From assembly GCA_039714155.1 (NCBI GenBank), contig JBDLJX010000002.1, positions 1,286-65,285 of the forward strand: a DNA stretch of 64,000 nucleotides. Direction: 5' to 3'. This DNA is from Pseudomonadota bacterium (GTDB lineage: Bacteria; Pseudomonadota; Gammaproteobacteria; UBA9214). The number at the start of each line of letters is the position of its first letter. Within the stretch, counting starts at the first letter, position 1. Of this stretch, positions 1 to 64,000 are shown one piece after another. Under the pieces are notes generated by a model. The model made no database searches. It was given only the letters and a program-made list of their open reading frames with translations, and was not told the origin of the DNA. The translations under genes and the position numbers were made by a program.

Positions 1-1
1 T

Positions 2-406
2 TTTAACAGCTTTGTTGTCGAGAGTTTGCTGGCAGGCGCCATCGATACGCTCAAGCGTCACGGTGCCGATGAACGGGACCTGGAAATTATCCGGGTGCCG
101 GGCGCCTACGAGATGCCGATTGCGGCACAGCGACTGGCAGCCAGCAAGCGTTATGATGCCATCATTGCGCTGGGGGCCGTAATCCGTGGCGGCACCCCGC
201 ATTTTGAATATATTGCCGGCGAATGTACCAAAGGCCTGTCATCAGTGTCGCTGAAATACGATATTCCGATTGCCTTCGGTGTGCTCACCGTGGATACCAC
301 TGAGCAGGCCATAGAACGGGCCGGCACCAAGGCGGGCAACAAGGGGGGTGAAGCCGCCATGTCGGCCATTGAAATGATCAACCTGCTGCAGGGTCTGGAT
401 AGCTGA
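2..406 (+). CDS. ribH: 6,7-dimethyl-8-ribityllumazine synthase, 5'-truncated by the window edge
   Basis: The frame is open from nt 2. The translation [21 protein letters not shown]...[11 protein letters not shown]...[11 protein letters not shown] matches the RibH C-terminal two thirds. It is followed by nusB, as in most gammaproteobacteria. Confidence 0.9.
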
Positions 407-418
407 GGCTGCGCGATA

Positions 419-874
419 ATGTTTGTTTCTGCACATGCGCGGGCAAGGGCGCGGCGTTACGCCATGCAGGCCCTCTACCAGTGGGACCTCTCCGGCGTCG
501 AGCTGGCCGAGATCCAGCGCCAGTTTGCCGAGGCGGAAGACTTTAGCCGCGCCGACAAGGACTATTTTGTTGAACTGCTGAAGACGATACCCGCGCAACG
601 CGAGTCTATCGACCGGCATCTCGGTGAATTCCTTGACCGGCCCATGCAGCAGGTCGATCCGGTCGAGCGCGCCATCCTGCGAATCGCGACCTACGAGTTG
701 CTGAATCGTGACGATGTTCCGTACCGTGTAGTTATCAACGAGGCCATCACCCTGACGAAGAAATTTGGCGCCGAACAGAGCCATGCCTTTGTGAATGGTG
801 TACTCGACAAGCTGGCGCACAAGCTGCGGGCTGACGAATGTACCGGCAAGCCCCGGCAGGCCAACGGTCTCTGA
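419..874 (+). CDS. nusB: transcription antitermination factor NusB
   Basis: 151 aa with ARRxAxQALYQW and ILRIATYELL motifs typical of NusB. Conserved ribH-nusB-thiL order. Confidence 0.9.
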   Translation: MFVSAHARARARRYAMQALYQWDLSGVELAEIQRQFAEAEDFSRADKDYFVELLKTIPAQRESIDRHLGEFLDRPMQQVDPVERAILRIATYELLNRDDVPYRVVINEAITLTKKFGAEQSHAFVNGVLDKLAHKLRADECTGKPRQANGL

Positions 875-904
875 TCATCCTGCACCTGGTTCCGGTCATA
901 TCAC

Positions 905-1882
905 ATGGCCCTGTCTGAATTCGAACTTATCCAGCGCTACTTTGATTATCAGCCCGCTGCGGGCAGTCGTGATGATGTTGTGCTGGGCATTGGTGATGAT
1001 GCAGCGATTCTTGCGGTGCCTGATGATCGCGACCTGGTGGTCTGCATGGATACCCTGGTCACCGGTGTGCATTTTCCTGAATCCGTTACAGCCGATGCCA
1101 TTGGCCACAAGGCCCTGGCCGTCAACCTCAGTGATCTTGCGGCAATGGGTGCGGAACCGGCATGGTTTACCCTGTCGTTGACATTGCCGGATGCAGACAG
1201 TCAGTGGCTGGAATTATTTGCGCAAGGCCTGTTTGCACTGGCTGACCGCTACCACGTGCAACTCGTCGGTGGCGATGTCACGCGCGGTCCGTTGAATATC
1301 ACCGTGCAGGCGCACGGACTGGTACCAAAAGGACGGGCGCTCAAACGCAGCGGCGCTGCTGTCGGTGATCGTATCTATGTCACGGGCACACTCGGTGATG
1401 CCGGGTTGGCGCTACAGCAGGGTTCGACAGCATCGGCAGGATTACGCCAGCGACTGGATTATCCGGAACCACGCATCGACGCCGGTCTTGCGTTGCGTGG
1501 CCTGGTATCGGCGTGCATAGATATTTCCGATGGCCTGCTGGCCGACCTCGGTCATTTGCTGGCGGCGGATGGCCTGGGAGCCATATTGCAGGTCGACGAT
1601 CTGCCGCGTTCGCAGGACTTCCTTGCGACCATGGAGACACTCGGCGATTCCGGGAATCTGTCTTACAATGTTCCGCTAAGTGCCGGTGATGATTATGAAT
1701 TGTGTTTCACCGTGCCGCCCGGACAGGGTGCGGAACTGGAGTCGGCCCTGGCTGCTTTGCCGGGGAGTTGTACTGCCATTGGCGTCATCGAGCAAGGCGG
1801 TGGACTACGCTGCCAACGACAGGATGGCTCGATCTGGCAACCCGCGGCAAACGGTTACCAGCACTTCAGGGCTAAAATATGA
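905..1882 (+). CDS. thiL: thiamine-monophosphate kinase
   Basis: 325 aa starting FELIQRYF, with GDDAA and the AIR-synthase-like fold signature. Its ATGA start/stop overlaps pgpA. Confidence 0.9.
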   Translation: MALSEFELIQRYFDYQPAAGSRDDVVLGIGDDAAILAVPDDRDLVVCMDTLVTGVHFPESVTADAIGHKALAVNLSDLAAMGAEPAWFTLSLTLPDADSQWLELFAQGLFALADRYHVQLVGGDVTRGPLNITVQAHGLVPKGRALKRSGAAVGDRIYVTGTLGDAGLALQQGSTASAGLRQRLDYPEPRIDAGLALRGLVSACIDISDGLLADLGHLLAADGLGAILQVDDLPRSQDFLATMETLGDSGNLSYNVPLSAGDDYELCFTVPPGQGAELESALAALPGSCTAIGVIEQGGGLRCQRQDGSIWQPAANGYQHFRAKI

Positions 1883-2370
1883 CTGAGCGCGTCGCGGCAC
1901 GTCATTTACTGAACCCGTCCTGCTTCGTTGCGCTTGGCTTCGGCAGTGGGCTGGTACCGGTTGCGCCGGGTACCGCCGGCACGCTGGCTGCGATTCCGGT
2001 TTACCTGCTGCTGCAGGATCTCAACTTGAACGCCTACCTGGTTATTGTGGTTGCCATGTTCCTGGGCGGCATCCTGGTGTGCCATTACACCGCGGATCGA
2101 CTGGGTGTGCATGACCATCCTGCCATTGTCTGGGACGAGATCGTCGGTTACCTGGTCACCATGGTGGCGGCGCCAGCGGGATGGCAATGGATTGTTGCCG
2201 GTTTTGTATTGTTCCGATTGTGGGTAACAGGCGATTTCACGGCGGCGGCAGTTCGTATTTATCGGTATCGTTATAGTAGTGGGCGCCTGTGTCCAGCCAC
2301 TCGGCGATCAGTCGCAGTTCTGCCGGCGTCAGCATGCCCTTGTGGAAGGACAGGTCCTTGTTGGTCGTGA
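1879..2370 (+). CDS. pgpA: phosphatidylglycerophosphatase A; true 3' end uncertain, C-terminal ~45 aa non-homologous
   Basis: The N-terminal 115 aa match PgpA (GFGSGLVPVAPGTAGTLAAIP, GVHDHPAIVWDEIVGY, WQWIVAGFVLFRL). After FRL the conserved FDIxKPWPI...GGxGIMxDD tail is absent, and the frame runs 130 nt into the convergent 963-aa gene. Confidence 0.7.
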   Translation: MTERVAARHLLNPSCFVALGFGSGLVPVAPGTAGTLAAIPVYLLLQDLNLNAYLVIVVAMFLGGILVCHYTADRLGVHDHPAIVWDEIVGYLVTMVAAPAGWQWIVAGFVLFRLWVTGDFTAAAVRIYRYRYSSGRLCPATRRSVAVLPASACPCGRTGPCWS

Positions 2371-5128
2371 CTACCGCCTCGACTTCATAGATATCGTCGT
2401 CGGTATCGTCATCAAACAACCGGAAAAAGCGGGCACTCGGAATCGCCCCGCGGGCACTCATCAGGCGCCGGGTAATGCAAATGCCGTCCAGCGGTTCAAC
2501 CGAGAGGTCGCCTTCGATGCCATTCGGACAATCCGTAGCGGGATCTGATACCTGAATCCATTCACCATTCTCGTTCATCACGTAGTAATCGGTTTCAAAC
2601 AGCTGCACATAGGAGGTGACCTCCCCCGGGTTCCACGGATCAGGATCGCCACTCAACTCGAATTTGCCGTCACCGCCCTTGGGGCAGCTGTTCTGGGGGG
2701 TATTGTCGGCTTTGTCATGGCAACTGGTGCAGGACATGCCCCCCGCCTGCGGGCGGCAGGCATCCCAGATCGGCTGGATATGCTCCAGGTAGTTGATGGT
2801 GACCCTGCAGTTGCTGGTCCAGCTGTCCAGGCATAGCGGATCGTTTACCGGTGCGGGGGTCGTCAGATCGCCGTGGCTGTACACGAAAGGCTGGGCCAGT
2901 GTGCCGATGAAGGGATTGGTCCAGTAGTCTTCATAGACCACGTCGCCCGTGCCATTGGGTATGGTACCGAGCATGAATGCAAGGGCTTCCGCCATGGTAT
3001 CCCCGGCTGCGATGGCAATGATCTCTGGATTCGCATTCGGGAATGGCCCGGCTCCCGGCGCGCCCGGGTTGGCCGCGGCGGTCTCGATGTCCGTTCGTGC
3101 ATGCGGGATATCGTTGCCCGGGTCGTGGCAGCCGTGGCATTCACGCAGTTCACCTTCCTCCAGCAGCAGGGTGTGGGGATGGTCTGTCAGATAATTGTAG
3201 TTGTAGCCAGGCTCGGCGATCAGGTCCACGCGCTTGCCGTACTTGTTGACCACCTCGAAGGTGAAGTGGATATCATGCGGCACCTGGGCCAGGGCAGACC
3301 CGTCCGGCTCGACTGTGCCGTAAGACAGGATGTCATGCAGCTCCCGGTTACCGGAACCCAGGATCGGACGCAATCCCATCTGCGGCCCGCTGCCATCGGT
3401 GGGGTTGAGCACCGGGCTGTCCAGTATGGCCTGTTCCAGTTCACTGGGCATAAAGCGTCTGGTGAAGACGCGAATAAAACGTTCCGAACGATCGTCCGGC
3501 ACGGTGAGATAGGGATCACGCAGGGTCGTGATACCGCCATCCGGCTCGGCCATGTCCTGGCTGTCCAAATCGTAGACACTGAGAATATGGAAGGCACCAA
3601 AGCCCTCGTCCAGCAGGAAGTTTGCCTTCGGACTCTGATAGACACGCGCATTCTCGTTGTATTTGCCGATCACGATATCGGTATACAGGGCATGGCTGTG
3701 CCCCTTGACCACCGGAAGCCGGGTGTTTTCGTGCGGGTCGATCGTCCAGATCCCGTATTGTGGCGCACGCAAAGCGTCCGTGGTGGAAAAGCCCTCACAC
3801 ACGGCGCTGATCTCTCCTGACTGGGTGAGACACTGTGCCCAGCTCGCCAGCAGGCGACCGCTGCCATCACGATAGGGGAATACGGCGCTGTACCATCCGC
3901 TGGGCGAAACCTGGTCGGGATAGAAATTGACCAGGCCCGGTGTCATCGATTGTTCCGCCTCCCCGCTGACGGAATCATCGATGGGCTTGCCGACGGCATA
4001 GAAATTCTGGCTGTTGATCTTGACCACATCGCCGCCGTAAACCGGGTTGTAGATATGCCGCATAATGGTGATCAGGTTACCGTCGCGCATGGGGATCGGA
4101 TCCATATAGTGGATGAAGGATGCGTCGGTAACCTCTTCATTGATACTGCCGAAGTAGCGATGCAGGTTTCCGCCACTGGGTGCAATCCGGTACAGGCTAA
4201 GGATGTCCTGGATGAAAATACGGGTATCAGTCGTCTCGCCGGCAACCGAGCCGCCGCACTTGTCATCGGTGGTCCATGTCTTGGGATCATCCAGTCCGGG
4301 AGGAAATCCATTTCCGTTTCCGTGCCCGAAACCACCGCCGTGCGGATGGGTACTGAAATCCGGGTCATCGATGTTTTCTTCCGTACAGTCGGTCAGGACT
4401 TCGTACTCGCGACCCCAGCGAATAAACACGATCTGCCCGTCATTCATCGTGTTCGGCTCAATGTCATGATAGGCACCAAAGGTGATCTGAAACAGTTCGC
4501 TGCCATCCGGCTCCATGATATGCAGCAGCGAGGCCGGCTCGGCGAAATCGCCAATGTACTCCCGGCTGTCCGCCAGCCGGTAATCCCCGGTGGCGACCTG
4601 GCGGTCCGAAGAGAAGACGATGCGACCGTCATTCGTGTAGGCCGGGTTGGTGTCCTGACCTGTGTTGGCAAGTTCGTCATCCGCAAAAAACCTGCGAATC
4701 TCTCCGGTAGAAAAGTTGTACTCGTAGATATTCCAGTTGCTGTGGTGCGTATTGCCCTCCGGCCCGTGGGCAGCAAAGGCGATACGTTCGCCATCGGGCG
4801 AAACCGTGAGGTCCTTGACGTCATAGCTGCCACCGCCGAAATAGCCGGAGAGGATGTCCTTCTCATCAGAGGAAAGGGCAACCCTGTCACGCACAAACAA
4901 CCTGGCGCCAGGATTGAACTGATATGGCGAGCGTGGATCCAGAACCGGGCGGTCGTCCACAGAAGTCGTTTCCCCCATTTCCGGAAAGTCACGCACAATG
5001 TAGGCAAAGGGACTGTCCTGCAGTACGCCTTCCTCTCCGGTCAATCCTTCCTGCTGGCATGCGGCTACTGCGATAACCATCACTGTGACAAAAAAATGCA
5101 CTGTACATATTTTGAGTAGAGCATTCAT
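2237..5128 (-). CDS. 963-aa lipoprotein with PD40/TolB-like beta-propeller repeats and two c-type haem-binding motifs (CXXCH); function unknown
   Basis: AGGAGG sits 5 nt before the ATG. The signal peptide has a lipobox (MVIAVAAC). PD40-like blades are present (DLTVSPDGERIAFAA, NPAYTNDGRIVFSSDR, IMEPDGSELFQITFG, NTMNDGQIVFIRW). Two CXXCH motifs are present (RECHGCHDP and MSCTSCHDK). The C-terminus (IQPIWDACR...CTSCH...ELRLIAEWLDTGAHY) resembles Planctomycete-type cytochrome c domains. Confidence 0.6.
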   Translation of the reverse strand: MNALLKICTVHFFVTVMVIAVAACQQEGLTGEEGVLQDSPFAYIVRDFPEMGETTSVDDRPVLDPRSPYQFNPGARLFVRDRVALSSDEKDILSGYFGGGSYDVKDLTVSPDGERIAFAAHGPEGNTHHSNWNIYEYNFSTGEIRRFFADDELANTGQDTNPAYTNDGRIVFSSDRQVATGDYRLADSREYIGDFAEPASLLHIMEPDGSELFQITFGAYHDIEPNTMNDGQIVFIRWGREYEVLTDCTEENIDDPDFSTHPHGGGFGHGNGNGFPPGLDDPKTWTTDDKCGGSVAGETTDTRIFIQDILSLYRIAPSGGNLHRYFGSINEEVTDASFIHYMDPIPMRDGNLITIMRHIYNPVYGGDVVKINSQNFYAVGKPIDDSVSGEAEQSMTPGLVNFYPDQVSPSGWYSAVFPYRDGSGRLLASWAQCLTQSGEISAVCEGFSTTDALRAPQYGIWTIDPHENTRLPVVKGHSHALYTDIVIGKYNENARVYQSPKANFLLDEGFGAFHILSVYDLDSQDMAEPDGGITTLRDPYLTVPDDRSERFIRVFTRRFMPSELEQAILDSPVLNPTDGSGPQMGLRPILGSGNRELHDILSYGTVEPDGSALAQVPHDIHFTFEVVNKYGKRVDLIAEPGYNYNYLTDHPHTLLLEEGELRECHGCHDPGNDIPHARTDIETAAANPGAPGAGPFPNANPEIIAIAAGDTMAEALAFMLGTIPNGTGDVVYEDYWTNPFIGTLAQPFVYSHGDLTTPAPVNDPLCLDSWTSNCRVTINYLEHIQPIWDACRPQAGGMSCTSCHDKADNTPQNSCPKGGDGKFELSGDPDPWNPGEVTSYVQLFETDYYVMNENGEWIQVSDPATDCPNGIEGDLSVEPLDGICITRRLMSARGAIPSARFFRLFDDDTDDDIYEVEAVVTTNKDLSFHKGMLTPAELRLIAEWLDTGAHYYNDTDKYELPPP

Positions 5129-5236
5129 TTCATGCCTCCTGCTTCCTGGACTGGCCTGCCTTTACCTTTCATCGTCATGCTGTCTCAACTGATCAACCCC
5201 GGGTTTGCCGGTATTCCGCTATGCGGCTTGGCGAGA

Positions 5237-6211
5237 TCAGCCGGGGAGAAAGTCAAATTTGTAGTTGACCGGTGTCGCCAGGACATCATCGGGTCCGAAG
5301 TCGATCACACGGATTCGTGTCAGCAGCTTTTGCTCCAGCTTGATGCTCTCGAGCTCACTACTGATGAGTTCGATACTGGAAATCGCGCCATTGGGCTCGA
5401 TCACGATATGAAAGACATATTTGCCCCTGACTTCCGGATCCTTGCGCAACGCGCGGTTGTAGATGGCGTAAATCGCTCCCTTGTGCTGCTCGAAAACACG
5501 ACGTATGGACTCCATGTCCCTTCCACCGGCTACCGACGAATGATGTTTACCGCCACCGCTACCGCGCGCACCGCCCGAGCCGTCGCCGGTACCACCACCG
5601 CCGGTTCCGTCGCCGGCACCGAGTGGACTCGCCACCGAAACACCGCTGCGACCGGCCAGTTGCGTACTGCTGCCATGGCTGCTAATGGCGGAGGAGTTGA
5701 TTCCTCCGCTGGTCTTGACCGCCGTTTCGCGCCCAAGCACCGAGCGCCTGATCTTTGCTGCTGCACCGGTAGTAACGTTGGTGTTCCTGGCCTGAAGCTT
5801 GGCGACATCCAGCGAACTTCGCAGCGATTGCAGCTGATTGGAAAATGCCGCCACACCCATAGATGCGACTTTCTTCCTGGCCGGTGCTTTCTTTATCTGC
5901 TTCGCCGGGGGAGCCTCTTTTTTTACAGCTTTACTGGGCTCCACAGGCTTCTCGATTTCTACCGGCTCCGGTTTCGGCGCCGGGGGCGGTGCAGGCAACT
6001 TCTGCTGCAAAATAATCTTTGCCAGTGCTGGCGGCACGATTTCGGCCTGCTCCCGCTCAATTTCCGGTAACGGGAGCCAGGGGAAGACGATGGCCAGCAA
6101 CATAAACAGAAGAAGCAGGCGCTTGAGTATTTTCCTGAAGCGCACGTCTTCCTTGCGTGTGGCCTCCCAGGGAAGAACAAAATCGTTCAATAGCATTGCT
6201 GTCGTAGTCAT
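5237..6211 (-). CDS. tonB: TonB-family energy transducer
   Basis: N-terminal TM helix, Pro/Lys-rich spacer (PAPPPAPKPEPVEIEKPVEP) and a C-terminal TonB_C-like domain (GKYVFHIVIEPNGAISSIELI). It lies directly downstream of exbB-exbD-exbD. Confidence 0.8.
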   Translation of the reverse strand: MTTTAMLLNDFVLPWEATRKEDVRFRKILKRLLLLFMLLAIVFPWLPLPEIEREQAEIVPPALAKIILQQKLPAPPPAPKPEPVEIEKPVEPSKAVKKEAPPAKQIKKAPARKKVASMGVAAFSNQLQSLRSSLDVAKLQARNTNVTTGAAAKIRRSVLGRETAVKTSGGINSSAISSHGSSTQLAGRSGVSVASPLGAGDGTGGGGTGDGSGGARGSGGGKHHSSVAGGRDMESIRRVFEQHKGAIYAIYNRALRKDPEVRGKYVFHIVIEPNGAISSIELISSELESIKLEQKLLTRIRVIDFGPDDVLATPVNYKFDFLPG

Positions 6212-6223
6212 CCGGTATAACTC

Positions 6224-6727
6224 CTATGCGCCGGCGTTGGCCACCTGGGTCACCGCCATGGACAAATCCCGGTAGTTCGATTTTGCGCAGGTCACCATGA
6301 CACGCTTGAGTATTTCATACGGGATCGTATGGTCACCCAGGATGGTGATTGCCCTGCCACTCGCCTTTTCTTCCGCGGTCAACTGTGCGCGTTTCGAGGC
6401 CAGGTAGTTGAGCTCTTTCGCAAGCCCCGGGATTACACCGTCACTTTTTATTACCTCATCCATGGTTGCGACCGGCCGGCCGTCAACGATGATGTCGGAT
6501 TCGGTCACCATGACGGTGATGGTCGACTCGGGTTTTTGCTCGGCGACGGAATCAGGGAGCTTGATGTGCTTGCTCACTTTCAGTATCTCGTTATCACCGG
6601 AGTTGATGAGCAGAAAGAACACGAGAATCGTGAATATATCCATGAGCGAAACCAGATTGAGTTTCGCAGGCCTGAGAAAGCGCCTGTGATTCTGCTGCAT
6701 GCGTTCTGCAATACTGGACCTGTTCAT
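6224..6727 (-). CDS. exbD: ExbD/TolR-family biopolymer transport protein (second copy)
   Basis: 167 aa with a single TM (LMDIFTILVFFLLI) and a periplasmic ExbD domain. It overlaps the upstream exbD by 4 nt. Confidence 0.85.
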   Translation of the reverse strand: MNRSSIAERMQQNHRRFLRPAKLNLVSLMDIFTILVFFLLINSGDNEILKVSKHIKLPDSVAEQKPESTITVMVTESDIIVDGRPVATMDEVIKSDGVIPGLAKELNYLASKRAQLTAEEKASGRAITILGDHTIPYEILKRVMVTCAKSNYRDLSMAVTQVANAGA

Positions 6728-7233
6728 GAGTCGCCTCTCTTGGGTGGAGCATCACCCAGCGAAATTTCCGGAAACAGTTCAACTTCGACGGCACTGGTGG
6801 CAACAACCGTCCTGAACCCCCGCACGGTATCCATGGTGGACACCAGCGATTGATAGCTGACATCTGCCTCGGAGAGCAAAAGAACGTCAGACTTGTCCTT
6901 GACTTCCTTCTTGATTTCCCGCAGCACCAGGGACAGCGTCTCGTAGTCCAGTTTCTCACTGTCTTCCATATCCCTGGGCTCGATGCTCTTTATCAACACC
7001 CCGCTCGGGAAATACACCTCCAGGCCTGACTTGCGCAGTACCACCTCCAGCTGCCGGTTTTTCTCGGCACTCTGTGTCACCGCACCTGTCAGGTTCGGAA
7101 GATTGAGCCGTAGTATCGTGATCTGACTGAATACCATGCTCATCAACAGCACCGGGACCAGTACGATCATGAGATTCATAAAAGGCGTGATATTAAGATC
7201 CGCCTCCTCAAGTTCTCGTCGCTTTATGAACAT
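6724..7233 (-). CDS. exbD: ExbD/TolR-family biopolymer transport protein (first copy)
   Basis: 169 aa. NITPFMNLMIVLVPVLLM is the typical ExbD N-terminal TM. It lies 14 nt downstream of exbB. Confidence 0.85.
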   Translation of the reverse strand: MFIKRRELEEADLNITPFMNLMIVLVPVLLMSMVFSQITILRLNLPNLTGAVTQSAEKNRQLEVVLRKSGLEVYFPSGVLIKSIEPRDMEDSEKLDYETLSLVLREIKKEVKDKSDVLLLSEADVSYQSLVSTMDTVRGFRTVVATSAVEVELFPEISLGDAPPKRGDS

Positions 7234-7247
7234 AGTGTTACCACCTG

Positions 7248-7919
7248 TCAGATCTGTCCGTCAGCCGTCCGTACGGCAAAGGATTTGGGATGCCCCTTTA
7301 GAATCGCGTTCATGAACTTCACACCGGCCATTTCAATGCTGTCCACGATTTCGACCGTCTTGTTCTGCAGGACCGAGTGAAACAGAAGCAGCGGTATTGC
7401 AGCCATCAGGCCGAATGCCGTAGTGTTCATCGCTACAGAAATGGACTCGGACAAAAGCGTGGCCTTGTCGGCGGGATCGGCATGCGCCACAGCAGTGAAG
7501 GCAGCGATCAGGCCGATAATGGTGCCGAGCAGGCCGAGCAGTGTGGCGATGTTGGCCAGGATTGACAGGTAATTTGTACGTTTTGACAATCGCGGGACTG
7601 TTTCCAGAATACCCTCCTGCATGGCGGACTGGATATCATCCCTGCGCGGAGACGTCTGCATGGTCTCGACTGCAGCCAGAACAATGCGCGCGATCGCTGA
7701 CTTGCTGTTGTGAGAGTATTGCTGCGCCGTGTCGTATTTCCTGCCACTCAGCATCGGCAACAGTTCGGAGTAGGCCTTCTGGTTGGCGTACAGGGATTTT
7801 CTCAGAAAGTACCAGCGTTCGATTGCAATCGCGACCCCGATGGCCAGCACCAGCGCAATCGGGTACATAAAGGTACCGCCTGACTGAAAAAATGACGTTA
7901 TCGATGTGTAGGTATCCAT
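7248..7919 (-). CDS. exbB: MotA/TolQ/ExbB proton-channel protein
   Basis: 223 aa with three TM helices and a conserved TolQ/ExbB C-terminal region (LLGLLGTIIGLIAAF...NTTAFGLMAAIPLLLFH). Confidence 0.85.
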   Translation of the reverse strand: MDTYTSITSFFQSGGTFMYPIALVLAIGVAIAIERWYFLRKSLYANQKAYSELLPMLSGRKYDTAQQYSHNSKSAIARIVLAAVETMQTSPRRDDIQSAMQEGILETVPRLSKRTNYLSILANIATLLGLLGTIIGLIAAFTAVAHADPADKATLLSESISVAMNTTAFGLMAAIPLLLFHSVLQNKTVEIVDSIEMAGVKFMNAILKGHPKSFAVRTADGQI

Positions 7920-7995
7920 GATGTTCTCCCGGTCATTAACTAACTTGAAACAGATTCAATGTGGTACAGATACAAGCGCTTAGTTTCCTGTCATG

Positions 7996-8277
7996 TCATT
8001 CCCCCCCGGCAGGTCCTTCCAGAGAGAGTTCGTCGTAAAACTGAATACTTCTGGCCAGCACATCCCGGTCTACCGGGTCCAGCACATTCCCTGATATCGA
8101 TTTGATTGGCCGATACAGCTTGGATGGCCCTTCCGGCGGTTTCCATGGCGTGATGTAACTGACCGACGGCTGCTCCTTGTCACCGACGAAGGTGCTTTCC
8201 AGGTCGATTCGCTCCTGGGACCCTGCGCACAGGGGCGCAAGGAGGCAGAGTGTGGCTGTAATCGTTCGTACTGACAT
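7996..8277 (-). CDS. small secreted hypothetical protein (93 aa)
   Basis: Signal peptide (TATLCLLAPLCAGS). It sits between the TPR lipoprotein and exbB on the same strand. No recognisable domain. Confidence 0.4.
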   Translation of the reverse strand: MSVRTITATLCLLAPLCAGSQERIDLESTFVGDKEQPSVSYITPWKPPEGPSKLYRPIKSISGNVLDPVDRDVLARSIQFYDELSLEGPAGGE

Positions 8278-8349
8278 GACATGAATTCCCCAGTGATGAT
8301 TAAGCGGTATCGTAGATGCAGTTGATCATGAAATCGGCCCGCGCCGGTC

Positions 8350-9186
8350 CTAGTCCGCACCCTTGGTTGCGGCCACCGTGACGGCATCGTCGGATTCTGC
8401 CGCTGTTGTCTTGGCAGCCTTCGCCGGCGGAACATCAATAAAACTGCCATCAATGCCGGTTCTGTGTTTCACCTCGACCAGCCACTTGTGGACTTTCTCG
8501 TCTTTCTCTCCGGTAAGAAAGTAATAGGCCTCGTAATGCTTTTGCGCCGCCTCGGCCTTGTTCAGATACAGGTCATATAGAACTGCAAGATTCAGATGCG
8601 CCTCAGGGAAATCCCTCCAGACTCGCAATGCATCGAGATAGGTATGCTGGGCGTCGGAAAAATATCCCTGTCTGCGCTGCACCAGACCAAGCGCGATATA
8701 GGCATTGACGTTGTTCCTGTTTACACTGATCGCCTTTTTATAGCGCTCAATGGCAACCGTATATTTTTCCTGTTTTTCGGCTATTGCGCCCAGTTTTACC
8801 CAGGGACCGGCAAGCGAGGGATATTTTTCAGTCAGCATCCTGAATTTTGCGCTCGCTCCTTTAAGGTCTCCTGCCTGGAGCCGGTCGCTGGCTACAACGA
8901 ATATTGACTTTGCCTCACCCGGTACGGACGCATCTCCGGTGGTATACGGGTTCGGTATTGGCACGTAGGGAACTTTCTCGCCAGCAGGGTTGTAGACCTG
9001 TCGGGGCAGGGGGGCCTCAGCAGGCGAGACGATTGGAGCCTGGCGACTGGTAACGGCATCCGCTCCATCGGCCGGGCCTTTTGCCTGCGGTTTAACCGGC
9101 ACGACAGAACTGCATCCCGAAACCAGAACGGAGACCAGCATGCTTGCTGCCAGCGTGGGACGGAACTTACTTGATACCGTAGCCAT
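8350..9186 (-). CDS. TPR-repeat lipoprotein (278 aa)
   Basis: Lipobox LVSGC. C-terminal TPR repeats (YKKAISVNRNNVNAYIALGLV..., HTYLDALRVWRDFPEAHLNLAVLY). Confidence 0.7.
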   Translation of the reverse strand: MATVSSKFRPTLAASMLVSVLVSGCSSVVPVKPQAKGPADGADAVTSRQAPIVSPAEAPLPRQVYNPAGEKVPYVPIPNPYTTGDASVPGEAKSIFVVASDRLQAGDLKGASAKFRMLTEKYPSLAGPWVKLGAIAEKQEKYTVAIERYKKAISVNRNNVNAYIALGLVQRRQGYFSDAQHTYLDALRVWRDFPEAHLNLAVLYDLYLNKAEAAQKHYEAYYFLTGEKDEKVHKWLVEVKHRTGIDGSFIDVPPAKAAKTTAAESDDAVTVAATKGAD

Positions 9187-12013
9187 AACTCACCTGCATT
9201 TCCTGTTTGTCAAAACGGGCGGGTGACAGCTTCGCCATGGCGGCAAAACTCTTGTCTACCCAGTGATTGAAATTCCCGTCCCATGACTGCCTGATATTGT
9301 TCTCGTGTATTTCAATGGCCAGTTCCTCAAACGGAATGGCCTGTTCTTCCAGCAGCAGCTCATATTGCTGCAGTTCGGTTGTCGACAATCCTTTCGGGCG
9401 CGGCGAATCCATCAATTCCCTGGCAAAACTGGCGTACAGCTCGCCTATGCTGTAGGAGGCTCTGGCCGAGAATTCAAAAATTCCGTAACCGGCAGATTCT
9501 TCATAACGCTGCATTGCGTTTTTGAGTTTCTCGCTTTTCCTGGGCATCCACTTCTCGAGTGGCATACGCAATTTCACACGCTTAAACTCCCATCTCCAGT
9601 AGTCACCGTATTCAGCATTTGCCCAGGCAGCCAGCCACCGGGAACGATCGGTGCTGCGGCTGCCGGCCTTGCTGTCGCCATCGATAACCCGGCGTAACCA
9701 GTACAGATGCCGGGTCATGTCCTCGGTCTTCTTGTAGAGATGCGCCAGGTGGTAGCGTGCTTCCATCCGATTATCAAACGGTTCCTCGTAGGCATGTGCC
9801 CAGCGTTTGAAGTGATCAATGGCAATGGAGTACTCACCCGCCTTTTCGTACAACCCTGCGGCGATAAACAGGGCATCCCGCCTGGCGTTCTCGTCAGCAT
9901 CGTTGCGATAGATTGTCATGTATTCCCCTGCAGCCATCTTCCACTGCTCGTCCTGTTCGTAGGCATAGGCGATCTTCTGTGCAACAGTCTTGCCGAGTTC
10001 GTGATCGGGAAATTTGCTGCGCAACTCAAGCAGTTCCACCAGCGCCGGTTTCCATTGCTCCAGGGTCATCATGTGCGTTGCTGCATCGTATTGTGCCGCC
10101 ACGCGGGCACTTGACATGGGTGCGATGGTTTTGATTCGCAGAAAATGCTCGATAGCCTGATTCAGATCGTTGGCCTGCAATGCGGCATCACCCTGCTTGT
10201 AGGCGGTTGTAGCCACGCGCTCCAGGACGACCTCGTATTCCTTGTCCCCCCTGGGAATATATTTCAGTTGATTCTGGTATCCGGATTCGGCCTCCGCGTA
10301 ATTACCAAGCTCATACTGACTGTGGGCAATGACGCCATAGGCTGTCTTGTGCAATTTGCTGTCAATATCGCCGGTCCGGGATATCACACTGGTCGCCACC
10401 TCCAGTGCTTTCTCGTAGCGTTTCAGGGCAAACAGCTCTTCAGAGGCCTTGGCCAGAACCGCACCGGAACGCTTATCGCCCCTGTAGGTATTTACAAATT
10501 TCAGCTGGCTGTCCACAGTACGCGCGCGCCACTCGCTGAGTTGCGGTGAATCCTCTCCATGTGCCTTCTGCAGATCCTCTGCGTGCTTGTGGAAAGCGAT
10601 AATTGCGGCATAGCCGGCATCCGCGCCGTACTTGCCTTGCCCGTGGTGGTATGCGGTTTTCTCGTAACCCTCGATCGCAGCCACATAGTCACCGCCGTCG
10701 AACAGGGCTTCTGCCCGCATATAGGTCATCTCCTGGACTTGTGGATCCTCAGGGAAGGTTTCCATGAATTGCCGGTAGTATTCTGCGGCCTTGAGGAAGG
10801 AATCCCTCTCCTTCAGGGCGAGGGTGGCAAGCTTGTCACTATCCGCATCGGAGTCTGGGAGTTGCTTTTTCAGTTTTTGCCCGGTGCCGTGGTAATGACG
10901 CGCCAGCTCGTCAATATACGTCTTCAGATTGGGGATGACCTTCGCCTTTACATCACCTCCCTTGGTTTTCCAGAACTCGCTATGAATGCCGTAGTTCTGC
11001 ACGTAACGCTCTTTCTCCGGCAGGACCTGAGAGGAGAATTCTCCATCGATGTAAGCCCGGATCATCTCCGAGTGCATCTCGGGAGCCCGATCCGAGGTGG
11101 GATTCTGCAGTACAAAGGCACGATAGGAACCGGCCGAGTCCTCGTAACGCTCCTTTTCCAGGAAGTGTTTGCCCAGCCCCGAATACAGCAGCCAGGTGTA
11201 TTTCTTGCTTTGTGGGCGGTCTGCATAGAAATTGTTGATCTTTTCAGAGCCGCCCCCATAGGCAAGGCTCAGACTCATAATGCGCAGGGTGTCGTCGACA
11301 AGTGACCTTTCAACCTTGTCGAGTCGTTCGATCTTGCCGTCCCCGGGAACCAGCCGGTCGAGGACCTCGGAAAACGATGCCAGTCCACCATCGTAGTCTC
11401 CCAGCTTGTAGCGCGACCAGCCGAGCAGGTAATAGGAATTGTTGAGAAAGGCCGACTCCACACCCAGTGTGATTACAGATTGATAGGCAACCACGGCCTT
11501 TTCATATTGCCCGTCGCCGAAATGAATATCGCCCTTGCGGAAATACGCTTCACCAAGATGTGGCGATACCGGATATTGCTCGATAAAGGTATCCAGCGTT
11601 GACAGCGCCAGTATATCCTTGCCGTCGAGGTCATATGCCTTCGCAAGCTGATACAGGGATTCCGCATTGTCCGGATCACCGGGATACTTGCTGATCACCT
11701 CGTTGTAGGACTTGATCGCGGGTGCAAAATAACCGCCTTCCGGCGGATTGACATCAATCAATTGCCTGTAGTCGCCCTCCAGCATGTAGACACCGGCGAT
11801 ACGCCGTTCGATCTGCTCCCTGAGCTCCCTGTCTTCCACTATTTCCAGCAGCGACCGGTAGTCGTCCCTGACGTCCTTGTGACTGACCCTGGGCAGCGGC
11901 ACATCGTCAAGCGGTGCATCATCGGTGTTCAGTTTACCGATGGTCGTATTCTTCGATACAAGACCACACCCGGTGAGGAGCAGCATCGGGACTATCAGCG
12001 CTTTACGCAGCAT
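9167..12013 (-). CDS. large TPR-repeat lipoprotein (~948 aa from MLRKALIV start)
   Basis: Lipobox LLLTGCG. About 20 TPR-like repeats are spread over the whole length (recurrent AxxxY/AxxxF-LG spacing). The ORF is open to 12097; the start was chosen at the Met preceding the signal peptide. Confidence 0.7.
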   Translation of the reverse strand: MLRKALIVPMLLLTGCGLVSKNTTIGKLNTDDAPLDDVPLPRVSHKDVRDDYRSLLEIVEDRELREQIERRIAGVYMLEGDYRQLIDVNPPEGGYFAPAIKSYNEVISKYPGDPDNAESLYQLAKAYDLDGKDILALSTLDTFIEQYPVSPHLGEAYFRKGDIHFGDGQYEKAVVAYQSVITLGVESAFLNNSYYLLGWSRYKLGDYDGGLASFSEVLDRLVPGDGKIERLDKVERSLVDDTLRIMSLSLAYGGGSEKINNFYADRPQSKKYTWLLYSGLGKHFLEKERYEDSAGSYRAFVLQNPTSDRAPEMHSEMIRAYIDGEFSSQVLPEKERYVQNYGIHSEFWKTKGGDVKAKVIPNLKTYIDELARHYHGTGQKLKKQLPDSDADSDKLATLALKERDSFLKAAEYYRQFMETFPEDPQVQEMTYMRAEALFDGGDYVAAIEGYEKTAYHHGQGKYGADAGYAAIIAFHKHAEDLQKAHGEDSPQLSEWRARTVDSQLKFVNTYRGDKRSGAVLAKASEELFALKRYEKALEVATSVISRTGDIDSKLHKTAYGVIAHSQYELGNYAEAESGYQNQLKYIPRGDKEYEVVLERVATTAYKQGDAALQANDLNQAIEHFLRIKTIAPMSSARVAAQYDAATHMMTLEQWKPALVELLELRSKFPDHELGKTVAQKIAYAYEQDEQWKMAAGEYMTIYRNDADENARRDALFIAAGLYEKAGEYSIAIDHFKRWAHAYEEPFDNRMEARYHLAHLYKKTEDMTRHLYWLRRVIDGDSKAGSRSTDRSRWLAAWANAEYGDYWRWEFKRVKLRMPLEKWMPRKSEKLKNAMQRYEESAGYGIFEFSARASYSIGELYASFARELMDSPRPKGLSTTELQQYELLLEEQAIPFEELAIEIHENNIRQSWDGNFNHWVDKSFAAMAKLSPARFDKQEMQVSYGYGIK

Positions 12014-13811
12014 CGCCGTCTCCTTGTGTGGCGTGCTGCTGCTCATCTGACGGTGCGTCCGGGAGTCTGGCATCCGGCTCATCGTCCTGCCCGTCATCGG
12101 CAGGAGCTTCGAGGTCAGCCAGTGATTTATCCAGAATGCGCACTTTCGCCAGGTGTGACTGAACCCGGTAATACTTCAGCCGCTCCTCATGGATACCAAG
12201 TTCCGTATTGACCAGTTCGAGCATCACGCTCTCGACCTTGTCGATGAGCTGGTTGGTCTTCTCAAGCTCTTTTTCAAGGACATCCATATTGCTGTCTACG
12301 AGCGAGGCGTAGTGTTCGGTATTCAGCGACAAGCCGGGGGGCGTCTCAAGCTGCTCCGTCATCAATCCGGCACTGTTGATTTCGAACTGGATGTCATTTA
12401 GCAGCCACTGCACCCGTTCCCGGTCTTCGGGATTCAGTGCGGCCGTCAGTTGTGTCAGTGTGGAATAGTCACTCTGGAAGTCAGCCAGTTGTTCAGAACC
12501 GGTATTGATCTGCTGCGTCCGGTCCCTGCTGCCCAGTGATTTCGAGCGTGCAGTAAGGATGACGTCAAAGTCATCCTGCTTCCGTTTCCAGTTGTTCAGG
12601 TTATTGCGGATTGCATACAGATCACGCAAGTCCTTCAGTACAGACTGAAAGCTGTGGTCCGACATCAGTTCCAGCAGAAACGGGGAAAGTGAATTGATCG
12701 ATACGGACGGCGCTGTACCGAACCAGTCGCTTTCGCCAAGCATCTCATCGAGATTGTGGACGAATAACTCAAGCATATCTGCATCCTTGAGCGCTTCCTT
12801 TGCGCTACCCAGTTGCTCGAGTGCGCTTCCGTAGCGGTTATAGGCACTGATGAAGCCCTCGGCAGCACGGCCCGTCAGGCCAAGCTTTTCATATACGTGT
12901 GGTACCAGCAGCACTGCTTCCTGGACTTCCGGGACTGCCATCGATCGCTGCTGGAGAACTCCGAGCGGGGCAAGCGCCACTCGGTAAGAACCACTGTTGA
13001 CAGATGACCATCCGGACCCCAGCAGCGCACGGTTCGAGAAAACACCGGCCGTGCTGACCTGATTAATATGGTCATAGGCATTGTCATTGTCCTGCCTGTC
13101 TGCGTACAGGTAGGCAATCGCCATATGCGAACGATCCGCCAGCCGGTCCAGCTCACTGGTACCATCAGCATATGAGGCAGCCTTCTCCAGATTGCTGACT
13201 GCGCGCGTGTAGTCTTTCTGTTTGCCGAGCGCCACGCCCAGATTGAAAAAAAGAAAGGGCGCATAGGGACTTTTTTTACTGAAACTACCCGATATCTTCC
13301 AGGCTTCATCAAAATAGCCGAGCTTTATGTTGATCAACGCGGCCAGATACAGGTATTCCTGGTCGATCTCGCGTGGCATGGTTCCGCGAACATTAGACAG
13401 CGTCGCGGCTGCATGCTCGTTATCCCCCCTGAGGTAAAGCATCTTGGCCAGGAAAAACCAAGCCCGGTTCTGTACTTCCTCAGCGGTATTTGCGACGATC
13501 AAACTGTCGAAAATATCCTGCGCCTGCTCGTCAAGGCCATAGGACAGGCTGACACCGCCCTTGAGTAACTCCGGATAATCACCGTGATTCTGGATACCGC
13601 CTCGCTCATACGCGTACTCGTACTCAACGAGGGTTTCAAAATACTTTTGCTGATAGAATTCAAAAAGGATTGCACCGTATTTCAGGTCTTTTACCTCGTG
13701 CCCGATGGCAACCTGGCTACACTCCAGCAGGAATACTGCCGCCAGTAAAGGCGCGGCAACCATCCGGGTGCAACCAGCATAATTACCAGGTAAAAGTGTT
13801 TTCATGTTCAT
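12003..13811 (-). CDS. secreted TPR / coiled-coil protein with acidic C-terminal tail (602 aa)
   Basis: N-terminal signal-like hydrophobic segment and TPR-like repeats in the first ~330 aa. A coiled-coil region follows (LKDLRDLYAIRNNLNNWKRKQDD...) and then a D/E-rich tail. Contiguous with flanking genes. Confidence 0.55.
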   Translation of the reverse strand: MNMKTLLPGNYAGCTRMVAAPLLAAVFLLECSQVAIGHEVKDLKYGAILFEFYQQKYFETLVEYEYAYERGGIQNHGDYPELLKGGVSLSYGLDEQAQDIFDSLIVANTAEEVQNRAWFFLAKMLYLRGDNEHAAATLSNVRGTMPREIDQEYLYLAALINIKLGYFDEAWKISGSFSKKSPYAPFLFFNLGVALGKQKDYTRAVSNLEKAASYADGTSELDRLADRSHMAIAYLYADRQDNDNAYDHINQVSTAGVFSNRALLGSGWSSVNSGSYRVALAPLGVLQQRSMAVPEVQEAVLLVPHVYEKLGLTGRAAEGFISAYNRYGSALEQLGSAKEALKDADMLELFVHNLDEMLGESDWFGTAPSVSINSLSPFLLELMSDHSFQSVLKDLRDLYAIRNNLNNWKRKQDDFDVILTARSKSLGSRDRTQQINTGSEQLADFQSDYSTLTQLTAALNPEDRERVQWLLNDIQFEINSAGLMTEQLETPPGLSLNTEHYASLVDSNMDVLEKELEKTNQLIDKVESVMLELVNTELGIHEERLKYYRVQSHLAKVRILDKSLADLEAPADDGQDDEPDARLPDAPSDEQQHATQGDGDAA

Positions 13812-14447
13812 CTACCACTGCTTGACAGAGTATTCCGGCTGCAGCTTCATCGATGAATCGGAAATATTCAGTTCTACATACTTGGGGCCACTCTCCTTGT
13901 TGATATTCAGTGTGGTGCCGCGTTTATATTCCCTGCCGCTGGGACCCATGCCCGTAAAAAATGCGGACAAGGTGTGTTCGCCTACGCTCAAATTGGCCAT
14001 ATGCAGCTTGTGAATGCCGCCTTTGGACAGTGCCACCAGCTCCTTGCCGGAATAGATATGGCTGGCAACAACCTTTCCGTCAAGCTTGAGCTTGACTGAT
14101 TCCAGCGTAAAAAACTTGCCCACGTCCAGCGACAGGAACACGTTGACCTGGGTGTTGGCAGGAAACAGCAGATCTTCTTCCAGCACGCGCAGGTTCTTGT
14201 TCAATGCGATGACAGACAGCTTCAGTTCCTGAATATCCTTTGACAGGACATTCACGGATTCCTGCGCCTTCACCCTGCCCTGCGTGGCCTCAAGTGTGCG
14301 TTCCCCGTCTGTTGCCGTACCATCGTCCGAAACGACTGCACCGGAAACATCAGCCTCATCGACATCGGCATAAGGACTGGCCGGCATCGTGGACAATGCA
14401 ACAGCCAGGACAGCAAGAACGTTTCGCCGTATTGAATCGAGTTTCAT
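13812..14447 (-). CDS. secreted hypothetical protein (211 aa); first gene of the array
   Basis: Signal peptide (VLAVLAVALSTMPASPYA), a short coiled-coil, then a beta-rich C-terminus. Its stop abuts the start of the 602-aa gene (0 nt gap). Confidence 0.5.
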   Translation of the reverse strand: MKLDSIRRNVLAVLAVALSTMPASPYADVDEADVSGAVVSDDGTATDGERTLEATQGRVKAQESVNVLSKDIQELKLSVIALNKNLRVLEEDLLFPANTQVNVFLSLDVGKFFTLESVKLKLDGKVVASHIYSGKELVALSKGGIHKLHMANLSVGEHTLSAFFTGMGPSGREYKRGTTLNINKESGPKYVELNISDSSMKLQPEYSVKQW

Positions 14448-14449
14448 AA

Positions 14450-14828
14450 AACGCCTCTAACAGATAGTCCGTTTATCATCGCCTGATTACAACAAAACCT
14501 GACATGGAATATGCTTTTCAACAACATGTTCATTTCAATTGTGCGATCAAGCTCACAAATTGAACTGACTTGGTGAATACTGTACCTGCATCACAGTGCA
14601 CTACGTTGGAAGGCAATTAGTATTACATTGCATATCGTTTTCGAAGTGCACGTATACCCTCGGGTCTTTGACTGGAATAAATACTCAAGATAAGTTGTTC
14701 GTTACCGTAATAAAGAGAGAATCCTAAAGCATTAAGACTTGACCGGCGCAAGCGGGATGGCATATGGCAGCGATTGCCTTACCGCGCTCTGCAATTCAAA
14801 TTAACGTGAATAATGTGACAGCTTTAAC
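14450..14828. promoter_or_regulatory. AT-rich divergent intergenic region between the TPR/Ton array (-) and the OM beta-barrel pair (+)
   Basis: A 380-bp stretch of markedly lower GC than the flanks, placed between two divergently transcribed gene sets. No specific operator identified. Confidence 0.4.
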
Positions 14829-15629
14829 ATGATACGACTTTGGATAAGGTGCAATTTGCATGATGTGAGACACATTCTATGTGCATTGCTGTTGCTGGGC
14901 TGCCTGCCATCACAGGCCTTATGTTTTGACCTGTTCAATAATGACAGCCCGGATGTGAATGATTCCGTTTTTCTGGAAGTCACAGAACCATATATTGACA
15001 TGCACACCGGACCGGGCCGTGGTTACCCTGTATTCAACGTAGTCGAACAGGGCGAAACAATCGAGATACTCAAGCGGAAAACCAACTGGTACAAGGTAAG
15101 AAGCGCAGATGAAAAGACCGGTTGGACCAAAGCCTCACAGCTGGCACACACACTCAAGCCCACCGGAGTACCGGTAGACTTGCCGGAAATCACTCATGGT
15201 GATTACCTGAAGTCCAGCTGGCGCGTTGGCTTTGGCGCAGGACAGGTGGAGGGCTCGAACACCTTCAGCATCTCCGCTGGATACCGACCCTTAAGCTGGG
15301 CAGGTGCGGAACTCGAGTGGGGGAAGATTTTCGACAATTCGGTGACCAGCGACTTTTACGGCGCCAACCTCCTTGTGGAGCCTGTGCCGGACTGGATCGT
15401 CACACCATTCTTCACAGCCGGTGCAGGAATGTTTTCGTTTGATAGTCGGCACAAGGTTCTGGTCGATGACACAGGAACCTCCAGATATTTCAGTTTTGGT
15501 GCAGGAGCCAATTACTACATTGGACGCAACATTGTAATGCGGGGTGAATACCGCTGGTATTCGGTATCAACAGACGACGACAGTGTGGGGTTAAATTCAT
15601 GGAGAATCGGTTTAAGCACGTTCTTTTAG
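14829..15629 (+). CDS. outer-membrane beta-barrel protein with N-terminal bacterial SH3 (SH3b) domain
   Basis: Signal peptide, then an SH3_3-like segment (YIDMHTGPGRGYPVFNVVEQGETIEILKRKTNWYKVRSADEKTGWTKASQL). The C-terminal ~170 aa have alternating hydrophobic beta-strands ending ...RIGLSTFF (terminal Phe). Confidence 0.65.
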   Translation: MIRLWIRCNLHDVRHILCALLLLGCLPSQALCFDLFNNDSPDVNDSVFLEVTEPYIDMHTGPGRGYPVFNVVEQGETIEILKRKTNWYKVRSADEKTGWTKASQLAHTLKPTGVPVDLPEITHGDYLKSSWRVGFGAGQVEGSNTFSISAGYRPLSWAGAELEWGKIFDNSVTSDFYGANLLVEPVPDWIVTPFFTAGAGMFSFDSRHKVLVDDTGTSRYFSFGAGANYYIGRNIVMRGEYRWYSVSTDDDSVGLNSWRIGLSTFF

Positions 15630-16318
15630 GGCACAGAGATCGTCCCTGTTTTGCAGCAACTGTTGGCAAGTCACTTGTCATACTATCCCTGTGCTGGACA
15701 GGCCTGACGGTATTCGGGTCTGGTGCAATAGCAGCTGAGGCTGGTGATAAAACCGGAGCTGTTCAGGTTATTACTCCCGAAGTGAAACCCCGCGAGGTGA
15801 CTGAAGCCGATATCGATGACGAATCCTTCGAAATCGGTGTATTTGTCGGAATCATCAATATTGACAATTTCAGCAGCGAGCCATTGTACGGTATCAATGC
15901 GTCGTATTACGCTACCGAAGACTTCTTTCTACAGCTGAATTACGCTGTTTCCAGCGCTGATCTCACATCATTTGAAGAACTGAGCGGTGAAAATGTCCGG
16001 CTGTTGACTGATTCGGAACGCGACTATACGTATTACAACGCCCTGGTTGGCTACAATATCTTTCCAGGCGAGGTGTTCATGACGTCAAAGTTGACCTTCA
16101 ACTCGGCTCTCTATCTGGTGGGTGGCGTGGGTAACACCGATTTCGGTGGTGAAGACAATTTCACCATTACACTGGGAACAGGCTACCGTATTGTCCTGCG
16201 TGACTGGCTGACCTGGCATATCGACTTTCGCGATCATATTTTCAAGTCAGACATCATAAAAGAGGACCAGACCACCCATAATATGGAATTATCTACCGGT
16301 CTGTCGTTGTTTTTCTAG
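15599..16318 (+). CDS. outer-membrane beta-barrel protein (paralogous partner; start uncertain)
   Basis: Signal-like segment LVILSLCWTGLTVFGSGAIAA. Amphipathic beta-strands end ...LSTGLSLFF. It overlaps the upstream barrel gene by ~30 nt; the true start may be an internal or non-ATG codon. Confidence 0.6.
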   Translation: MENRFKHVLLGHRDRPCFAATVGKSLVILSLCWTGLTVFGSGAIAAEAGDKTGAVQVITPEVKPREVTEADIDDESFEIGVFVGIINIDNFSSEPLYGINASYYATEDFFLQLNYAVSSADLTSFEELSGENVRLLTDSERDYTYYNALVGYNIFPGEVFMTSKLTFNSALYLVGGVGNTDFGGEDNFTITLGTGYRIVLRDWLTWHIDFRDHIFKSDIIKEDQTTHNMELSTGLSLFF

Positions 16319-16496
16319 AGGCCAGCCGTTAAAAATCATTCCAAGCGCCAACACCGTGTTGCGGCGTGTAATCCGTAGACCATTTACTGTGTGCAAACTG
16401 CGCTCTTTACCCGGTCCGAGACTGACCATGATTAGCGACCGGCTGTCTACAGACGGGTTTTAATCAATCAAAAGACTATTCCGGCTGGTTTTTTAC

Positions 16497-17156
16497 ATGC
16501 ACATAAAAGAAATTGTGATTTCACCGATCCCTTCTGATCCTGTGGAAGAGCAGCCACGTAACGGCCGGGTATACGGCATTGCTTTAAAGCAACATAACCG
16601 AATCCGGTTATGCAAATGTGCGTTTGAACTCTTTAATCAGCACTTCCTGTCAATCATAATCGATGAAGCATTCCATAGAACCCGGGAATATGAATTGCAT
16701 ATCGGCATACTCGACCCGGAGCCCGTTCGCTCACTGAGAGTCAACTGGGGTCATCTGGCAGCATTTTTCGTTCTTGCTGTGACTGCAGGACTGGCGGGAT
16801 CCACCAATCTTCTCCCGGATTCCGGCATTTGGCCCTCATTGCTGGGGGCGTGTGCAGGATTGTTTTTGATTCTGTGCGTTTACCGTTCCCATGACCACCT
16901 TGTGTTCTACAGCCGGAATGGTCGCATACCCCTGGTAATCTTGTTCAACCGAAACCCGGACCGGGAGACGTTCAGCAGGTTCATTACCGTATTTACCGAA
17001 CACATACGGGAGGCCAGCGCCAATCTCAACCTCGTCAGTGGAAGCGAAAGGTTAAACACTGAACTCAGGGAACATCGGCGCCTTATGGAAGAAGATATCA
17101 TTTCAAGGAAAAGATACGATATTGCAAAATCGCGTATCCTTGACCTGCACCGATGA
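16497..17156 (+). CDS. hypothetical membrane protein (219 aa, 2 predicted TM helices)
   Basis: Lower-GC ORF with two central hydrophobic helices (LAAFFVLAVTAGLAGS; SLLGACAGLFLILCVY). No recognisable family. Confidence 0.4.
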   Translation: MHIKEIVISPIPSDPVEEQPRNGRVYGIALKQHNRIRLCKCAFELFNQHFLSIIIDEAFHRTREYELHIGILDPEPVRSLRVNWGHLAAFFVLAVTAGLAGSTNLLPDSGIWPSLLGACAGLFLILCVYRSHDHLVFYSRNGRIPLVILFNRNPDRETFSRFITVFTEHIREASANLNLVSGSERLNTELREHRRLMEEDIISRKRYDIAKSRILDLHR

Positions 17157-17538
17157 ATCCGCGTACTCCTTTATGCTGGTAAATCAAGAAGGGGATTATT
17201 CGGTCGCCTTTACCTGTGACGCTAATATTGATGACAATGTTAAGGATGCTGATACTGACCCAACTGATGGGACGGTGGAATTGTTGGTGAAACAATGGCC
17301 ACTATCACGGCAGGTATGACAACCATGCATGATTTCCAAATACCAACTCCATAGCTACTGATAAATCATTATCTACTCAGCGGCGGCATTTGTTAACCCA
17401 ATAGGCGCCGTTTTGTTATCGAGAATGGCAACTATCGGTCGAAATCGAGAGATCAACCGAAATTTAGGCGGTTGGGAACAAATTTCTGAAAACGCCTGGT
17501 AGTCGACGGACAAATTACCTCATAGATACGGTTCACTG

Positions 17539-18141
17539 GTGTCCACCATGATGGATATGTTCCCGATCTGGACAGAGAGTCTCGCAACAGGTGCCCAGCT
17601 TTGGGTGGCCGGGCTGTTGATCCTGGTATTACTGCTGATTCTAATGTACCTGTTACGCAATCCCCTGCGCTATTGGCGGGAGGGACGCAGAATCACTCAG
17701 GGGGTAAAACGGCTCGGCGCCCGGATGCTGCGCAATGTAAATTTTCCGGACGGCATGGGCGGTGAAATTAGCATCGATTTTCTGATGCTGTCCACCGATG
17801 CAATACTGGTGATTGGCGTCAGACGCTATGACGGGATGATATTCGGAGGTGCGCAGACTGATGAATGGACCCAGACCATTAACAGCCGCAGCTACAAATT
17901 CCCCAATCCAGATAACTACCTTTTACAGCAAGTCAGCGCCGTCAAAAGTATTGTCCCTGAGACTCCAGTCAAGGGTATGCATCTATTCACCGATAATGCT
18001 TTATTTCCCTGGGACAAGCCGTCCAATGTGCTGCAAGTTAAGGATCTGCGCAGTAGCAGAACCCGTCGTCCCAAGCTGAAAAACATACCCGCGGAACTAC
18101 GTGCGGCGTGGACACAAATCACGCGATCCTTGAACCAATAA
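17539..18141 (+). CDS. NERD (nuclease-related) domain protein, N-terminally membrane-anchored
   Basis: N-terminal TM (LWVAGLLILVLLLILMYLL), then a NERD-like core (GVKRLGARMLRNVNFPDGMGGEISIDFLMLSTDAILVIGVRRYDGMIFGG...DEWTQ). Confidence 0.6.
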   Translation: MSTMMDMFPIWTESLATGAQLWVAGLLILVLLLILMYLLRNPLRYWREGRRITQGVKRLGARMLRNVNFPDGMGGEISIDFLMLSTDAILVIGVRRYDGMIFGGAQTDEWTQTINSRSYKFPNPDNYLLQQVSAVKSIVPETPVKGMHLFTDNALFPWDKPSNVLQVKDLRSSRTRRPKLKNIPAELRAAWTQITRSLNQ

Positions 18142-18220
18142 CCAATAACAAGGGGAAGAATTACTGTAGGCGTCGTGGCACTGGTCCGGGAGTATCGCCG
18201 GAAACAGTAATTACCTTTGT

Positions 18221-18296
18221 TGTCACCTGCCTTTCAAAACAGGTGACATTAATTACAAATAAATAATAACGAGGCTCCTTCGGGAGCCATTTTCGT
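18221..18296. terminator. pair of stem-loops between convergent NERD (+) and GATase (-) genes; the second is a bidirectional rho-independent terminator
   Basis: First stem TGTCACCT(18221-18228)/AGGTGACA(18241-18248). Second stem GGCTCC-TTCG-GGAGCC (18273-18288) has a UUCG tetraloop. It is followed by ATTTTCG on the + strand and preceded by an A/T run that gives a T-tract on the - strand. Confidence 0.55.
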
Positions 18297-18386
18297 GTGG
18301 ACGTAAAGGTCGTGTTTTGGCCGGTTCCGGTCCATTAATGGCATTGTTTTTCTTTGCGCCCTGGCGTCTTTGCGCGGTATCTGTTT

Positions 18387-19094
18387 TTAACTATCCAGCA
18401 GTGGCCGCAGCCAGCGCAAATACAGTGCATCTGCTACCTGTTGCAGTTCTGGTACACGGACATTCAGTCCTGATATCATCTCGGCCGCACTTTGCACACT
18501 TGCCGACGGCTGCCTGAGTTCATCTTCATATAATGCCGCCCACTCGCTGACCATCGCTGCGGTCATTTCCACATGGCATTGCACGGCGAGGATGTTGCCC
18601 ACGGCAAATCCCTGGTGGGGACACCAGTCATTTTCGAGGATGACCTCGGCACCATCAGGAATGGAAAAGGTTTCGCCGTGCCAGTGAAACAGGGTTGCTT
18701 CATCCGCTACGTCTGCCAGCCATTCTGTTGCCGTGGCAGTCCGGGACTTGCGAACCGGGTGCCAGCCGATTTCCTTCACCGGGTTGGCGCTGATTTCGCC
18801 GCCAAGTGCCTTGCTGATGAGTTGTCCACCAAGGCAGTGCCCGAGTACGGGTAACCGGCGTTCGGCACCTTCACGAATCAGGTCAAGTTCCTGTGCGATC
18901 CACGGCAGTGGGTCGTTAACGCTCATCGGGCCACCCATGAGGACCAGTCCGGAACAGTCCTGCGTATCCGTGGGTAGTGCCTCGTCCCGGTCGATGGCAA
19001 TCAGGCGGACAGGGATATCGTATCGTGCCAGTACCTCGGCAAGATAGCCCGGGCCTTCGCATTCGATGTGGCGAAATATATACAGAGGTTTCAT
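18387..19094 (-). CDS. class I glutamine amidotransferase-like protein
   Basis: 235 aa. LVLMGGPMSVND and the nucleophile elbow GHCLGGQ, with a downstream His, indicate a GATase1 fold. Confidence 0.75.
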   Translation of the reverse strand: MKPLYIFRHIECEGPGYLAEVLARYDIPVRLIAIDRDEALPTDTQDCSGLVLMGGPMSVNDPLPWIAQELDLIREGAERRLPVLGHCLGGQLISKALGGEISANPVKEIGWHPVRKSRTATATEWLADVADEATLFHWHGETFSIPDGAEVILENDWCPHQGFAVGNILAVQCHVEMTAAMVSEWAALYEDELRQPSASVQSAAEMISGLNVRVPELQQVADALYLRWLRPLLDS

Positions 19095-19135
19095 AATGGG
19101 CTGCAGTCCTTATCAGAGCGCTATACCTTCAGTCG

Positions 19136-19789
19136 ATGCCATTATCCAGAATTATCGCCATGGTCACAGTGCTATGCCTGCTTATGGCCGGTATTACTTT
19201 GGCAGCACCGGATGTCAGGGTGGTTGGCCTGTTCAAGGGCCGTGCCGTGGTCACAATCGATGGCAAGCAACGCATCCTGCGGGTCGGTCAGACCAGTCCG
19301 GAAGGTGTGAAGCTGGTGTCCGCGGACAGTGATTCTGCCGTACTCGCCGTGGACGGCCGGGAAATCAGGGCAACGCTGGACGGGCGTGTCAGTGCGCGCA
19401 AGAAGTCACCGGTTAAAACCGAGGTCCAGATCCGTCGCAACAACACGGGCATGTATACCACGGTGGGCAGTATTAATGGCCTGCCTGTCAGTTTCCTGGT
19501 CGATACCGGCGCCACCCAGATTGCCATGAATGCAGCGCACGCGCGCAGGCTCGGTGTCGATCACCGGGTTGTCGGTGAGCCAACAGCGGTAACAACTGCA
19601 TCCAGGGTTGAGCGTGCCTGGCTGGTCAATCTCGACACGGTCAAGGTCGGCGAGATCGAGTTGCGCAATGTGGCTGCCGTGGTGCTGGAGGGTCGCCAAC
19701 CCGATACCATCCTGCTGGGGATGTCCTATCTTGGCAGGCTGGAAATCAGGAATGAAGGCCAGCTGCTGACGCTACGGAAGAAATACTGA
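19136..19789 (+). CDS. retropepsin-like (clan AA) aspartic protease, secreted/membrane anchored
   Basis: N-terminal hydrophobic anchor. Aspartic protease motif VDTGATQIAMN, with the C-terminus typical of the TIGR02281 family. The start may be the internal Met at 19160. Confidence 0.7.
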   Translation: MPLSRIIAMVTVLCLLMAGITLAAPDVRVVGLFKGRAVVTIDGKQRILRVGQTSPEGVKLVSADSDSAVLAVDGREIRATLDGRVSARKKSPVKTEVQIRRNNTGMYTTVGSINGLPVSFLVDTGATQIAMNAAHARRLGVDHRVVGEPTAVTTASRVERAWLVNLDTVKVGEIELRNVAAVVLEGRQPDTILLGMSYLGRLEIRNEGQLLTLRKKY

Positions 19790-19823
19790 ATGGGCTAGCC
19801 CGGGAACGGACAGGCACCTCGGC

Positions 19824-20642
19824 TCAGTCGTCCTGTTTTACGTGCTCGATCATGGCATAGGCCGAGTGATTGTGAATGGATTCGAAATTTTCCGATTCCA
19901 CAACGTAGGCGGCAATACGGTCGTCTTCATTCAGGCGTGTTGCAATATCACGTACCATGTCTTCTACAAATTTCGGATTGTCGTAGGCCTTTTCGGTGAC
20001 ATACTTTTCGTCAGGCCGTTTCAGCAGGCCATAGAGTTCACAGGAGGCCTGCTCCTCGATCAGGTCAATCAGGTCCTCGATCCAGACAAAACCGCGCGTC
20101 TCTGCGCTGACCGTGACATGGGAGCGCTGGTTGTGTGCGCCGTAATCGGAAATTTTCTTCGAGCACGGACATAGCGAGGTTACCGGCACCACCACCTTGA
20201 TGTTCATCTTCGGTTTGCCGTCGATAATCTCGCCGATCAGGCCCACCTCGTAGTCCATCAGACTTTCCACACCGGAAATCGGTGCAGCCTTGTTGATGAA
20301 GTAATGAAAGCCCATCTCGATATGACCGGAGTCTGCCTCGAGGCGTTTGGTCATCTCGTGCAGCATTTCCTTGAAGGAGTCGACCGTGATTTCACGCTCG
20401 TGCAGATTGAGAATCTCTACAAAGCGTGACATGTGCGTGCCCTTGAAGTTGTGCGGCAGGTTCACGTACATGTTGAAGGTGGCTATGGTGTGCTGTTCGC
20501 CTTCGGAGCGGTCCTTGACACGGACGGGGTGGCGAATGTCCTTGATGCCAACCTTGTCGATCGGGATCTGGCGGGTGTCCGCGCTGCTTTGTATATCAGC
20601 GATGGCGTCGTTTGCGGTATTGGCCAGTTCGGTGGATTTCAT
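19824..20642 (-). CDS. folE2: GTP cyclohydrolase I type 2 (FolE2/MptA family)
   Basis: 272 aa. Conserved [10 protein letters not shown] and HNQRSHVT motifs of the DUF198/FolE2 family. Confidence 0.85.
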
Positions 20643-20898
20643 TGGCTGTAGTCCGGATTGGTGTGGTGTAACGGATGGTTGGAGCGCATCTGTCAGGTGT
20701 CAATATTTTTACACCGCATCGAGTAGCGCGCAAGGTTACCGGTGAGTTACTGCCAGGGGAACATGCAATTGCAGGTATTCCCGTGAAAAGCACCGGTATT
20801 GTTGCCGGAATCAACTCGCGATATTCCTGAGCAAGTAACTCGGATATTACCCTGATTACCGGCCTGTTTCAATTGGGAAAGTTCAGGGAAGGATAGAT

Positions 20899-21807
20899 TT
20901 ATCTATCTCTTTCAATGATATACAGGGAGATGTGGCGCAGGGGATCGGCCGTCTCGGCAAATATACTGAGGCTCTCCATGGCATCCTCGTGCAACTCGGT
21001 GGCCCGCTGCCGGGAGGCATTCATGCCGATCAGCGCCGGGTAGGTGGATTTCTCCTGCAACTGGTCGGCACCGCTGCGTTTGCCCAGTGTATCGGTCTCG
21101 CCTTCGACATCGAGGATGTCATCACGAATCTGGAAGGCCAGTCCGATGCACTTGGCGTAGTGGTCCAGGCGATCCAGCGTCGATGGCTCCAGGTCTTCTA
21201 CGGTAAGTGCACCGAGCACCACACTGGCACGAATCAGTGCACCGGTCTTGTGGATATGCATGTCTTCCAGTTCGGCAATTTCCAGCTGCCGGCCAGCTGC
21301 CTCCAGATCGATGGTCTGGCCACCAGCCATGCCACGCGAACCAGCCGCCAGTGCCAGGGTCTCGACCATGCGCTGGCGGGTCGGGTTGGCAGACAGGTGG
21401 TTGTCGTGAGCCAGCACGTAAAATGCCAGAGATTGCAGGGCATCCCCTGCCAGGATTGCGTTGGCCTCGCCGAAGGCCTTGTGACAGCTGGGCTTGCCGC
21501 GGCGCAGGTCATCATCGTCCATGGACGGCAGGTCGTCGTGAATCAGTGAATAGGTGTGCATCAGTTCGATGGCGCAGGCCGGGCCATCCAGGACCTTCCA
21601 TGCAGTGCCAACGGCCTGACCGCTGGCATACACCAGGGTTGGCCGGATGCGTTTGCCGCCATCGAACACGGCATAACGCATGGCGTCATGCAGGCTGGCG
21701 GGATGCGTGCCGGCAGGTGGCAGCCAGTGGTACAAGGCAGATTCCAGGCGTGCCTGGCAGTCTGCCATGAAGGATCGCAGGGCAGGGTCAGCTGGTTTCA
21801 CTGTCAA
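20899..21807 (-). CDS. ispA: (2E,6E)-farnesyl diphosphate synthase
   Basis: FARM (LIHDDLPSMDDDDLRRG) and SARM (FQIRDDILD) motifs. It overlaps xseB as in the canonical xseB-ispA arrangement. Confidence 0.9.
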   Translation of the reverse strand: MTVKPADPALRSFMADCQARLESALYHWLPPAGTHPASLHDAMRYAVFDGGKRIRPTLVYASGQAVGTAWKVLDGPACAIELMHTYSLIHDDLPSMDDDDLRRGKPSCHKAFGEANAILAGDALQSLAFYVLAHDNHLSANPTRQRMVETLALAAGSRGMAGGQTIDLEAAGRQLEIAELEDMHIHKTGALIRASVVLGALTVEDLEPSTLDRLDHYAKCIGLAFQIRDDILDVEGETDTLGKRSGADQLQEKSTYPALIGMNASRQRATELHEDAMESLSIFAETADPLRHISLYIIERDR

Positions 21808-22030
21808 AGGGTACGATGTCTTCCTGGCCGTTTTTCTTCAGCAGCATCTCAACTTTCTGTTCAGCGTCCTTGAGCGCCTGCTGGCAACTGCGGGTCAGCT
21901 GGATACCGCGTTCAAAATGCTGCAGGGATTCCTCCAGACTCAGATCGCCCTGTTCCATTTTCTCAACCAGGGCCTCAAGTTCCTTGAGGGATGCTTCAAA
22001 CGGGGGAGTTTTATCAGTTTTTTTCGCCAT
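21788..22030 (-). CDS. xseB: exodeoxyribonuclease VII small subunit
   Basis: 80 aa. FEASLKELEALVEKMEQGDLSLEESLQHFERGIQL matches the XseB consensus. Confidence 0.85.
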   Translation of the reverse strand: MAKKTDKTPPFEASLKELEALVEKMEQGDLSLEESLQHFERGIQLTRSCQQALKDAEQKVEMLLKKNGQEDIVPFDSETS

Positions 22031-22120
22031 GGCTTGAATCTTTGCTGTAATCCGCTTACGTTACCCCAGCGTAGCGCCAAGGGCAATTTGATCGCTACCG
22101 GAAAGACTGAATAACAGGGC

Positions 22121-22150
22121 TTGACAGTGCCGGTACTGAAGTCTAATGTT
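22121..22150 (+). promoter_or_regulatory. candidate sigma70 promoter for the rubrerythrin gene
   Basis: TTGACA at 22121-22126, then TCTAAT/CTAATG 15-16 nt downstream. Imperfect dyad TTATTAGACacgGTCTAAgTTATTA and direct repeats TTGATATA x2 lie between it and the ATG. Confidence 0.35.
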
Positions 22151-22236
22151 CCTTATTAGACACGGTCTAAGTTATTAGGGGCTGGGGTCCGGATTGATAT
22201 ACAAGTTGATATATATGACACCATGAGGATTGAATT

Positions 22237-22656
22237 ATGGATTTAAAAGGTAGTTCCACAGAGCAAAACCTGAAAGATGCATTTTCCGGTGAGTCCCAGG
22301 CAAATCGCCGTTACCTGTATTTTGCATCCAAGGCTGATGTTGAAGGCTATAACGATGTCGCCGCGGTATTTCGCTCAACCGCAGAAGGCGAAACCGGCCA
22401 CGCCCATGGACACCTTGAATACCTCGAGGAGGTTGGCGACCCGGCGACCGGCCTGCCAATCGGTGGCACCGGCGACAACCTGAAGGCCGCCATTGCCGGT
22501 GAAACCCACGAATACACCGATATGTATCCGGGCATGGCGAAGTCTGCCCGTGACGAGGGTTTTGACGAAATCGCCGACTGGTTTGAAACGCTGGCGAAGG
22601 CCGAGCGGTCGCATGCCAACCGGTTTCAGAAAGCACTGGACGCACTGGATGACTGA
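22237..22656 (+). CDS. rubrerythrin-family ferritin-like diiron protein (no rubredoxin domain)
   Basis: 139 aa. Two ExxH diiron motifs ([14 protein letters not shown]; ETHEYTDMY...[10 protein letters not shown]) are typical of the short rubrerythrin/erythrin family. Confidence 0.85.
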
Positions 22657-22680
22657 GCCATCGTCTTTCGGTCATGATCG

Positions 22681-22701
22681 GGGGCCGGCCTTGCCGGCCC
22701 C
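22681..22701 (+). promoter_or_regulatory. GC-rich hairpin between the rubrerythrin stop and the Fe-S gene start (possible attenuator / processing site)
   Basis: GGGGCCGGC-ctt-GCCGGCCCC is a perfect 9-bp stem. No U-tract follows. Confidence 0.3.
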
Positions 22702-22736
22702 TTCCTGCTCAGGGGTTAGCCGGTAGGGAATTCACC

Positions 22737-24083
22737 ATGGCATCTATAACTGAAGGTAGTCGCGAAGGCAGTCTGGAAGCGCCGACCCGGTATCCGATTG
22801 ACTGGACCAGTGAGTGTTTCTACGACGAAGAGGATTTATATAAGGAACTCGAGCGGGTCTATGGCATTTGTCATGGTTGCCGCCGTTGCTTCAACCTTTG
22901 TAATGCCTTTCCGACACTATTCGATGCCATTGACGAGTCTGGCACCATGGAGCTCGATGGTGTTGCGCGTGAGGTCTACTGGGATGTTGTCGATCATTGT
23001 TACCTGTGTGACATGTGCTACATGACCAAGTGCCCGTATGTACCGCCGCACGAATGGAACGTCGATTTCCCGCACCTGATGCTGCGTTCCAAGGCAGTGA
23101 AGTTCAAACAGGGCAAGACCCGTCCACGCGACAAGCTGCTGACCTCGACCGACACCGTTGGCAAGCTGGCCGGCATCCCGATCATTACCCGGGCCGTCAA
23201 TGCCACCAACAAGTCTGCCACCGGACGCAAGCTGGTGGAGAAGCTGCTCTCGGTTGACCCGGATGCGGTGCTGCCGGAATACCATTCAAAAACCTTGCGC
23301 AAGCGCGTGGGCAAATTGAAGAGCCGGGATACCGGTGGCGTGGCGGCCGGTCCGACACAGGGCAGGGTGGCGCTGTTTGCGACCTGTTACTGCAACTACA
23401 ATGAGCCGCGTATCGGCAAGGACCTGGTTGCCGTGTATGAGCACAACAATATCCCGGTCACCATTGCACCGAAGGAACAGTGCTGCGGTATGCCGAAACT
23501 CGAACTGGGTGACCTGGAAGCCGTGCGCAAGGCGAAAGCAGTGAATATCCCGGCGCTGGTGAAACTGATTGATGCCGGCTGGGACATCGTTGCGCCGGTG
23601 CCGTCCTGTGTGCTGATGTTCAAGCAGGAACTGCCATTGATGTTCCCGGATGATGCGGATGTCATCAAGGTGCGGGATGCAATCTACGATCCGTTTGAGT
23701 ACCTGATGCTGCGCCACAAGTACGACAAGCTGAATACCGATTTCAGGACGCCTCTTGGCAAGATTTCCTATCATGTTGCCTGTCACCTGCGGGTGCAGAA
23801 TATCGGCATGAAGACGCGTGACCTGCTGCAGCTGGTGCCGGATACCCAAGTGGAAGCGATCGAGCGCTGTTCCGGTCATGATGGTACCTACGCGGTCAAG
23901 AGCGAGTGCCACGATATTTCCATGAAGATCTGCCGGCCGGTGGCCAACCGGATAGCCAGGGCCGAGGCCGATCATTACAGCAGTGATTGCCCGATGGCCG
24001 GACACCAGATCGAAAACTGCCTGAAGAATGGCAGCAAGCCGGAACATCCACTGTCGCTGCTGCGCATGGCGTACGGGATTTAG
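22737..24083 (+). CDS. (Fe-S)-binding protein with two 4Fe-4S ferredoxin motifs and two CCG domains (HdrD/GlpC/LutA-like)
   Basis: CHGCRRCFNLCNAFP and CYLCDMCYMTKCPYVPP cluster motifs, then Cys-rich CCG-type regions (CYCNYNEP...CCGMP; PSCVLMF...). The start was chosen at MASITEG, which has an RBS. The ORF is open from 22674. Confidence 0.75.
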   Translation: MASITEGSREGSLEAPTRYPIDWTSECFYDEEDLYKELERVYGICHGCRRCFNLCNAFPTLFDAIDESGTMELDGVAREVYWDVVDHCYLCDMCYMTKCPYVPPHEWNVDFPHLMLRSKAVKFKQGKTRPRDKLLTSTDTVGKLAGIPIITRAVNATNKSATGRKLVEKLLSVDPDAVLPEYHSKTLRKRVGKLKSRDTGGVAAGPTQGRVALFATCYCNYNEPRIGKDLVAVYEHNNIPVTIAPKEQCCGMPKLELGDLEAVRKAKAVNIPALVKLIDAGWDIVAPVPSCVLMFKQELPLMFPDDADVIKVRDAIYDPFEYLMLRHKYDKLNTDFRTPLGKISYHVACHLRVQNIGMKTRDLLQLVPDTQVEAIERCSGHDGTYAVKSECHDISMKICRPVANRIARAEADHYSSDCPMAGHQIENCLKNGSKPEHPLSLLRMAYGI

Positions 24084-24097
24084 GTGTTTACCAAAGT

Positions 24098-24226
24098 GTA
24101 CATAAGTTAGCCGGCATAACCTTACGGGACACGCTGCAAATACATCCTTGTACGCTCAATGGCCGCGTCCATGCGGCCAATGGTCCCGAAAGCTTATGCC
24201 GGCTAACTTATATACTTATTAAGTAT
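24098..24226. repeat. long imperfect inverted repeat (large stem-loop) plus a 15-bp palindrome in the Fe-S / DUF3501 intergenic region
   Basis: Arms ATAAGTTAGCCGGCATAA (24102-24119) and TTATGCCGGCTAACTTAT (24194-24211) are perfectly complementary and extend to ~22 bp with one mismatch. Inner stems are CGGGAC/GTCCCG and GGCCGC-gtccat-GCGGCC. Downstream palindrome ATACTTAtTAAGTAT (24211-24226). Confidence 0.5.
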
Positions 24227-24259
24227 CACTGCAGAGGCACAGGCAAGAAGGTATTGACG

Positions 24260-24844
24260 ATGGAAAAACTTACCCGCAATGATCTCTACAGCCTCGAGCA
24301 ATATGCCGGGGCGCGCCAGGATTTCCGTGCCAGCGTTATGGCGCACAAGAAAAACCGCAAAATACATATCGGCCCGTCGGCGACGGTGTACTTTGAAGAT
24401 CGTCAGACAGTCCAGTACCAGGTACAGGAAATGCTGCGCATCGAACGCATCTTCGAAGCTGCGGGTATCGAGGAAGAGCTGGCGGCTTACAATCCACTGA
24501 TCCCGGATGGCAGCAACTGGAAGGCCACCTTCATGATTGAGGAGCCGGACGTGGAGAAACGTCGCGAACTGCTTGCCGGGATGACTGGCATCGAAGACCG
24601 GGTCTGGGCCAGGGTTGATGGTCAAGAGCCGGTCTATGCTATCGCTGATGAAGACCTGGAACGTGCTACGGAAGAGAAGACCTCGTCAGTACATTTTCTG
24701 CGGTTTGAACTGACAGCAGACATGGTTGAGGCGCTAAAGGGCGGTGCATCACTGTCAACGGGTATCGATCACAATCACTATAACTACCAGGTCGAGCCGG
24801 TGGCTGAAAATATCCGCATGGCACTGGTGGCCGATCTCGCCTGA
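24260..24844 (+). CDS. DUF3501-family protein
   Basis: 194 aa from MEKLTRNDLYSLEQYAGARQDFR... with NPLIPDGSNWKATFMIE and VHFLRFEL. The size, motifs and adjacency to a CCG Fe-S protein fit DUF3501. The ORF is open from 23987, but the upstream part overlaps the hairpin element. Confidence 0.65.
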   Translation: MEKLTRNDLYSLEQYAGARQDFRASVMAHKKNRKIHIGPSATVYFEDRQTVQYQVQEMLRIERIFEAAGIEEELAAYNPLIPDGSNWKATFMIEEPDVEKRRELLAGMTGIEDRVWARVDGQEPVYAIADEDLERATEEKTSSVHFLRFELTADMVEALKGGASLSTGIDHNHYNYQVEPVAENIRMALVADLA

Positions 24845-24925
24845 CAGGATGCGGCGTCGTATCAAAATCACGGACTTGCAGCAATACTCGAAATACGGGC
24901 GGCGTGGCGCTAAACTGCGCTCCCC

Positions 24926-25483
24926 ATGAGCACGTATCTGCCTGCAAGGTCACTACGCCGGGTTCTTGTATTGTTGCTGGTCGCAGCGCTGCAGCCGGCA
25001 AATGCAGTACAGGAAGATGAGGAGGCCGGCTGGACGCCGGAGCACATGCCGCCCGCATCGCCGTGGCGCGAACAGTCATTCGAATTACCACCGTACCCGG
25101 AAGACGGCCGCCTGATCGAGATCTCGGTCCAGACCGGGAATTTCCCTTTCCGCGTGTTTGTCGATCCTGAGTCGCTAACGATAGCCGGGGATGGCGTGGT
25201 GCGCCTTGCCACGGTTATCCGTTCCACAGCCGGTGCGGAAAATATCTCGTTTGAAGGTATCCGCTGCAAGACACGTGAGTTCCGGCGCTATGCCTACGGC
25301 GCCAGGGACAGCTGGCAGGTACTGGAGGGTACCAATTGGCAACAAATAAAGTCAGGCGGGATGGGGCATTATCGCTTCGTACTGTATCGTGATTATGTGT
25401 GTGATCCGGAAATTTCGGGATTGAAGGTAAATGAAATGATCCAGCGGATGCGTTACTCACGGGGGGCGGTACTGGATGAATGA
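24926..25483 (+). CDS. CNP1-like family secreted protein
   Basis: Signal peptide, then FELPPYPEDGRLIEI...VRLATVIRSTAGAENISFEGIRCKTREFRRYAYGARDSW, reminiscent of CNP1-like lipoproteins. Confidence 0.5.
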   Translation: MSTYLPARSLRRVLVLLLVAALQPANAVQEDEEAGWTPEHMPPASPWREQSFELPPYPEDGRLIEISVQTGNFPFRVFVDPESLTIAGDGVVRLATVIRSTAGAENISFEGIRCKTREFRRYAYGARDSWQVLEGTNWQQIKSGGMGHYRFVLYRDYVCDPEISGLKVNEMIQRMRYSRGAVLDE

Positions 25484-25516
25484 CAGTCCCGATTTCCAGA
25501 CAGGTATTGCTACGAC

Positions 25517-27403
25517 ATGAGTGCGGTCTACGACGCGGCGGCGATCGAGATACTCAGTGGCCTGGAGCCGGTGCGCAAGCGCCCCGGCATGTACACCGAT
25601 ACCAGCCGCCCCAACCACCTGGCGCAGGAAGTCATCGACAACAGCGTTGACGAGGCCATTGCCGGTCATGCCTCGCGCATCGACGTTACCCTCTATAAGG
25701 ATGGTTCGCTGGAAGTGCGCGATAACGGTCGTGGCATGCCGGTAGATCTTCACCCGGCTGAAGGAATTCCGGGCGTCGAGGTCATCCTGACGCGTTTGCA
25801 TGCCGGTGGTAAATTTTCAGCAAAGAACTATGCCTTCGCCGGTGGTCTGCACGGTGTCGGTGTTTCGGTCGTCAATGCACTGTCAAAACACCTCGAGGTG
25901 TGGGTGCGTCGTGGTGGCAAGGAATACAATATGGCCTTTTCTTCCGGTGACACGGTGTCAGCGCTGGAGGAGACCGGCAAGATCGGCAAGCAGAATACCG
26001 GCACCACCCTGCGGTTCTGGCCGGACCCGAAATATTTTGACTCGGCGAAATTCTCCCTGCCGCGTTTGCAGCATGTGCTGCGCGCCAAGGCGGTGCTGTG
26101 TCCGGGGTTGCACGTCCGCCTGAAGGTCGAGGCCACTGGCGAGAAGTCCGAGTGGTATTACGAAGACGGTTTGACGGATTACCTCACGGGCGCTATTGGT
26201 GAGGCCGTGCGCCTGCCGGCAGAAGCATTTGTCGGCGACATGGAAGGCAATGCCGAGGCCGCTGCCTGGGCGCTGGTGTGGTTGCCGGAGGGCGGTGAAC
26301 CGGTCGGCGAGAGTTACGTCAACCTGATTCCCACCACGCAGGGCGGGACCCATGTGAATGGCCTGCGTATGGGGCTGACCGAGGCAATTCGCGAGTTCTG
26401 CGAATTGCGTAACCTGTTGCCGCGCGGTGTGAAGCTGGCACCCGAGGATATCTGGGAACAGTGCAGTTATATCCTCTCCGTGAAATTGCAGGACCCGCAG
26501 TTCAGTGGCCAGACCAAGGAACGCTTGTCATCGCGCGAGTGTGCGGCATTTGTCTCGGGCGTGGTCAAGGACGCCTTTGGCTTGTGGTTGAACCACCACA
26601 TTGACACCGGTGAGAAGATCGCCTGGCTGGCTATCGGAAATGCCCAGAAACGCCAGCGTGCCGGCAAGAAAGTGGTGCGCAAAAAGCTCACCAGTGGGCC
26701 GGCATTGCCCGGCAAGCTGGCCGATTGCGCTTCCAGTGATACCGAACGTACCGAGTTGTTCCTGGTCGAGGGTGATTCCGCCGGCGGTTCTGCCAAACAG
26801 GCACGCAACCGCGAGTTCCAGGCCATCATGCCGCTGCGTGGCAAGATTCTGAATACCTGGGAAGTCGATCCGGCCGAGGTGCTGGCTTCACAGGAAGTCC
26901 ATGATATTTCCGTTGCCATCGGTGTCGATCCCGGTGTCAACAACCTCAATAACCTGCGTTACAGCAAGATCTGCATCCTTGCCGATGCCGACTCCGATGG
27001 TGCGCACATCGCGACCCTGCTATGCGCCTTGTTCCTGCGTCATTTCCATTCACTGGTCGGGACCGGGCATGTGTATGTCGCCATGCCGCCGCTGTACCGC
27101 ATCGATGTCGGCAAGGAAGTATTCTATGCCCTTGACGATGCAGAGAAGCAGGGCGTGCTAGACCGGATTGCTGCCGAAAAGCTGAAGGGCAAGGTGATCG
27201 TGCAACGTTTCAAGGGGCTGGGTGAAATGAACCCGTTGCAGTTACGCGAAACAACGATCGCCCCCGAGACCCGCCGGCTGGTGCAGCTGACCCTGGATAC
27301 GAAGGATGATACGCACAAGATCATGGACATGTTGCTGGCCCGCAAGCGTTCATCGGATCGACGGTCATGGCTGGAAAAGATGGGCGACATGGCAGTGACA
27401 TAA
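25517..27403 (+). CDS. parE: DNA topoisomerase IV subunit B
   Basis: 628 aa with GHKL ATPase, TOPRIM (LFLVEGDSAGGSAKQARNREFQAIMPLRGKILN) and C-terminal motifs. Adjacent to parC. Confidence 0.95.
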   Translation: MSAVYDAAAIEILSGLEPVRKRPGMYTDTSRPNHLAQEVIDNSVDEAIAGHASRIDVTLYKDGSLEVRDNGRGMPVDLHPAEGIPGVEVILTRLHAGGKFSAKNYAFAGGLHGVGVSVVNALSKHLEVWVRRGGKEYNMAFSSGDTVSALEETGKIGKQNTGTTLRFWPDPKYFDSAKFSLPRLQHVLRAKAVLCPGLHVRLKVEATGEKSEWYYEDGLTDYLTGAIGEAVRLPAEAFVGDMEGNAEAAAWALVWLPEGGEPVGESYVNLIPTTQGGTHVNGLRMGLTEAIREFCELRNLLPRGVKLAPEDIWEQCSYILSVKLQDPQFSGQTKERLSSRECAAFVSGVVKDAFGLWLNHHIDTGEKIAWLAIGNAQKRQRAGKKVVRKKLTSGPALPGKLADCASSDTERTELFLVEGDSAGGSAKQARNREFQAIMPLRGKILNTWEVDPAEVLASQEVHDISVAIGVDPGVNNLNNLRYSKICILADADSDGAHIATLLCALFLRHFHSLVGTGHVYVAMPPLYRIDVGKEVFYALDDAEKQGVLDRIAAEKLKGKVIVQRFKGLGEMNPLQLRETTIAPETRRLVQLTLDTKDDTHKIMDMLLARKRSSDRRSWLEKMGDMAVT

Positions 27404-27505
27404 AACAGTAGCCCGGATGGAGTGTAACGAAATACGGGCTAATCATGTGTTTATTCCCCGGATTACGCTGCGTTCCAACCGGGCTACAAAGTCAGGCTAT
27501 TCCTT

Positions 27506-29758
27506 ATGGAAACACTCGAACTCGATTACGAAGGCATTGAACAGCTGCCGCTGAAGACCTTCACCGAGAAGGCTTACCTGGAATATTCCATGTACGTCAT
27601 TCTCGACCGCGCCTTGCCGCATATCAGCGACGGCCTCAAGCCGGTGCAGCGACGCATTGTCTATGCCATGTCCGAGCTGGGCCTGACCGCAGTGGCCAAG
27701 TACAAGAAGTCGGCGCGTACCGTCGGTGATGTACTCGGCAAGTTCCATCCGCATGGTGATTCCGCCTGTTACGAGGCCATGGTGCACCTGGCGCAGTCCT
27801 TTACCTCCCGCTATCCGCTGGTCGATGGTCAGGGCAACTGGGGATCACCGGATGATCCCAGGTCATTCGCGGCCATGCGCTACACGGAAGCGCGCCTCGC
27901 GCCGTTTGCCGAAGTGCTGCTGAACGAACTGGGGCAGGGGACCGTGGACTGGATGCCGAACTTCGATGGCACACTGGATGAACCACAGTTGCTGCCGGCG
28001 CGCCTGCCGTCGGTACTGCTGAACGGTGCTACCGGTATTGCTGTCGGCATGGCGACGGATATCCCGCCACACAATCTGCGCGAGGTGGCAAAGGCCACCG
28101 TGCTGCTGCTGGACAAGCCAAAGAGCACCGTGGCCGATCTCTGCCAGCATATCCAGGGCCCGGATTTTCCGACCGGTGCCGAAATTATTACGCCACGGGC
28201 TGATCTGCTTGAGGCCTATTCCAAAGGCACTGGCAGCGTGCGGCTGCGGGCCTGCTATGAAGTTGAAAACGGCGACGTTGTCATTACCGCATTGCCGCAC
28301 CAGGCATCCGGCGGCAAGGTGCTGGAGCAAATCGCCGCGCAGATGAATGCGAAGAAACTGCCTATGGTCGAGGACCTGCGTGATGAGTCCGATCATGAGA
28401 ATCCGACCCGGTTGGTGATCGTGCCACGCTCAAACCGCATCGACAGGGATGCGCTGATGGCGCATTTGTTTGCGACGACAGACCTCGAGAAGTCCGTACG
28501 CTTCAATCTCAACATGATTGGTTTGAATGGCAAGCCGCAGGTCAAGGATCTGCGCATGGTACTGAAGGAATGGCTGGAGTTCCGCACGAGCACCGTTACG
28601 CGGCGTCTGCAGTACCGGCTTGACAAGGTCAATCGTCGTCTGCACCTGCTTGACGGCCTGTTGATTGCTTTTCTCAACCTCGATGAGGTGATCAGGATTA
28701 TCCGTACCGAGGACAAACCGAAGCCGGCACTCATCAAGCGATTCAAGCTGTCGGAAGACCAGGCGGACTACATCCTCGATACCCGCTTGCGGCAACTGGC
28801 GCGGCTGGAGGAAATGAAAATCAGGCAGGAGCAGGAGGAGCTTGCCGATGAGCGCGATGCGCTCAGGAAGATACTGGGCTCAAAGACGCGTCTGAAGACC
28901 CTGATCAGGAAAGAGATCATCGCCGATGCGGAAAAGTACGGTGATGAGCGGCGGTCGCAGCTGGTCAAATCGGCGCCGGTGGCGCAGGCGCTGGACGAGG
29001 CGGCACTGGTGCCGAGTGAACCGGTGACCATTGTACTGTCGAAAAATGGCTGGGTGCGAGTTGCCAAGGGCCACGAGATCGATCCGCGCGATATGAACTA
29101 CAAGTCCGGCGATGAATTCGCATCCTGTGCGCGTGGTCGCAGCAACCAGTTGGCCGTGTTCCTGGATTCCAATGGCCGCGCCTACGCACTGCCGGCGCAT
29201 TCGCTGCCATCGGCGCGCGGGCAGGGCGAACCCCTGAGTGGCCGCCTGAAGCCGGCCGACGGTGCGCGTTTTGTCGGTGTCATGGCCGGTGATGCCGGGC
29301 AGTTGTACCTGCTGGCCAGTGATTCCGGTTACGGTTTCGTGGCCAGACTGGGTGATCTTGTTACCCGCAACAAGGCGGGCAAGGCGGCATTGTCGGTGCC
29401 GAAGGGTTGTGGCGTACTGGCGCCGGTTCCGGTACGCAGTCTCGACGATGACTGGATTGTTGCGATTACCACCGAAGGCTACATGCTGGTTATCCCCCTG
29501 GCCGACCTGCCACAGATGGTGCGCGGCAAGGGCAACAAGATCATCAACGTGCCGTCAGCGAAACTGAAAGCACGTGAGGAATACGTTGCCATTATGGAAC
29601 TCGTCCAGGATGGCGAGAAACTTACCGTCTACGCCGGCAAGAAGCACAAGACCATGAAGGCCGACGAGGTGGACGAACACGCCGGTGAGCGTGGCCGACG
29701 TGGTCGTAAACTGCCGCGCGGATACCAGAAGGTCGACAGGGTGGAGGTGGAAATATAA
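27506..29758 (+). CDS. parC: DNA topoisomerase IV subunit A
   Basis: 750 aa. Active-site region [19 protein letters not shown], with the catalytic Tyr in [10 protein letters not shown]. Confidence 0.95.
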
Positions 29759-29784
29759 GGGGATTAACCCGGATTTCACTTCGG

Positions 29785-29833
29785 CACCCCTCAACCAAAT
29801 AGAGACCTGGGTGTCTTTAGGGGTGGCTTTTAT
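29785..29833 (+). terminator. possible parC terminator hairpin
   Basis: CACCCCT (29785-29791) pairs with AGGGGTG (29819-29825) and is followed by GCTTTTAT. The loop is long (27 nt), so the call is weak. Confidence 0.3.
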
Positions 29834-29898
29834 GATGAAAGTTGAACGGCAAGTAGATCCCTTGCAGACATTCCCGGAATATTATGTAGAATGTCCAC

Positions 29899-30210
29899 AT
29901 GTTCAAAAGTCTTTTTATGATATGGCTCATTATTAGCACTCTCGGATACGGGTCGGTGTGGGCGTTTGACGGCCATCTCAACGAGATAGAAAAGCACCAG
30001 AGTGTCACTGGCGATGTGAGTAAAGTGCCGGATGATGATGAGGATCACATATCCTGCGACCATTGCTGTCATGCCTCGGCCCATTTAATGGCGTTGTGGT
30101 TATCTCAACCGGGTATCGCCTACCCGGATGCAGGCACTGGCTATACACCTTATCGACATACCCTTTCCTTTCTTCCGACTGCTCCGCCGGAGCGTCCCCC
30201 TCAAGGCTGA
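29899..30210 (+). CDS. small secreted Cys/His-rich protein (putative periplasmic metal-binding, CzcI/DUF2946-like position)
   Basis: Signal peptide, then DDDEDHISCDHCCHASAHLMAL. It lies immediately upstream of an HME-RND czcCBA-like operon. Confidence 0.4.
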   Translation: MFKSLFMIWLIISTLGYGSVWAFDGHLNEIEKHQSVTGDVSKVPDDDEDHISCDHCCHASAHLMALWLSQPGIAYPDAGTGYTPYRHTLSFLPTAPPERPPQG

Positions 30211-30304
30211 ATCCTGATTCTATCCGCCGGCATGAGTGCCGGCAGGCCGGTGTGTCCGTTCGTCGGGCTGTGCCGTTGTCCCTTGTTGAAACAGGATTCA
30301 ACCA

Positions 30305-31549
30305 ATGTTCAAGCAATGTTTATTGCCAGTGGCCGCAGCCGCCTGCCTGGTGGTGGCGCCCATTGCAACGGCTTATTCACCAACCGTAGCCGATCCAGCG
30401 TTGTCAGGCTGGATCAACGAAGTACTTTTGCAAAATCTGCAGCTACAGGCCGCGCAGGCGGCAGTCGAGGCCGCCGGTGGGCGTCTTCGCGCAGCCGACC
30501 AACCCCTGTTCAATCCCGAACTGGAATTCGAGTACGAGAACAGCGATGTCGACAGGACCGTTGGCGGCATCAATCAGACCATCGATTGGTCTGACAAGCG
30601 TGGCGCGCGCACAGCGGTTGCTGATTCCGGGCAGGTGGCTGCAAGCGCCGAACTGCGATCAAAACGTCAGGGTCTGGCCACTGATCTTTTGCGGGCCCTG
30701 GCGAATTGGCACACGGCCGATGCTGTCGTCCGCGTGAGTGAGAAACAAACCACGTTAATGACGCGTTTTGCCCGCATTACGGAACAGCGCCGGAAGGCGG
30801 GTGATCTCGGCCAGGTGGAACTTGACCTGGCACACCTGGCCGCTGCTGATGCCGCATTCCAGCAGGCAAATGCCAGCGAGAACCTGATCCGGGCACGTCA
30901 GGCAGTGACCGCGCTGACAGGTACTGCTGGCCCGGGCTGGCCACAGTTTACCCGGTTGCTTCCAGACATTGATCCACAACAGGTGGATGTGGATCGCCTG
31001 CTGGATGATCTGCCTTCACTGCATGCTGCACTGGCGCGGGTTGCAGCCGGGCGTGCATCAGTCCAACTGGGTATCCGTGAAAAACGTCCGGACCCGACCA
31101 TCGGTTTCCGTGTCGGCAAAGAGGATTCCGAGACGCTCACCGGGGTCACCGTTTCCGTACCGCTGTTCGTACGCAACACCTTCAGTGCGGAAGTCGATAT
31201 GGCCAATGCTGACCTGATTCAGGCAGAACGTGAGGCGGCCAATTTACGACAACAGGCGCACGCCGATCTCATCGCAGCGGCGCATGTCTACCGGAATGCA
31301 AACCTTGCCTGGAAAACCTGGGAAGCATCCGGTGCTCCCCGTCTCAGCCAGCGCACTGATCTGCTCGGCCGTTTATGGCAGGCCGGTGAACTCAATACCA
31401 CGGATTATCTGGTGCAACTGAAACAGGCGCTCGATACCGAAGTTGGCGCAACCGAGCAACGTGGCCGGATGTGGCGGGCGTGGGCGGACTGGCTGGCTGC
31501 TTCCGGTCAGGCCGACCAGTGGCTGAACCTCACAGGAGACACACAATGA
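30305..31549 (+). CDS. TolC-family outer-membrane efflux protein of an HME-RND system (CzcC/CusC-like)
   Basis: 414 aa with a signal peptide and two OEP repeats rich in LxxA and coiled-coil segments. Its ATGA overlaps the membrane-fusion gene. Confidence 0.8.
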   Translation: MFKQCLLPVAAAACLVVAPIATAYSPTVADPALSGWINEVLLQNLQLQAAQAAVEAAGGRLRAADQPLFNPELEFEYENSDVDRTVGGINQTIDWSDKRGARTAVADSGQVAASAELRSKRQGLATDLLRALANWHTADAVVRVSEKQTTLMTRFARITEQRRKAGDLGQVELDLAHLAAADAAFQQANASENLIRARQAVTALTGTAGPGWPQFTRLLPDIDPQQVDVDRLLDDLPSLHAALARVAAGRASVQLGIREKRPDPTIGFRVGKEDSETLTGVTVSVPLFVRNTFSAEVDMANADLIQAEREAANLRQQAHADLIAAAHVYRNANLAWKTWEASGAPRLSQRTDLLGRLWQAGELNTTDYLVQLKQALDTEVGATEQRGRMWRAWADWLAASGQADQWLNLTGDTQ

Positions 31550-32691
31550 ACAGAATTGGTATCTGGTTTTTCGCGAGCCTGCTCGGCGTTGCTCTACCTC
31601 TGTCGCTGCAAGCGTCGGAAGACAAATACACAGATCATGACGCTCATGAATCTGAACAGAGTGAAGCACATGAAGAGGGTGGTGTCCACCTGATGCCCGA
31701 ACAACAGGCAATGGCGGGGGTGGTGGTCGAGACCCTGCAGCCGCGTGACATCGTGAACGAACTCCGCGCACCGGGAGAAATTCAACTAAACGCCTATGCC
31801 ACGACCAGGGTGGCGCCGAGAATAGCAGCCCAGGTGCTCGAAAGGCAGGCACGGCTGGGCGACAGTATTGAGAAAGGACATACATTGGTCATGCTCTCCA
31901 GTGTCGAGATGGCACAGGCCCAGGGTGATTTACAGGTCGCAGAGCGTGAATGGCGGCGGGTCAGCAAACTCGGTCGGGATGTCGTCTCCGAGCAGCGTTA
32001 TACCGAGGCCCGCATCAAACGCGAGCAGGCACGCGCACGGGTGCGTGCCTATGGAATGACGGAGGATGAAATCAAACAACTCGTGGCAAGCGGCAAGACG
32101 GAGCTCGCCGATGGGCGGTTCCAGTTGCTTGCGCCGCAGGATGGCACAGTGATTCGTGATGATTTCATCGTCGGAGAGCTGGTCGAGCCAGGGCGTGTGC
32201 TGTTTGAGATCAGTGATGAATCCGTGCTCTGGGTCGAGGCACGGCTGACCCCCGATGAGGCCGCACAGATACAGGTGAATGCGCGGGCGACCATGGTGAT
32301 TGGCGATCGTCAGGTGGAGGGCCGGGTTACCCAGGTGCATCATGCGCTGGATGAAAATACACGGACGCTGGGTGTGCGTATCGAGGTTCCGAATCCGGAT
32401 GACCGGCTGCACCCCGGATTGTTTGTTGAGGTCCGCATAGAGGGCAGGTCCTCCGAACGGGCGCTTGCCGTGCCAAACGACGCAGTATTGCGCAGCCCGG
32501 ATGGTGACTGGCAGGTTTTTGTCGAACAAAAACCTGGTGAGTTTGAGCCACGCGAGGTCGATGTGATCCGTACAACGGCCGGGTTTACCGTGATCGGGGG
32601 TATAGAGCCAGGCGCACGGGTTGTTACAAAGGGTGCATTCTTTTTGCAATCGGAGCTCGCCAAGTCGGGCTTTGACATACATAACCACTGA
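31546..32691 (+). CDS. RND efflux membrane-fusion (periplasmic adaptor) protein, CzcB/CusB family
   Basis: His/Glu-rich N-terminus (HDAHESEQSEAHEEGGVH), then biotinyl-lipoyl, coiled-coil hairpin and beta-barrel segments typical of HlyD-family adaptors. Confidence 0.8.
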   Translation: MNRIGIWFFASLLGVALPLSLQASEDKYTDHDAHESEQSEAHEEGGVHLMPEQQAMAGVVVETLQPRDIVNELRAPGEIQLNAYATTRVAPRIAAQVLERQARLGDSIEKGHTLVMLSSVEMAQAQGDLQVAEREWRRVSKLGRDVVSEQRYTEARIKREQARARVRAYGMTEDEIKQLVASGKTELADGRFQLLAPQDGTVIRDDFIVGELVEPGRVLFEISDESVLWVEARLTPDEAAQIQVNARATMVIGDRQVEGRVTQVHHALDENTRTLGVRIEVPNPDDRLHPGLFVEVRIEGRSSERALAVPNDAVLRSPDGDWQVFVEQKPGEFEPREVDVIRTTAGFTVIGGIEPGARVVTKGAFFLQSELAKSGFDIHNH

Positions 32692-32700
32692 GGCCGCGCC

Positions 32701-35700
32701 ATGTTGAACAAGCTAATCGATCTGGGCGTTCAGAACCGTCTCATGGTGGTGCTTGTGCTGCTCGCGACCATGGTCACCGGTATTCTTATTCTGCCCAAAC
32801 TTAATCTGGATGCCTTCCCAGACGTAACCAACGTGCAGGTCCAGATCAACACCGAGGCGCGTGGGTTGGCTGCAGAGGAAGTAGAGCAGCTGATTACCTT
32901 TCCTGTTGAGGCCGTCATGTACGCGCTGCCGGACGTGGAGGAGGTGCGTTCCATATCAAAAACCGGTCTGTCAGTCATAACGGTAGCCTTCAAGGAAGGT
33001 ACGGACATCTATTTTTCCCGCCAGCTGGTATTTGAACGTTTGCAGGCGGCACGGGAGCAGATACCCGAGGGCATAGGGACACCGGAGATGGGGCCGAATA
33101 CCTCAGGTCTGGGTCAGGTCTACCAGTACATTCTGCGTGCCGATGATCCCGAACAATATAACGCAATGGCGCTGCGCAGTCTCAATGACTGGGTGGTCAA
33201 GCTGTTATTGATGCCAGTCGGGGGTATCACCGATGTACTGTCATTCGGTGGTGAGGTGCGGCAGTACCAGGTGCAGCTGGACCCGCAGCGTTTGCTTGCC
33301 TACGGCCTTGGGATTGATGAAGTCACAGAGGCCGTTGAGGCGAACAATCGCAACGCAGGTGGCTGGTATCTGGATCGAGGCGCGGAGCAGTTGGTTATTC
33401 GAGGTGTGGGTTGGTTGCGCAGTGGCGAAGACGGGTTGCGTGATCTCGGCAACATACCCTTAAAGGACGTTGATGGTGTCCCGGTCCGGATACGGGATGT
33501 CGCAAGCATAGAGTTCGGGCCGGAGATCCGGCAGGGCGCGGTTACCATGACGAGCCGGGGTGCAGACGGTAAGCCGGAGCCGCTCGGTGAAGTCGTTGCC
33601 GGCATTGTTCTCAAGCGCATGGGGGCCAACACCAAGGCTGCGATCGATGGCATCAGGGAACGCTTGCCTGCCATCCAGATGGCCCTGCCTGAAGGCGTGA
33701 CTCTGGAACCGGTTTATGACCAGTCGGATCTGGTGAGCCAGGCCGTCAACACGGTCAGCAAGGCGTTGCTGGAGGCCTTTGTATTGATCATCATCGTGTT
33801 GATGCTGTTCCTCGTGAATCTGCGCGCCAGCTTTCTGGTGCTGATCTCGGTGCCGATCTCGATCGGACTGGCATTGATGGCCATGGCCCAGTGGGGCGTA
33901 TCGGCCAATCTGATGTCGCTCGGGGGGCTGGCGATCGCTATCGGCATGATGGTCGATGGTTCGGTGGTGATGATGGAGCACATCTTCAGTCATCTTGTCC
34001 GGCCGGATGAGGATCACCACGATGCAGCGAGTGTGCAGCGTGCCTCCGGGGAAGAAGATCCCTACGATGCGGTACACGATGGCCACGGTATTGCGCTGCG
34101 TATTCAGGAAGCGGCGCGTGAGGTTGGTCGGCCAGTATTCTTTGCGGTGATCATCATCATTATCGTATTTGCACCGTTGTTTAGTCTGGAAGGCGTGGAA
34201 GGCAAGCTGTTCCAGCCCATGGCCGTCTCGATTGTCCTGGCCATGGTGGCATCTCTATTCGTCGCGCTGATTGTAGTGCCTGCACTGACGACCTACTTAT
34301 TCAGGCGTGGGGTAAAACATAAAGAGAGTTTTATCATGCGTCCGCTATCACAAGCCTACCGGGTGGCCTTGAACGCCGCATTGGCCCGGCGGAGACGGGT
34401 GGTTTTCGGTGCAATAGCGCTGTTTGCGGGATCGCTGGCGCTGGTGCCGTTCCTGGGAACCGAGTTCGTACCGGAACTGGAAGAGGGCACGCTGAATATA
34501 CGCGTCACGCTGGCGCCATCCTCCAGTCTCGATACATCATTGCGGGTAGCCGAAAAACTGGAGGCCCGGCTGATGACCTTTCCGGAAGTGTTGTATGTTT
34601 CCAGTCGTGTGGGCCGCGCCGAGATCGGCGGTGACCCCGAGCCGGTCTCGAATGTGGAAATCTTTGTCGGTCTGAAACCGGTATCAGAGTGGGTCAGTGC
34701 CTCCAATCGCAAGGCCTTGCAGGTGTTAATGGAGGAGGAAATGTCGGTGCACCCGGGACTGCTGTTTTCGTTTTCGCAGCCCATCGCCACGCGTGTCGAT
34801 GAGCTACTGTCCGGTGTGAAGGCACAGCTGGCTATCAAGCTTTTCGGCCCCGATCTTGATGGCCTGGCAACCACCGGCAAAGCGATTGAGGCGCTGGTTC
34901 GCAAGGTGGATGGCACCCGTGGCGTGGAAATGGAGCAAATTGCAGGTGAAGCGCAGCTGGTACTGCGCCCGGACCGGGATGCGCTGGCGCGCTATGGTGT
35001 TCCCGTCGCACAGGTGATGGATCTGGTGTCTGATGCGATCGGCGGTCGTGAGGCCGGGCAGGTCATCAGGGGTAACGAGCGTTATGACATCTACGTGCGT
35101 CTGGATGAATCCTGGCGTGACAGCATCGAAGCGATCCGCAGCCTGATATTGCAGGCGCCCAATGGTTCCTGGTTGCGGCTCGGTGATGTCGCACAGGTGG
35201 CCATCGAATCGGGGCCACCACAGATCCGCCGGGATGACGTGCAACGCCGGGTGGTCATTCAGGCCAACGTCGACGGGCGTGATATGGGTGGATTGGTGAG
35301 TGAGCTGCGTGAGCGCATAAATAGCGAGATCGATCTGCCACCGGGATACAGCGTCGTGTTTGGCGGGCAGTTTGAAAACCAGCAGCGCGCGCAGGCCAGG
35401 TTGATGATTGTGGTGCCGCTGTCCCTCGGGCTGATCTTTTTGTTGTTGTATTTTGCCTTCGACTCGGTTGGGCAGGCGTTACTGATTATGATCAACGTAC
35501 CGCTGGCGCTGATTGGCGGTATCGCGGCATTATTTTTCTCGGGACAGTATTTGTCCGTGCCGGGGTCCATTGGATTCATTGCCCTGTTCGGGGTGGCCGT
35601 ATTGAACGGTGTCGTCATGGTGAGTGCGATTAACCAGCGTCTGGGCGGGGGGCTATCACCGGAAGAGGCGGTCTTTGCAGGTGCATTCTCCCGCTTGAGG

Positions 35701-35892
35701 CCGGTACTCATGACAGCCAGTGTAGCGGCATTGGGTTTGATACCCATGTTGTTGTCCAGTGGCGTGGGTTCGGAAGTGCAGCGCCCGTTGGCGACGGTCG
35801 TCGTCGGCGGGCTGTTTTCGTCAACCTTGCTGACGTTGTTCGTATTACCCTCGCTATACAGAGTGTTTTCCGGGGGCGGGATCAAGAACTGA
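32701..35892 (+). CDS. heavy-metal efflux RND permease (CzcA/CusA family)
   Basis: 1063 aa with 12 TM helices and two large periplasmic loops. Conserved N-terminus MLNKLIDLGVQNRLMVVLVLL... Confidence 0.9.
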   Translation: MLNKLIDLGVQNRLMVVLVLLATMVTGILILPKLNLDAFPDVTNVQVQINTEARGLAAEEVEQLITFPVEAVMYALPDVEEVRSISKTGLSVITVAFKEGTDIYFSRQLVFERLQAAREQIPEGIGTPEMGPNTSGLGQVYQYILRADDPEQYNAMALRSLNDWVVKLLLMPVGGITDVLSFGGEVRQYQVQLDPQRLLAYGLGIDEVTEAVEANNRNAGGWYLDRGAEQLVIRGVGWLRSGEDGLRDLGNIPLKDVDGVPVRIRDVASIEFGPEIRQGAVTMTSRGADGKPEPLGEVVAGIVLKRMGANTKAAIDGIRERLPAIQMALPEGVTLEPVYDQSDLVSQAVNTVSKALLEAFVLIIIVLMLFLVNLRASFLVLISVPISIGLALMAMAQWGVSANLMSLGGLAIAIGMMVDGSVVMMEHIFSHLVRPDEDHHDAASVQRASGEEDPYDAVHDGHGIALRIQEAAREVGRPVFFAVIIIIIVFAPLFSLEGVEGKLFQPMAVSIVLAMVASLFVALIVVPALTTYLFRRGVKHKESFIMRPLSQAYRVALNAALARRRRVVFGAIALFAGSLALVPFLGTEFVPELEEGTLNIRVTLAPSSSLDTSLRVAEKLEARLMTFPEVLYVSSRVGRAEIGGDPEPVSNVEIFVGLKPVSEWVSASNRKALQVLMEEEMSVHPGLLFSFSQPIATRVDELLSGVKAQLAIKLFGPDLDGLATTGKAIEALVRKVDGTRGVEMEQIAGEAQLVLRPDRDALARYGVPVAQVMDLVSDAIGGREAGQVIRGNERYDIYVRLDESWRDSIEAIRSLILQAPNGSWLRLGDVAQVAIESGPPQIRRDDVQRRVVIQANVDGRDMGGLVSELRERINSEIDLPPGYSVVFGGQFENQQRAQARLMIVVPLSLGLIFLLLYFAFDSVGQALLIMINVPLALIGGIAALFFSGQYLSVPGSIGFIALFGVAVLNGVVMVSAINQRLGGGLSPEEAVFAGAFSRLRPVLMTASVAALGLIPMLLSSGVGSEVQRPLATVVVGGLFSSTLLTLFVLPSLYRVFSGGGIKN

Positions 35893-36031
35893 CGGGAAAT
35901 GCCCGGCTGCAGGAGTCACTGACAACCACACCAGAATTTATCAGGTATCTCAAGGCAGAAGCCGGCTTGCCGCAGGGTTGCCGGGGCGACATACTGAAGC
36001 TGCAGCTATACTGTGAAAGTGGGGTGCCGTC

Positions 36032-36646
36032 ATGACCAGCGAATCGAATCTCGAACATACAATCGTCGATGCTGCCCTGTCGCTTGCAGAAGATAAAGAC
36101 TGGGAATCAGTCAGGCTATACCAGGTCGCTGAAAAGCTGGACATATCGCTGGACGAGATACGGCTGTACTTTCGCGAAAAGGAAGACATTATTGATGCGT
36201 GGTTTGATCGTGCCGACCAGGCAATGCTGCGAACCTGCGGGACAGAAAGTTTCGAGCACAGCAGCAGCCCTGAAAAACTGCACCGGTTATTAATGAGCTG
36301 GTTGACTGCGCTGCAACAACACCGGCGTGTTACGCGACAGATGATTCTCGGTAAACTGGAACCTGGTCATATCCACTATCAGGTTCAGGGCCTGCTCCGT
36401 GTAAGTCGTACCGTGCAATGGCTGCGAGAGGCTGCAGGCTTGTCATCGACTTTGCCATGGCGTGCGATTGAAGAAACTGCACTGACAGCATTGTATCTCG
36501 TAACGTTTGCAAAGTGGATGTGTGACGACACCGAAGATAACCGGTCAACAAGCCGTTTCTTGCAAAACAGGCTCAACTCGGCCTGTTGGCTGTGCACGTA
36601 CAGTGACCACCGTGATGAATCAGGGGCGGATATTCAGTCCGCTTAG
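36032..36646 (+). CDS. TetR/AcrR-family transcriptional regulator
   Basis: N-terminal HTH (WESVRLYQVAEKLDISLDEIRLYFREKEDI) with an all-helical C-terminal ligand domain. Confidence 0.6.
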   Translation: MTSESNLEHTIVDAALSLAEDKDWESVRLYQVAEKLDISLDEIRLYFREKEDIIDAWFDRADQAMLRTCGTESFEHSSSPEKLHRLLMSWLTALQQHRRVTRQMILGKLEPGHIHYQVQGLLRVSRTVQWLREAAGLSSTLPWRAIEETALTALYLVTFAKWMCDDTEDNRSTSRFLQNRLNSACWLCTYSDHRDESGADIQSA

Positions 36647-36657
36647 AATCTTCTTGC

Positions 36658-37710
36658 ATGGATACCTTGACGCACGCCCTCAGTGGCGCACTGGTCGCTC
36701 GCGCAACATGGAACAAAAACACTTCCAGGCTGAGCTTGCGTCAGCGCACGCTGGTTGGGTTCCTGGCTACAGCATTCCCTGATATCGACTATATTATCCG
36801 GCTGTTCAGCAGCGATTTTATTTTCTACCTGAATCATCATCGCGGCATCACACACTCGCTTGTTATGCTGCCGCTTTGGGCGCTGGTACTCGCATTTCTG
36901 TTCTCGAAATTACTTCGCCCAAAAACCGACTGGCGAATGCTATACCCTGTCTGTTGTATCGGTATCGGTCTGCACATCGGTGGTGACGTGATAACCAGCT
37001 ATGGCACCATGATCTTTGCGCCATTCAGTGACTGGCGCGCCTCGCTCGATACAACTTTTATTATCGATCCGGTCTTTACCGGGATCATTGTTGCCAGCCT
37101 GCTGCTCTCTTTCCTGCTCACTCGGAAACAAGGCGTAGCTGCTATCGGCAGTATCGTGCTGGTGGCTTATGTCGGGTTGCAGGCATGGGCGCATAACGAG
37201 GCGGTTAAACTGGGCGAGCGGGCCGCTGGCGATTACCTGTGGCAGGAAGCGACGGTCAGTGCACTGCCGCAGCCCTTGTCGCCCTTTAACTGGAAAATAG
37301 TGGTTGAACACGAGGAGCATTATCATATTGGCATGGTCAGGCTGTTCGGTGAAGCAACAAAGGCCGATAACAGTGGCAGTTTCCTGTCTGTAACTGGTTC
37401 AGCCTACTACCAGCCGGAAAATATCCAATGGGAAAGGCTGTATCGATATGGTGAAAACCGGCACCTCGCGGAAGATATCTGGTTGGCCTGGATGCACGAT
37501 ACACTGGACGGTTACCGCCGATTTGCCCGCTTTCCGAGGTTGATCGAAAATCGAAAATACGCGAAAGACTGCTACTGGTTCAGCGACCTCCGCTTTGAAT
37601 TACCACACCGTGACAGCAGCCCGTTATTTACCGTTGGTCTTTGCGAGAAAGTCTTGGGAAAATTGCACCGGCCAGCCCGCACTTTTCACTACGGGCCAGG
37701 ACTTGATTAG
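36658..37710 (+). CDS. membrane-bound metal-dependent hydrolase (YdjM/DUF457 family)
   Basis: The start MDTLTHALSGALVA and the His motifs (NHHRGITHSL; GLHIGGD) on a polytopic membrane core are typical of this family. Confidence 0.6.
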   Translation: MDTLTHALSGALVARATWNKNTSRLSLRQRTLVGFLATAFPDIDYIIRLFSSDFIFYLNHHRGITHSLVMLPLWALVLAFLFSKLLRPKTDWRMLYPVCCIGIGLHIGGDVITSYGTMIFAPFSDWRASLDTTFIIDPVFTGIIVASLLLSFLLTRKQGVAAIGSIVLVAYVGLQAWAHNEAVKLGERAAGDYLWQEATVSALPQPLSPFNWKIVVEHEEHYHIGMVRLFGEATKADNSGSFLSVTGSAYYQPENIQWERLYRYGENRHLAEDIWLAWMHDTLDGYRRFARFPRLIENRKYAKDCYWFSDLRFELPHRDSSPLFTVGLCEKVLGKLHRPARTFHYGPGLD

Positions 37711-38030
37711 AAGTCTCCGCTGGTGTCCTTGACCTGTACCCGGCCGTTGTCGGTACGTACCGGGAAGGTGCTAATGTCTTCGTAGGCCGGCGGTGCGGTG
37801 ACCTTGCCGGTCCGGATATCGAAGCGTGCACCGTGTCGCGGGCACTCGATCTCGTGACCTTCAACGGTGCCGTCTGCCAGTGTGCCACCATCATGGGTAC
37901 AGACATCTGCAAGTGCGTAGAAATTACCTTCGATGTTGAACACTGCGACTTCAGCCCCGCCGACATCGACCAGTTTTACACCGCCTTCCTCGATCTCGTC
38001 GATTAATGCGACATCAATCCATTCAGACAT
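37707..38030 (-). CDS. Rieske [2Fe-2S] ferredoxin-like protein, last gene of the suf operon
   Basis: CTHDGGTLADG ... CPRHGARFDIRTGK Rieske motifs. 107 aa, 3 nt downstream of sufT. Confidence 0.75.
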   Translation of the reverse strand: MSEWIDVALIDEIEEGGVKLVDVGGAEVAVFNIEGNFYALADVCTHDGGTLADGTVEGHEIECPRHGARFDIRTGKVTAPPAYEDISTFPVRTDNGRVQVKDTSGDF

Positions 38031-38033
38031 TCG

Positions 38034-38378
38034 TCAGGCCTCGTCGAACATGCCAAGCAGCAGCCGTGCCTCTTCAGACAACCGCTCACGGCTCCAGGGC
38101 GGTTCCCATACCAGTTCGACCGTGGCGATATTGACCCCGGGCACTTCGCGCACGGCACATTCAACCGTTCCGGGAAAGGTCTGGGCAACCGGGCAGCCGG
38201 GTGCCGTCAGTGTCATGCGGATATGCACTGCCCCTGATTCTGCATCGACATCCAGCCCGTATATGAGGCCAAGGTCATATATATTGACCGGTAATTCGGG
38301 ATCATAAATTTCCTGCAGGGCCTGGATGACCTGCGCCTCCAGGATGTTGTGCATGAGGCTGTTATTGGCGCTGCTCAT
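38034..38378 (-). CDS. sufT: SUF system Fe-S assembly protein SufT (DUF59/MIP18 family)
   Basis: 114 aa. LQEIYDPELPVNIYDLGLIYG...LTAPGCPVAQ is the DUF59 signature. Confidence 0.8.
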   Translation of the reverse strand: MSSANNSLMHNILEAQVIQALQEIYDPELPVNIYDLGLIYGLDVDAESGAVHIRMTLTAPGCPVAQTFPGTVECAVREVPGVNIATVELVWEPPWSRERLSEEARLLLGMFDEA

Positions 38379-38851
38379 TATTTTAGCTCCGTGCAGACAG
38401 TTTGATCATTCCCCTCAAGTGCCGCGCGCAGGGTATGCCAGGGCAGGGTGGCGCATTTGATACGCATCGGGTATTCGCGCACACCGGTCAGCACCTGCAG
38501 CTTGCCGACATCACCGGCCTGGCCTTCATCGGTCAACAGGTTGTGCATATCCTGGAACAGGGCCCGGGCCTCGGCGACCGTCTTGCCCTTGATACACTCG
38601 GTCATCATCGATGCCGAGGCAGTGGAAATGGCGCAGCCGGAACCCTCGAAACCGACATCCTCGACAATATTGTTTGTCACTTTCAGGTGGATAGTAAACT
38701 CGTCATTACAGATTGGATTAAAACCGTGTGCGTGACAGTTGGCACCTGCCGGCATCTTGAGGAAGTTGCGCGGGTTGCGGTTATGGTCAAGGATCATTTC
38801 CTCATAGAGCTGTCGCTGGTATGACATCGTTCCGGCCCCGTGGGTGCTCAC
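38378..38851 (-). CDS. sufU: SufU/NifU-like Fe-S cluster assembly sulfur-transfer protein
   Basis: LYEEMILDHNRNPRNF, NPICNDEF, EGSGCAISTASASMMTECIKGKTV and RIKCATLPW match the SufU/IscU-N family. The start may be the internal Met at 38827. Confidence 0.8.
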   Translation of the reverse strand: MSTHGAGTMSYQRQLYEEMILDHNRNPRNFLKMPAGANCHAHGFNPICNDEFTIHLKVTNNIVEDVGFEGSGCAISTASASMMTECIKGKTVAEARALFQDMHNLLTDEGQAGDVGKLQVLTGVREYPMRIKCATLPWHTLRAALEGNDQTVCTELK

Positions 38852-40195
38852 TCAATGCACCGCCTGTTCCTGCTGCAATCTCAATGCCCCGGTATCCATC
38901 AGCCGTGCCGCGAGTTCCTGCTCCAGCAGCTGGCGGACAGGTTGCAACCGGATGCGTTCCAGTATGTCGGCTGCAAAGGCGTACACCAGCATGCTGCGTG
39001 CGGTTGCCTCATCTACGGCGCGGGTGCGGAGATAGTACAGTGCTTCGGCATCGAGTTGGCCGACGGTACAGCCGTGTGCGCACTTGACGTCATCGGCATA
39101 GATCTCGAGCTGCGGCTTGGCATCCACCTCGGCATCACCGGATAACAGCAGGTTGTGATTTGTTTGTTGTGCAGTGGTGTGTTGTGCGTCCTGGTGTACC
39201 ACCACACGGCCGTTGAACACAGCGCGGGAATGCCCGTCCAGCACGCCCTTGTACCACTCGTTGCTGGTAGCCTGCGGCTTGTTGTGGTCAATCCATGTAT
39301 GGTTGTCCACGTGCTGCCGCCCCCGGGTAAGGTACAGGCCGTTCAGCGTACATTCAGCACCGGTGTCATCAAGATCGACATGCAGGTCATTCCTGACCAG
39401 CCGGCCACCGAGGGTAATATTGTGAGATGTGAACCGGCTGTCACGGCCCTGTCTGACATAGATGCCCGCAAGGTGAAAGGCCGATGGGCCTTCCTGTTCG
39501 AGTTTGTAATGTTCAATGTCGGCACCCTCGCCGGTGATGATTTCCGTCACCGTACTGGTCAGGCAGGTGGCATCCTGCAGGGCGATATAGGATTCCACAA
39601 TACTGGCCCTGCTGTTCGCGCCGGCAATAACGACATTCCTCACTGTCGACAGCGTCTCCGGTATCCCGGTGGTAATGAACACAAGATGTATCGGTAACTC
39701 AAGGATGGCACCGGCTGACAGGTCGATAAAGGCGCCGTCGGTCATGAAGGCCGTATTGAAGGCGTTGAAGCCCGGTTGCTCCAGCCCGGCGTTTTGACCC
39801 AGCACGTTCTCCAGCACGTCCGGCGCATCATCCAGCACACTTGCCAGGCTGGTGATGGTGACGCCGTCCAGCAGGGTGTTGAATGGACACAGTTCAGGGG
39901 TGAAGTGACCATCGACGAACACCAGCCGGTGTGCGGGTTCATTGCCCGGCAGCCAGGGCTGCAATGCCGTGGCATCGAACCCCACGGCAGTGGCGGAGGG
40001 GGTGAAGTGATGCCGCGCCAGACTGCGCAAATCGGTGTATTTCCATTCCTCCAGGCGCGTCCCGGGGAAGCCCAGTGCCATAAAGGCATCGATGGCATCC
40101 GTGCGCAAGGCATTGATCCAGGGGACCGCTGCCCCCGGGAGGTGATGCTTCATTTCCGGGAATTCCCCGGCATAGACGGTGTGTGGCGCGTTCAT
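38852..40195 (-). CDS. sufD: Fe-S cluster assembly protein SufD
   Basis: SufBD beta-helix repeats. Start chosen at MNAPHTVYAG, whose ATG overlaps the sufC stop (ATGA). The ORF is open to 40228. Confidence 0.85.
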   Translation of the reverse strand: MNAPHTVYAGEFPEMKHHLPGAAVPWINALRTDAIDAFMALGFPGTRLEEWKYTDLRSLARHHFTPSATAVGFDATALQPWLPGNEPAHRLVFVDGHFTPELCPFNTLLDGVTITSLASVLDDAPDVLENVLGQNAGLEQPGFNAFNTAFMTDGAFIDLSAGAILELPIHLVFITTGIPETLSTVRNVVIAGANSRASIVESYIALQDATCLTSTVTEIITGEGADIEHYKLEQEGPSAFHLAGIYVRQGRDSRFTSHNITLGGRLVRNDLHVDLDDTGAECTLNGLYLTRGRQHVDNHTWIDHNKPQATSNEWYKGVLDGHSRAVFNGRVVVHQDAQHTTAQQTNHNLLLSGDAEVDAKPQLEIYADDVKCAHGCTVGQLDAEALYYLRTRAVDEATARSMLVYAFAADILERIRLQPVRQLLEQELAARLMDTGALRLQQEQAVH

Positions 40196-40953
40196 CAGGC
40201 CGCCCCCGCTGTTATCCCGTTCAGCCATTCGTAGCCGCGCTCTTCCAGTTCCAGCGCCAGTTCGGGGCCACCCGAGCGGACAATGCGGCCCGCACCAAGC
40301 ACATGCACGAAGTCAGGCGTGATGTAGTTCAGCAGGCGCTGGTAATGCGTGACGATAATGAAAGCGCGCGTGTCACTGCGCAGCTGGTTGACGCCATCGG
40401 CAACCGTCCTGAGTGCGTCGATGTCGAGTCCGGAATCCGTTTCGTCAAGGATGGCCAGTCGGGGTTCCAGTACCATCATCTGCAATATCTCGTTACGTTT
40501 TTTCTCACCCCCGGAAAAGCCTTCATTGACCGAGCGATAAATCAGGGACTCATCCATTCTCACCATCTCCACCTTTTCCCTTACCAGGGCAATGAAATCC
40601 ATGGCATCGAGTTCCTCCAGCCCCTGGTGCTTGCGGACGGCATTGAGCGCCGCCTTGAGGAAATAGATATTGCCGACACCGGGGATCTCGACGGGATACT
40701 GAAACGCGAGAAAGATGCCCGCCCGCGCCCGTTCTTCCGGCGGCATGGCCTGCAGGTCCCGGCCGTTATACAGCATCTCGCCCCGGGTAACCCGGTACTG
40801 GTCATGGCCGGCCAGTACGTGGGCAAAGGTGCTCTTGCCGGAACCGTTCGGCCCCATGATGGCGTGTACTTCGCCGGCCTTTACCGACAGATCGATACCA
40901 TTGAGAATCGGTGTGTCATCGACTGTTGCGTGCAGGTTTTTTATCGACAGCAT
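40195..40953 (-). CDS. sufC: Fe-S cluster assembly ATPase SufC
   Basis: MLSIKNLHATVDD..., Walker A GPNGSGKST, ABC signature FSGGEKKRNEILQ. The ORF is open to 41028, but the N-terminal extension is absent from SufC homologues. Confidence 0.9.
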   Translation of the reverse strand: MLSIKNLHATVDDTPILNGIDLSVKAGEVHAIMGPNGSGKSTFAHVLAGHDQYRVTRGEMLYNGRDLQAMPPEERARAGIFLAFQYPVEIPGVGNIYFLKAALNAVRKHQGLEELDAMDFIALVREKVEMVRMDESLIYRSVNEGFSGGEKKRNEILQMMVLEPRLAILDETDSGLDIDALRTVADGVNQLRSDTRAFIIVTHYQRLLNYITPDFVHVLGAGRIVRSGGPELALELEERGYEWLNGITAGAA

Positions 40954-40972
40954 TCCAGGCCTCCTGTGCAGA

Positions 40973-42436
40973 TCAACCGATGGCGCCTTCCAGGCTGATG
41001 CCCAGGAGCTTCTGTGCCTCAACGGCAAACTCCATCGGCAATTCGTTAAGCACCTGCTTGCAGAAACCGTTGACTATCAGGGTCACGGCATCTTCGGCGG
41101 ACAGTCCGCGTTGCCTGCAGTAGAACAGCTGGTCTTCCCCGATGCGGGAGGTGGTCGCCTCATGCTCGACCCGGGCAGTGTTGTTTTTTACCTCGATGTA
41201 GGGGAAGGTATGGGCGCCGCAACGATCGCCCATTAGCAGTGAATCACACTGGGTATAGTTGCGGGCACCGTCCGCGCTTTTCAGTACTTTTACCAGGCCG
41301 CGGTAGGCATTCTGGCCCTGCCGCGCCGAGATACCCTTGGAGATGATGCTGCTGCGGGTGTTCCTGCCGATGTGGATCATCTTGGTGCCGGTATCCGCCT
41401 GCTGGAAATTGTTGGTCATGGCAACCGAATAGAACTCACCAACCGAATTGTCGCCTTCCAGGATGACGCTGGGATATTTCCAGGTGATGGCCGAGCCGGT
41501 TTCCACCTGGGTCCAGGAGATCCTGGCATTTGCGCCGCTGCAGATACCGCGTTTGGTGACGAAGTTGTAGATACCACCCTGCCCCTGTTCATCACCCGGA
41601 TACCAGTTCTGCACGGTCGAGTACTTGATCCGGGCATCCTTGTGCGCGATCAGTTCCACCACCGCGGCATGCAGCTGGTTCTCGTCGCGCATGGGTGCCG
41701 TACAACCTTCCAGGTAACTGACATAACTGCCTTCATCGGCAATGATGAGGGTGCGCTCGAACTGACCGGTATTCAATGCATTGATGCGAAAATATGTCGA
41801 CAGTTCCATCGGGCAGTGCACGCCCTTCGGTACGTACACAAACGAACCGTCACTGAAGACCGCCGCGTTCAGACTGGCATAGAAGTTATCGGTATAGGGC
41901 ACGACACTGCCGAGGTATTGCCGCACCAGGTCGGGGTGATTGTGCACGGCCTCCGAGAAGGAACAGAAGATGATGCCGTGTTCCGCAAGTTTGTCCTTGA
42001 AGGTGGTTGCCACCGATACACTGTCAAATACCGCATCCACGGCCACACCGGCAAGTGCCTTTTGCTCTGCCAGCGGGATGCCGAGCTTCTCGTAGGTCTC
42101 GAGTAATTTGGGATCCACTTCATCGAGACTGGCAGGCCCGTCGCTGTGTGATTTTGGTGCGGAGTAATAGACGATGGACTGAAAATCGATTGCCGGGTAA
42201 TGCACACTGGACCATTGGGGTACGGTCATGGTCTGCCAGTGGCGGAAGGCCTTGAGCCGCCAGTCCAGCATGAAATCAGGTTCCTGCTTTTTACGGGAAA
42301 TTTGCCGAATAATCCCCTCGTCAAGGCCGGGCGCTACGCTATCGGCCTCTACGTCAGTGACGAAACCCGCCTGATAATCCGTTTTCAGCAGGGTATCGAT
42401 ATGTGGATTGACGGCCACCATCACAACCACCTGCAA
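40973..42436 (-). CDS. sufB: Fe-S cluster assembly scaffold SufB
   Basis: Near-collinear match to SufB along its length ([20 protein letters not shown]...[14 protein letters not shown]...). Confidence 0.9.
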
Positions 42437-42600
42437 TACTGTGCGAGGATATTAAGTTATTGATAAATAACATTAATACCAGCTACTACGCGAACAACTA
42501 CCAACTGTGTAGCATAAAGTAAATATATAATAACCCAGTAAAACAGTCAAGTATTTTTACTGATCCGGATTTCCCATCACTATCGAGAGGCTCGCGGGAA
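42437..42600 (-). promoter_or_regulatory. AT-rich suf promoter region with a near-palindromic candidate operator
   Basis: GC is far below the flanks. GTTATTGATAAATAAC (14/16 palindromic) overlaps a Fur-box-like TGATAAATAACATTA. Confidence 0.35.
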
Positions 42601-42610
42601 TGACGTCGTG

Positions 42611-43705
42611 TTATTTCTGCTTGCTTTTCAGCACTTCCAGCCGCGCCAGGACCTTGTTGGCGCGCTCCAGGCGTTCATTGATTTCGTTGTTGTCCGGGTC
42701 AATTTCCCTTGCCTTGTTCCAGGTCTTGATGGCGGCCGTGACATTGTCAGCCCGGTATTGCCGGTCACCGTTGGCGATCAGTTTGTCTACGCGTTCAGCA
42801 ATCACTGTATTCAGCCGGGTTGCGGTAGCCTTGACCCTTTTGGTCGAGCGCGTTGAGTTCGGGATCTTGTTGAACGTTACCCGTGCGGTTACCAGGTCAT
42901 CTTCGTCCAGTGCAGTTTCCGTCTTTTCGACCAGTTTCTGGGTTTTGTTGATATATTTCTTTTTCAGTGTGCGCTGTTGCTTGACCTTGATGACGCGTGC
43001 CTGCCTGGCCTCGATGGTACGTTCGCTCTTTCTTTCAGACTCAAGACGGGTGAGGGCGGCCGATATTTCACCGGTATTTTCCATGTCACTGGCAAGACGC
43101 AGGCATTCTTCTGCCGCGTCCAGTTCGTCCATGTCCAGCTTGTCATTACCGCATTCAAGCAGTTCACCATGCAACTGGCGGACTTCTGATTGATTACGGG
43201 AATTCTCCCAGCGTTCTGTGAAGGTCGGAGCGTCGAGGTTAAGCTGTTCGTTATAGAGCTTCTGCTCATCCAGCAGGAAGCGGGCGCGCGCCATGAGCTT
43301 CTGACGTTCATTTTCCTGCAGCCTTGCCGTACGCTTGCTATCGAGTTCGCCACGATAAAACTGTATACGGGTGTTCTCCGGGACCTTCTGCAAACCATCA
43401 TCCAGGATGCCGATTGCGCCAACGAGATTTTTATTGCCGGCTTCCGCCTGCGCTGCATCCAGTATGGTGTTCTCGTAGGCAGTAATGCGTTCCTGTAACT
43501 GCTGGCGTCTCTCGGGGGTATCAAGCTGCGGGTATGTGTCGAGCAATTCTCCGGCCCGGGCATATTCCTGCTGTCCCATCAGGGTTTGCAGATCCTCCGG
43601 CCTGTCCTGCCCGAACCTGACACTGTCAAGACTGGCACAGCCGGTCAGGGCTGAAAGTAACAGCAGCCTGGTCAGGAGCTTGTAATCAGGCATCTTCATA
43701 TTCAT
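42611..43705 (-). CDS. coiled-coil lipoprotein (364 aa), hypothetical
   Basis: Lipobox LSALTGCAS. Extensive coiled-coil/TPR-like helical repeats. It overlaps the adenylate cyclase gene by 20 nt, so it is probably co-transcribed. Confidence 0.5.
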   Translation of the reverse strand: MNMKMPDYKLLTRLLLLSALTGCASLDSVRFGQDRPEDLQTLMGQQEYARAGELLDTYPQLDTPERRQQLQERITAYENTILDAAQAEAGNKNLVGAIGILDDGLQKVPENTRIQFYRGELDSKRTARLQENERQKLMARARFLLDEQKLYNEQLNLDAPTFTERWENSRNQSEVRQLHGELLECGNDKLDMDELDAAEECLRLASDMENTGEISAALTRLESERKSERTIEARQARVIKVKQQRTLKKKYINKTQKLVEKTETALDEDDLVTARVTFNKIPNSTRSTKRVKATATRLNTVIAERVDKLIANGDRQYRADNVTAAIKTWNKAREIDPDNNEINERLERANKVLARLEVLKSKQK

Positions 43706-45344
43706 CCTGCATGCTGACCGTGTTTAGCTGTTCATCAATGACGTTCTGCCAGTCTGCCGTCAGGCATTCGACCAGATAGGTACTGACCGGTTCCTTGATG
43801 CCGCGCAGGCGAATGGACTGGTACTCACCGGCAAGCACCCGTTCCTGCACATCGGGGAACATGTACAGGGTGCGCGAGATTACGATCTGCCCGCTGTTGG
43901 TAATACCGCAGAGCCGTGAGGCCATATTTACGACATCGCCAACCACCGTATATTCCATGCGTTCCTTCGATCCCATATTGCCAGCCAGCATGGTGCCTGA
44001 ATTGATACCAATCCTGAACTGGATCGGGGACAATCCCTGTTGCTCACGATCTGCGTTTTCCTGTTCAATCAGTTTCTGGATAAGCAGCGCACAGGCAATG
44101 GCATTGAAGCGGTGATTCTCATCCGGTTGCGGTGTACCAAATACCAGCATGGCACCGTCTCCCATGTACTTGTCCACGATACCGTTGTTGGCCTCGCAGG
44201 CCCGGGTAAGCAGCGAGAAATAACGGTTCAAAATACTGACCAGGTCTTCCGGCTTGATGTTTTCAGCAATCTGTGTGAAGCCGACAATGTCTGCGAAGAT
44301 AACGGTGGCCTCGACACGCTTGCCACCCAGTTCTACATCATCAAGGTTGGCGAGAATTTCGCGTGCGACACCCGGTGATACGTAGCGGGACAGGGCGTCC
44401 TTGACGCGCGATTTTTCCAGCAGGCCCTCGGCCATTTCGTCAAAGGCATCCATTAGCTGGCCGAGTTCGTCACTGCGGCGCTCCTTGAAACGGATGTTGT
44501 AATCACCCTTGGCGATGGCATGACTGGCATCGACCAGCAGGTCTATCGGGTCGGTGATGCGCTTGCCAATGATGAATGACATGGCGATACCGAGGAAAAT
44601 AATCAGCAGGGTGGCGCCCGCAATCGCTTGTTTGGCACTTCTCAACGAGGCTTCCATGCCGGCACGGTTGATGGTCACCATGGTATACCCGGCGGTGACG
44701 CCCTGGAAGATCACCGGTTCAATAAAGGAAATGACCTGCTTGCCGGTCGTGCTGGCCGTTCCCGGCCAGGTCCATAGCAGCGAACCTGGCACTTGTTCCA
44801 TCAGGCGGTTCAGGGCATTGACCTGGCTCTGGTGTTCACCATTGTGGTAGCCGCCGGCATGGGCGATGGTGTTGCCTTCCAGTGTGATGATAGCGGCGCC
44901 ACTGATGCTGCTGCTATTGGTAAAACCGGTGGTAATAACATCCAGTGCCAGCTGGTCCTCGGCCAGTAACGGTTCCTTGGCTGACTTGGCCATCAGGCGT
45001 GCCAGTGTTGTGCCCTGTTCCTGGATCTGGCTTTCGAATAGCCGGGTCTGCTGTTGCACGATGATAGAGCCGAGCAGGGTCATGCAGGTCACGACCAACA
45101 CAGTGATCAGCATGGATAACTTGTATACCAGAGGTATGCGCTGCGCCTGTTTATGCAAGCGGGTGAAGCGCTTGCCAGTGTTTGTCGTCAGGCCGGTGAC
45201 AACATTGTTCACGCGGTCGGTGCGCTGGTGCCATGCTGTCTGAAATGCAGTATCGGTCGCGTGGTAACTGGCAAGCAGCCGGTTACGGGTTGCAATACAT
45301 TGCTGTCCGACAGTCTGCACGATGTTGTTTGATGGATCGGTCAT
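43686..45344 (-). CDS. membrane sensor adenylate/guanylate cyclase (class III) with periplasmic sensor and HAMP domains
   Basis: Two TM helices flank a periplasmic domain, followed by HAMP (DLLVDASHAIAKGDYNIRF) and a CYC domain (VIFADIVGFTQIAE...YMGDGAMLVFG...). Confidence 0.75.
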   Translation of the reverse strand: MTDPSNNIVQTVGQQCIATRNRLLASYHATDTAFQTAWHQRTDRVNNVVTGLTTNTGKRFTRLHKQAQRIPLVYKLSMLITVLVVTCMTLLGSIIVQQQTRLFESQIQEQGTTLARLMAKSAKEPLLAEDQLALDVITTGFTNSSSISGAAIITLEGNTIAHAGGYHNGEHQSQVNALNRLMEQVPGSLLWTWPGTASTTGKQVISFIEPVIFQGVTAGYTMVTINRAGMEASLRSAKQAIAGATLLIIFLGIAMSFIIGKRITDPIDLLVDASHAIAKGDYNIRFKERRSDELGQLMDAFDEMAEGLLEKSRVKDALSRYVSPGVAREILANLDDVELGGKRVEATVIFADIVGFTQIAENIKPEDLVSILNRYFSLLTRACEANNGIVDKYMGDGAMLVFGTPQPDENHRFNAIACALLIQKLIEQENADREQQGLSPIQFRIGINSGTMLAGNMGSKERMEYTVVGDVVNMASRLCGITNSGQIVISRTLYMFPDVQERVLAGEYQSIRLRGIKEPVSTYLVECLTADWQNVIDEQLNTVSMQDEYEDA

Positions 45345-45451
45345 GCCGCCCTCCGGCAGGCCTGTCCCGGATGCAATTCCTGCGTCGCGGCACGACGGGT
45401 GCGTGTGTACAATAACGCTTCTTTCTGATGCACCAGTCGCAGGACGCTGTT

Positions 45452-46666
45452 ATGACCCTGATTCGACCCTTTGCCGGCTTGCGCCCGGTTGCCGGACGTG
45501 CCGCCGAGGTGGTGGCGCCGCCGTATGACGTGCTGAACAGTGCCGAGGCGCGTACGCGTGCAGCGGGCCGGCCGTGGAGCTTTCTGCATATCTCCAGGGC
45601 CGAAATCGACCTGCCCGAGGGCACCGATCCGCATGACCCGGCGGTCTATGCGATGGCCGCGAGCAACCTCAAGCGCATGCTCGAAGAGGGTGTGCTGCAG
45701 CGCGACGCTGGTGTCTGTTACTACGTTTACCGTCTGGTGATGGGCGAGCATAGCCAGACCGGACTGGTTGCCGTGGCCTCCGTAGCGGACTATGACAGCA
45801 ACCGGATCCGCAAACATGAATTTACCCGGCCCGATAAGGAAAATGACCGTGTCAGCCAGATTGAGGCCCTGAATGCGCAGACCGGTCCGGTACTGCTGGC
45901 CTACAAGTCCCGTGACGATATTGACGCCTTGCTTGAGGCGGTGACCCGCGATGAACCGGAGGTCGATCTGGTTGCCGATGATGGTATTGGTCACAGTTTC
46001 TGGGTGGTCGGTGGCAGCGAACAGATTGAGCGGATTACCCGGGCGTTTGATGCCATGGATAACCTGTATATCGCCGATGGTCACCATCGTTCCGCGGCGG
46101 CCTCGCGGGTCGCCGCGCAGCACAGCGGTGATGGCTCCGGCTGGTTCCTGAGCGTGATCTTCCCCCATAACCAGATGCAGATTCTTGATTACAACCGTGT
46201 AGTTCGTGACCTGAACGGCCTGTCGCCGGAACAGTTGCTTGCCGGACTGGTTGAAAATTTCACGGTCACGCCGGTTGACAGTGCCCGTCACCCTGCCGGT
46301 CCTGGCGAGTTCGGCATGTACCTGGCCGGGCAGTGGTACCGGTTGCAGATACATCCGGACCGGATTCCGGCTGACCCGGTGGCGAAGCTCGATGTCAGCC
46401 TGCTGGCAGATAACCTGCTTGAACCACTGCTTGGTATCAGCGATCCGCGGCGTGACAGCAGAATTGATTTCGTTGGAGGAATCCGCGGACTTGGCGAATT
46501 GCAGCGGCGGGTGGACAGTGGCGAAATGCAGGTGGCGTTTTCCCTGTTCCCTACCAGTATGGAAGACCTGATGGCCGTCGCCGATGCCGCTGAAGTCATG
46601 CCACCGAAATCCACCTGGTTTGAACCCAAGCTGGCGGATGGACTGGTTTCTCACATGCTCGATTGA
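45452..46666 (+). CDS. DUF1015-family protein
   Basis: MTLIRPFAGLRPVAGRAAEVVAPPYDVLNSAEAR at the N-terminus and a length of ~405 aa fit DUF1015. The ORF is open from 45428. Confidence 0.6.
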   Translation: MTLIRPFAGLRPVAGRAAEVVAPPYDVLNSAEARTRAAGRPWSFLHISRAEIDLPEGTDPHDPAVYAMAASNLKRMLEEGVLQRDAGVCYYVYRLVMGEHSQTGLVAVASVADYDSNRIRKHEFTRPDKENDRVSQIEALNAQTGPVLLAYKSRDDIDALLEAVTRDEPEVDLVADDGIGHSFWVVGGSEQIERITRAFDAMDNLYIADGHHRSAAASRVAAQHSGDGSGWFLSVIFPHNQMQILDYNRVVRDLNGLSPEQLLAGLVENFTVTPVDSARHPAGPGEFGMYLAGQWYRLQIHPDRIPADPVAKLDVSLLADNLLEPLLGISDPRRDSRIDFVGGIRGLGELQRRVDSGEMQVAFSLFPTSMEDLMAVADAAEVMPPKSTWFEPKLADGLVSHMLD

Positions 46667-46805
46667 CATTGACCGGTTGCCGCCTGTTTCAGGTATCATC
46701 TGCGTATCGGTTTGCCGGCAACTGGTTCTCATTTGTCCCTGTACGCCATGTGCTGGCATGATTTCCCCGGGGGCCGTTGTTATGCAGAATGCCTGCAGGA
46801 CCGGG

Positions 46806-48884
46806 TTACGCAAGTTCTTCCTCAAAGTTGTAACCAAGCTCCTTGCTTGGTTCCTGTACAAAGTTACCCTGGATAAAGTCGATCTCGTACTGCCATAGCA
46901 GTGCCAGGTCGCTGGGGCTGTCGACATGCTCGGCGATGGACTGCCGGCCGGTTTTGCGTACCAGCGCTACGATTTCCTGTACTTTCTCCTGGTGCTCCTT
47001 CTTCTCGGCAAGGTTGCTGATCAGGGAGCCGTCAATTTTCACCATGTCGACCATGAGGTGCTTGATCAGCTGTAACTGGCCGTGGCGGCCAAAGTGTTCG
47101 ACACAGACCCGGCAGCCGATTTTCTTCATGGATTCGATAAACAGCATGGTACTCTTCAGGTCACTGACTGCCACTGATTCGGGAAATTCGAAAACAATAT
47201 GCTCGCTTTTCAGTCCGTGATCTTTCAGGGTATTGAAGACCCAGAACGAGAATTCCTTCTTTGCCAGCGAGTTGCCTGAGGTCTTGATAAAGAATGTTGC
47301 ATTCTCATCCCGCGCATGCAGTTCTGCGAGTTCCCTGACCGCGGTTTTGAACACCCAGCGATCGATTTCGTCGATCATGCCGTTTTTCTCGGCAATGGCG
47401 ATAAACTGGCCTGGCAGGATGACCTGGTCCTGTTCATCGACAATACGTAACAGCGCCTCGTAGCAAACCTCCGTGTTGTCGCCCAGGCTGACAACCGGCT
47501 GGTAGACGAGATAGAAACGTTCATCATCAATGGTCTTGCGGATGACCTGGTCCCATTCAGGTTCATGCCCGATATCCATCTGTTCATCAACGGCGATACT
47601 GTGAACATGGATCCGGTTACCGCCGGAAGAGCGTGCTACTTCACAGGCAAGGTCGGCACGTGACAGGACATTTTCGGCACTTTTTGAATGCTCGTTGACG
47701 ACACAGATGCCGATGCTGGCTGTCATGGTGACTGCGTGGCCGTCAATTTCGGTCATTTCATCATGAATTGCCTGCCTTAACTGCTCTGCAAGTTCATGCG
47801 TTGTTTCCTCGTCACTGTCGCGGTGCAATACCGTAAAGGCGCAGTCACCAAACCGGGCAATAGACGCATTCTCACCACACAGATTTTCTATCAATTTCGC
47901 GGTGTGCCTGACGAGGGTGTCGCCACCGGACATGCCAACGCCTTCGCAGGTCTTCTTGAAGTTGTCGATGAGGATATAGGTGACGGCGTGTGCCTGGTCC
48001 TTTTCGAAGCCCTTGCTGATGGCATGATTCACCGTGCGGATAAAGTCCTGGCGGTTTGCCAGCCCGGTCAGGATGTCCTGGCGACTGAGTATGTCGAGTT
48101 TCTTTTCCAGTTCCGCACTTTCCGCAGCCCGGATGATTACCTGTATACAGTTCTCGCCATCGATACTGGAATGTGAAAATTCCATTGCCGCATTGAAGCT
48201 GTTGCCATCAGGCCCCATGCCCCTGATTTCCAGTTGGTCCGTGTCGCTGTCGCCATTGGTATAGTTGCGCAGGAATTTCTTGAAGGTCATGTGGTTGCCC
48301 GGTTCAATCATGTTGAGCACGGGCATTCCCCCGATTTCATCCACATTGCCGAGGCCAAATATGCTGAGGTAGCTGTGGTTGGCGTGGATATGCATGCCTT
48401 CGTGTATGTAGGCAATGGCATCACGGGAACTTTCCATCAGGTTGTAGCTGCGTGACTCCGCTTCCTGTAATGCAGTTTCAAGTAATTCCACCTTGTGGCG
48501 CAGATCCACGGTTTCCTTGCATCCGGCAAATGCGAGTTGCAGGCCTTGTGGTGGTTCGTAGGGCGCGCATGCCATCGCACCAGCCTGTCGTGCCGAAATG
48601 ATGGTTTTTGCATCAGCATCGTGGGTGATGGCGATAACAGGTGCAGTGCAGGACTGCTGATTCAGCAGTTTTATGACGGCGGCAGGGTCGGGTAGTGAGT
48701 CGGATTCACCGCATAGCACCAGGTCGGGTGAGGCCATTTCCAGGCGTTCGGTCAGGCTATTCAGGTCTTCAGCGAGGTCGTACTGGATCAGGAAACCGGC
48801 GTTGCGCAGTGTCGTCGCATGTATGTCCGCCTCGCTGGCAGAATTTTCCACGATAACGAGCTTGAGTTTCTCCCTGTGTTTCAC
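46806..48884 (-). CDS. REC-like / PAS / degenerate GGDEF / EAL c-di-GMP phosphodiesterase
   Basis: N-terminal receiver-like domain. The GGDEF domain has the signature degenerated to RFGDCAF. The EAL domain is intact (CYEALLRIV...DEIDRWV...). Confidence 0.75.
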   Translation of the reverse strand: MKHREKLKLVIVENSASEADIHATTLRNAGFLIQYDLAEDLNSLTERLEMASPDLVLCGESDSLPDPAAVIKLLNQQSCTAPVIAITHDADAKTIISARQAGAMACAPYEPPQGLQLAFAGCKETVDLRHKVELLETALQEAESRSYNLMESSRDAIAYIHEGMHIHANHSYLSIFGLGNVDEIGGMPVLNMIEPGNHMTFKKFLRNYTNGDSDTDQLEIRGMGPDGNSFNAAMEFSHSSIDGENCIQVIIRAAESAELEKKLDILSRQDILTGLANRQDFIRTVNHAISKGFEKDQAHAVTYILIDNFKKTCEGVGMSGGDTLVRHTAKLIENLCGENASIARFGDCAFTVLHRDSDEETTHELAEQLRQAIHDEMTEIDGHAVTMTASIGICVVNEHSKSAENVLSRADLACEVARSSGGNRIHVHSIAVDEQMDIGHEPEWDQVIRKTIDDERFYLVYQPVVSLGDNTEVCYEALLRIVDEQDQVILPGQFIAIAEKNGMIDEIDRWVFKTAVRELAELHARDENATFFIKTSGNSLAKKEFSFWVFNTLKDHGLKSEHIVFEFPESVAVSDLKSTMLFIESMKKIGCRVCVEHFGRHGQLQLIKHLMVDMVKIDGSLISNLAEKKEHQEKVQEIVALVRKTGRQSIAEHVDSPSDLALLWQYEIDFIQGNFVQEPSKELGYNFEEELA

Positions 48885-49108
48885 TGCATGACCTCACATG
48901 AATATTTTCAGCAGACTGCTGGCACGGCGGCTGTGCCTGACAGCCTCGCGCCGACCCCGACTAACTGTTTTTCGGCATTTTGGACAGTTTCTTGAATGCC
49001 GGGCAGGCTCCGGAAGGTGCTTTGAAGCGGCAGGGTGTTTCCCCGTCCGGAGTTTCCTGATAGCATGCAAGTTCCTGAAATGCTGAATATTTAGAGCAAA
49101 CACAAACC

Positions 49109-49373
49109 AGTACTCCTTCAAGATGATATTGCCATGTTCAGAGCTACCCAGATACTACAAGACAAGGCGCAGCCCGCAGGGAATGGCGCGCCCTTTACAA
49201 GGGCTGCAACGCAGTATTGTAGTATCTGGGTAGCTCCCTTCGGGCGAGCCGGGAAGCGCTCGTCCGCGGTGTTGCGCCTCTTGGAAAGGGCGGGCCATTC
49301 CCTGCGAGGCGCGCCTAGCGGTCAAACGCTTCCCGGCTCGCTGAACATGGCAATATCATCTTGAAGGAGTACT
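49109..49373. repeat. 265-bp element of nested perfect inverted repeats (MITE-like or structured ncRNA)
   Basis: 33-bp perfect terminal inverted repeats AGTACTCCTTCAAGATGATATTGCCATGTTCAG (49109-49141 / 49341-49373). Inner perfect 19-bp IR at 49142-49160 / 49217-49235. Perfect 14-bp IR CGAGCCGGGAAGCG at 49245-49258 / 49327-49340. Further complementarity: CAGGGAATGG / CCATTCCCTG and two GGCGCGCC palindromes. Confidence 0.6.
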
Positions 49374-49427
49374 AACTGCCAGGTCCGGGTTGATTGGCCG
49401 GCTGTCTACCGGAACGGAGTTTTAGGA

Positions 49428-49949
49428 ATGCATGCAATTACTGTCAGACCCGAATCATCTGGTGACGCCCGTGCTATCGATGTCGTTCATATCAGCGCCT
49501 TTGGCGGCGAGGCGGAGGCGCTCCTGGTCAGTGCCTTGCGGGAGGCATCAAGTTATAACCGGGAATTGTCACTGGTGGCGGAACTGAACGGCCGTATTGT
49601 CGGCCACGTGCTGTTGACGCGCGTACCCCTGCGCAAACATGGCGAGGAAAAGAATGTACTGGCGCTCGGCCCGATGTCGGTGGTGCCGTCACAAAGTCAC
49701 CGTGGCATTGGTTCCGAACTGATCCAGGCCTGCGTCAATCTGGCAAGAGAAAAGGGCTATGGCGCGATCGTGGTGCTGGGGCACCCGGAATATTACCAGC
49801 GCTTTGGTTTTCGACCGGCAAAGGAATTACAGGTCACCTGCAACCTGCCGGCGCCCGAGGATGCGCTGACTGCAATAGAGATCGTAGAGGGGAATCTGGC
49901 GGGTGGTGGGCATGTCGAGTACCCGGAACCGTTTATTGCACTCTACTGA
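49428..49949 (+). CDS. GNAT-family N-acetyltransferase
   Basis: 173 aa. The acetyl-CoA binding motif HRGIGSELIQACVNLAREKGYGAIVV fits the GNAT fold. Confidence 0.8.
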   Translation: MHAITVRPESSGDARAIDVVHISAFGGEAEALLVSALREASSYNRELSLVAELNGRIVGHVLLTRVPLRKHGEEKNVLALGPMSVVPSQSHRGIGSELIQACVNLAREKGYGAIVVLGHPEYYQRFGFRPAKELQVTCNLPAPEDALTAIEIVEGNLAGGGHVEYPEPFIALY

Positions 49950-50004
49950 ACCGGCATCCTGCTGTTTTCTGTGCGACAGCGCAGCGCCACCGGCGGTGTG
50001 CGGG

Positions 50005-51672
50005 CTAATTAATACCGGCAGCCGTAAACCGAAACTGCGCAAAACTGCCGGTATCTTCCAGTTGCTGCGTCAGCCTGATTTTCTGTGTGTTGTGCTCCTC
50101 GGTAAGTGATGACAGGCATCCGCTGCGGAACGGCAGTGACGGTAACAGCAACGTCTCTGGTTGATCGATAGCAGCAAGTGCAGGCAGCAGTATGCCGTGC
50201 TTCTGTTCTTCCATGCCGGCCGGTTCTTTGCAGATGCTGGCCTGGACTGGTCTGGCGCCGGGTGGCAGCATTTGCATGCCAAGCATCAGGCCTGCCTCCG
50301 GTGTGAACTTCATCCAGCGAACAACACCCAGATGCCAGTTGGTGTTGCTGTCAGTTTCATTGATTGCGACCAGCTCGCCGACATGGGCATGGGAAGTCTC
50401 TGCGCTGTCCCACAGCAGGCAGTAACCACCGGCACTGATGTCCTGCATCTTCCATGACTCAATATGCAAACCATTGCCGCTCCGGTCAGCAGGAGTATAG
50501 GCGCCACGGAATGGATTGTTGCTTGCATTCTGGTTTAATCGTGTTTCTGTGTTGATTCTGGTTGGCTGTTCAAATGTCGGGTCACGCAGGTACTCGCCAT
50601 CCTGTACAGTCTCATCCGCAGTGTCGTTGATCCCGGGCAGAGTTGCATCCGGACCGGCGATGGCAAGGTGTATCGAGTCGAGGCCGACGACAATTCGCAC
50701 GCTTGCCTCATTACCGCGACGGGTGAACTGGCGTCTTGGCATGACACCCCAGGCCAGCATCAGCCGTTGCAGGACCTTTTCATCCGGCAGGGTTGACAGA
50801 CTTGCGGTTGATTCCCGGGTCTTTTCAATGGTTGTCCGGGCCGGCTCTGCCAGGCCACGGGTATTGATAATCAACCAGCTGGAATCCAGTTTGTCGCGGT
50901 GACCGGCGTTCAGGTAATGCGGTGGTTCATCGGCCTCGAGATGGACGGTGAAGTAACCACTGGCATCGGCATCGGTCGCCATAGCCAGGTCGCAATAATA
51001 CGCCCAGTCACCGAGCAATGCATAAACCTTGCTGATTTCACTCTGCCGCATGCGGTACGGGCAGGCGAGTGACAGCAACAGGATCCGCTTGTAGGTGTCG
51101 GCGATGGTTTCGACGCCATGAACAGGCGCTGGTTTGCCCTTGGCGGTGCCGTCGGCAAGCTTGTGCCGGTTGGCCAGTGCATAAAGACTGTTCAGGTCAC
51201 GCCAGGTGCCGGCCGGGCAGGGTATGTAGATAAGGTAACTAGCCAGCAATGCCTCGCCAAGGTAGCGCATGGCCTGGTGGATGGCATTGCCGAGCTGGCT
51301 GCTGCCCTTGTTCTTTTTTTCAAGTTCAGCGGCGACAATTTTGTAGCCGGTTGCCATTGCCATGCATAACGAGGTGGCCAGATTGGCCTGTTCAAGGGGC
51401 TTGCCGCCGAGCGGGAAGCGCTTGCCGAGAAACTGTTTCTTCAGGGCATCGGTTACACAGTGCACCGGGCCGGCAAACTGTTCCAGTGCTTCGTAGCGAT
51501 CATAAACAGGTGCGCGGGTACTGTTGATGGAGTCGAGTGCTTGCTGTAACAGGGACACCGTCAATGCGGCGTTCACGAGCGGCAGGTCTGCCGCCCACTG
51601 CTCGACAGCTTGCGGATTGGTATTGAAGCTGCCCTTGCCGGGTTTGTTCAGTAAAGGTATGTGCAGATCCAT
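50005..51672 (-). CDS. hypothetical 555-aa protein with a C-terminal PilZ-like signature (possible c-di-GMP receptor)
   Basis: No signal peptide. An RxxxR element (RRQFTRR) and a C-terminal DISAGG (D-x-S-x-G-G) resemble PilZ motifs. The spacing is atypical, so this is a weak assignment. Confidence 0.3.
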   Translation of the reverse strand: MDLHIPLLNKPGKGSFNTNPQAVEQWAADLPLVNAALTVSLLQQALDSINSTRAPVYDRYEALEQFAGPVHCVTDALKKQFLGKRFPLGGKPLEQANLATSLCMAMATGYKIVAAELEKKNKGSSQLGNAIHQAMRYLGEALLASYLIYIPCPAGTWRDLNSLYALANRHKLADGTAKGKPAPVHGVETIADTYKRILLLSLACPYRMRQSEISKVYALLGDWAYYCDLAMATDADASGYFTVHLEADEPPHYLNAGHRDKLDSSWLIINTRGLAEPARTTIEKTRESTASLSTLPDEKVLQRLMLAWGVMPRRQFTRRGNEASVRIVVGLDSIHLAIAGPDATLPGINDTADETVQDGEYLRDPTFEQPTRINTETRLNQNASNNPFRGAYTPADRSGNGLHIESWKMQDISAGGYCLLWDSAETSHAHVGELVAINETDSNTNWHLGVVRWMKFTPEAGLMLGMQMLPPGARPVQASICKEPAGMEEQKHGILLPALAAIDQPETLLLPSLPFRSGCLSSLTEEHNTQKIRLTQQLEDTGSFAQFRFTAAGIN

Positions 51673-51765
51673 TTAAGTTATTGATTCCCTGATATATTGA
51701 AGGTGTCTTACTGTCAACCGACTCATCTTATCACGTCAGCAACAGCTTACAGCCGGGTGACGTAT

Positions 51766-52773
51766 TCAACCCGGCCAAAGTGGTTGCTTGCCGGGATGAC
51801 CAGGCAGCTCCCGCACCAGTCTCGGTACCAGATAGCCCGGCAGCCGTGCATGGATATTATCCAGCAGTGTGCGGGCGCTGCTATCGCTTACCTCGAAATG
51901 GGCGGCGCCCTGTACCCGGTCGAGTTGGTGCAGGTAGTAGGGCAGTACCCCGGCCGCCAGCAGTTTCTCGCTCAATTGTACCAGGGTGTTGGCATGGTCA
52001 TTGATGCCGCGCAGCAGCACGGACTGGTTCAGCAACATCACACCGGTCTGCTGCAGGGCCTGCATTGCAGCAACGACTGACGCATCGATTTCATTCGGGT
52101 GATTGCAGTGAATTACCATTACCACCTGTTGTGGCAAGTGTGACAGCCAGTCGAGCAGTTGCGCGTCAACGCGTGCCGGCAACACGACCGGCAGGCGGGT
52201 ATGGATGCGCAGGGTATGCAGGTGGTCTGTTGCCGCAATCTCGACAGCGAGCCGGGACAGGCGCACATCCGGCAATGACAGCGGGTCACCGCCACTCAGG
52301 ATAAGCTCGCCGATGTCCGGGTGTGATCGCAGGTAGTCGATGGCCGTGTCCCATTGTGAGCCCAGCGGGTTGGCGTCGCTGTAGGGGAAGTGGCGTCGAA
52401 AGCAGTAGCGACAGTGCACGGCACAGGCGCCGGTCAGCGTCAGCAGGGCCCGGCCGTTGTATTTGTGCAGTACCCCGGGCGCCGGCATGGCGTGTTGCTC
52501 GGCCAGCGGGTCATGGCTATAACCCGGCTGGTCCCCGTTCTCCGCGGCTGCCGGCAAGACCTGTCGCAGCAGGGGATCATTGATGTTGCCGGGTTGCATG
52601 CGATCAACAAAGGCCTGCGGCACACGCAGCGGGAACTGGCTGGCGGCAACAGGCAGGGGTGGTTGCGGGGTAATTTCAAGCCGCTTCAGCAGCGCGTCTA
52701 CGGACGTGATGGCCCGGGCCAGCGCCGTTTGCCAGTCCGGTGTGTGTCCTGTTGTCTCCAATCGCGGTATCAT
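51766..52773 (-). CDS. epmB: EF-P beta-lysylation protein EpmB (lysine 2,3-aminomutase-like radical SAM)
   Basis: CAVHCRYCFRR radical-SAM motif. Divergent from efp-epmA. Confidence 0.85.
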   Translation of the reverse strand: MIPRLETTGHTPDWQTALARAITSVDALLKRLEITPQPPLPVAASQFPLRVPQAFVDRMQPGNINDPLLRQVLPAAAENGDQPGYSHDPLAEQHAMPAPGVLHKYNGRALLTLTGACAVHCRYCFRRHFPYSDANPLGSQWDTAIDYLRSHPDIGELILSGGDPLSLPDVRLSRLAVEIAATDHLHTLRIHTRLPVVLPARVDAQLLDWLSHLPQQVVMVIHCNHPNEIDASVVAAMQALQQTGVMLLNQSVLLRGINDHANTLVQLSEKLLAAGVLPYYLHQLDRVQGAAHFEVSDSSARTLLDNIHARLPGYLVPRLVRELPGHPGKQPLWPG

Positions 52774-52826
52774 AGCCGGCGTTTTTTCACCTCTACCAGT
52801 TGCGGCAGATTATACAAAGGGCAGTT

Positions 52827-53396
52827 ATGGCATCGTACAGCACCAATGAATTCAAGGGCGGCCTGAAGATCATGATTGACGGCGACCCCTGTTCCATTAT
52901 TGAAAACGAGTTCGTCAAGCCTGGCAAGGGGCAGGCGTTCAACCGCGTCAAGATCCGTAACCTGAAAACCGGGCGCGTGATCGAACGTACCTTCAAGTCC
53001 GGTGAATCCGTCGAAGGCGCAGACGTCATGGATACCGATATGCAATATCTGTATGCCGATGGTGAGTTCTGGCACTTCATGGACCCGAATTCCTTTGAGC
53101 AGCATGCCGCCGATGCAACCGCGGTCGGTGATGCGAAGAAATGGCTGAAAGAACAGGACATGTGCGAAGTCACGCTGTGGAATGGCACGCCACTGGTGAT
53201 CACACCACCGAATTTTGTGATGCTGGCGGTCACCGAGACCGACCCGGGTGTCCGCGGTGATACTTCCGGCGGGGGCGGCAAGCCGGCGACCCTGGAAACC
53301 GGTGCGGTCGTGCGTGTGCCGCTGTTTATCGATATTGGTGAAGTGCTGAAGATCGACACCCGTACCGGTGAGTACGTTGGCCGCGCCAGGGACTGA
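52827..53396 (+). CDS. efp: elongation factor P
   Basis: [46 protein letters not shown], including the conserved modified Lys in the KPGKG loop. The ORF is open from 52800. Confidence 0.9.
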
Positions 53397-53423
53397 TGCC
53401 GACAGGCTCTCAGGCAGGAACAT

Positions 53424-54413
53424 TTGCAGGCTGAAGCAGACTGGCAACCGACGGCATCACTTGATGCCCTGAAACTTCGCGCCACCGTGCTCGCACGCCT
53501 GCGCGGGTTTTTTGCCGCGCGTAATGTGCTTGAAGTGGACACGCCGGTGTTATCCGTTGCCGGCACACCCGATCCCGCACTGCACAGTTTTCAAACCCGC
53601 TGGCACGGCCCTGGCACATTAAACGGCACATCGTTCTACCTGCACACCTCGCCCGAGTTTCCCATGAAGCGCTTGCTGGCCGCAGGCGCCGGTTCCATCT
53701 ATCAGGTCTGCAAGGTATTCCGTGACGGTGAGTCCGGCCGACATCACAACCCTGAATTTACCCTGCTGGAGTGGTATCGCACCGGCTTTGATTATTTCGA
53801 TCTGATGGATGAGGTCGAGGTGCTGCTGCGGGAAGTGCTGGAGGGGCTCGTGCCGCTTGATTCGGTCGATCACTGGACCTATCGTGACCTGTTTGTCGAG
53901 ACCGCCGGCATCGATCCGTTCACGGTCACGGTCGCCGGACTCGGTTCACAGTTGCAGGCGCGCGGTATCAGTCCGCCGGCGGGACTGGCGGCGGATGATC
54001 ATGATGGCTGGCTGGATATGGTACTGACGCATGTGGTGGAACCCGCCATGCCAGCCGGTCTGGTGTTTGTCCGTGACTATCCGGCGAGCCAGGCGGCGCT
54101 GGCACGCTTGCGTCCGGGAACACCGCCGGTGGCGGCACGCTTTGAGGTCTACCTGAACGGTATTGAGCTGGCCAACGGTTTTCACGAGCTGACCGATGCC
54201 GATGAGCAGCGACAGAGGTTTGCGCAGGAGAATGATCGCCGTCAACAGCAGGGCGATGACGCCATCACAACTGATGAGCGCTTGCTGGCTGCCCTGGAAG
54301 CCGGTGTGCCGGACTGTGCCGGCGTGGCGCTCGGTATTGACCGGCTGTTGATGATTGCGGGCCAATACGGCTCGCTTGATGATGTCATAGCCTTTCCACT
54401 GGAGCGCGCCTGA
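53424..54413 (+). CDS. epmA: EF-P--(R)-beta-lysine ligase EpmA (GenX/PoxA)
   Basis: Class II aaRS-like core (FFAARNVLEVDTPVL...FRDGESGRHHNPEFTLLEWY...). 329 aa. Confidence 0.85.
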   Translation: MQAEADWQPTASLDALKLRATVLARLRGFFAARNVLEVDTPVLSVAGTPDPALHSFQTRWHGPGTLNGTSFYLHTSPEFPMKRLLAAGAGSIYQVCKVFRDGESGRHHNPEFTLLEWYRTGFDYFDLMDEVEVLLREVLEGLVPLDSVDHWTYRDLFVETAGIDPFTVTVAGLGSQLQARGISPPAGLAADDHDGWLDMVLTHVVEPAMPAGLVFVRDYPASQAALARLRPGTPPVAARFEVYLNGIELANGFHELTDADEQRQRFAQENDRRQQQGDDAITTDERLLAALEAGVPDCAGVALGIDRLLMIAGQYGSLDDVIAFPLERA

Positions 54414-54430
54414 GTCCAGGTGTTCTATCC

Positions 54431-55159
54431 ATGTTAACCGCCGTCCGTATCGTCTTGCTGAATACCAGTCATCCCGGCAACATCGGTGCAGCCGCACGCG
54501 CCATGAAAACCATGGGTCTGGAGGAACTCTGCCTGGTCAATCCAGGCCGGTTTCCTGCTGCCGAGGCGACGGCGCGCGCATCCGGTGCGGATGACCTGCT
54601 GGCACGGGCACGCATATTCGACAGCCTGGCTGATGCAATCAAGGACTGTTACCTGGTCGTCGGTGCCAGTGCACGTGCCCGTAGCATTCCGTGTCCCGTG
54701 CTTGATCCGCACGCATGTGCCAGACGGATTGCCGGACAGGGCCTTAACATGAAAGCCGCTGTCCTGTTTGGTAATGAACAGTCCGGCCTGAGCAATGCCG
54801 AGATGGATCATTGCCATTACCTGGTCAACATTGACGCCAACCCGGAATACAGTTCACTGAACCTGGCAGCAGCAGTGCAGATCATTGCCTACGAACTGCG
54901 CGTGGCGTTTGCTGCACATGATGACACTGTTGGTGCTGCGGTACCGGAGCACGTGCCAGTGGACAGTGGCGAGATGCAACGCTTCTACGAGCACCTTGAG
55001 CAAACACTGATCGAACTGGAGTTTCTCAATCCCGAAAATCCGCGCCAGTTAATGCGCCGCTTGAGGCGTTTGTATAATCGTGCCAGTCCGGACAGCAGCG
55101 AGATGAATATCCTGCGCGGCATCCTTGCGGCTGCACTGCAAAAACATGGTACTAATTAG
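54431..55159 (+). CDS. trmJ: tRNA (cytidine/uridine-2'-O)-methyltransferase TrmJ
   Basis: SpoU/TrmH methyltransferase N-terminus (VRIVLLNTSHPGNIGAAARAMKTMG) with the TrmJ C-terminal extension. Conserved trmJ-cysE-iscR order. Confidence 0.85.
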   Translation: MLTAVRIVLLNTSHPGNIGAAARAMKTMGLEELCLVNPGRFPAAEATARASGADDLLARARIFDSLADAIKDCYLVVGASARARSIPCPVLDPHACARRIAGQGLNMKAAVLFGNEQSGLSNAEMDHCHYLVNIDANPEYSSLNLAAAVQIIAYELRVAFAAHDDTVGAAVPEHVPVDSGEMQRFYEHLEQTLIELEFLNPENPRQLMRRLRRLYNRASPDSSEMNILRGILAAALQKHGTN

Positions 55160-55295
55160 ACTTGGCTATTCCCCGATGATCGTTATGGCAACTGTCATCG
55201 CCAGGATAAAACAGTTAGCATGGTTACAGGCAGGACATGAACTGTATTTGAATCCTTGATAGGAATACATTGTAAGTATCTGTAGTATATAGTCA

Positions 55296-56114
55296 ATGTT
55301 TGAGCGTATTCGCGAAGATGTCCATTCTGTTTTCGAGCGTGATCCGGCTGCCCGGAATACCCTGGAGGTCCTGACAACCTACCCCGGGATCCACGCCATT
55401 CTGTTTCATCGCCTGAATCACTGGTTGTGGACCCATGAACTGAGATGGCTGGCGCGGGTGCTCTCCAACGTGCCGCGCTTGTACACGGGTATCGAGATCC
55501 ATCCCGGCGCACATATTGGCCGCCGCTTTTTTATCGATCACGGCATGGGTGTAGTCATCGGCGAGACTACCGAGATCGGTGATGACTGCACGCTGTATCA
55601 CGGTGTCACGCTTGGTGGTACCAGCTGGGACAAGGGCAAACGTCACCCGACACTCGGCAATGACGTGGTCATCGGTGCCGGTGCCAAGGTGCTCGGTCCG
55701 ATTACCATTGGCAGTGGTGTACGCATCGGCTCCAATGCCGTGGTACTCAAGAGTGTTAATGACAACAATACTGTTGTGGGGGTGCCGGGTCGTGTTGTCG
55801 GCAAGGAGGCACTCATGCCCGACTCAAAACGACAGGCTATTGCCCGCAAGATGGGCTTCGATGCCTACGGCGAAACCCGGGACATGCCTGACCCGGTCGC
55901 GAATGCCGTTAACGGTATCCTCGATCATATCCATGCCATGGACCAGCGGCTGGAAGAGATGTGCAAGGGGCTGAAGGATCTGGGTGCCGAGGTCGGGGAT
56001 ATGCAGTTACCAGACCTGGGGTCCTGCGAACTCAATCATGTTGAGGGCAAGGAGATCCATGTGGCTGGGGAGCAGGAAGAAGCAGTCAAGGAAGACGGTT
56101 CCTCCGGTTCCTGA
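55296..56114 (+). CDS. cysE: serine O-acetyltransferase
   Basis: SATase N-terminal domain plus hexapeptide repeats ([27 protein letters not shown]...), with a C-terminal extension. Confidence 0.85.
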
Positions 56115-56153
56115 TGCAGTGACCGCAATAGTGAACAGGACGGGTACAGAGCA

Positions 56154-56642
56154 GTGAAACTGACAAGCAAGGGGCGTTATGCCGTAACTGCGATGCTGGA
56201 TCTCGCTTTCCACTCACAGGCGGGTCCGGTCACCTTGTCGCAGATATCGCGGCGGCAGGATATCTCCCTCTCCTATCTGGAACAGTTATTCACCCGGCTG
56301 CGCAAGAGTGAACTGGTTCGGAGTACCCGTGGCCCGGGTGGTGGCTATTCACTCAACCGCTCACCGGAGCAGATTCCGGTTGCCGGGATTATATCCGCAG
56401 TTGATGAGGTGGTCGCTACCACACGCTGCAGTGGATCCAATGACTGCCAGGATGGCCAGCGGTGTCTGACCCACGAACTCTGGGACGAGTTGTCTCGTCA
56501 GATATATGGTTTTCTGAACGAAATTACACTCAAGGACCTGATGGATGACGAGAACATCAAGAGTGTCGCCGAGCGTCAGGACAACCGCATGCACGACCAT
56601 GTCGATGTTGCCATTAACCTGCCTGATCCGGAAAAGCCATAA
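56154..56642 (+). CDS. iscR: Rrf2-family Fe-S cluster regulator IscR
   Basis: [18 protein letters not shown], with the three-Cys cluster-ligating segment [19 protein letters not shown]. Confidence 0.85.
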
Positions 56643-56751
56643 AACTGCCTGAACTGCGAGACCGGTCACACAATAAGGTGGCCTGAATCACGGAAGTTTC
56701 CACCGACTGCCGCTAACATAGTCATCAACATGCAATACGCAGGAGATGATT

Positions 56752-56907
56752 ATGTACAAGTGGATAGTGGCAGTTATCGCAATCGTTGTAATCGGTGACC
56801 CGGGTTTCTCCTGGCTGGCAACAGTTGGTGAAATGAAAGATGTCGTTATTGCAGCCATGTTCGCGCTTGTCGCAGTACCGTGGGTAGTATCACAATTCGA
56901 TAACTGA
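56752..56907 (+). CDS. small hydrophobic protein (51 aa), hypothetical
   Basis: AGGAG sits 6 nt before the ATG. MYKWIVAVIAIVVIGDPGFSWLATVGEMKDVVIAAMFALVAVPWVVSQFDN. It occupies the position where iscS would normally follow iscR. Confidence 0.35.
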   Translation: MYKWIVAVIAIVVIGDPGFSWLATVGEMKDVVIAAMFALVAVPWVVSQFDN

Positions 56908-57159
56908 CCTCCCTGTGTGACGGCTCCGACACCGTCTGGTGAGCTACCCGCATCCCGGCCCCTGGCAGCAATGCCCGGGGCCTTTTTTATGGTGCGCCAG
57001 GCATGGCGCGCATTCCCCTGGGAGATCTGTCCCCCTGCCACTGCCACCACTGTCGTGAGGCGGCGGGATGGGCAGACAGAAGTCAGCAGAAGCCATAGTA
57101 GGTGCCTGACCCGTCACTGAAGGGCGGAACCCGCAAGACGGATTCGTCTGCTGGATAAC

Positions 57160-58521
57160 TCAGGTATCAGTTGATTTGAATTCTGCCGGTTTCAGGTGGT
57201 GCTTTTTCAGAAGTTTGTAGAATTCGGTGCGATTGCGTTTTGCAATACTCGCTGCCTGGGTGACATTGCCATTCGTGATCTGCATCAGTCGGGTCAGGTA
57301 GTCCCTCTCAAACTGATTGCGTGCTTCAACGAACGCAGGTATTTCGGCGCTTTCATTGCGCAATGCACGTTGCACCAGGCTGGCCGGGATCAATGGGGTG
57401 GTTGATAGTGCTACAGACTGCTCCACCACATTATGGAGTTGCCTGATATTGCCAGGCCAGCTGGCGGCAAGCATTGCCTCCATGGATTCAGGGGAGAATC
57501 CGGTTACGCCTTTTCTCCCGGCATCAGGAAAGTTACGCAGGAAATGGTGCGCCAGCAGGGGGATATCCTCGCGTCGTTCGGCCAATGACGGTAGCTCGAG
57601 AGTTACCACATTCAGGCGGTAATACAGATCTTCCCTGAAACGGCTCTCCTGGCAGGCCAGCTCGAGGTCCTGATGGGTGGCAGAGATGATACGAACATCG
57701 ATCGGTACGGACTGGGTCGAACCTACCGGCCGTATGACTCGCTCCTGTATTGCACGCAGCAGTTTTACCTGAAAGCCGAGCGGCATATCGCCAATCTCAT
57801 CCAGAAACAGGGTGCCTCCTTCCGCGGCGCGGAACATGCCGGAATGGTCACGGGTTGCCCCGGTAAAGGCCCCCTTGATGTGGCCGAATAACTCGGATTC
57901 GAGCAGGGATTCGGGTATGGCGCTGCAGTTCAGGGCAATGAATGCTCCTGTCGCCCGCAGGCTGGCGTTATGGACGGCACAGGCAAGCAGTTCCTTGCCG
58001 GTCCCGCTCTGACCATGAATGAGTACACTGGTGTTACTGTCAGCGACCAGACGGGCCTGGGTCAGGATATTTTCCATTAACGGGCTGCGGGTGATGATCT
58101 CGCTGCGCCATTTTTCCGGACCACGTTCAGATTCCTTGTCTGTTGAATCGCCTGTGATCTTCAGGGCACGTGACACGTGCTCCAGCAGATTCTTGCTGTC
58201 AAACGGCTTGGTTAAATAGCTGAATACTCCCCTGCTGGTAGCCTCTACTGCCTCTGGAATACTGCCATGGGCGGTGAGAATCATCACCGGTAGTGATGGA
58301 TTGCGGCTATTCACCTCATTGAAGAGCGACATACCATCCATACCCCCCATCTGCAGATCTGTGATGATGAGATGAGGCAGAAACAATGGTAGTTGTGCCA
58401 GGGCCTGCTCACCACTCCCAACAGTGGCCACCTCATACCCGGCGGCAGACAGGCGCATTGACAATAACCGTAGCAGGCTGGGGTCATCATCAACAAGCAA
58501 TAACCGGTGCTTGTCGGTCAT
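57160..58521 (-). CDS. glrR: sigma-54-dependent response regulator (GlrR/QseF-like, NtrC family)
   Basis: REC domain ([14 protein letters not shown]...), AAA+ sigma-54 interaction domain ([24 protein letters not shown]) and a C-terminal Fis-type HTH. It is downstream of an HK-lipoprotein pair, as in glrK-qseG-glrR. Confidence 0.7.
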
Positions 58522-58527
58522 GATGGC

Positions 58528-59037
58528 TTATTCATCGATTGATTTATCACGCTGCTGAATTGTTTGCTCAATGCTGGTCAGATCCAGCAGTTGCTGCTCC
58601 AGTTCTTCAATACGTTTTTTATCTTGCCGGGTCCGGCCCGAGAGTGTGTCGATTTCCTGGCTTGCCTTTATATGCTGCTGCAGAATGGTGACCAGCTCCC
58701 GGTCGCCTGGTTCGATCGTGGCAGTATCAATATTCACCATGATTTGTCGGGCCCGTTTTATATTCCGAACCGGTTTGTCACTGTAGGCTAGCAGTAACGC
58801 AATCTTTATACGGTTGCTGGTATTCGGGTTATACCGGAATTCATCCTCCCAGGAAGTTAGTACATCCTGTAATTCTGCCGGTGGCAAGCCGCGGGTAGAG
58901 TGGAGTTGGCCCAGCCAGTAATCTGCACCACTACGGGTGCTGACAGGCGCCCATGCGTTGCCGGTGTGGGGGCTCATATTACTGCATCCCAGCAGCGTCA
59001 GGACGGTTAAGACAAGTACTGTTCTATACGGCATCAT
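58528..59037 (-). CDS. qseG: QseG-like outer-membrane lipoprotein, between the kinase and regulator genes
   Basis: Lipobox LTLLGCSN and a C-terminal coiled-coil (RIEELEQQLLDLTSIEQTIQQ). The position between the HK and sigma-54 RR is diagnostic of QseEGF-type operons. The ORF is open to 59088. Confidence 0.5.
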   Translation of the reverse strand: MMPYRTVLVLTVLTLLGCSNMSPHTGNAWAPVSTRSGADYWLGQLHSTRGLPPAELQDVLTSWEDEFRYNPNTSNRIKIALLLAYSDKPVRNIKRARQIMVNIDTATIEPGDRELVTILQQHIKASQEIDTLSGRTRQDKKRIEELEQQLLDLTSIEQTIQQRDKSIDE

Positions 59038-60475
59038 TGATAGATTCTTGCGCCACTGGCAATACGACCCTGAAGCGGGTCCCTGCATTTGTAGATTCTA
59101 CCACGGAGATGGCGCCTCCATGGGCCTCGGCATATTCACGGGCAATCGATAACCCCAGTCCACTGCCTCGCACATGTCCCTTTACTGCGGGTTTGCCCTG
59201 ATAGAAGGCCTCAAAGATTTGCTCTTGCTCATTTTCAGGTATTTCCGGACCGGCGTTCGCTACTTCAATAATCGCCTGTTGATCTCGCTGGTGGAGCAGA
59301 ATCCACAATGGACCCTTGTCCGGTGAATATTTAATGGCATTGGAAAGCAGATTGTCTATCAGGGTGTGCAGCTTGTGCCGGTCACCACTGACGACAACAG
59401 ATTGCAGGGTTTTGGACAGGTTTAACTGGCGTGAGAAAATGGTTACCTTGTGGTTTGCGAGGACTTCCTCGATCAGTCTCCTGAGATTAAGCTGGCTCAG
59501 GGAAAGTCTGGTGGTTCGGGATCTTACCGTGCTGAAATCAAGCAGATCCTCAATCAGTTTCTGCAACTGGAGGCTGTTGTCATGGAGGATGGAAATGATC
59601 TCGCGTTGTTGGCTGTTCAGGTTGCCGGCAACCTGCTCATTCATTAATTCCGCACCTTCCCGTATCGCCGTGAGCGGGGTTTTGAGTTCATGTGATATGT
59701 GGTGGAGGAACTTGGTCTTTTCCTGTTCCAGTTCCTGTAGCCGGTATTGCAGCCAGTTGAGGCGTTCGCCCAGTTGTTGCAAGTCGCGCGGCCCGTCTAT
59801 TTTCGCAGCTTTGCCAAACTTGCCGTCACCGAGTCTGCGGATGGCGCGGTCGATCTGGTTTATAGGGCGGGTGATAGAGAGTGTTGCTACCAGGGCAAGA
59901 ATAATGACAATCGGGACCAGTGCTATGGACTGTATTACCAGTGTTTGCTGTACAGTATTGGCTTTCTGCTGTATCTGCTCCAGTTCACGATTGATCAGGT
60001 CGCGGTTGTCGGCCAGTATCTGTTTTGCGATACGCGAGAGTTCAGTGAACTTGTCCACCGTGACCGCAATTTCAGGCGAGTCGTGGGGTGGGCCACTAAT
60101 CGCTGCATGGATCTCATTCTCCGTAAAAAACAGCTCTTCAAGCAGGATGCGCTGCTGTTTCTCAAGTCTGAGTTTTTCAAGGTGTTCTGCAATATCAACA
60201 AATTTGGCATGGTTCCCGTCATAGACATCAAACAAGGCCTTATCGCCAAGCACCTGGTACTGGCGGACATTGCGTTCCATGGCGGTTATCGTTTCCACCA
60301 GTGTCTGACTGCCATGAGTAACAAGCACGCTCTGATAGAGCGCTGACTGGCTCTGACGTACCAGGCGGTCGACAGAAAAGGTCGCGATGACCAGGGCAAC
60401 AATGAGTGGCAGGGCCACCAGGGAGAAACCGACCAGGATCAGGCGTGAGATGGATTTTGGGCGGAAAAACTTCAC
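59024..60475 (-). CDS. glrK: sensor histidine kinase (GlrK/QseE-like)
   Basis: Two TM helices flank a periplasmic domain, followed by HAMP, a DHp with H-box (HISHELKTPLTAIREGAEL) and an HATPase_c (GSGLGLSIAREY). Confidence 0.7.
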   Translation of the reverse strand: MKFFRPKSISRLILVGFSLVALPLIVALVIATFSVDRLVRQSQSALYQSVLVTHGSQTLVETITAMERNVRQYQVLGDKALFDVYDGNHAKFVDIAEHLEKLRLEKQQRILLEELFFTENEIHAAISGPPHDSPEIAVTVDKFTELSRIAKQILADNRDLINRELEQIQQKANTVQQTLVIQSIALVPIVIILALVATLSITRPINQIDRAIRRLGDGKFGKAAKIDGPRDLQQLGERLNWLQYRLQELEQEKTKFLHHISHELKTPLTAIREGAELMNEQVAGNLNSQQREIISILHDNSLQLQKLIEDLLDFSTVRSRTTRLSLSQLNLRRLIEEVLANHKVTIFSRQLNLSKTLQSVVVSGDRHKLHTLIDNLLSNAIKYSPDKGPLWILLHQRDQQAIIEVANAGPEIPENEQEQIFEAFYQGKPAVKGHVRGSGLGLSIAREYAEAHGGAISVVESTNAGTRFRVVLPVAQESINDAV

Positions 60476-60707
60476 TCAGTTACTTGTGCCTGACTGTAAT
60501 TAATGGCTGTACCTCCCGTGATCTTGTATAAACCCGGGAGCTCTGGTTGCATGCCCTGCTAATGTCTCCTGACCCACTCGTAAAGATGGCTGTCATGCCT
60601 TTATCGTTTATAGGATACTGTTGTGTAATCGATTATATCAGCGCTTTCTTCTCGCCGTTCCCGGATATTCACGAGAAAGTGGGTACCTTCAGGATGCCCG
60701 CAGCATA

Positions 60708-61226
60708 TTACTCGATTTTTATGTAGGCATACCCCTGGTGCTGCAGTTCGGCAATGCGGACCACGCCGGACGGGACCAGGCTGACATTCTCATAGATCTT
60801 GTCATCGGGCAGGCTGATCTGCGTACGCGTGATATCGCACAGTTCCAGTTTGACACCACGTGTTTTTGCCTGGCTGAGCAACCGTCCCTTGAGGTTCTCG
60901 CGACGTTCCCTGAGCTCGGCATCCACGGCAAACGGTGTGTTCTCCAGTGTGCTGTCAGTCAGGAAACGGATGCCGTGTGCAACGAACACGATGCGGACGT
61001 CTGCATCGACCAGTTCGTTTTCGTAGTAGTTCATCATGTTGTTGATGCTGGTGAGCATTGCGCTGAACCGCCTGGGGTCGGCAAAGTCGGCGTGATAGAC
61101 CACCTTGACGACATCATCGGCAAGAACACTCCGGGGTGTCAGTGCCAGGCTGCCTGTAACAACAAGACAAACCATTAAAGTGCACACTGCGAGGCCTGCA
61201 GCGTGCAGTCGGGATAGTAAGGTCAT
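60708..61226 (-). CDS. DsrE/DsrF-like family protein, secreted
   Basis: Signal peptide, then VVKVVYHADFADP...VRIVFVAHGIRF...VKLELCDITR, which matches the DsrE/DsrF/DrsH fold pattern. Confidence 0.55.
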   Translation of the reverse strand: MTLLSRLHAAGLAVCTLMVCLVVTGSLALTPRSVLADDVVKVVYHADFADPRRFSAMLTSINNMMNYYENELVDADVRIVFVAHGIRFLTDSTLENTPFAVDAELRERRENLKGRLLSQAKTRGVKLELCDITRTQISLPDDKIYENVSLVPSGVVRIAELQHQGYAYIKIE

Positions 61227-61384
61227 GGTTGATATCTCCTGTCCGGGTGAATGTACCTACCAGTATAGTAACTGATGCTGACAGGTTATGAATTCAGGAA
61301 TTGCTGTTCCGGAAACTGAACGGCTGGGCTGAAGGCCAGGGATCAGGGTTTAACCCGCACTTCTCACCGCGGGGCGAGGGCTCG

Positions 61385-61990
61385 TCATTGTGGTGAGAAA
61401 TGCAGGTTAATCCACACCAGCAAGCGGTTGTTGACCGGCATTTCGTGGTCCTGTTTCAGTTGCATGCCATTATCCGCGGCAAGGCTGTCGAGATCCTCGA
61501 AATTGCGGATGCCGCTGTGCGGGTCGCGATCTTTCAGCCAGCCATCAAAACGGGCATTGCTGTCGCTGGTGTAGCGGCCGCGGTAGTTGAAGGGGCCATA
61601 GAGACAAAAGACCCCGGTATCGGCAAGCACACTGCCGATCCCGGCAAACATGGCTTCTACCTCCGGCCAGGACATGATGTGGGTGGTGTTGGCGCTGAAG
61701 ACGCCGTCGTAGCGGCTGGCAGGCCAGGTGCCTTTGCTGACATCGAGTGGCAGAGGAGTCAGCAGGTTTGCCAGACCGGCTTCCTCACGCCAGGCGTTGA
61801 TGCTGGGGTGGTTGGTGACTACGTCACTGGTTTGCCACTCAAGATGCGGCAGGTGCTGTGCAAAGTAAACTGAATGCTGGCCGGTGCCGCTGCCGATCTC
61901 GAGTACCTGATGGCAACCGGCAAACTCCTCCCGGAGTATTGTGAGGATTGGGTCGCGGTTTTCGTCGCAGGCGGCGGAATACTGTTTCAT
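61385..61990 (-). CDS. DUF938-family class I SAM-dependent methyltransferase
   Basis: MKQYSAACDENRDPILTILRE...VLEIGSGTGQH (motif I). Confidence 0.6.
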   Translation of the reverse strand: MKQYSAACDENRDPILTILREEFAGCHQVLEIGSGTGQHSVYFAQHLPHLEWQTSDVVTNHPSINAWREEAGLANLLTPLPLDVSKGTWPASRYDGVFSANTTHIMSWPEVEAMFAGIGSVLADTGVFCLYGPFNYRGRYTSDSNARFDGWLKDRDPHSGIRNFEDLDSLAADNGMQLKQDHEMPVNNRLLVWINLHFSPQ

Positions 61991-62002
61991 GCACTGATCA
62001 GT

Positions 62003-62029
62003 CCCTGCTATCCGTCGTGGATAGCAGGG
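62003..62029 (-). other. perfect 11-bp stem-loop between hsp20 and the DUF938 gene
   Basis: CCCTGCTATCC-gtcgt-GGATAGCAGGG. No U-tract on either strand, so it may be an RNA processing/stability element or a partial terminator. Confidence 0.4.
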
Positions 62030-62056
62030 TCCTGTAACAGGTTCGGCAACCGTGTC

Positions 62057-62488
62057 TCAGTTAACCGAAATTTTCTTCGGTTGCGGCTTTTTCTGCTTCG
62101 GAATGACAACTTCCAGGACGCCGTCATTGACAGTGGCACTGATGTTCCCGGCATTGACCGTTTCCGGCACCGTGAACTGACGGACAAATGTGCCATGCAT
62201 GCGCTCGCGGCGACGGTAGCCTTCTGCCTCTTCCGTCCGGTTCGTGGTGCGCTCACCCTTGATCGTCAGCACACCGTCATCCAGCGTGATATCAACAGCT
62301 TCGCGCGCAACGCCGGGGATATCGGCGGTCAGGACAAAGCGTTCGTCTTCCTCGCAAATATCGACAGCCGGTGCCCAGTCGCGTTCAACAGCGGCCTTGC
62401 GTGCACTGCGGTTACCTGCAAACAGTCGATTGACTTCATTATTGAACTGGTCAACCAGTCCATACGGTTCATAGCGTGTTAACAACAT
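62057..62488 (-). CDS. Hsp20/alpha-crystallin-family small heat-shock protein (IbpA-like)
   Basis: 143 aa. The alpha-crystallin domain (WAPAVDICEEDERFVLTADIPGV...DGVLTIKGER...ISATVNDGVLEVVIPK) is present. Confidence 0.85.
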   Translation of the reverse strand: MLLTRYEPYGLVDQFNNEVNRLFAGNRSARKAAVERDWAPAVDICEEDERFVLTADIPGVAREAVDITLDDGVLTIKGERTTNRTEEAEGYRRRERMHGTFVRQFTVPETVNAGNISATVNDGVLEVVIPKQKKPQPKKISVN

Positions 62489-62531
62489 GTTACTGCCTCC
62501 AGATTGGTTGGTCAGAATTGACTTACTTCCT

Positions 62532-62560
62532 AGATAGGGGCAGACGTCGGGATTTCAAGG
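62532..62560 (-). promoter_or_regulatory. candidate sigma-32 heat-shock promoter for hsp20
   Basis: The minus strand reads CTTGAAA (62554-62560) - 12 nt - CCCCTATCT (62532-62540), against the sigma-32 consensus CTTGAAA-N13-14-CCCCATNT. It lies ~45 nt upstream of the hsp20 ATG. Confidence 0.45.
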
Positions 62561-62747
62561 GGGGGTAGGTGTTTCAAGTGCGGGTTAACTCTCAGCCACA
62601 CTTATTTGTCCCGGAGTGGTAGTCAGAGGTTCAAATCTCCTGGTTACGGCTTTACATACAGGCATGAAATCTTTGCTGTCAGGGGGGCGCAGCAGGCCAA
62701 ACAGGCGTCTACTAGTCAATAAATAAGAATAAGTTACGCCATGTTAG

Positions 62748-63935
62748 TTAAAGTCTGTCTTTGAGTATGGCAATGAGCTCGGCATCAGACAGCACGATCG
62801 GGTTGGTCTTCATGCTGCTGCCACGGCTGTTGCTGACGATGCGGTCAAAGTCCGGTTTACCGATGCCATAGGCCGCCAGGCGCTTGATTTGAAGCTGTTC
62901 AGTCCAGTCTTCAAGCAGGCCAATCAACGCGGCGTGTGCAGCGTGCTGTTTGGAGAAGGTTTGCCGGCAGAGGATCTCGGCGACATCGGTGTATTTTTCC
63001 AGTGCATGGTTGTCAGGCTCACGTGCCTGCATGGCCTCGATATTGATACGGGAACAGGTCGCGACCAGTGTGCCGCATACCATGCCGTGCGGGACCGGGA
63101 AGAAGGCACCGAGCGGCGAGGCCAGTCCGTGGACCGAGCCCAGTCCGGTTTGTGCCAGGGTAATACCGGAGAGCAGGGCTGCGTAGGACATGGCGGCACG
63201 CGCTGCCGCCGAAGCTGCAGCATCATCATGCAATGGCAACAGTGCATCACGTGCAGCACGGATACCATCGATTGCCAGGGCATCGGTCAAGCGGTTGGCC
63301 CTGAGTGAAACGTAGGATTCGAGTAATTGTGTCAGTGCATCCATGCCATTGGCGGCGATCTGTTCGCGCGGGCAGGTGATCAACAGTTCGGGGTCGACCA
63401 CGGCATATGCAGGAACCAGTTGTTCATCACGGAAGGACTTCTTGAAACCGTCATCACCGATGACACTCAACACTGCGTTTCTGGTGGCTTCGCTGCCGGT
63501 GCCGGCCGTTGTCGGTGCAGCAATAAACGGTACGGCCGGACCCCGGTAGGGCTTCTCCGGACCGACACCCTCGAGGTAGTCCATCACCGGATCACCGACA
63601 CGCAGTAACCCGGCGATGGCCTTGGCGGCATCCAGCACACTGCCGCCGCCTATGGCGATAACTACATCGATATTGTCACCGGCATAGCCGGTGACAGCAG
63701 CGTCTACTATCTGTGGCGAGGGTTCGGTATGAATGGTGGTGTGCAGCCAGTCGAGGCCGGCCTGCTCCAGGCCTGCAAGCAGGGGATCCCAGTATGGTGA
63801 GGCCGGAAAGGAATGGGCACCGGTGACCAGCAGTGCGCGCTTGCCGTACCGGGCCGCGAGTGCCGGTATCCTTTCGATGGCGCCAGCCCCGAATTCGATG
63901 CGCGGAAAGCGGCTGATGGCGAAGCTCTGGATCAT
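62748..63935 (-). CDS. iron-containing (group III) alcohol dehydrogenase family protein
   Basis: 395 aa. GGGSVLDAAKA and the Fe-ADH His cluster region match the Fe-ADH superfamily. Confidence 0.8.
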   Translation of the reverse strand: MIQSFAISRFPRIEFGAGAIERIPALAARYGKRALLVTGAHSFPASPYWDPLLAGLEQAGLDWLHTTIHTEPSPQIVDAAVTGYAGDNIDVVIAIGGGSVLDAAKAIAGLLRVGDPVMDYLEGVGPEKPYRGPAVPFIAAPTTAGTGSEATRNAVLSVIGDDGFKKSFRDEQLVPAYAVVDPELLITCPREQIAANGMDALTQLLESYVSLRANRLTDALAIDGIRAARDALLPLHDDAAASAAARAAMSYAALLSGITLAQTGLGSVHGLASPLGAFFPVPHGMVCGTLVATCSRINIEAMQAREPDNHALEKYTDVAEILCRQTFSKQHAAHAALIGLLEDWTEQLQIKRLAAYGIGKPDFDRIVSNSRGSSMKTNPIVLSDAELIAILKDRL

Positions 63936-64000
63936 GAGTTCGGGAACAGGCCGTTATACGGGATTCCCTGGCGTGGCTCGGCCATCCAGTCGGCTACGGT

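Follow-up and report, generated by a model that had tools for sequence, protein, structure and literature searches.

A probable gammaproteobacterial Agl-Glt core gene cluster, accompanied by a hydrazine synthase-related di-haem lipoprotein and an outer-membrane barrel pair

Introduction

What would a Ton-like motor drive when its genes lie among lipoprotein genes and the larger ORFs around them include no TonB-dependent transporter? This question is raised by twelve ORFs in the 64-kb window analysed here (the whole stretch of 64,000 nucleotides, from a gammaproteobacterial contig), where ten minus-strand genes (2237-14447) diverge from two overlapping plus-strand genes for outer-membrane barrels (14829-16318). 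A reading made before any database search, the sequence-only reading, had proposed an Agl/Glt-like, pmf-driven machine rather than a nutrient-uptake system, and had pointed to homologous core clusters of unknown function in gamma- and beta-proteobacteria. These clusters are the core complex that Luciano et al. 2011 published, one stretch of the genome that might be an operon, with unknown function, which Table S3 of that study places in Marinobacter, Hahella, Cellvibrio, Saccharophagus, Shewanella and Teredinibacter. It is the core from which the gliding and sporulation machines of Myxococcus evolved; most of its carriers have no documented gliding (Luciano et al. 2011), and Islam et al. 2020 suggested that it might be enough for protein secretion. 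The core itself is not new; at this locus it is accompanied by the haem lipoprotein and the barrel pair.

Results

All twelve ORFs of the sequence-only reading were verified at their coordinates and sizes, and its description of the ten minus-strand genes as contiguous or overlapping is roughly right, the spacing running from -20 to +108 nt. The convergent genes nusB-thiL-pgpA lie on one flank, and genes for a two-TM protein, a NERD protein and a GATase on the other. The two-TM protein (16497-17156, plus strand; 219 aa) gave no significant family match in profile searches and may be a hanger-on, kept beside the cluster in close relatives only; it follows barrel 2 in this window, unlike its homologues in Marinobacter and Hahella loci, which directly follow the HzsA-like gene described below. 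ORF products were scored against Pfam and NCBIfam models, and 85 loci were surveyed, with accessory genes counted in the 43 loci with full flanks and ExbD residues in 73; since these loci are phylogenetically related, the counts overstate the number of independent events.

The eight genes at 5237-13811 agree in order and size with the published core (Luciano et al. 2011: GltC, GltD, GltE, an additional small gene, AglR, AglQ, AglS, GltG), and we consider it very likely that they are a gammaproteobacterial copy of the Agl-Glt core complex. The core gene order is invariant across the 85 loci; the motor, the GltG-type protein, three TPR proteins and two small secreted proteins form a strictly collinear unit in hundreds of gammaproteobacterial species. 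The GltC-like periplasmic protein (12003-13811, minus strand; 602 aa) has an N-terminal TPR region with weak matches and a coiled-coil, acidic C-terminal region, lies directly upstream of the GltD-like gene in 80 of 85 loci, and has the size and position of the MXAN_2541 homologues in Table S3 (550-692 aa). The GltD-like TPR lipoprotein (9167-12013, minus strand) comes from an ORF of 976 aa (9167-12097), in which an internal Met precedes the lipobox LLLTGC and gives the 948 aa of the sequence-only reading, also the length of the Marinobacter homologue. Its many repeated TPR units match YbgF/CpoB and BamD models, its identity to homologues from Marinobacter, Aestuariibacter, Oleiphilus and others is 30-63%, and at least 588 matching stretches in a species-representative genome collection encode a relative. 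It shares size and position with the MXAN_4870 homologues of Table S3, and by analogy with GltD it may be the central periplasmic scaffold. The GltE-like TPR lipoprotein (8350-9186, minus strand; 278 aa; lipobox LVSGC; TPR_11 49.5 bits) has the position and size of the MXAN_4869 homologues of Table S3; it scores 33.6 bits (E 2e-8) on the NCBIfam GltE equivalog, whose cut-off is 225, and does no better there than on unrelated TPR models.

Two small secreted proteins complete the unit. The 93-aa core protein (7996-8277, minus strand) carries a signal peptide and the motif GNxEQPxVLYIVPW, and is present in 80 of 85 loci, always between the GltE-like and ExbB-like genes; this is the place of gltF in M. 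xanthus, between gltE and gltG. Exactly one locus tag is skipped at its position in every gammaproteobacterial cluster of Table S3; Luciano et al. 2011 probably meant this gene by their 'additional gene'. Searches of Pfam, NCBIfam and the PDB returned nothing for it, and profile comparison with the GltG-like protein gave no similarity. The 211-aa protein (13812-14447, minus strand), encoded by the operon's first gene, combines a signal peptide and an amphipathic helix with a beta-rich, conserved domain of some 115 aa; it aligns at 31-52% identity across families and is without match in Pfam, NCBIfam and PDB searches. Of the 85 loci, 75 have its gene, in each case immediately upstream of the GltC-like gene, and the protein belongs to the collinear core; it is missing from the published gene table.

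The motor proteins fit NCBIfam TolQ/TolR models better than ExbB/ExbD models. The AglR-like TolQ/ExbB-like proton channel (7248-7919, minus strand; 223 aa, three TM helices) matches PF01618 (MotA_ExbB) at 98 bits and scores 58 bits on tolQ against 45-47 on exbB, all under the equivalog cut-offs. Two TolR/ExbD-like stator subunits follow. The one in the AglQ position (6724-7233, minus strand; PF02472 52 bits) has Asn at the usual place of the proton-binding Asp (ITPFMNLMIV), and the one in the AglS position (6224-6727, minus strand; PF02472 47 bits, tolR score above exbD) has the TM Asp (LVSLMDIFTIL). This Asn-then-Asp pattern recurs in 58 of 73 loci, and the Asp of the second ExbD in at least 63. 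The GltG-like TonB-type protein (5237-6211, minus strand; 324 aa) has a short N-terminus in the cytoplasm and a single TM helix, followed by a Pro-rich linker and an AgmX-type C-terminal domain, which scores 56.8 bits on NF033768 (AgmX/PglI C-terminal domain; cut-off 40). On the GltG equivalog it reaches 26.8 bits, with residues 190-305 aligned to model positions 510-628 of 650, and it touches the GltJ equivalog in the right region as well. The identical protein carries the NCBI name 'AgmX/PglI C-terminal domain-containing protein'. Together with the Table S3 match, this domain and the TolQ/TolR-type motor support the Agl/Glt-like machine of the sequence-only reading over nutrient uptake.

The lipoprotein encoded at 2237-5128 (minus strand; 963 aa) has the lipobox AVAAC, a PD40 match and two CXXCH motifs, CHGCH and CTSCH. 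C664xxC667H668 and C800xxC803H804 do not vary in 42 sequences, whose identity goes down to 32%, and the lipobox Cys24 is conserved in at least 90% of them; this conservation favours the di-haem lipoprotein that had been proposed over chance motifs. The family profile finds hydrazine synthase alpha (5C2V_A, E 6e-13), and a Foldseek search of the PDB with the AF2 model (pLDDT 79, pTM 0.73) returns 5C2V best (E 1e-21), followed by TolB propellers (1e-11 to 1e-9). The protein is thus a full-length relative of hydrazine synthase alpha (HzsA), with a beta-propeller and two c-type haem sites.

On the other strand, the genes of barrel 1 (14829-15629; 266 aa) and barrel 2 (15599-16318; 239 aa) overlap by 31 nt. 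The paired paralogous barrels, one with SH3b, and the AT-rich divergent spacer of the sequence-only reading hold up: hhalign relates the barrel domains with a probability of 97.9% (E 4e-13), and the spacer (14448-14828) has 40.9% GC against 55.7% in the window. Barrel 1 has an N-terminal SH3b (SH3_3 39.7 bits; OMP_b-brl 37.1 bits), ends in FF, and matches TIGR04565 weakly (23.5 bits). Barrel 2, an OMP_b-brl protein, scores 165.9 bits on TIGR04565 (OMP_myx_plus; cut-off 60); it has a signal peptide, a conserved N-terminal strand (V-x-V-I-E/T-P ... ID.E.FE.G), an eight-stranded barrel and a loop helix. Its AF2 model places the barrel at 76-238 and the helix at 124-132, with residues 1-72 disordered; its best Foldseek matches in the PDB are Ail, NspA, the OmpA TM domain and the OprF barrel 4RLC, and its family comprises 660 clusters at 50% identity. 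The spacer presumably holds the promoters of both transcription units; a promoter search found nothing above chance there, and no FNR, Fur, CRP or sigma-54 site is conserved in the spacer across nine loci.

Among the 43 full-flank loci, the HzsA-like gene lies within 10 kb of the core in 29 and the barrel pair in 21, barrel 1 always together with barrel 2; since each is present in only a part of the loci, neither can be an obligatory core part. Both stay near the core while their position and strand vary by lineage, through at least three rearrangements. Of these 43 loci, 40 have one or more genes for extracytoplasmic haem, flavin or thiol proteins nearby. The ApbE/DUF3570/DUF4266/thioredoxin module of Meheust et al. 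2021 is among these redox neighbours; in Cellvibrio-type loci ApbE alone is nearby, without the HzsA-like gene or the barrels. The Agl-Glt literature examined does not describe a two-haem lipoprotein or a small barrel pair as core parts, in agreement with the earlier remark that the cytochrome/propeller lipoprotein was no described component.

Discussion

We slightly favour, as an overall explanation, an Agl-Glt-type core complex with an accessory outer-membrane module, most likely a proton-driven, envelope-spanning machine that acts on an outer-membrane platform. By analogy with the Myxococcus system, pmf-driven force transduction across the envelope is likely: the stator would pull the GltG-like protein, whose C-terminal domain would dock on the GltD-like scaffold, and this scaffold with the GltE-like and GltC-like proteins would bridge the periplasm to the platform. 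Whether the barrels are that platform we regard as evenly balanced; if so, it would be a heterodimer of the two paralogous eight-stranded barrels, in which barrel 2 would dock by its conserved N-terminal strand and barrel 1 would hold the wall by its SH3b domain. The work done might be placing, exposing or gating a redox lipoprotein at the outer membrane, in this window the HzsA-related one. This lipoprotein may be an accessory, lineage-variable partner and a candidate client, and a role as client or working partner of the core is tentative, on the doubtful side.

The core could instead be a general pmf-driven transporter of a surface polymer or secreted protein, modelled on Agl-Nfs, which moves spore-coat polysaccharide, with the redox genes and barrels as independent neighbours. 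We judge this unlikely, with a real chance nevertheless, as the accessory genes are not universal and the ApbE/DUF3570/thioredoxin module is widespread without Glt genes; against it stand the adjacency that the HzsA-like gene and barrels keep through the rearrangements, the mere 108 nt that in this window separate the GltG-like gene from the HzsA-like gene downstream, both on the minus strand, the prevalence of redox genes, and neighbour families examined in which no Wza, glycosyltransferase or other polysaccharide-export gene recurs. An ordinary TonB-ExbB-ExbD energiser of nutrient uptake, with receptors encoded elsewhere, would account for the ExbB-ExbD-ExbD-TonB architecture, for the name 'protein TonB' that JGI pipelines give to GltG-like homologues, and for the marginal profile match to the TonB C-terminal domains 5LW8 and 6SLY (E 0.006-0.008). 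However, Pfam TonB_C finds no match in the GltG-like protein while the GltG-type tail is above its own cut-off, and the motor genes are tied to five non-Ton genes for periplasmic proteins or lipoproteins. The sequence-only reading had noted the lack of a TonB-dependent transporter, and there is none among the window's ORFs of at least 600 aa, those outside the cluster being ParE, ParC, AcrB and a GGDEF-EAL protein; none occurs among the annotated neighbour families of the 85 loci either. Moreover, Teredinibacter turnerae, for which Table S3 lists a separate motor trio besides two complete Glt-type clusters that include GltG-like genes, does not grow on low iron or cellulose once its four recognised tonB genes are deleted; the Glt-type genes, never mentioned in the tonB paper, presumably remain in that mutant. 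The energiser is thus very improbable.

A paralogue of the Tol-Pal type, tethering or stabilising the outer membrane, with a TolQ-TolR-TolA-like motor, CpoB-like TPR proteins and the N-terminal domain of the 963-aa protein as TolB-like propeller, is improbable as well, with roughly one chance in eight. The motor's best scores on tolQ and tolR, a GltD-like score of 97.8 bits on tol_pal_ybgF (cut-off 90.1), the TolB propellers ranked next after hydrazine synthase and a local order Q-R-R-A-propeller resembling tolQRAB speak for it. Against this, the cluster has no Pal-like or OmpA-C-like lipoprotein that would bind peptidoglycan; four to seven separate TPR stretches of the 948-aa protein produce the YbgF score, which is not the CpoB architecture; the TolB equivalog gives 25 bits (cut-off 343); the propeller protein is related to HzsA over its full length, and its haem sites are invariant; and in other lineages its gene is far upstream of the motor, or absent. 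A working gliding or spore-coat machine is the hardest to sustain and has almost no chance: seven homologous components are common to the Myxococcus machines and the cluster, and a barrel pair is present, but the core is insufficient for motility as argued by Luciano et al. 2011.

The Agl-Glt-type core with its accessory module can finally be set against the M. xanthus machines. In contrast to these, the cluster has no GltH, GltI, GltJ or GltK and no CglB-like adhesin, and its GltG-like protein, with only about 30 residues in the cytoplasm, has no FHA domains; with the motility-specific and sporulation-specific parts absent, it is the simple core only. GltA and GltB are likewise described as eight-stranded barrels of the OmpA/OprF class with a disordered N-terminal extension, as in barrel 2, and the paired barrels are plausible, putative counterparts of GltA/B or NfsA/B. 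For an HzsA-like client, too, Myxococcus offers a parallel, as its GltABHK handles the propeller-containing lipoprotein CglB.

Layout of the cluster

The ten minus-strand genes at 2237-14447 are roughly contiguous or overlapping, with intergenic distances of -20 to +108 nt, and the two outer-membrane barrel genes (14829-15629 and 15599-16318, plus strand) diverge from them, as the sequence-only reading had described; the two barrel genes overlap each other by 31 nt. The spacer shared by the two arms is AT-rich, as also claimed there, its 381 nt having a GC content of 40.9% compared with 55.7% for the window. Pfam and NCBIfam bear out the domain content assigned in that reading. TPR repeats are found in three cluster proteins, and lipoboxes in three: AVAAC in the 963-aa protein, LVSGC in the 278-aa protein and LLLTGC in the large TPR protein, where it sits after an internal Met; from this Met the protein has 948 aa, the length of its Marinobacter homologue. 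The last gene of the operon encodes the 963-aa protein, which has a PD40 repeat and a weak HZS_alpha match. The nearest relatives of the source, a metagenome-assembled 'Pseudomonadota bacterium', are uncultured Gammaproteobacteria.

The TonB-dependent transporter said to be missing is indeed absent from the ORFs of at least 600 aa in the window; those outside the cluster encode ParE, ParC, AcrB and a GGDEF-EAL protein. At its 3' end, the operon adjoins the convergent nusB-thiL-pgpA genes, so a receptor gene cannot belong to the operon on that side. A promoter and terminator scan returned no more matches than shuffled sequence, comparison of the divergent spacers of nine loci revealed no conserved site for FNR, Fur, CRP or sigma-54, and the motor region had no megablast match among plasmid records.

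The borders of the cluster have features of their own. The pgpA ORF (1879-2370) overlaps the gene for the 963-aa protein in antisense, by 134 nt at the 3' end of that gene; its Pfam PgpA match ends at profile position 101 of 141, and the domain is continued in no other frame. A truncation or a frameshift may have affected the PgpA C-terminus where it meets the cluster. At the other border, a 219-aa two-TM protein without a family match is encoded after the second barrel gene (16497-17156, plus strand). Its homologues lie directly after the gene for the 963-aa protein in Marinobacter and Hahella loci (e.g., 12928-13605 in the related locus L001), and it may be a companion of the cluster that is specific to some lineages. 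A NERD nuclease-domain gene (17539-18141) and a gene for a retropepsin-like (gag-asp_proteas) aspartyl protease (19136-19789) lie just past the cluster and have no evident tie to it.

Probable identity as an Agl-Glt core complex

Luciano et al. 2011 (PLoS Genet 7:e1002268, PMC3169522) defined a 'core complex' of gltC, gltD, gltE, gltG, aglR, aglQ and aglS, with one additional gene that has no Myxococcus homologue, and gave its function as unknown; later papers in the Myxococcus field list seven conserved core genes and still call the function unknown. According to Table S3 of PMC3169522, the clusters of Marinobacter (M. aquaeolei), Hahella, Cellvibrio, Saccharophagus, Shewanella and Teredinibacter encode GltG of 321-334 aa, AglS of 162-185 aa, AglQ of 169-188 aa, AglR of 217-272 aa, GltE of 162-263 aa, GltD of 933-1016 aa and GltC of 550-692 aa, and one locus tag is skipped between AglR and GltE in every gammaproteobacterial cluster. 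In the same order, positions 5237-13811 (minus strand) of the window encode proteins of 324, 167, 169, 223, 93, 278, 948 and 602 aa, all eight sizes being inside the Table S3 ranges or at most 15 residues off. The gene order GltC-GltD-GltE-small gene-AglR-AglQ-AglS-GltG is common to the window and the published gammaproteobacterial clusters.

The 948-, 278- and 602-aa proteins match the gammaproteobacterial homologues of MXAN_4870, MXAN_4869 and MXAN_2541 in Table S3 by size and order, and are likened to GltD, GltE and GltC by architecture, lipobox, size and position. The GltE equivalog model hits the 278-aa protein at 33.6 bits, which is weak and not specific. The GltD-like and GltE-like proteins are lipoproteins; the GltC-like, 93-aa and 211-aa proteins are secreted.

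The cluster is very probably an Agl-Glt core complex. The AgmX-type tail of its TonB-like protein, its tolQ/tolR scores, and its Table S3 order and sizes show that the earlier reading was right to see an Agl/Glt-like machine rather than a Ton uptake system. It was right as well that homologous gammaproteobacterial clusters had been reported, as those of Table S3 share both order and sizes; the core is already in the literature, and the cluster adds a further member to a family on record. The comparison with Glt profiles that it suggested succeeded in part: the GltG tail domain scores above its cut-off, and the GltE, GltG and GltJ equivalogs remain below theirs.

Motor and GltG-like protein

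The ExbB-like protein matches MotA_ExbB (PF01618) at 98 bits and the two ExbD-like proteins match PF02472 at 52 and 47 bits; the three genes follow one another directly, at distances of 14 and -4 nt. For these motor proteins, the NCBIfam tolQ and tolR models outscore exbB and exbD, all under the equivalog cut-offs. The two ExbD-like paralogues are asymmetric. The one next to ExbB (6724-7233) has Asn at the proton-binding Asp position (ITPFMNLMIV), and the second (6224-6727) keeps the Asp (LVSLMDIFTIL), an Asn-then-Asp pattern that is found in 58 of 73 related loci. Since the D28N substitution in AglQ abolishes function in M. xanthus, the proton-binding role may here sit on the other, Asp-bearing paralogue.

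The GltG-like protein (324 aa, 5237-6211) carries the AgmX/PglI C-terminal domain (NCBIfam NF033768, 56.8 bits against a cut-off of 40), AgmX being GltG and PglI being GltF, and an identical protein has already been named AgmX/PglI C-terminal domain-containing by NCBI. The GltG equivalog reaches 26.8 bits on the matching C-terminal region and stays below its full-length cut-off because the cytoplasmic half is missing: the N-terminus has about 30 cytoplasmic residues and no FHA domains. The GltJ model matches the linker only, at 28.7 bits (cut-off 450). Pfam TonB_C (PF03544) gave no match at E 0.01 or better, and the GltG-like profile matches TonB C-terminal domains marginally (E 0.006). Its sequence marks the protein as a bitopic inner-membrane protein, predicted to span the periplasm with a Pro-rich linker and to end in an AgmX/TonB-like domain.

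Spread of the core and its two small proteins

One genome per species was scanned with an alignment of five GltD-like proteins, and at least 588 matching stretches of this species-representative collection encode a GltD-like relative. The best 80 loci are all gammaproteobacterial, and include Marinobacter, Hahella, Kangiellaceae, Cellvibrionaceae, Oleispira, Thalassolituus, Alteromonadaceae, Steroidobacteraceae, Acidiferrobacterales, Chromatiaceae and Woeseiaceae. When these 80 and five further loci reached via homologues of the 963-aa protein were clustered by ORF, one collinear unit recurred, and its order was invariant across the 85 loci. The unit comprises the genes for the 211-aa (75 of 85 loci), GltC-like (80), GltD-like (84), GltE-like (77), 93-aa (80), ExbB-like (75), two ExbD-like (75) and GltG-like (72) proteins; genes missing from these counts mostly reflect contigs ending early.

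The 211-aa secreted protein, not listed in Table S3, is a core component, because it is present in 75 of the 85 loci. It combines a signal peptide and an amphipathic helix with a conserved domain, beta-rich and about 115 residues long, and it matched no known family or structure in Pfam, NCBIfam or a profile comparison with PDB sequences. The 93-aa protein carries the motif GNxEQPxVLYIVPW as well as a signal peptide, and its gene lies at the position of the locus tag skipped in Table S3. This slot between gltE and gltG is occupied by gltF in M. xanthus; no sequence kinship supporting an equivalence of the 93-aa protein with GltF was detected. A relationship of the 93-aa and 211-aa proteins to the GltG-like protein, of PglI/AgmX type, was rejected, since the hhalign probability was at most 1% for both.

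HzsA-related lipoprotein

The 963-aa lipoprotein (2237-5128, minus strand) belongs to a large family, with 333 homologues at E 1e-5 or better. Across an alignment of 42 members, with identities as low as 32%, neither CXXCH motif varies, and conservation of the lipobox Cys is 90% or higher. With the family profile, a match to hydrazine synthase alpha (5C2V_A) is obtained at E 6e-13; it falls in the propeller, middle and C-terminal regions. An AlphaFold model (pLDDT 79, pTM 0.73) has 5C2V as its best structural match (E 1e-21), followed by TolB propellers at 1e-11 to 1e-9; the Pfam HZS_alpha score is 17.5 bits, below the cut-off of 26.6. The cluster contains no genes for HzsB or HzsC. From its profile and model, we identify the protein as an HzsA-related di-haem propeller lipoprotein and not a hydrazine synthase. 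The literature searched held nothing relevant on HzsA-related proteins outside anammox bacteria, and the protein is absent from Table S3 of PMC3169522, in keeping with the earlier remark that such a cytochrome/propeller lipoprotein had not been described as a component.

Outer-membrane barrel pair

Barrel 1 (266 aa, 14829-15629) combines SH3_3 with OMP_b-brl, and barrel 2 (239 aa, 15599-16318) has OMP_b-brl alone, so that one of the two does carry an SH3b domain. They are also paralogues, as had been proposed: hhalign of the two barrel domains gives a probability of 97.9% and E 4e-13. Barrel 2 matches TIGR04565 'OMP_myx_plus' at 165.9 bits (cut-off 60), and its family shares a strand-like motif, V-x-V-I-E/T-P...ID.E.FE.G, directly behind the signal peptide, and a C-terminal FF. 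In the structural model, residues 76-238 of barrel 2 form an eight-stranded barrel, a loop carries a helix at 124-132, and the N-terminus is unstructured. Among solved structures, the model comes closest to Ail, NspA, the OmpA transmembrane domain and the OprF barrel 4RLC; the profile of barrel 2 found nothing significant among PDB sequences. Among the best homologues listed in a search with barrel 2, as among the best 150 listed in the exhaustive representative search, all with a named organism are gammaproteobacterial.

GltA (MXAN_2540) and GltB (MXAN_2539) of Myxococcus are interacting OprF-like barrels with unstructured N-terminal extensions that become ordered on GltC; residues 121-134 of GltB form a helix, and GltB may also have a TonB box. 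Set against this published description, the resemblance of the modelled barrel 2 to GltA/B is suggestive.

In the deposited annotation of the source genome, barrel 2 is a protein of 178 aa (P0142; identity 99%, query coverage 74%), without the signal peptide and the conserved N-terminal strand. This public start is probably wrong, because the 239-aa form is full-length in most homologues listed. A third barrel of the barrel 2 type lies beside the pair in loci L016, L017, L018, L020, L022 and L024, from Kangiellaceae, Marinibactrum, Agaribacterium and relatives; Myxococcus also has three barrels, GltA, GltB and GltH.

Redox genes beside the core

Marinobacter and a Logan contig have the arrangement of the window. 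A different one is shared by Aestuariibacter, Oleiphilus and an ENA contig: HzsA-like, SH3-barrel, barrel, thioredoxin-like, DUF4266 and DUF3570 genes, in this order, are followed by the core, which lies on the same strand in the two named genera but on the opposite strand in the ENA contig. These three also have, upstream of the HzsA-like gene, a divergent trio encoding a CXXCH protein, a LamG di-haem protein and a TAT-signal protein, which is another haem module tied to the Glt core in many loci. In locus L002, the trio lies at 4956-6176, 2493-4955 and 851-2467, and likewise in L003 and L004; its products have about 400 aa with one invariant CXXCH, about 830 aa with Laminin_G_3 and two invariant CXXCH, and about 540 aa with the TAT signal. 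In Steroidobacteraceae-type loci, the HzsA-like gene is divergent and the barrels are absent.

In Cellvibrio-type loci, ApbE alone precedes the 211-aa gene, and neither HzsA-like nor barrel genes were found within 10 kb. ApbE stands directly before the core operon, about 1 kb upstream of the 211-aa gene and with type II secretion genes further upstream, in the Cellvibrionaceae-type loci L031, L032, L037-L040, L042-L045, L047, L057, L068 and L070. ApbE does not obviously target the core, because the flavinylation motif [ST]GA[ST] is conserved in no core protein.

An HMM survey covered the neighbours of 43 GltD-anchored loci with full 10-kb flanks. The HzsA-like gene was found in 29, the barrel pair in 21, an AhpC/TSA-type thioredoxin fold in 15, ApbE in 13, a CXXCH protein in 15, the LamG di-haem protein in 11 and DUF3570 in 7; at least one of the surveyed extracytoplasmic redox genes occurs in 40 of the 43 loci, which are related to each other, so that these counts are not independent events. 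The earlier reading had called for a survey of the whole array in relatives: its core unit does recur in the 85 loci, whereas the HzsA-like gene and the barrel pair do not always accompany it. Homologues of ApbE, DUF3570, AhpC and the LamG cytochrome were not found in the 64-kb window. That the HzsA-like gene and the barrels have stayed near the core through several rearrangements nevertheless speaks for their functional coupling to it.

Discussion

We propose a working model by analogy with Myxococcus. The stator would energise the GltG-like protein, whose C-terminal domain would sit on the GltD-like scaffold; the GltD-, GltE- and GltC-like proteins would then bridge to an outer-membrane platform formed by the two barrels, with the conserved N-terminal strand of barrel 2 as a handle and the SH3b domain of barrel 1 in contact with the wall. 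The HzsA-related lipoprotein would be the client or working partner. In Myxococcus, GltABHK handles CglB, which is also a lipoprotein with a beta-propeller. The parts of this model differ in likelihood: force transduction driven by the proton motive force is probable, the chances that the two barrels form the platform of the core are about even, and the client role of the lipoprotein is rather doubtful. Less likely still is the broadest proposal, in which the ancestral Glt-type core of gammaproteobacteria would be a proton-driven machine dedicated to extracytoplasmic redox proteins, with a GltA/B-like barrel pair installing, exposing or mechanically gating haem lipoproteins (HzsA-related, with flavinylated or thiol proteins elsewhere) at the outer membrane.

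The strongest rival to this redox role is that the core moves some other cargo and that the redox genes are frequent neighbours. Indeed, neither the HzsA-like gene (29 of 43 full-flank loci) nor the barrel pair (21 of 43) is universal, and Cellvibrio-type loci have ApbE alone beside the core; against this stand the retention of the HzsA-like gene and the barrels near the core through several rearrangements, and the extracytoplasmic redox gene beside it in 40 of 43 loci, related as these are. A Tol-Pal-like role has some support, considering that the propeller fold is TolB-like, that the GltD-like protein passes the YbgF model via repeated TPR units and that the local order Q-R-R-A-propeller mirrors tolQRAB. 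However, the cluster has no Pal, the propeller protein, a haem protein, is missing from some loci and varies in its position, the TolB model reaches 25.3 bits against a cut-off of 343, and the CpoB/YbgF model is passed only by summing the TPR units of the 948-aa protein.

The presence of ExbB-, ExbD- and TonB-like genes might also suggest a conventional TonB-ExbB-ExbD nutrient uptake system. This is unlikely, as the C-terminal domain of the 'TonB' is of the GltG type and a receptor is absent both from the window ORFs of at least 600 aa and from the annotated neighbour families. Teredinibacter turnerae that has lost its four recognised tonB genes does not grow on low iron or cellulose; Table S3 of PMC3169522 gives this species two complete Glt-type clusters with GltG-like genes and, separately, a motor trio, and the mutant fails although these genes are presumably retained. 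A true gliding or spore-coat machine is excluded, since the Group A parts and the FHA domains are missing; no cluster gene matches GltF, GltH, GltI, GltJ, GltK or CglB, and every cluster gene is accounted for.

The function of the core has been an open question since 2011, and relatives of its scaffold are found in many abundant marine and sediment gammaproteobacteria; the literature searched contained no functional study of the gammaproteobacterial core. The redox neighbours, together with a candidate platform and a candidate client, make a testable hypothesis, for which Marinobacter and Hahella are culturable relatives; Marinobacter nauticus VT8 has the clusters Maqu_1595-1602 and Maqu_1807-1814. 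If the redox machine proposed here is real, it would represent a so far undescribed class of energised redox or secretion systems of the outer membrane, and the outer-membrane platform would be older than the Myxococcus gliding machine and not a later deltaproteobacterial addition. In the published scenario, barrels were recruited only in Myxococcales and Bdellovibrionales; if the barrels described here are GltA/B homologues, that account of how the gliding machine was assembled needs revision.

Comparison with known systems

The cluster shares with the Myxococcus Agl-Glt and Agl-Nfs machines a TolQR-like AglRQS motor and a GltG with an AgmX-type TonB-like C-terminal domain. Its two TPR lipoproteins would correspond to the scaffolds GltD and GltE and its 602-aa protein to the periplasmic GltC, and its two small barrels, of OmpA/OprF class and with a disordered N-terminal extension in the model of barrel 2, are candidate counterparts of the Myxococcus pair. 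The cluster differs in having no GltH/I/J/K and no CglB or CglD adhesin, in keeping its motor genes inside the cluster, and in encoding a haem lipoprotein in place of the VWA adhesin. Its GltG-like protein has no cytoplasmic FHA domains, and thus the window shows no AglZ/MglA link.

Tol-Pal offers a TolQ/TolR-type stator, an elongated transducer that spans the periplasm, a TolB-like periplasmic propeller and TPR proteins, whereas the window has two distinct TolR paralogues and no Pal, a propeller that is lipid-anchored and fused to two haem domains, and TPR proteins 3-4 times larger than CpoB. HzsA of Kuenenia stuttgartiensis (5C2V) has the same three parts as the window protein, namely a propeller and the middle and C-terminal haem domains, and both CXXCH sites are common to the two. 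However, identity is about 14%, and the window protein is a lipoprotein of a gammaproteobacterium, without HzsB/HzsC partners and with a Glt-type motor as its genomic partner.

The closest known system is the published gammaproteobacterial core, which is likewise a single cluster in a gammaproteobacterium and from which the core itself differs in nothing essential. To this core, our survey adds a second extra gene, that for the 211-aa protein, first in the operon; to the published table, it adds the lineage-variable HzsA-like lipoprotein, the barrel pair, and the thioredoxin, ApbE, DUF3570 and cytochrome genes. Judged from gene neighbourhood and models, what appears to be new beyond the literature is an extended core that includes the 211-aa protein, the HzsA-like lipoprotein and the barrel pair as recurrent neighbours, and a near-universal neighbourhood of extracytoplasmic redox genes.

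Follow-up and report, generated by a model that had tools for sequence, protein, structure and literature searches.

The window, meaning the whole stretch of 64,000 nucleotides that was analysed, comes from a gammaproteobacterial contig (JBDLJX010000002.1, assembly GCA_039714155.1). It carries a minus-strand operon in the order p211, GltC, GltD, GltE, small gene, AglR, AglQ, AglS, GltG and, last, a gene whose product resembles the alpha subunit of hydrazine synthase (HzsA). Two genes for outer-membrane beta-barrel proteins lie beside the operon on the plus strand. The features, in window coordinates, are as follows.

13812–14447, minus strand: p211 (211 aa), first operon gene, conserved
12003–13811, minus strand: GltC-like TPR protein (602 aa); weak TPR matches, size and position as in MXAN_2541 homologues
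9167–12097, minus strand: GltD-like large TPR scaffold (976 aa); matches to TPR families and to repeats of the YbgF/CpoB type (E=6e-28), size and position as in MXAN_4870 homologues
8350–9186, minus strand: GltE-like TPR lipoprotein (278 aa); TPR families, weak NF033758 gliding_GltE match (E=2e-8)
7996–8277, minus strand: small 93-aa protein, the 'additional gene' of the gammaproteobacterial core by position and close-clade conservation
7248–7919, minus strand: AglR-like MotA/TolQ/ExbB proton channel; Pfam MotA_ExbB (E=3.8e-28), best NCBIfam match TolQ
6724–7233, minus strand: AglQ-like ExbD/TolR stator subunit; Pfam ExbD (E=8.8e-14), position as in MXAN_6861 homologues
6224–6727, minus strand: AglS-like ExbD/TolR stator subunit; Pfam ExbD (E=3e-12), position as in MXAN_6860 homologues (Luciano Table S3)
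5237–6211, minus strand: GltG-like TolA/TonB-type transducer with an AgmX/PglI C-terminal domain (324 aa); NF033768
2237–5128, minus strand: HzsA-like di-haem c lipoprotein (963 aa); ORF, NCBI name hypothetical protein ABFS22_00785
5057–5128, minus strand: its signal peptide and lipobox (aa 1–24, VAAC, lipidated Cys24)
3569–5011, minus strand: TolB/PD40-type beta-propeller (about aa 40–520, probably six blades)
3029–3511, minus strand: middle domain homologous to the HzsA haem alpha-I domain (Pfam HZS_alpha, PDB profile alignment)
3125–3139, minus strand: haem 1 site CHGCH (aa 664–668), a CXXCH motif with C664/C667/H668 invariant
2240–2851, minus strand: C-terminal domain homologous to the HzsA haem alpha-II domain (NCBIfam hydrazine_alpha, PDB alignment)
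2717–2731, minus strand: haem 2 site CTSCH (aa 800–804), a CXXCH motif with C800/C803/H804 invariant
2342–2344, minus strand: distal His929 of haem 2, invariant and aligned with alphaHis772 of HzsA
14829–15629, plus strand: SH3 and outer-membrane beta-barrel protein, divergent from the operon; Pfam SH3_3, OMP_b-brl
15599–16318, plus strand: outer-membrane beta-barrel protein of the OMP_myx_plus family; 165.9 bits to TIGR04565, whose cut-off is 60 (E=7.1e-49)

The ORF of the HzsA-like protein is preceded by an AGGAGG Shine-Dalgarno sequence ending 6 nt 5′ of the ATG, and an identical copy of the protein is present in an NCBI MAG. The N-terminus (MNALLKICTVHFFVTVMVIAVAAC) contains the lipobox VAAC, whose Cys24 is conserved in 32/32 aligned homologues; Asp at the +2 position relative to this Cys occurs in just 2 of the 32. 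The upstream gene ends at 5237 on the same strand, and the gap of 108 nt between the two contains no terminator-like or promoter-like site upon scanning. A preliminary description of this DNA had reported the ORF, its length, the lipobox, the TolB-like propeller, the two CXXCH motifs and the distance to the upstream gene, all of which were confirmed, the ORF being on the minus strand.

In the propeller, a single PD40 repeat passes in Pfam (aa 155–181, E=2e-8). A strict blade-signature regular expression gives three matches (aa 162, 225 and 344), compared with 0.46 expected in shuffled sequences, and two looser motifs can be seen by eye (SPDGERIAF at about 109 and FPYRDGSGRLL at about 417), for which reason the earlier count of at least four PD40-type blades is a fair one. 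Polar residues that are invariant in the propeller include Asp103, Asp159, Arg176, Gln177, His203, His221, Asp222 and Arg237. Two CXXCH motifs are observed in the protein, where composition predicts 0.008 by chance, and two are found at 76 of 80 genome loci of HzsA-like genes. Cys664, Cys667, His668, Cys800, Cys803, His804 and His929 are invariant in the alignment of 32 homologues, which extends down to about 30% identity, and the same sequences share invariant His650, His676 and Arg678 near the haem 1 site. Both CXXCH motifs lie inside domains homologous to the haem domains of HzsA, a cytochrome of solved structure, and the combination of a propeller with two c-type haem sites is thereby borne out. 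The AF2 model of the protein (mean pLDDT 77, pTM 0.74) has no haems, and its loop around His676 has a pLDDT below 50.

The best match in PDB, by sequence profile and by fold, is HzsA of Kuenenia stuttgartiensis (kuste2861; PDB 5C2V chain A). In the PDB profile search with 32 homologues, the alignment to 5c2v_A (E=1.2e-12) consists of four collinear segments, which cover the propeller, the middle domain, the second CXXCH and the C-terminal helix, and Foldseek with the AF2 model placed 5c2v_A first (E=1.5e-23), with TolB behind at about 1e-10. The identity to HzsA is about 14%. The two proteins have the same domain order (propeller, CXXCH middle domain, CXXCH C-terminal domain), a propeller of the six-bladed type and the motifs IQPI...CxxCH and EW(L/I)DxGA in common. 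In the middle domain, the profile alignment to residues 501–562 of 5c2v_A ends at CSGCH. Pfam PF18582 HZS_alpha matches aa 597–669 of the window protein with 17.5 bits (E=0.006) and so falls short of the gathering score of 26.6, whereas a sister-clade homologue (P0078) passes with 55.8 bits, and precomputed PF18582 matches exist for many homologues. At the C-terminus, His745 of the 5c2v_A chain (alphaHis772, with an offset of +27) aligns with His929, in agreement with the NCBIfam hydrazine_alpha match of aa 889–953 to model positions 731–793 of 804. In HzsA, alphaHis772 serves haem alpha-II as its distal ligand (Hagglund et al., 2025, PMC12758564); the window protein retains the bis-His ligands of this haem as His804 and His929. 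On its sequence profile and modelled fold, the protein is a homologue of HzsA and a distant relative of this anammox subunit. The preliminary description had called it an obvious member of neither HzsA nor cd1 nitrite reductase, a view that is not supported for HzsA, which ranks first in PDB in both the profile search and the Foldseek search, over all three domains. Cd1 nitrite reductase joins a cytochrome c domain to a haem d1 propeller of eight blades (Pfam Cytochrom_D1), and the protein does not fit this type.

The three-domain architecture and both haem sites, which the protein shares with HzsA, would fit a genuine HzsA subunit with anammox-type chemistry, but this reading is effectively refuted by the family models, the ligands and the gene neighbourhood, as well as by the low identity given above. 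The match to the NCBIfam equivalog NF052339 reaches 12.9 bits, where the cut-off is 800 (37–48 bits for sister-clade members). In HzsA, the iron of haem alpha-I is coordinated by alphaTyr591, which lies four residues past the CXXCH His (Hagglund et al., 2025, PMC12758564), whereas the window protein has Asn at the equivalent position (His668+4), a variable site that is never Tyr in the 32 aligned sequences. No HzsB/C-like gene and no other credible CXXCH cytochrome ORF was found near the cluster in the 64-kb window. Because the Tyr591 equivalent and any beta/gamma partner are missing, the protein is not a hydrazine synthase. It also differs from HzsA in being a lipoprotein and in His650, His676 and Arg678, which are invariants specific to the HzsA-like family. 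The region around alphaCys303 gave no alignment; this residue, which forms a Zn site with alphaHis587, is not conserved even among all anammox bacteria (Hagglund et al., PMC12758564). HzsA is encoded in an hzsCBA cluster, whereas the HzsA-like gene lies in a Tol-like motor operon of Gammaproteobacteria.

Non-anammox HzsA homologues of Planctomycetota and Desulfobacterota (clades I–IV; Hagglund et al., 2025, PMC12758564) are likewise distant relatives of HzsA and have a canonical haem alpha-I pocket from which Tyr591 is absent, as in the HzsA-like family. They were chosen by co-location with fused beta-gamma genes, whereas the present family has no beta-gamma partner and is, unlike clades I–IV, linked to Agl-Glt genes. 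In addition, haem alpha-II is missing from clades II–III and alphaHis772 from clade I, whereas the HzsA-like family has retained both haem 2 and the equivalent His. The study makes no mention of Gammaproteobacteria (PMC12758564).

Over the C-terminal CXXCH region, where the preliminary description had seen a resemblance to Planctomycete-type cytochrome c domains, no PSCyt family gives a Pfam match at E≤0.1. The IQPIW...CxxCH motif, which we take to resemble a PSCyt hallmark, also occurs in HzsA (IQPILDAKCAMCH in the PDB profile alignment).

Upstream of the HzsA-like gene, the GltG-like protein matches NF033768 with 56.8 bits against a cut-off of 40 (E=1.8e-15) and gives weak matches to GltG and GltJ. 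It has zero Pfam matches at E≤0.1, and thus none to TonB_C; the NCBI name of an identical protein is 'AgmX/PglI C-terminal domain-containing protein'. For the 93-aa protein and for p211, searches of Pfam and NCBIfam gave no match. The 93-aa gene is conserved in the close clade and its position corresponds to the locus tags skipped between gltE and aglR (Luciano Table S3), whereas p211 is 37–65% identical across both clades and always adjoins gltC. The gammaproteobacterial core consists of seven proteins (GltC-D-E, AglR-Q-S and GltG) plus a small extra gene (Luciano et al., 2011; see also Wartel et al., 2013), and the content and order of the window operon agree with it. Gene order, sizes and family matches are those of the core complex of Hahella and Marinobacter (Luciano et al., 2011, Table S3), species of which have clusters with proteins 40–66% identical to those of the window. 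The operon therefore very probably encodes the Agl-Glt 'core complex' GltC-D-E/AglR-Q-S/GltG of marine Gammaproteobacteria, as judged by homology and gene order. The published core gene tables do not include an HzsA-like gene after gltG, p211 before gltC or the two outer-membrane barrel genes, all of which the window has. The tables for the myxobacterial and Bdellovibrio Glt systems list no HzsA-like gene (Luciano et al., 2011), and the HzsA-like protein would be at most a component of the gamma-type core.

The preliminary description had named the upstream gene tonB and suggested that the HzsA-like protein, as a redox or sensor component in the periplasm, is coupled to the pmf-driven machine, which on this view would be a classical TonB–ExbB–ExbD uptake system. 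Genes of the ExbB and ExbD families and one for a proline-rich TonB-like protein do lie upstream, and JGI pipelines call orthologues of the upstream gene 'protein TonB'. However, the protein scores as AgmX/PglI/GltG-type, the cluster is the published Agl-Glt core gene for gene, with its three TPR proteins, and the scan of cluster genes identified no TonB-dependent receptor, all of which makes a Ton system very improbable. A classical system would have one ExbB and one ExbD, and this operon has two ExbD/TolR paralogues.

In tol-pal operons, tolB follows tolA. The HzsA-like gene similarly comes after a TolA-like gene, and the GltD-like protein carries YbgF/CpoB-type repeats. The published Agl-Glt model likens GltG–GltD binding to TolA–TolB binding. 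These features would suit a structural adaptor analogous to TolB, in which the TolA-like GltG or the TPR scaffold would bind to the propeller and the haems would be structural, with no redox function. Such an adaptor is quite unlikely, given that the absolute conservation of both CXXCH motifs, His929, His650, His676 and Arg678 across about 30% identity exceeds what a purely structural role usually needs. The TolB N-terminal domain is absent (just 274 of 397 TolB residues align), the TolB model TIGR02800 scores 25 bits, far below its cut-off of 343, and the scan of the operon genes gave no pal-like gene. Unlike TolB of the Tol-Pal system, the HzsA-like protein is predicted to be lipidated, has no Pal partner and carries about 440 extra residues with two haem sites.

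Relatives of the HzsA-like protein are present in at least 576 species-level genomes and form at least 825 clusters (50% identity, E≤1e-30), so that such architectures are not rare, contrary to what had been supposed. The family is widespread, but no function is known for any of its members, most of which are linked to the motor; the earlier concern that homologues might be common enzymes with unrelated known functions was correct only as to their distribution. The linkage of the HzsA-like gene to the core is strong. All 10 close orthologues examined have the gene order of the window. At 4/4 loci picked via GltG alone, an HzsA-like gene (63–76% identical) lies 36–118 nt downstream, and the genes beyond it are unrelated in each; these loci are all from the clade of the window, since the GltG search gave close orthologues among the matches listed. 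In the sister clade (about 30% identity), core genes occur within 10 kb of the HzsA-like gene in 28 of 40 full-flank loci and are arranged in at least three ways. In Marinobacter species, the GltD encoded beside a window-type HzsA-like gene is about 60% identical to that of the window and the one beside a sister-type gene about 32%, which indicates that the two gene sets diverged together. The SH3-OMP barrel family is present at 68 of 80 HzsA-like loci, usually directly downstream of the HzsA-like gene, and the OMP_myx_plus barrel family at 55 of 80. The idea of a coupling to the neighbouring pmf-driven machine is upheld by this conserved and rearrangement-tolerant synteny, although the machine is not a Ton system.

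At the remaining 12 of the 40 sister-clade loci, core genes are absent within 10 kb, as might be expected if the protein were a stand-alone periplasmic haem enzyme that belongs to a wider 'hydrazine-synthase-like' family and converts a small nitrogen compound or some other redox substrate, its gene adjoining the Agl-Glt genes through shared regulation or envelope localisation only. HZS-like enzymes have been hypothesized to form a broad family with alternative substrates (Suarez et al., 2023), haem alpha-I is an active site of HzsA at the interface of the propeller and the middle domain, and the many invariant polar propeller residues are kept in the HzsA-like family; the two additional CXXCH proteins and the thioredoxin of the sister clade also look like a redox pathway. 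A stand-alone enzyme is nevertheless unlikely, as the linkage to the core survives about 70% sequence divergence and several rearrangements, with core genes diverging in step with the HzsA-like genes, and as no terminator-like site separates gltG from the HzsA-like gene in the window clade. The missing beta/gamma-like partner in the window and the unconserved Tyr591 also argue against it.

Based on the homology, the conserved haem motifs and ligands and the gene linkage, we favour, with a probability of about 0.6, the reading that the last operon gene encodes a redox-active outer-membrane partner of the Agl-Glt pmf motor; its localisation, its contact with the motor and its redox role are inferred from these data. 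The protein would be exported by Sec, lipidated at Cys24 and anchored to the outer membrane on its periplasmic side, close to the two small beta-barrels whose genes adjoin the operon. In the published Agl-Glt model, the AglR5QS–GltG complex resembles TolQ5R2–TolA, and the outer-membrane module consists of barrels plus a propeller lipoprotein. Proton flow through an AglR5–AglQ/S stator may move GltG, whose TonB-like C-terminal domain would dock on a GltD/E/C TPR scaffold extending to the outer-membrane module with the HzsA-like protein as the redox-active head of the machine. Haem 2 (Cys800/Cys803/His804, with distal His929) would be a bis-His electron-transfer haem. Haem 1 (Cys664/Cys667/His668), probably at the propeller/middle-domain interface and with ordinary His ligation, might be a second relay or a small-molecule-binding or catalytic site.

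In architecture, the module resembles CglB with GltK-GltA-GltB of the Myxococcus gliding machine, likewise a beta-propeller lipoprotein of the outer membrane with a pair of small outer-membrane beta-barrels in an Agl-Glt machine; the family of one window barrel is itself named OMP_myx_plus (TIGR04565). CglB has a VWA adhesin domain and no haem, whereas the HzsA-like protein has two haem sites.

A broader proposal, which we consider unlikely, is that the whole gammaproteobacterial Agl-Glt 'core' is a pmf-motor-coupled outer-membrane redox machine, in which the HzsA-like lipoprotein and the two beta-barrels form a porin-cytochrome-type module positioned, gated or energised by the TolQRA-like motor. 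If true, it would give a function to a machine unexplained since 2011 and would point to haem lipoproteins of such envelope machines as the origin of the anammox HzsA subunit.

On this proposal, the further parts that the sister clade would add to the module are a Laminin_G lipoprotein with two CXXCH motifs, a PSD2 protein with one CXXCH motif, a thioredoxin, a DUF4266 protein and a DUF3570 barrel.

The operon in the window and the two small outer-membrane beta-barrel genes beside it comprise the following features:

2237..5128, minus strand: HzsA-like gene, 963 aa
5237..6211, same strand: GltG-like gene, NF033768 AgmX/PglI C-terminal domain (56.8 versus 40 bits), weak GltG and GltJ matches
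next upstream, same strand: two ExbD/TolR genes
upstream of the ExbD/TolR pair, same strand: MotA/TolQ/ExbB gene
upstream of the MotA/TolQ/ExbB gene, same strand: 93-aa ORF, no family
upstream of the 93-aa ORF, same strand: TPR lipoprotein, weak GltE match
upstream of the TPR lipoprotein, same strand: 976-aa TPR protein, YbgF/CpoB-type repeats
upstream of the 976-aa TPR protein, same strand: 602-aa protein, weak TPR
13812-14447, minus strand: 211-aa ORF (p211), opens the operon; Pfam and NCBIfam give no match
14829..15629, divergent from the operon start: SH3-OMP gene
15599..16318, divergent from the operon start: OMP gene, solid member of TIGR04565 OMP_myx_plus (E=7e-49)

An AGGAGG ribosome-binding site precedes the HzsA-like gene, with 6 nt between its end and the ATG. 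As the preliminary description had it, the protein carries a lipobox and two CXXCH haem-attachment motifs, and a same-strand gene lies 108 nt upstream. The lipobox (VAAC) closes the N-terminus, and its Cys24 is kept in all 32 aligned homologues. The motifs, CHGCH at aa 664 (haem 1) and CTSCH at aa 800 (haem 2), compare with a chance expectation of 0.008 from composition, and their six Cys and His residues are invariant among aligned homologues down to about 30% identity (n=32). The PD40-type blades of the same description were also found: one repeat exceeds the Pfam threshold (aa 155-181, E=2e-8), a strict regular expression detects three signatures (0.46 expected from shuffles), and two further, looser ones can be made out by eye. 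A conserved N-terminal element (DPVVVDxPIAYVxR / DSPFAYIVRD), considered as a TonB-box-like motif, is modelled as a confident strand at aa 41-47 (pLDDT ~88).

The protein had been regarded as not an obvious member of the hydrazine synthase alpha family (HzsA), a view contradicted by both profile and structure searches. When all PDB sequences were searched with a profile built from 32 homologues, Kuenenia HzsA (5c2v_A) came out as the top match (E=1.2e-12), with TolB next at only E~0.007. The alignment contains four collinear segments: one over the propeller, one over the middle domain as far as CSGCH, one at the second CXXCH (IQPILDAKCAMCH in 5c2v_A versus IQPIW...CTSCH) and one over a C-terminal helix (EWIDLGAQW versus EWLDTGAHY). 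HzsA was reached only by this profile; single-sequence phmmer searches of PDB with the whole protein or its C-terminal 387 aa gave nothing useful. Foldseek with the haem-free AF2 model (mean pLDDT 77, pTM 0.74) also placed 5c2v_A first over the whole chain (E=1.5e-23), followed by TolB over the propeller (~1e-10). A sub-threshold Pfam HZS_alpha middle-domain match (aa 597-669, E=0.006) ends exactly at CHGCH, and NCBIfam hydrazine_alpha matches weakly at the C-terminus (aa 889-953, model positions 731-793 of 804). Members of the sister clade (HzsA-like proteins about 30% identical) pass the Pfam HZS_alpha threshold, as P0078 does with 55.8 versus 26.6 bits, and UniRef labels one of them 'HzsA-related protein'. 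We regard the HzsA-like identity as very highly probable; the propeller is probably six-bladed. Pfam and NCBIfam scans gave no family match to cd1 nitrite reductase, which was dropped as a candidate, or to PSCyt, so that the supposed Planctomycete-type cytochrome c resemblance of the C-terminus was dropped as well.

In HzsA, alphaCys303 and the histidine of the first CXXCH, alphaHis587, jointly bind Zn, haem alpha-I is ligated by alphaTyr591, and haem alpha-II is bis-His with alphaHis772 as distal ligand (Hagglund et al., 2025, PMC12758564); crystal numbering equals PDB chain numbering plus 27 (the His560 of CSGCH becomes His587). At the position four residues after His668, the HzsA-like protein has Asn, and a conserved Tyr is never seen there in the family alignment. 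Because the Tyr591 equivalent is missing, haem 1 most likely has ordinary His ligation, as judged from the alignment. His650, His676 and Arg678 are invariant and specific to the family, and His676, in a low-confidence loop of the model, is a candidate sixth ligand of haem 1. HzsA chain His745 (alphaHis772) aligns with the family-invariant His929, which indicates that haem 2 keeps both axial histidines of haem alpha-II. Whereas the non-anammox homologues described by Hagglund et al. (2025) lack haem alpha-II (clades II-III) or His772 (clade I), the present family retains both haem sites and the His772 equivalent. That it should be a true hydrazine synthase has a negligible probability: its NCBIfam equivalog score is 12.9 bits against a cut-off of 800, it lacks Tyr591, and no HzsB/C-like gene or other credible cytochrome ORF was found near the cluster in the 64-kb window. 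The protein is HzsA-like, but is not a hydrazine synthase. About 17 kb from the cluster, a 146-aa ORF with one CXXCH (22235-22675, minus strand) is nearly covered by a 139-aa plus-strand ORF (22237-22656); one or neither of the two may be a real gene. The fold and the gene position would also suit a purely structural analogue of TolB, but the haem ligands are strictly conserved, which makes this reading decidedly unlikely.

The GltG-like gene had been taken for tonB. A Pfam scan of its product gave no match, and the NCBI name of an identical protein agrees with the AgmX/PglI C-terminal domain assignment. A classical TonB system was dropped for the operon because family matches were lacking, and a role of the HzsA-like protein as a component of such a system is very improbable. 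No terminator-like or promoter-like site was found in the 108-nt gap between the GltG-like gene and the HzsA-like start. In gene order, gene sizes and family matches, the operon agrees with the Agl-Glt core of Luciano et al. (2011), which consists of gltC, gltD, gltE, an additional small gene, aglR, aglQ, aglS and gltG, and which those authors list for Hahella, Marinobacter, Saccharophagus, Cellvibrio, Shewanella and Teredinibacter. The M. xanthus Glt proteins are taken as orthologues via published tables for related genera rather than direct alignment. Clusters from Hahella and Marinobacter species are 40-66% identical to the window proteins, gene for gene. Since the locus tags skipped in Luciano Table S3 all fall between gltE and aglR, the 'additional gene' is the small ORF and not the HzsA-like gene. 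Unlike the window operon, the published list has no p211. The GltC-like and GltD-like ORFs, called from their first possible start codons, overlap by 95 nt (12003-12097), and the true GltD start is probably further downstream.

The core is widespread in marine Gammaproteobacteria, and its functional study has been called a route to the mechanism of motility by its authors. Its function was stated to be unknown (Luciano et al., 2011); it has been considered a possible 'basal transport machinery' (Wartel et al., 2013), and the gliding and spore-coat machines of Myxococcus have been proposed to descend from a seven-gene core (Luciano et al., 2011; Wartel et al., 2013).

Propeller plus di-haem architectures had been thought rare. 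A genome scan found relatives of the HzsA-like gene in at least 576 species-level genomes (the best 80 loci were kept), and a HMMER scan of 1.84 billion representatives yielded 825 clusters at E<=1e-30, so the family is large. All 10 close orthologues (at least 60% identity; Hahella, Marinobacter and MAGs) share the gene order of the window where the contig permits. In the reverse test, loci were picked solely through GltG, the matches listed being orthologues of at least 60% identity from the window's clade only, and all four contain a 967-972-aa gene 36-118 nt downstream of the GltG gene. Its product shares 63-76% identity with the window protein, and both CXXCH motifs and the lipobox Cys are present; because the genes past it are unrelated in each locus, the HzsA-like gene is the conserved 3' end of the block.

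The sister clade occurs in Kangiella, Pleionea, Steroidobacteraceae, Woeseiaceae, Cellvibrionaceae, Colwellia, Microbulbifer and Thiodiazotropha and as second copies in Marinobacter. Among its loci with full flanks, 28 of 40 have core genes within 10 kb of the HzsA-like gene, and their layout takes at least three forms (same strand downstream, divergent upstream, convergent downstream). If a genome of a few megabases carries one to three copies of the core, such proximity would arise by chance in about 1% of cases, by rough estimate rather than computation. The best-conserved marker in tblastn searches of the sister-clade loci is p211 (37-56% identity; 54-65% in the close clade), and gltC always adjoins it. 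In Marinobacter, GltD is ~60% identical to that of the window beside the window-type gene and ~32% beside the sister-type gene, which indicates that the core and the HzsA-like gene diverged together. We put the probability that the HzsA-like protein is functionally coupled to the core at about 0.7. A stand-alone HZS-like enzyme with a merely regulatory linkage, which would agree with the many invariant polar propeller residues and with the 12 of 40 full-flank sister-clade loci that have no core genes within 10 kb, is unlikely; in that case the finding would shrink to an uncharacterised, ordinary member of the HZS_alpha-domain family. One locus labelled 'MAG: Klebsiella pneumoniae' (CAMAVY010000010.1) has an HzsA-like gene and weak p211, GltC and GltD matches; the label is probably a binning or labelling error, the same genes otherwise occurring here in marine and environmental Gammaproteobacteria.

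Unbiased clustering of all ORFs in the best 80 loci from the genome scan recovered the SH3 plus outer-membrane barrel protein in 68 and the second barrel in 55. Both barrel genes usually lie directly downstream of the HzsA-like gene in the sister clade, where they belong to a module present in about 55-60 of 70 loci (851-6176, minus strand, and 9342-12579, plus strand, in locus L002). Divergent from the HzsA-like, SH3-OMP, OMP, thioredoxin, DUF4266 and DUF3570 genes, the module has a trio whose products are a protein of 533 aa, a Laminin_G_3 protein with two CXXCH motifs and a PSD2/DUF1585 protein with a single one; the trio and the thioredoxin, DUF4266 and DUF3570 genes are missing from the window. 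Neither the Laminin_G_3 nor the PSD2 protein gave a match when searched against PDB. With five haem motifs and a possible dedicated thiol reductase, the module looks like an outer-membrane redox assembly. Positions 14000-18000 of the window, which hold both barrel genes, have a GC content of 0.48-0.49 (0.53-0.59 elsewhere). Also in this stretch are a NERD-domain ORF (17539-18141) and a 219-aa ORF with weak similarity to a gene that follows the HzsA-like gene in Hahella and Marinobacter.

The lipoprotein sorting rule of E. coli uses Asp at position +2. Asp does not follow Cys24 in the window protein and does so in only 2 of 32 homologues, which points to outer-membrane anchoring. In the coupling that we favour, the HzsA-like lipoprotein would sit with the two barrels as an outer-membrane module reached by a GltD/E/C scaffold. 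GltG would dock on this scaffold through its TonB-like C-terminal domain and would be driven by the AglR5-AglQ/S stator. This follows the published Myxococcus model, in which AglR5QS-GltG is likened to TolQ5R2-TolA and the outer-membrane module consists of barrels and a propeller lipoprotein. Haem 2 could relay electrons, and haem 1, at the interface of propeller and middle domain, could serve as another relay, or could bind a ligand or take part in catalysis; we propose these specific roles only tentatively.

In databases, the family is represented by the HZS_alpha domain and the name 'HzsA-related protein', and is uncharacterised. Gammaproteobacteria go unmentioned in the 2025 survey of HzsA homologues, which reports that none of the proteins closest to HzsA in structure has been characterised experimentally (Hagglund et al., 2025, PMC12758564). 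Our literature search, which covered part of the journals, brought up no paper that connects HzsA-like proteins with Agl/Glt clusters. The present reading recasts an HzsA-family di-haem protein as the lipoprotein partner of a Tol-like motor and extends the published core by the HzsA-like gene, p211 and two outer-membrane barrels. The core gains a constant companion, the di-haem lipoprotein with the two barrels, which offers a testable handle on it (outer-membrane redox chemistry) in tractable genera such as Marinobacter. It is debated whether hydrazine synthase was born de novo or was recruited from periplasmic haem proteins that already existed, and a large non-anammox family with both haem sites and the His772 equivalent broadens the pool of candidate HzsA ancestors.

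At its 3' end, the HzsA-like gene is overlapped by a pgpA ORF (1879-2370, plus strand), with a junction near 2218. An assembly artefact in the HzsA-like gene was rejected because its C-terminus is conserved family-wide to the last residues and the truncated partner is pgpA. The sequence that we take to be the family-typical PgpA C-terminus is apparently lost after about aa 113 ('...GFVLFRLW'). For the last ~50 pgpA codons, the only matches are to HzsA-like genes of other loci, on the antisense strand, and nucleotide homology to the closest MAG (locus L003) ends at ~2218; pgpA is therefore cut short at its 3' end exactly where it borders the Glt/HzsA block. The truncation is due either to a genuine rearrangement or to a joining of ribH-nusB-thiL-pgpA to the Glt/HzsA operon during assembly of the MAG. 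Elsewhere in the window, an Rfam match to group II intron D1-D4-1 (57044-57125, plus strand, 62.6 bits, E=7e-9), with no reverse-transcriptase ORF beside it, adjoins a sigma-54 response regulator ORF (57160-58521, minus strand) and may be an intron fragment or an ORF-less intron.

Follow-up and report, generated by a model that had tools for sequence, protein, structure and literature searches.

Three neighbouring genes in a gammaproteobacterial genome, coding for a rubredoxin-less rubrerythrin (RBR), a CCG-type iron-sulfur protein (RFO), and a DUF3501 protein, raise the question of whether they form a functional module, whether such a module is already known, and how it might be supplied with electrons and regulated. 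The window referred to below is the whole stretch of DNA analysed, which has a length of 64 kb. An earlier interpretation of these letters, here called the sequence-only reading, had placed the three genes on the same strand and regarded them as a redox-stress or sulfur-linked module that implied an uncharacterised electron-transfer pathway.

Identity and conservation of the gene trio

The co-directional order RBR, RFO, DUF3501 on the plus strand was confirmed (Table 1), with the DUF3501 gene located 1.6 kb downstream of RBR. The ATG at position 22737 is the true start of RFO, as confirmed by an identical NCBI protein (P0391).

Table 1. Genes and sequence elements of the trio locus (window coordinates)
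Feature	Position	Strand	Basis
Sigma-70-type promoter: TTGACA (22121-22126), 17-nt spacer, TAATGT (22144-22149)	22121..22149	+	read from sequence
ICE-like palindromic operator TTAGAC-ACG-GTCTAA (predicted), with its start near +1 of the predicted transcript	22156..22170	+	single match in 64-kb window
RBR, aerobic-type (rubredoxin-less) rubrerythrin, 139 aa	22237..22656	+	Pfam Rubrerythrin 5.7e-30
GC-rich intercistronic stem-loop GGGGCCGGC-CUU-GCCGGCCCC, 9-bp GC stem, no U-run	22681..22701	+	RNA fold
RFO, GlpC/HdrD-like Fe-S protein, 448 aa, two CX2CX2CX3-4C motifs and tandem CCG fold	22737..24083	+	Pfam CCG 9.1e-13
118-nt palindromic (REP/MITE-like) insertion, RFO-DUF3501 spacer	24098..24215	+	33-nt arms, 91% complementary
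DUF3501 protein, 194 aa	24260..24844	+	PF12007 3e-72

The locus is a member of the known "aerobic-type rubrerythrin system", which was defined and named as aerobic-type RBR + RFO + DUF3501 by Cardenas, Quatrini & Holmes (2016; PMC5114695) and was also described from protist mitochondria (Gray et al., 2020; PMC7050145). According to the former paper, all three genes are present in 185 of 4461 genomes and the RBR lineage tracks aerobic lifestyles. The window copy agrees with this system in its three protein families and the linkage of their genes, in lacking the rubredoxin domain, and in its proteobacterial distribution; it shows no essential difference, adding the palindromic insertion between RFO and DUF3501. 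The module is not new, and as a discovery the locus carries little weight: name, phylogeny, and two of the three structures have been published previously. Of the proposed uncharacterised pathway, what holds is that electron transfer between the CCG protein and the diiron protein is plausible, whereas the module itself had already been named.

The sequence-only reading had suggested examining the conservation of the neighbourhood across genomes. A genome scan with a 10-sequence DUF3501 alignment as query yielded 67 informative loci, i.e., loci with enough upstream DNA, and 63 of these contained the complete order RBR-RFO-DUF3501. The association is not due to chance, and the fixed, co-inherited trio on which the redox-stress interpretation had been built was borne out. 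Three further informative loci (L024, L060, L062) carried RBR and DUF3501 without RFO between them, so that RBR is linked to DUF3501 in 63 + 3 cases; the same arrangement is described for the Thermoproteales in PMC5114695. The distance from the RFO stop to the DUF3501 start is only -1 to 3 nt in 17 loci. RFO-DUF3501 fusions have been reported from Nitrosomonas (PMC5114695), but the best 120 matches to a concatenated RFO + DUF3501 query were all RFO proteins of 444-459 aa, and the evidence for fusions therefore comes from that survey. RBR is 83-96% identical across loci in which RFO and DUF3501 share only 56-78% identity, and among 69 homologues 73% of its positions reach a conservation of at least 97%. 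This degree of conservation would fit a small protein with several binding surfaces.

The rubrerythrin and its presumed electron donor

The Pfam Rubrerythrin match spans residues 11-133 of RBR, and no rubredoxin or further domain was found. In a phmmer search of the PDB, RBR matched the Burkholderia pseudomallei rubrerythrin (BpRbr; 9ONM/4DI0, E about 1e-74) and sulerythrin of S. tokodaii (1J30, E 2.6e-51), and it aligns end to end with all three structures. The six ligands of the E, ExxH, E, ExxH di-metal site are present (E19, E52-x2-H55, E89/E92, E123-x2-H126, with the ExxH motifs at 52-55 and 123-126); these motifs are conserved in at least 97% of the 69 homologues, and the ligand glutamates are the equivalents of the bridging residues E53 and E124 in BpRbr. 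Ferriperoxin of H. thermophilus (Fpx), sulerythrin, and BpRbr resemble RBR in being rubredoxin-less proteins of ~140 aa with two ExxH motifs, and a domain-swapped dimer is known for 4DI0, 9ONM, and 1J30 (BpRbr preprint). As for the metals, sulerythrin was isolated with an Fe-Zn site; BpRbr binds several metals, so that more than one physiological metal is conceivable (BpRbr preprint).

Homologues with measured activities are peroxidases. Ferriperoxin reduces H2O2 and organic hydroperoxides, and its knockout does not grow at 10% O2 (PMC3317640); peroxidase activity of sulerythrin is cited in the BpRbr preprint. The trio most likely removes peroxides in oxygen-exposed cells. Transcription under H2O2, a measurement which the sequence-only reading had called for, has already been published for the B. 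pseudomallei trio: bpss1837-1839 are co-induced ~3.3-fold (log2) (PMC4175613). An oxygen reductase that converts O2 to water and lowers cytoplasmic O2 with electrons from RFO, rather than a peroxide reductase, would agree with the failure of the ferriperoxin knockout specifically at high O2, with the correlation between RBR lineage and aerobic lifestyle (PMC5114695), and with the capacity of diiron carboxylate sites to activate O2, on which work exists for the sulerythrin site. We regard this function as improbable, since the activities of the homologues were measured with hydroperoxides and oxidase activity was not found in the literature examined.

Because the rubredoxin domain has been lost, RBR needs an outside electron donor. 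The classical rubrerythrins of D. vulgaris and P. furiosus, which act with rubredoxin and NADH:rubredoxin oxidoreductase, are likewise diiron four-helix bundles that reduce peroxide with electrons from an iron-sulfur centre, but they differ in having a rubredoxin domain at the C-terminus and in not being domain-swapped; in the window, the relay is presumed to be a separate Fe-S protein of 448 aa. The precedent of ferriperoxin differs in that the RFO gene is unlinked in H. thermophilus and the donor tested was FNR with NADPH. These two alone suffice in vitro (PMC3317640), and RFO may therefore not be required.

The two [4Fe-4S] motifs that had been recognised in the CCG protein are real: their eight cysteines (C45/48/51/55 and C88/91/94/99) are conserved in 100% of 63 homologues, even though the Pfam Fer4 models matched RFO below threshold only. 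Together with seven conserved cysteines in the CCG half (C217, C249, C250, C291 and C349, C378, C418), they make up the 15 invariant cysteines of the protein. The two CCG domains claimed earlier were confirmed in part, as domain 1 passes the Pfam threshold (48.6 bits) whereas domain 2 reads CSG where CCG is expected and, with 17.4 bits, stays below the cut-off of 20.6. In the structural model the C-terminal half can be superposed on LutA and HdrB, both of which have two CCG domains, and Foldseek matched the model to LutA, HdrB, and EtfD; these predicted similarities refer to the CCG half, the N-terminal ferredoxin half having a pLDDT < 50. RFO, an Fe-S oxidoreductase of the COG0247 type, resembles GlpC, HdrD/HdrB, LutA, and EtfD in its N-terminal 2x[4Fe-4S] ferredoxin module and tandem CCG fold, but neither a flavoprotein nor a cytochrome b nor an Hdr partner adjoins it.

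Two specific assignments within this superfamily were considered. HdrD/HdrB-type proteins have two complete CCG motifs (CXnCCGXmCXXC, ten cysteines), two non-cubane [4Fe-4S] clusters, and Hdr partner subunits. A module of the heterodisulfide reductase type, in which the CCG protein reduces or oxidises a disulfide or persulfide and is protected by RBR, was suggested by the NCBI protein name ("heterodisulfide reductase-related"), by the predicted fold match to HdrB, and by the many sulfur oxidisers among the hosts of 80 loci (Thioalkalivibrio, Thiothrix, Sulfurifustis). RFO, however, conserves only seven of the ten cysteines, its second motif is a degenerate CSG, and hdrA/C/E, dsr, and sox genes were not found flanking the trio in loci with called genes. 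The DsrE-like gene on which the sequence-only reading had based its hint of sulfur metabolism was not found among the 20 window ORFs scanned with Pfam, a part of the window's ORFs, and non-sulfur organisms are among the carriers of the trio (Burkholderia, Steroidobacteraceae, Methyloversatilis, and protist mitochondria). The sulfur link is hence without support, and we consider it very unlikely. The second assignment, GlpC (subunit C of anaerobic glycerol-3-phosphate dehydrogenase) with an incidental adjacency to RBR and DUF3501, is suggested by two GlpC models being the best NCBIfam matches and by the JGI label "glycerol-3-phosphate dehydrogenase subunit C" of many homologues. It is nearly untenable: both equivalog cut-offs are missed (238.1 vs 278 and 161.5 vs 279.9 bits), neither glpA nor glpB adjoins it, its place between RBR and DUF3501 is constant in the 63 loci mentioned above, and Cardenas et al. 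used GlpC only as outgroup of the RFO family (PMC5114695).

For DUF3501, whose lack of an assigned function was noted before and still holds although a crystal structure is on record (3FJV), no recognisable cofactor site was detected and the fold relatives are generic beta-sandwiches only.

Intercistronic elements and a predicted ICE-like operator

The sequence-only reading had placed GC-rich hairpins between the genes, which is correct for the RBR-RFO spacer. Its best 40-nt hairpin has a dG of -24.7 kcal/mol, and a comparably strong stem is found in 60 of 63 related spacers (median -23.9, compared with -13.5 for shuffles). Judged from the sequence, this stem-loop is probably a partial terminator or an mRNA stabiliser. 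The RFO-DUF3501 spacer, by contrast, holds not a simple GC hairpin but the 118-nt palindrome (MFE -72.2 kcal/mol, z = -7.3), which is present in two 94%-identical loci (L001, L002), absent from two others (L003, L005), and is a lineage-specific insertion. An Rfam search of positions 21900-25000 at E <= 1 retrieved one chance snoRNA match only, leaving the palindrome without an Rfam family. An 18-mer from its arm, used as a test for dispersed repeats, had 14 metagenome matches, none with the trio or the whole element; by our own estimate, roughly as many would arise by chance when an 18-mer is compared with a collection of that size.

Upstream of RBR, the previously proposed sigma-70-like promoter is conserved in relatives, and the dyad is real and likewise conserved. 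The two aligned relatives (L003, L005) keep the -35 box and a -10 box of the form TAnnGT, but not the accompanying TTGATATA direct repeats at 22194 and 22206. A consensus scanner missed this promoter owing to the weak -10 box, which matches at 3/6 positions; between 21700 and 25600 the scanner returned promoter-like and terminator-like sites at chance frequency. The dyad corresponds to the predicted operator, which begins 6 nt past the -10 box. Its motif TTAGAM-N3-KTCTAA occurs 36 times without mismatch in 34 of 85 loci, always just upstream of RBR and nowhere else in the loci, and in 37 sites the distance between the operator and a TTGAC box is constant. A NemR/TetR-type operator (TAGACC-N4-GGTCTA) was considered, but the half-sites here are separated by N3, and the extended motif agrees with an iron control element (ICE). 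Since the B. pseudomallei operon depends on sigma-E, a sigma-E promoter with GTCTAA as -10 box was also considered, but there is no GAACTT-like -35 box 16-17 nt upstream, and because the element is conserved and palindromic an operator fits better.

Over the loci, the operator consensus TTTAGA[AC]-N3-[GT]TCTAAA matches the ICE consensus of the regulator Irr, TTTAGAA-N3-TTCTAAA (Rodionov 2006, PMC1698941), the window variant having C/G at the inner positions (TTAGAC...GTCTAA). The operator overlaps the predicted start of transcription, a position also found at bfr and blr7895, which are repressed by Irr (Rudolph 2006), and a rubrerythrin-like gene is the minimal Irr target in some Alphaproteobacteria (PMC1698941). 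The hosts here, in contrast, are Gammaproteobacteria, for which Rodionov et al. reported neither Irr nor ICE (PMC1698941). There is no Fur-family gene in the 64-kb window, and the regulator was therefore deduced from relatives. Two gammaproteobacterial contigs carry Irr-like genes near the trio, one adjoining it (L055; 137.8 bits with the IrrA model against a cut-off of 150, but only 71 with the PerR model) and the other at 1.7 kb (L086), and further Irr-like homologues were found in Gammaproteobacteria, including Ectothiorhodospira. Taken together, these data suggest that the operator is probably bound by an Irr-type repressor of the Fur family. The operator and the conserved RBR-RFO hairpin are not mentioned in the consulted parts of PMC5114695 and PMC7050145; with the identification of the second "hairpin" as a palindromic insertion, they are the additions made by this analysis.

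Control by iron would also be expected of an iron-handling module, in which RBR has the role of a ferroxidase or of a small store of iron, RFO and DUF3501 supply iron, release it, or repair metal centres that have become oxidised, and the operator switches the genes by iron supply. ICE-like operators govern iron-storage and iron-usage genes (bfr, mbfA) in Alphaproteobacteria, the Thioalkalivibrio loci contain an EncFtn-like ferroxidase gene within the operon, and the P. ubique rbr, annotated as a putative ferroxidase, is iron-responsive, its slight rise under iron limitation counting against a peroxidase. Any iron-rich enzyme would, however, equally be expected under Irr control, and the measured peroxidase activities of ferriperoxin and sulerythrin, the oxygen sensitivity of the ferriperoxin knockout (PMC3317640), and the H2O2 induction of the B. 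pseudomallei trio (PMC4175613) speak against iron handling, which appears unlikely as the main function.

A proposed hydroperoxide reductase and its implications

The explanation that we favour, with some confidence, is that of an aerobic-type system functioning as a three-protein hydroperoxide reductase with RFO as donor, DUF3501 as adaptor, Irr-type control, and unequal dosage of the subunits. RBR would be the catalyst, a diiron four-helix-bundle protein of the sulerythrin/ferriperoxin type whose di-metal site would reduce H2O2 and organic hydroperoxides to water or alcohol, as its homologues do; within this model, experimental support is limited to the RBR step. RFO would pass electrons to RBR, which may enter at or pass through the CCG-domain cluster and the two [4Fe-4S] clusters and could ultimately stem from quinol, a thiol, or a ferredoxin/flavoprotein. 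DUF3501 may serve as a non-redox adaptor or accessory subunit contacting both RFO and RBR. The Nitrosomonas fusions (PMC5114695), the minimal gaps between RFO and DUF3501, and the higher identity of RBR were counted toward complex formation. Points that weigh against the model are the loci and Thermoproteales in which RFO does not stand between RBR and DUF3501, the sufficiency of FNR and NADPH for ferriperoxin, the several metals bound by BpRbr, the lack of a recognisable cofactor site in DUF3501, and, for the regulatory part, the lack of a Fur-family gene in the window. The operon would be expressed from the single sigma-70 promoter, Irr-type repression at about +1 would tie the synthesis of iron-rich proteins to iron/haem status and oxidative stress, and the conserved GC hairpin 3' of RBR would probably make RBR more abundant than RFO and DUF3501. 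A more specific combination remains speculative and is doubtful as a whole: a self-sufficient non-haem hydroperoxide reductase powered by thiols or by the respiratory chain, in which RFO takes electrons either from a thiol or, like its relatives GlpC, EtfD, and HdrD, from the quinol pool, DUF3501 docks the RBR dimer onto RFO, and a gammaproteobacterial haem/iron sensor of the Irr type acts on the ICE-like operator.

The interest of this defence system, which is found in aerobic bacteria by the hundreds and also in some archaea and protist mitochondria, is now biochemical and concerns the roles of RFO and DUF3501 and the origin of the electrons. From the very high conservation of RBR, several binding partners are to be expected, and from the conserved hairpin between RBR and RFO, an unequal dosage of the subunits. 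In Gammaproteobacteria, the conserved ICE-like operator together with the Irr-like regulators constitutes a testable pair which hints that expression follows iron/haem status; if this is true, the Irr/ICE regulon would reach beyond the Alphaproteobacteria, its supposed limit.

Gene order and conservation of the rubrerythrin module

The rubredoxin-less rubrerythrin (RBR), the GlpC/HdrD-like CCG-domain Fe-S protein (RFO) and the DUF3501 protein (PF12007) of the window form a module that is already known. According to the paper describing it as the aerobic-type rubrerythrin system (Cardenas et al., 2016; PMC5114695), all three genes occur in 185 of 4,461 genomes, DUF3501 or RFO is almost never found without RBR, RFO-DUF3501 fusions exist in Nitrosomonas, and RFO was proposed to stand in for the lost rubredoxin domain. 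Gray et al. (2020; PMC7050145) describe all three proteins from Andalucia and further protists, where they bear mitochondrial targeting signals. The module can thus not be called uncharacterised, as a sequence-only reading of this region had done, and the assignment to redox stress made in the same reading was borne out. In Burkholderia pseudomallei, transcripts of bpss1837-1839 rise jointly under H2O2 in a sigma-E-dependent manner (PMC4175613), and a 2025 preprint on the rubrerythrin of this organism considers the same operon and draws the same hypothesis. Ferriperoxin, the rubredoxin-less rubrerythrin of H. thermophilus, is a reductase of H2O2 and organic hydroperoxides that works with FNR and NADPH, and growth at 10% O2 requires it (PMC3317640). 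Structures are on record for RBR (4DI0, 9ONM, 8FUH; sulerythrin 1J30) and for DUF3501 of B. pseudomallei (3FJV; E 5.7e-58 to the window protein), and no paper with experimental tests of RFO or DUF3501 was found in the literature searched.

Features of the rubrerythrin region in the window and in related loci
Locus	Feature	Position	Strand	Remarks
Window	Promoter TTGACA-17-TAATGT	22121-22149	+	5' of RBR
Window	Palindrome TTAGAC-ACG-GTCTAA	22156-22170	+	6 nt past promoter
Window	RBR	22237-22656	+	139 aa; Pfam Rubrerythrin 5.7e-30
Window	9-bp GC stem	22681-22701		RBR-RFO spacer
Window	RFO	22737-24083	+	448 aa; Pfam CCG 9.1e-13
Window	118-nt palindrome	24098-24215		RFO-DUF3501 spacer; 33-nt arms; z = -7.3
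Window	DUF3501 gene	24260-24844	+	194 aa; Pfam DUF3501 3e-72
Window	CNP1-like gene (PF08750)	24926-25483	+	3' of DUF3501, same strand; N-terminus signal-peptide-like
Window	Low-G+C segment	14001-18000		G+C 0.48-0.49
Window	NERD-domain ORF	17539-18138		within low-G+C segment
Window	NifU_N (IscU/SufU-like) gene	38381-38851
Window	Rrf2-family regulator gene	56154-56639
L029	EncFtn-like gene	~4530-4835		Thioalkalivibrio
L033	EncFtn-like gene	~5415-5720		Thioalkalivibrio
L055	Irr-like Fur-family gene	1889-2365	-	adjoins the three genes
L067	Hairpin	~5870-5990		RFO-DUF3501 spacer
L086	Irr-like gene	5001-5426	+	1.7 kb from the three genes
L086	Two overlapping near-perfect ICE boxes	9640-9675	-	RBR promoter
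L105	DUF3501 to CNP1-like gap	957-1440		485 nt
L106	DUF3501 to CNP1-like gap	726-1209		485 nt

Although the longest RFO reading frame extends from 22674, the gene actually starts at the ATG listed; this start codon and that of DUF3501 are confirmed by NCBI proteins of identical sequence and length recorded for a MAG named 'Pseudomonadota bacterium'. A scan with one genome per species yielded 80 loci, mostly from gammaproteobacterial MAGs, whose DUF3501 proteins are 57-74% identical to that of the window. Gene order could be judged in the 67 loci with at least 1.9 kb of upstream DNA, 63 of which contain RBR, RFO and DUF3501 in this order, so that the proposed conservation of the neighbourhood was confirmed. 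The others comprise one locus in which DUF3501 directly follows RBR and RFO is absent (L060), two without RBR (L047, L051) and one without both RBR and RFO (L017). Among the loci with shorter upstream DNA, RFO, or RFO and a partial RBR, extends up to the contig end in ten, DUF3501 directly follows RBR without RFO in two (L024, L062), and a single one (L043, 62 nt of upstream DNA) is uninformative. The association of the three genes is not due to chance. In 17 loci a gap of only -1 to 3 nt separates the RFO stop codon from the start of DUF3501, which suggests translational coupling of the two genes.

RBR is far better conserved (83-96% identity to the window copy across orders; at 73% of positions, at least 97% of 69 homologous sequences agree) than its operon partners RFO and DUF3501 (56-78% identity; 25-26% of positions at this level). 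Two Thioalkalivibrio loci carry an additional gene of 100 aa between RFO and DUF3501, which encodes an EncFtn-like protein of the encapsulated-ferritin type (PF22277, 1.8e-43; nearest structure 3K6C, Nitrosomonas europaea NE0167).

The divergent genes 5' of the module in the window are xseB, ispA and folE2, and xseB holds the divergent upstream position in 40 of 66 loci. The CNP1-like gene on the 3' side, followed by parE and parC, has a co-directional counterpart downstream of DUF3501 in 9 of the 80 genome loci as well as in the closest relatives from metagenomes; it probably reflects lineage synteny rather than membership in the module. Its distance to DUF3501 is 81 nt in the window versus 485 nt in two near relatives. 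Elsewhere in the window, a segment of lowered G+C content (0.53-0.60 in the remainder) contains the NERD-domain ORF and ORFs without a Pfam match and may be an acquired island. Larger ORFs beside the NifU_N gene may constitute an Fe-S assembly cluster, and the Rrf2-family regulator gene is situated farther on; these two genes were the ones scanned in this region.

Structure of RFO and a candidate electron path

Both ferredoxin-type motifs of RFO (C45/48/51/55 and C88/91/94/99) are invariant in 63 homologues, in agreement with the two [4Fe-4S] motifs recognized earlier, and Pfam Fer4 models reach 13-16 bits at most. The two CCG domains claimed in addition were upheld in part: only the first passes Pfam, and the second, in which CSG replaces CCG, stays below the threshold (17.4 versus 20.6 bits). 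Seven cysteines of the CCG half (217, 249, 250, 291 and 349, 378, 418) are invariant in the same number of homologues. In the AF2 model the N-terminal half is poor and the CCG half good, and Foldseek matched the latter to LutA (9a6l; E 3.8e-8, TM 0.74), HdrB (8rwn, 5odc; TM 0.56-0.61) and EtfD of M. smegmatis (9ojn; E 1.3e-5). As the modelled half superposes on these proteins, the tandem CCG fold is taken to be real, though as a cysteine-poor variant. The best NCBIfam matches of RFO are GlpC models, both below cut-off (238.1 versus 278 and 161.5 versus 279.9).

The full cysteine set of Hdr is lacking in RFO, which speaks against the sulfur-linked function that had been considered for the module. 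Many hosts among the 80 genome loci are indeed sulfur oxidisers, but the three genes are also found in Burkholderia, Steroidobacteraceae, Methyloversatilis and mitochondria, and no sulfur genes flank them in any locus with called genes. The DsrE-like gene cited in support of this link was not detected among the 20 window ORFs scanned. The sulfur-linked reading is thus unsupported.

The di-metal ligand set of RBR is intact in the window (E19, E52-x2-H55, E89/E92, E123-x2-H126), and by analogy with homologues for which this activity has been shown the protein would be a di-metal hydroperoxide reductase. RFO would relay electrons to it via two [4Fe-4S] clusters and a cluster in the CCG half, and DUF3501 would serve as a bridge between the two proteins. 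In many genomes DUF3501 is either fused to RFO or coupled with it in translation, but it keeps its pairing with RBR also in the absence of RFO. Since the RFO relatives GlpC, EtfD and HdrD connect to quinones or thiols, the system could plausibly be a peroxidase driven by quinol or thiol.

Structured spacers between the genes

The GC-rich hairpins said to separate the genes were found only between RBR and RFO; the structure between RFO and DUF3501 differs in kind. The presence of the RBR-RFO hairpin is conserved, but not its sequence. Of 63 related spacers, 60 contain a 40-nt hairpin at least as stable as -15 kcal/mol (median -23.9 kcal/mol, versus -13.5 in shuffled spacers), 44 of the 63 outscore all 20 of their own shuffles, and U-runs follow several stems. 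These features fit a partial terminator or a stabiliser of the RBR message, either of which would yield more RBR than RFO and DUF3501.

The 118-nt palindrome widens the RFO-DUF3501 spacer, whose median length elsewhere is 16 nt. It recurs at the 5' ends of L001 and L002 (DUF3501 94% identical) and is absent from L003 and L005 (78% identity). At this element the contigs of L001 and L002 either break off or fold back, which looks like an assembly artefact. A distant locus (L067) has a hairpin in the same spacer that shares the 17-nt core TACATCCYTGTASGCTC but differs in its stems, and the near relatives L105 and L107 contain unrelated REP-like CCCTCTCCC/GGGAGAGGG hairpins there. We read the palindrome as a REP/MITE-like insertion in a permissive spacer, and less probably as a regulatory RNA.

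A putative ICE-like operator upstream of RBR

Related loci totalling 799 kb contain 20 copies of the core of the promoter-proximal palindrome, TAGAC-N3-GTCTA, all located 39-241 nt upstream of an RBR start. The degenerate motif TTAGAM-N3-KTCTAA matches exactly at 36 sites, which are distributed over 34 of 85 loci and all lie just upstream of RBR; the 64-kb window contains a single match. The consensus over the loci, TTTAGA[AC]-N3-[GT]TCTAAA, matches the iron control element (ICE) TTTAGAA-N3-TTCTAAA, the operator of the alphaproteobacterial Fur-family regulator Irr (PMC1698941). Since a TTGAC -35 box precedes most sites by 35-42 nt, the operator would lie at about +1; in six sites the distance is 21-27 nt, and it would overlap the -10 region. 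Both placements are indicative of a repressor and comparable to those in the Irr-repressed bfr and blr7895.

Rodionov et al. (PMC1698941) found neither Irr nor ICE outside the Alphaproteobacteria and noted that the minimal target of Irr in some species is a rubrerythrin-like gene. In L055, one of two gammaproteobacterial contigs with an Irr-like gene near the module, the regulator adjoining the three genes scores just under the NCBIfam cut-off with IrrA (137.8; cut-off 150) and Irr (133), and 71 with PerR. A second Irr-like gene is separated from the module by a LysR-family gene in L086, whose RBR promoter carries the two ICE boxes. Homologues are present in gammaproteobacterial MAGs, Ectothiorhodospira mobilis, Thiobacillaceae and Burkholderiales. 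As the window itself contains no Fur-family gene, the regulator in its organism is a presumed one. No prior report of an ICE-like operator together with Irr-like regulators in Gammaproteobacteria was found in the literature searched. The residual interest of the module lies in this regulatory pairing and in the roles of RFO and DUF3501.
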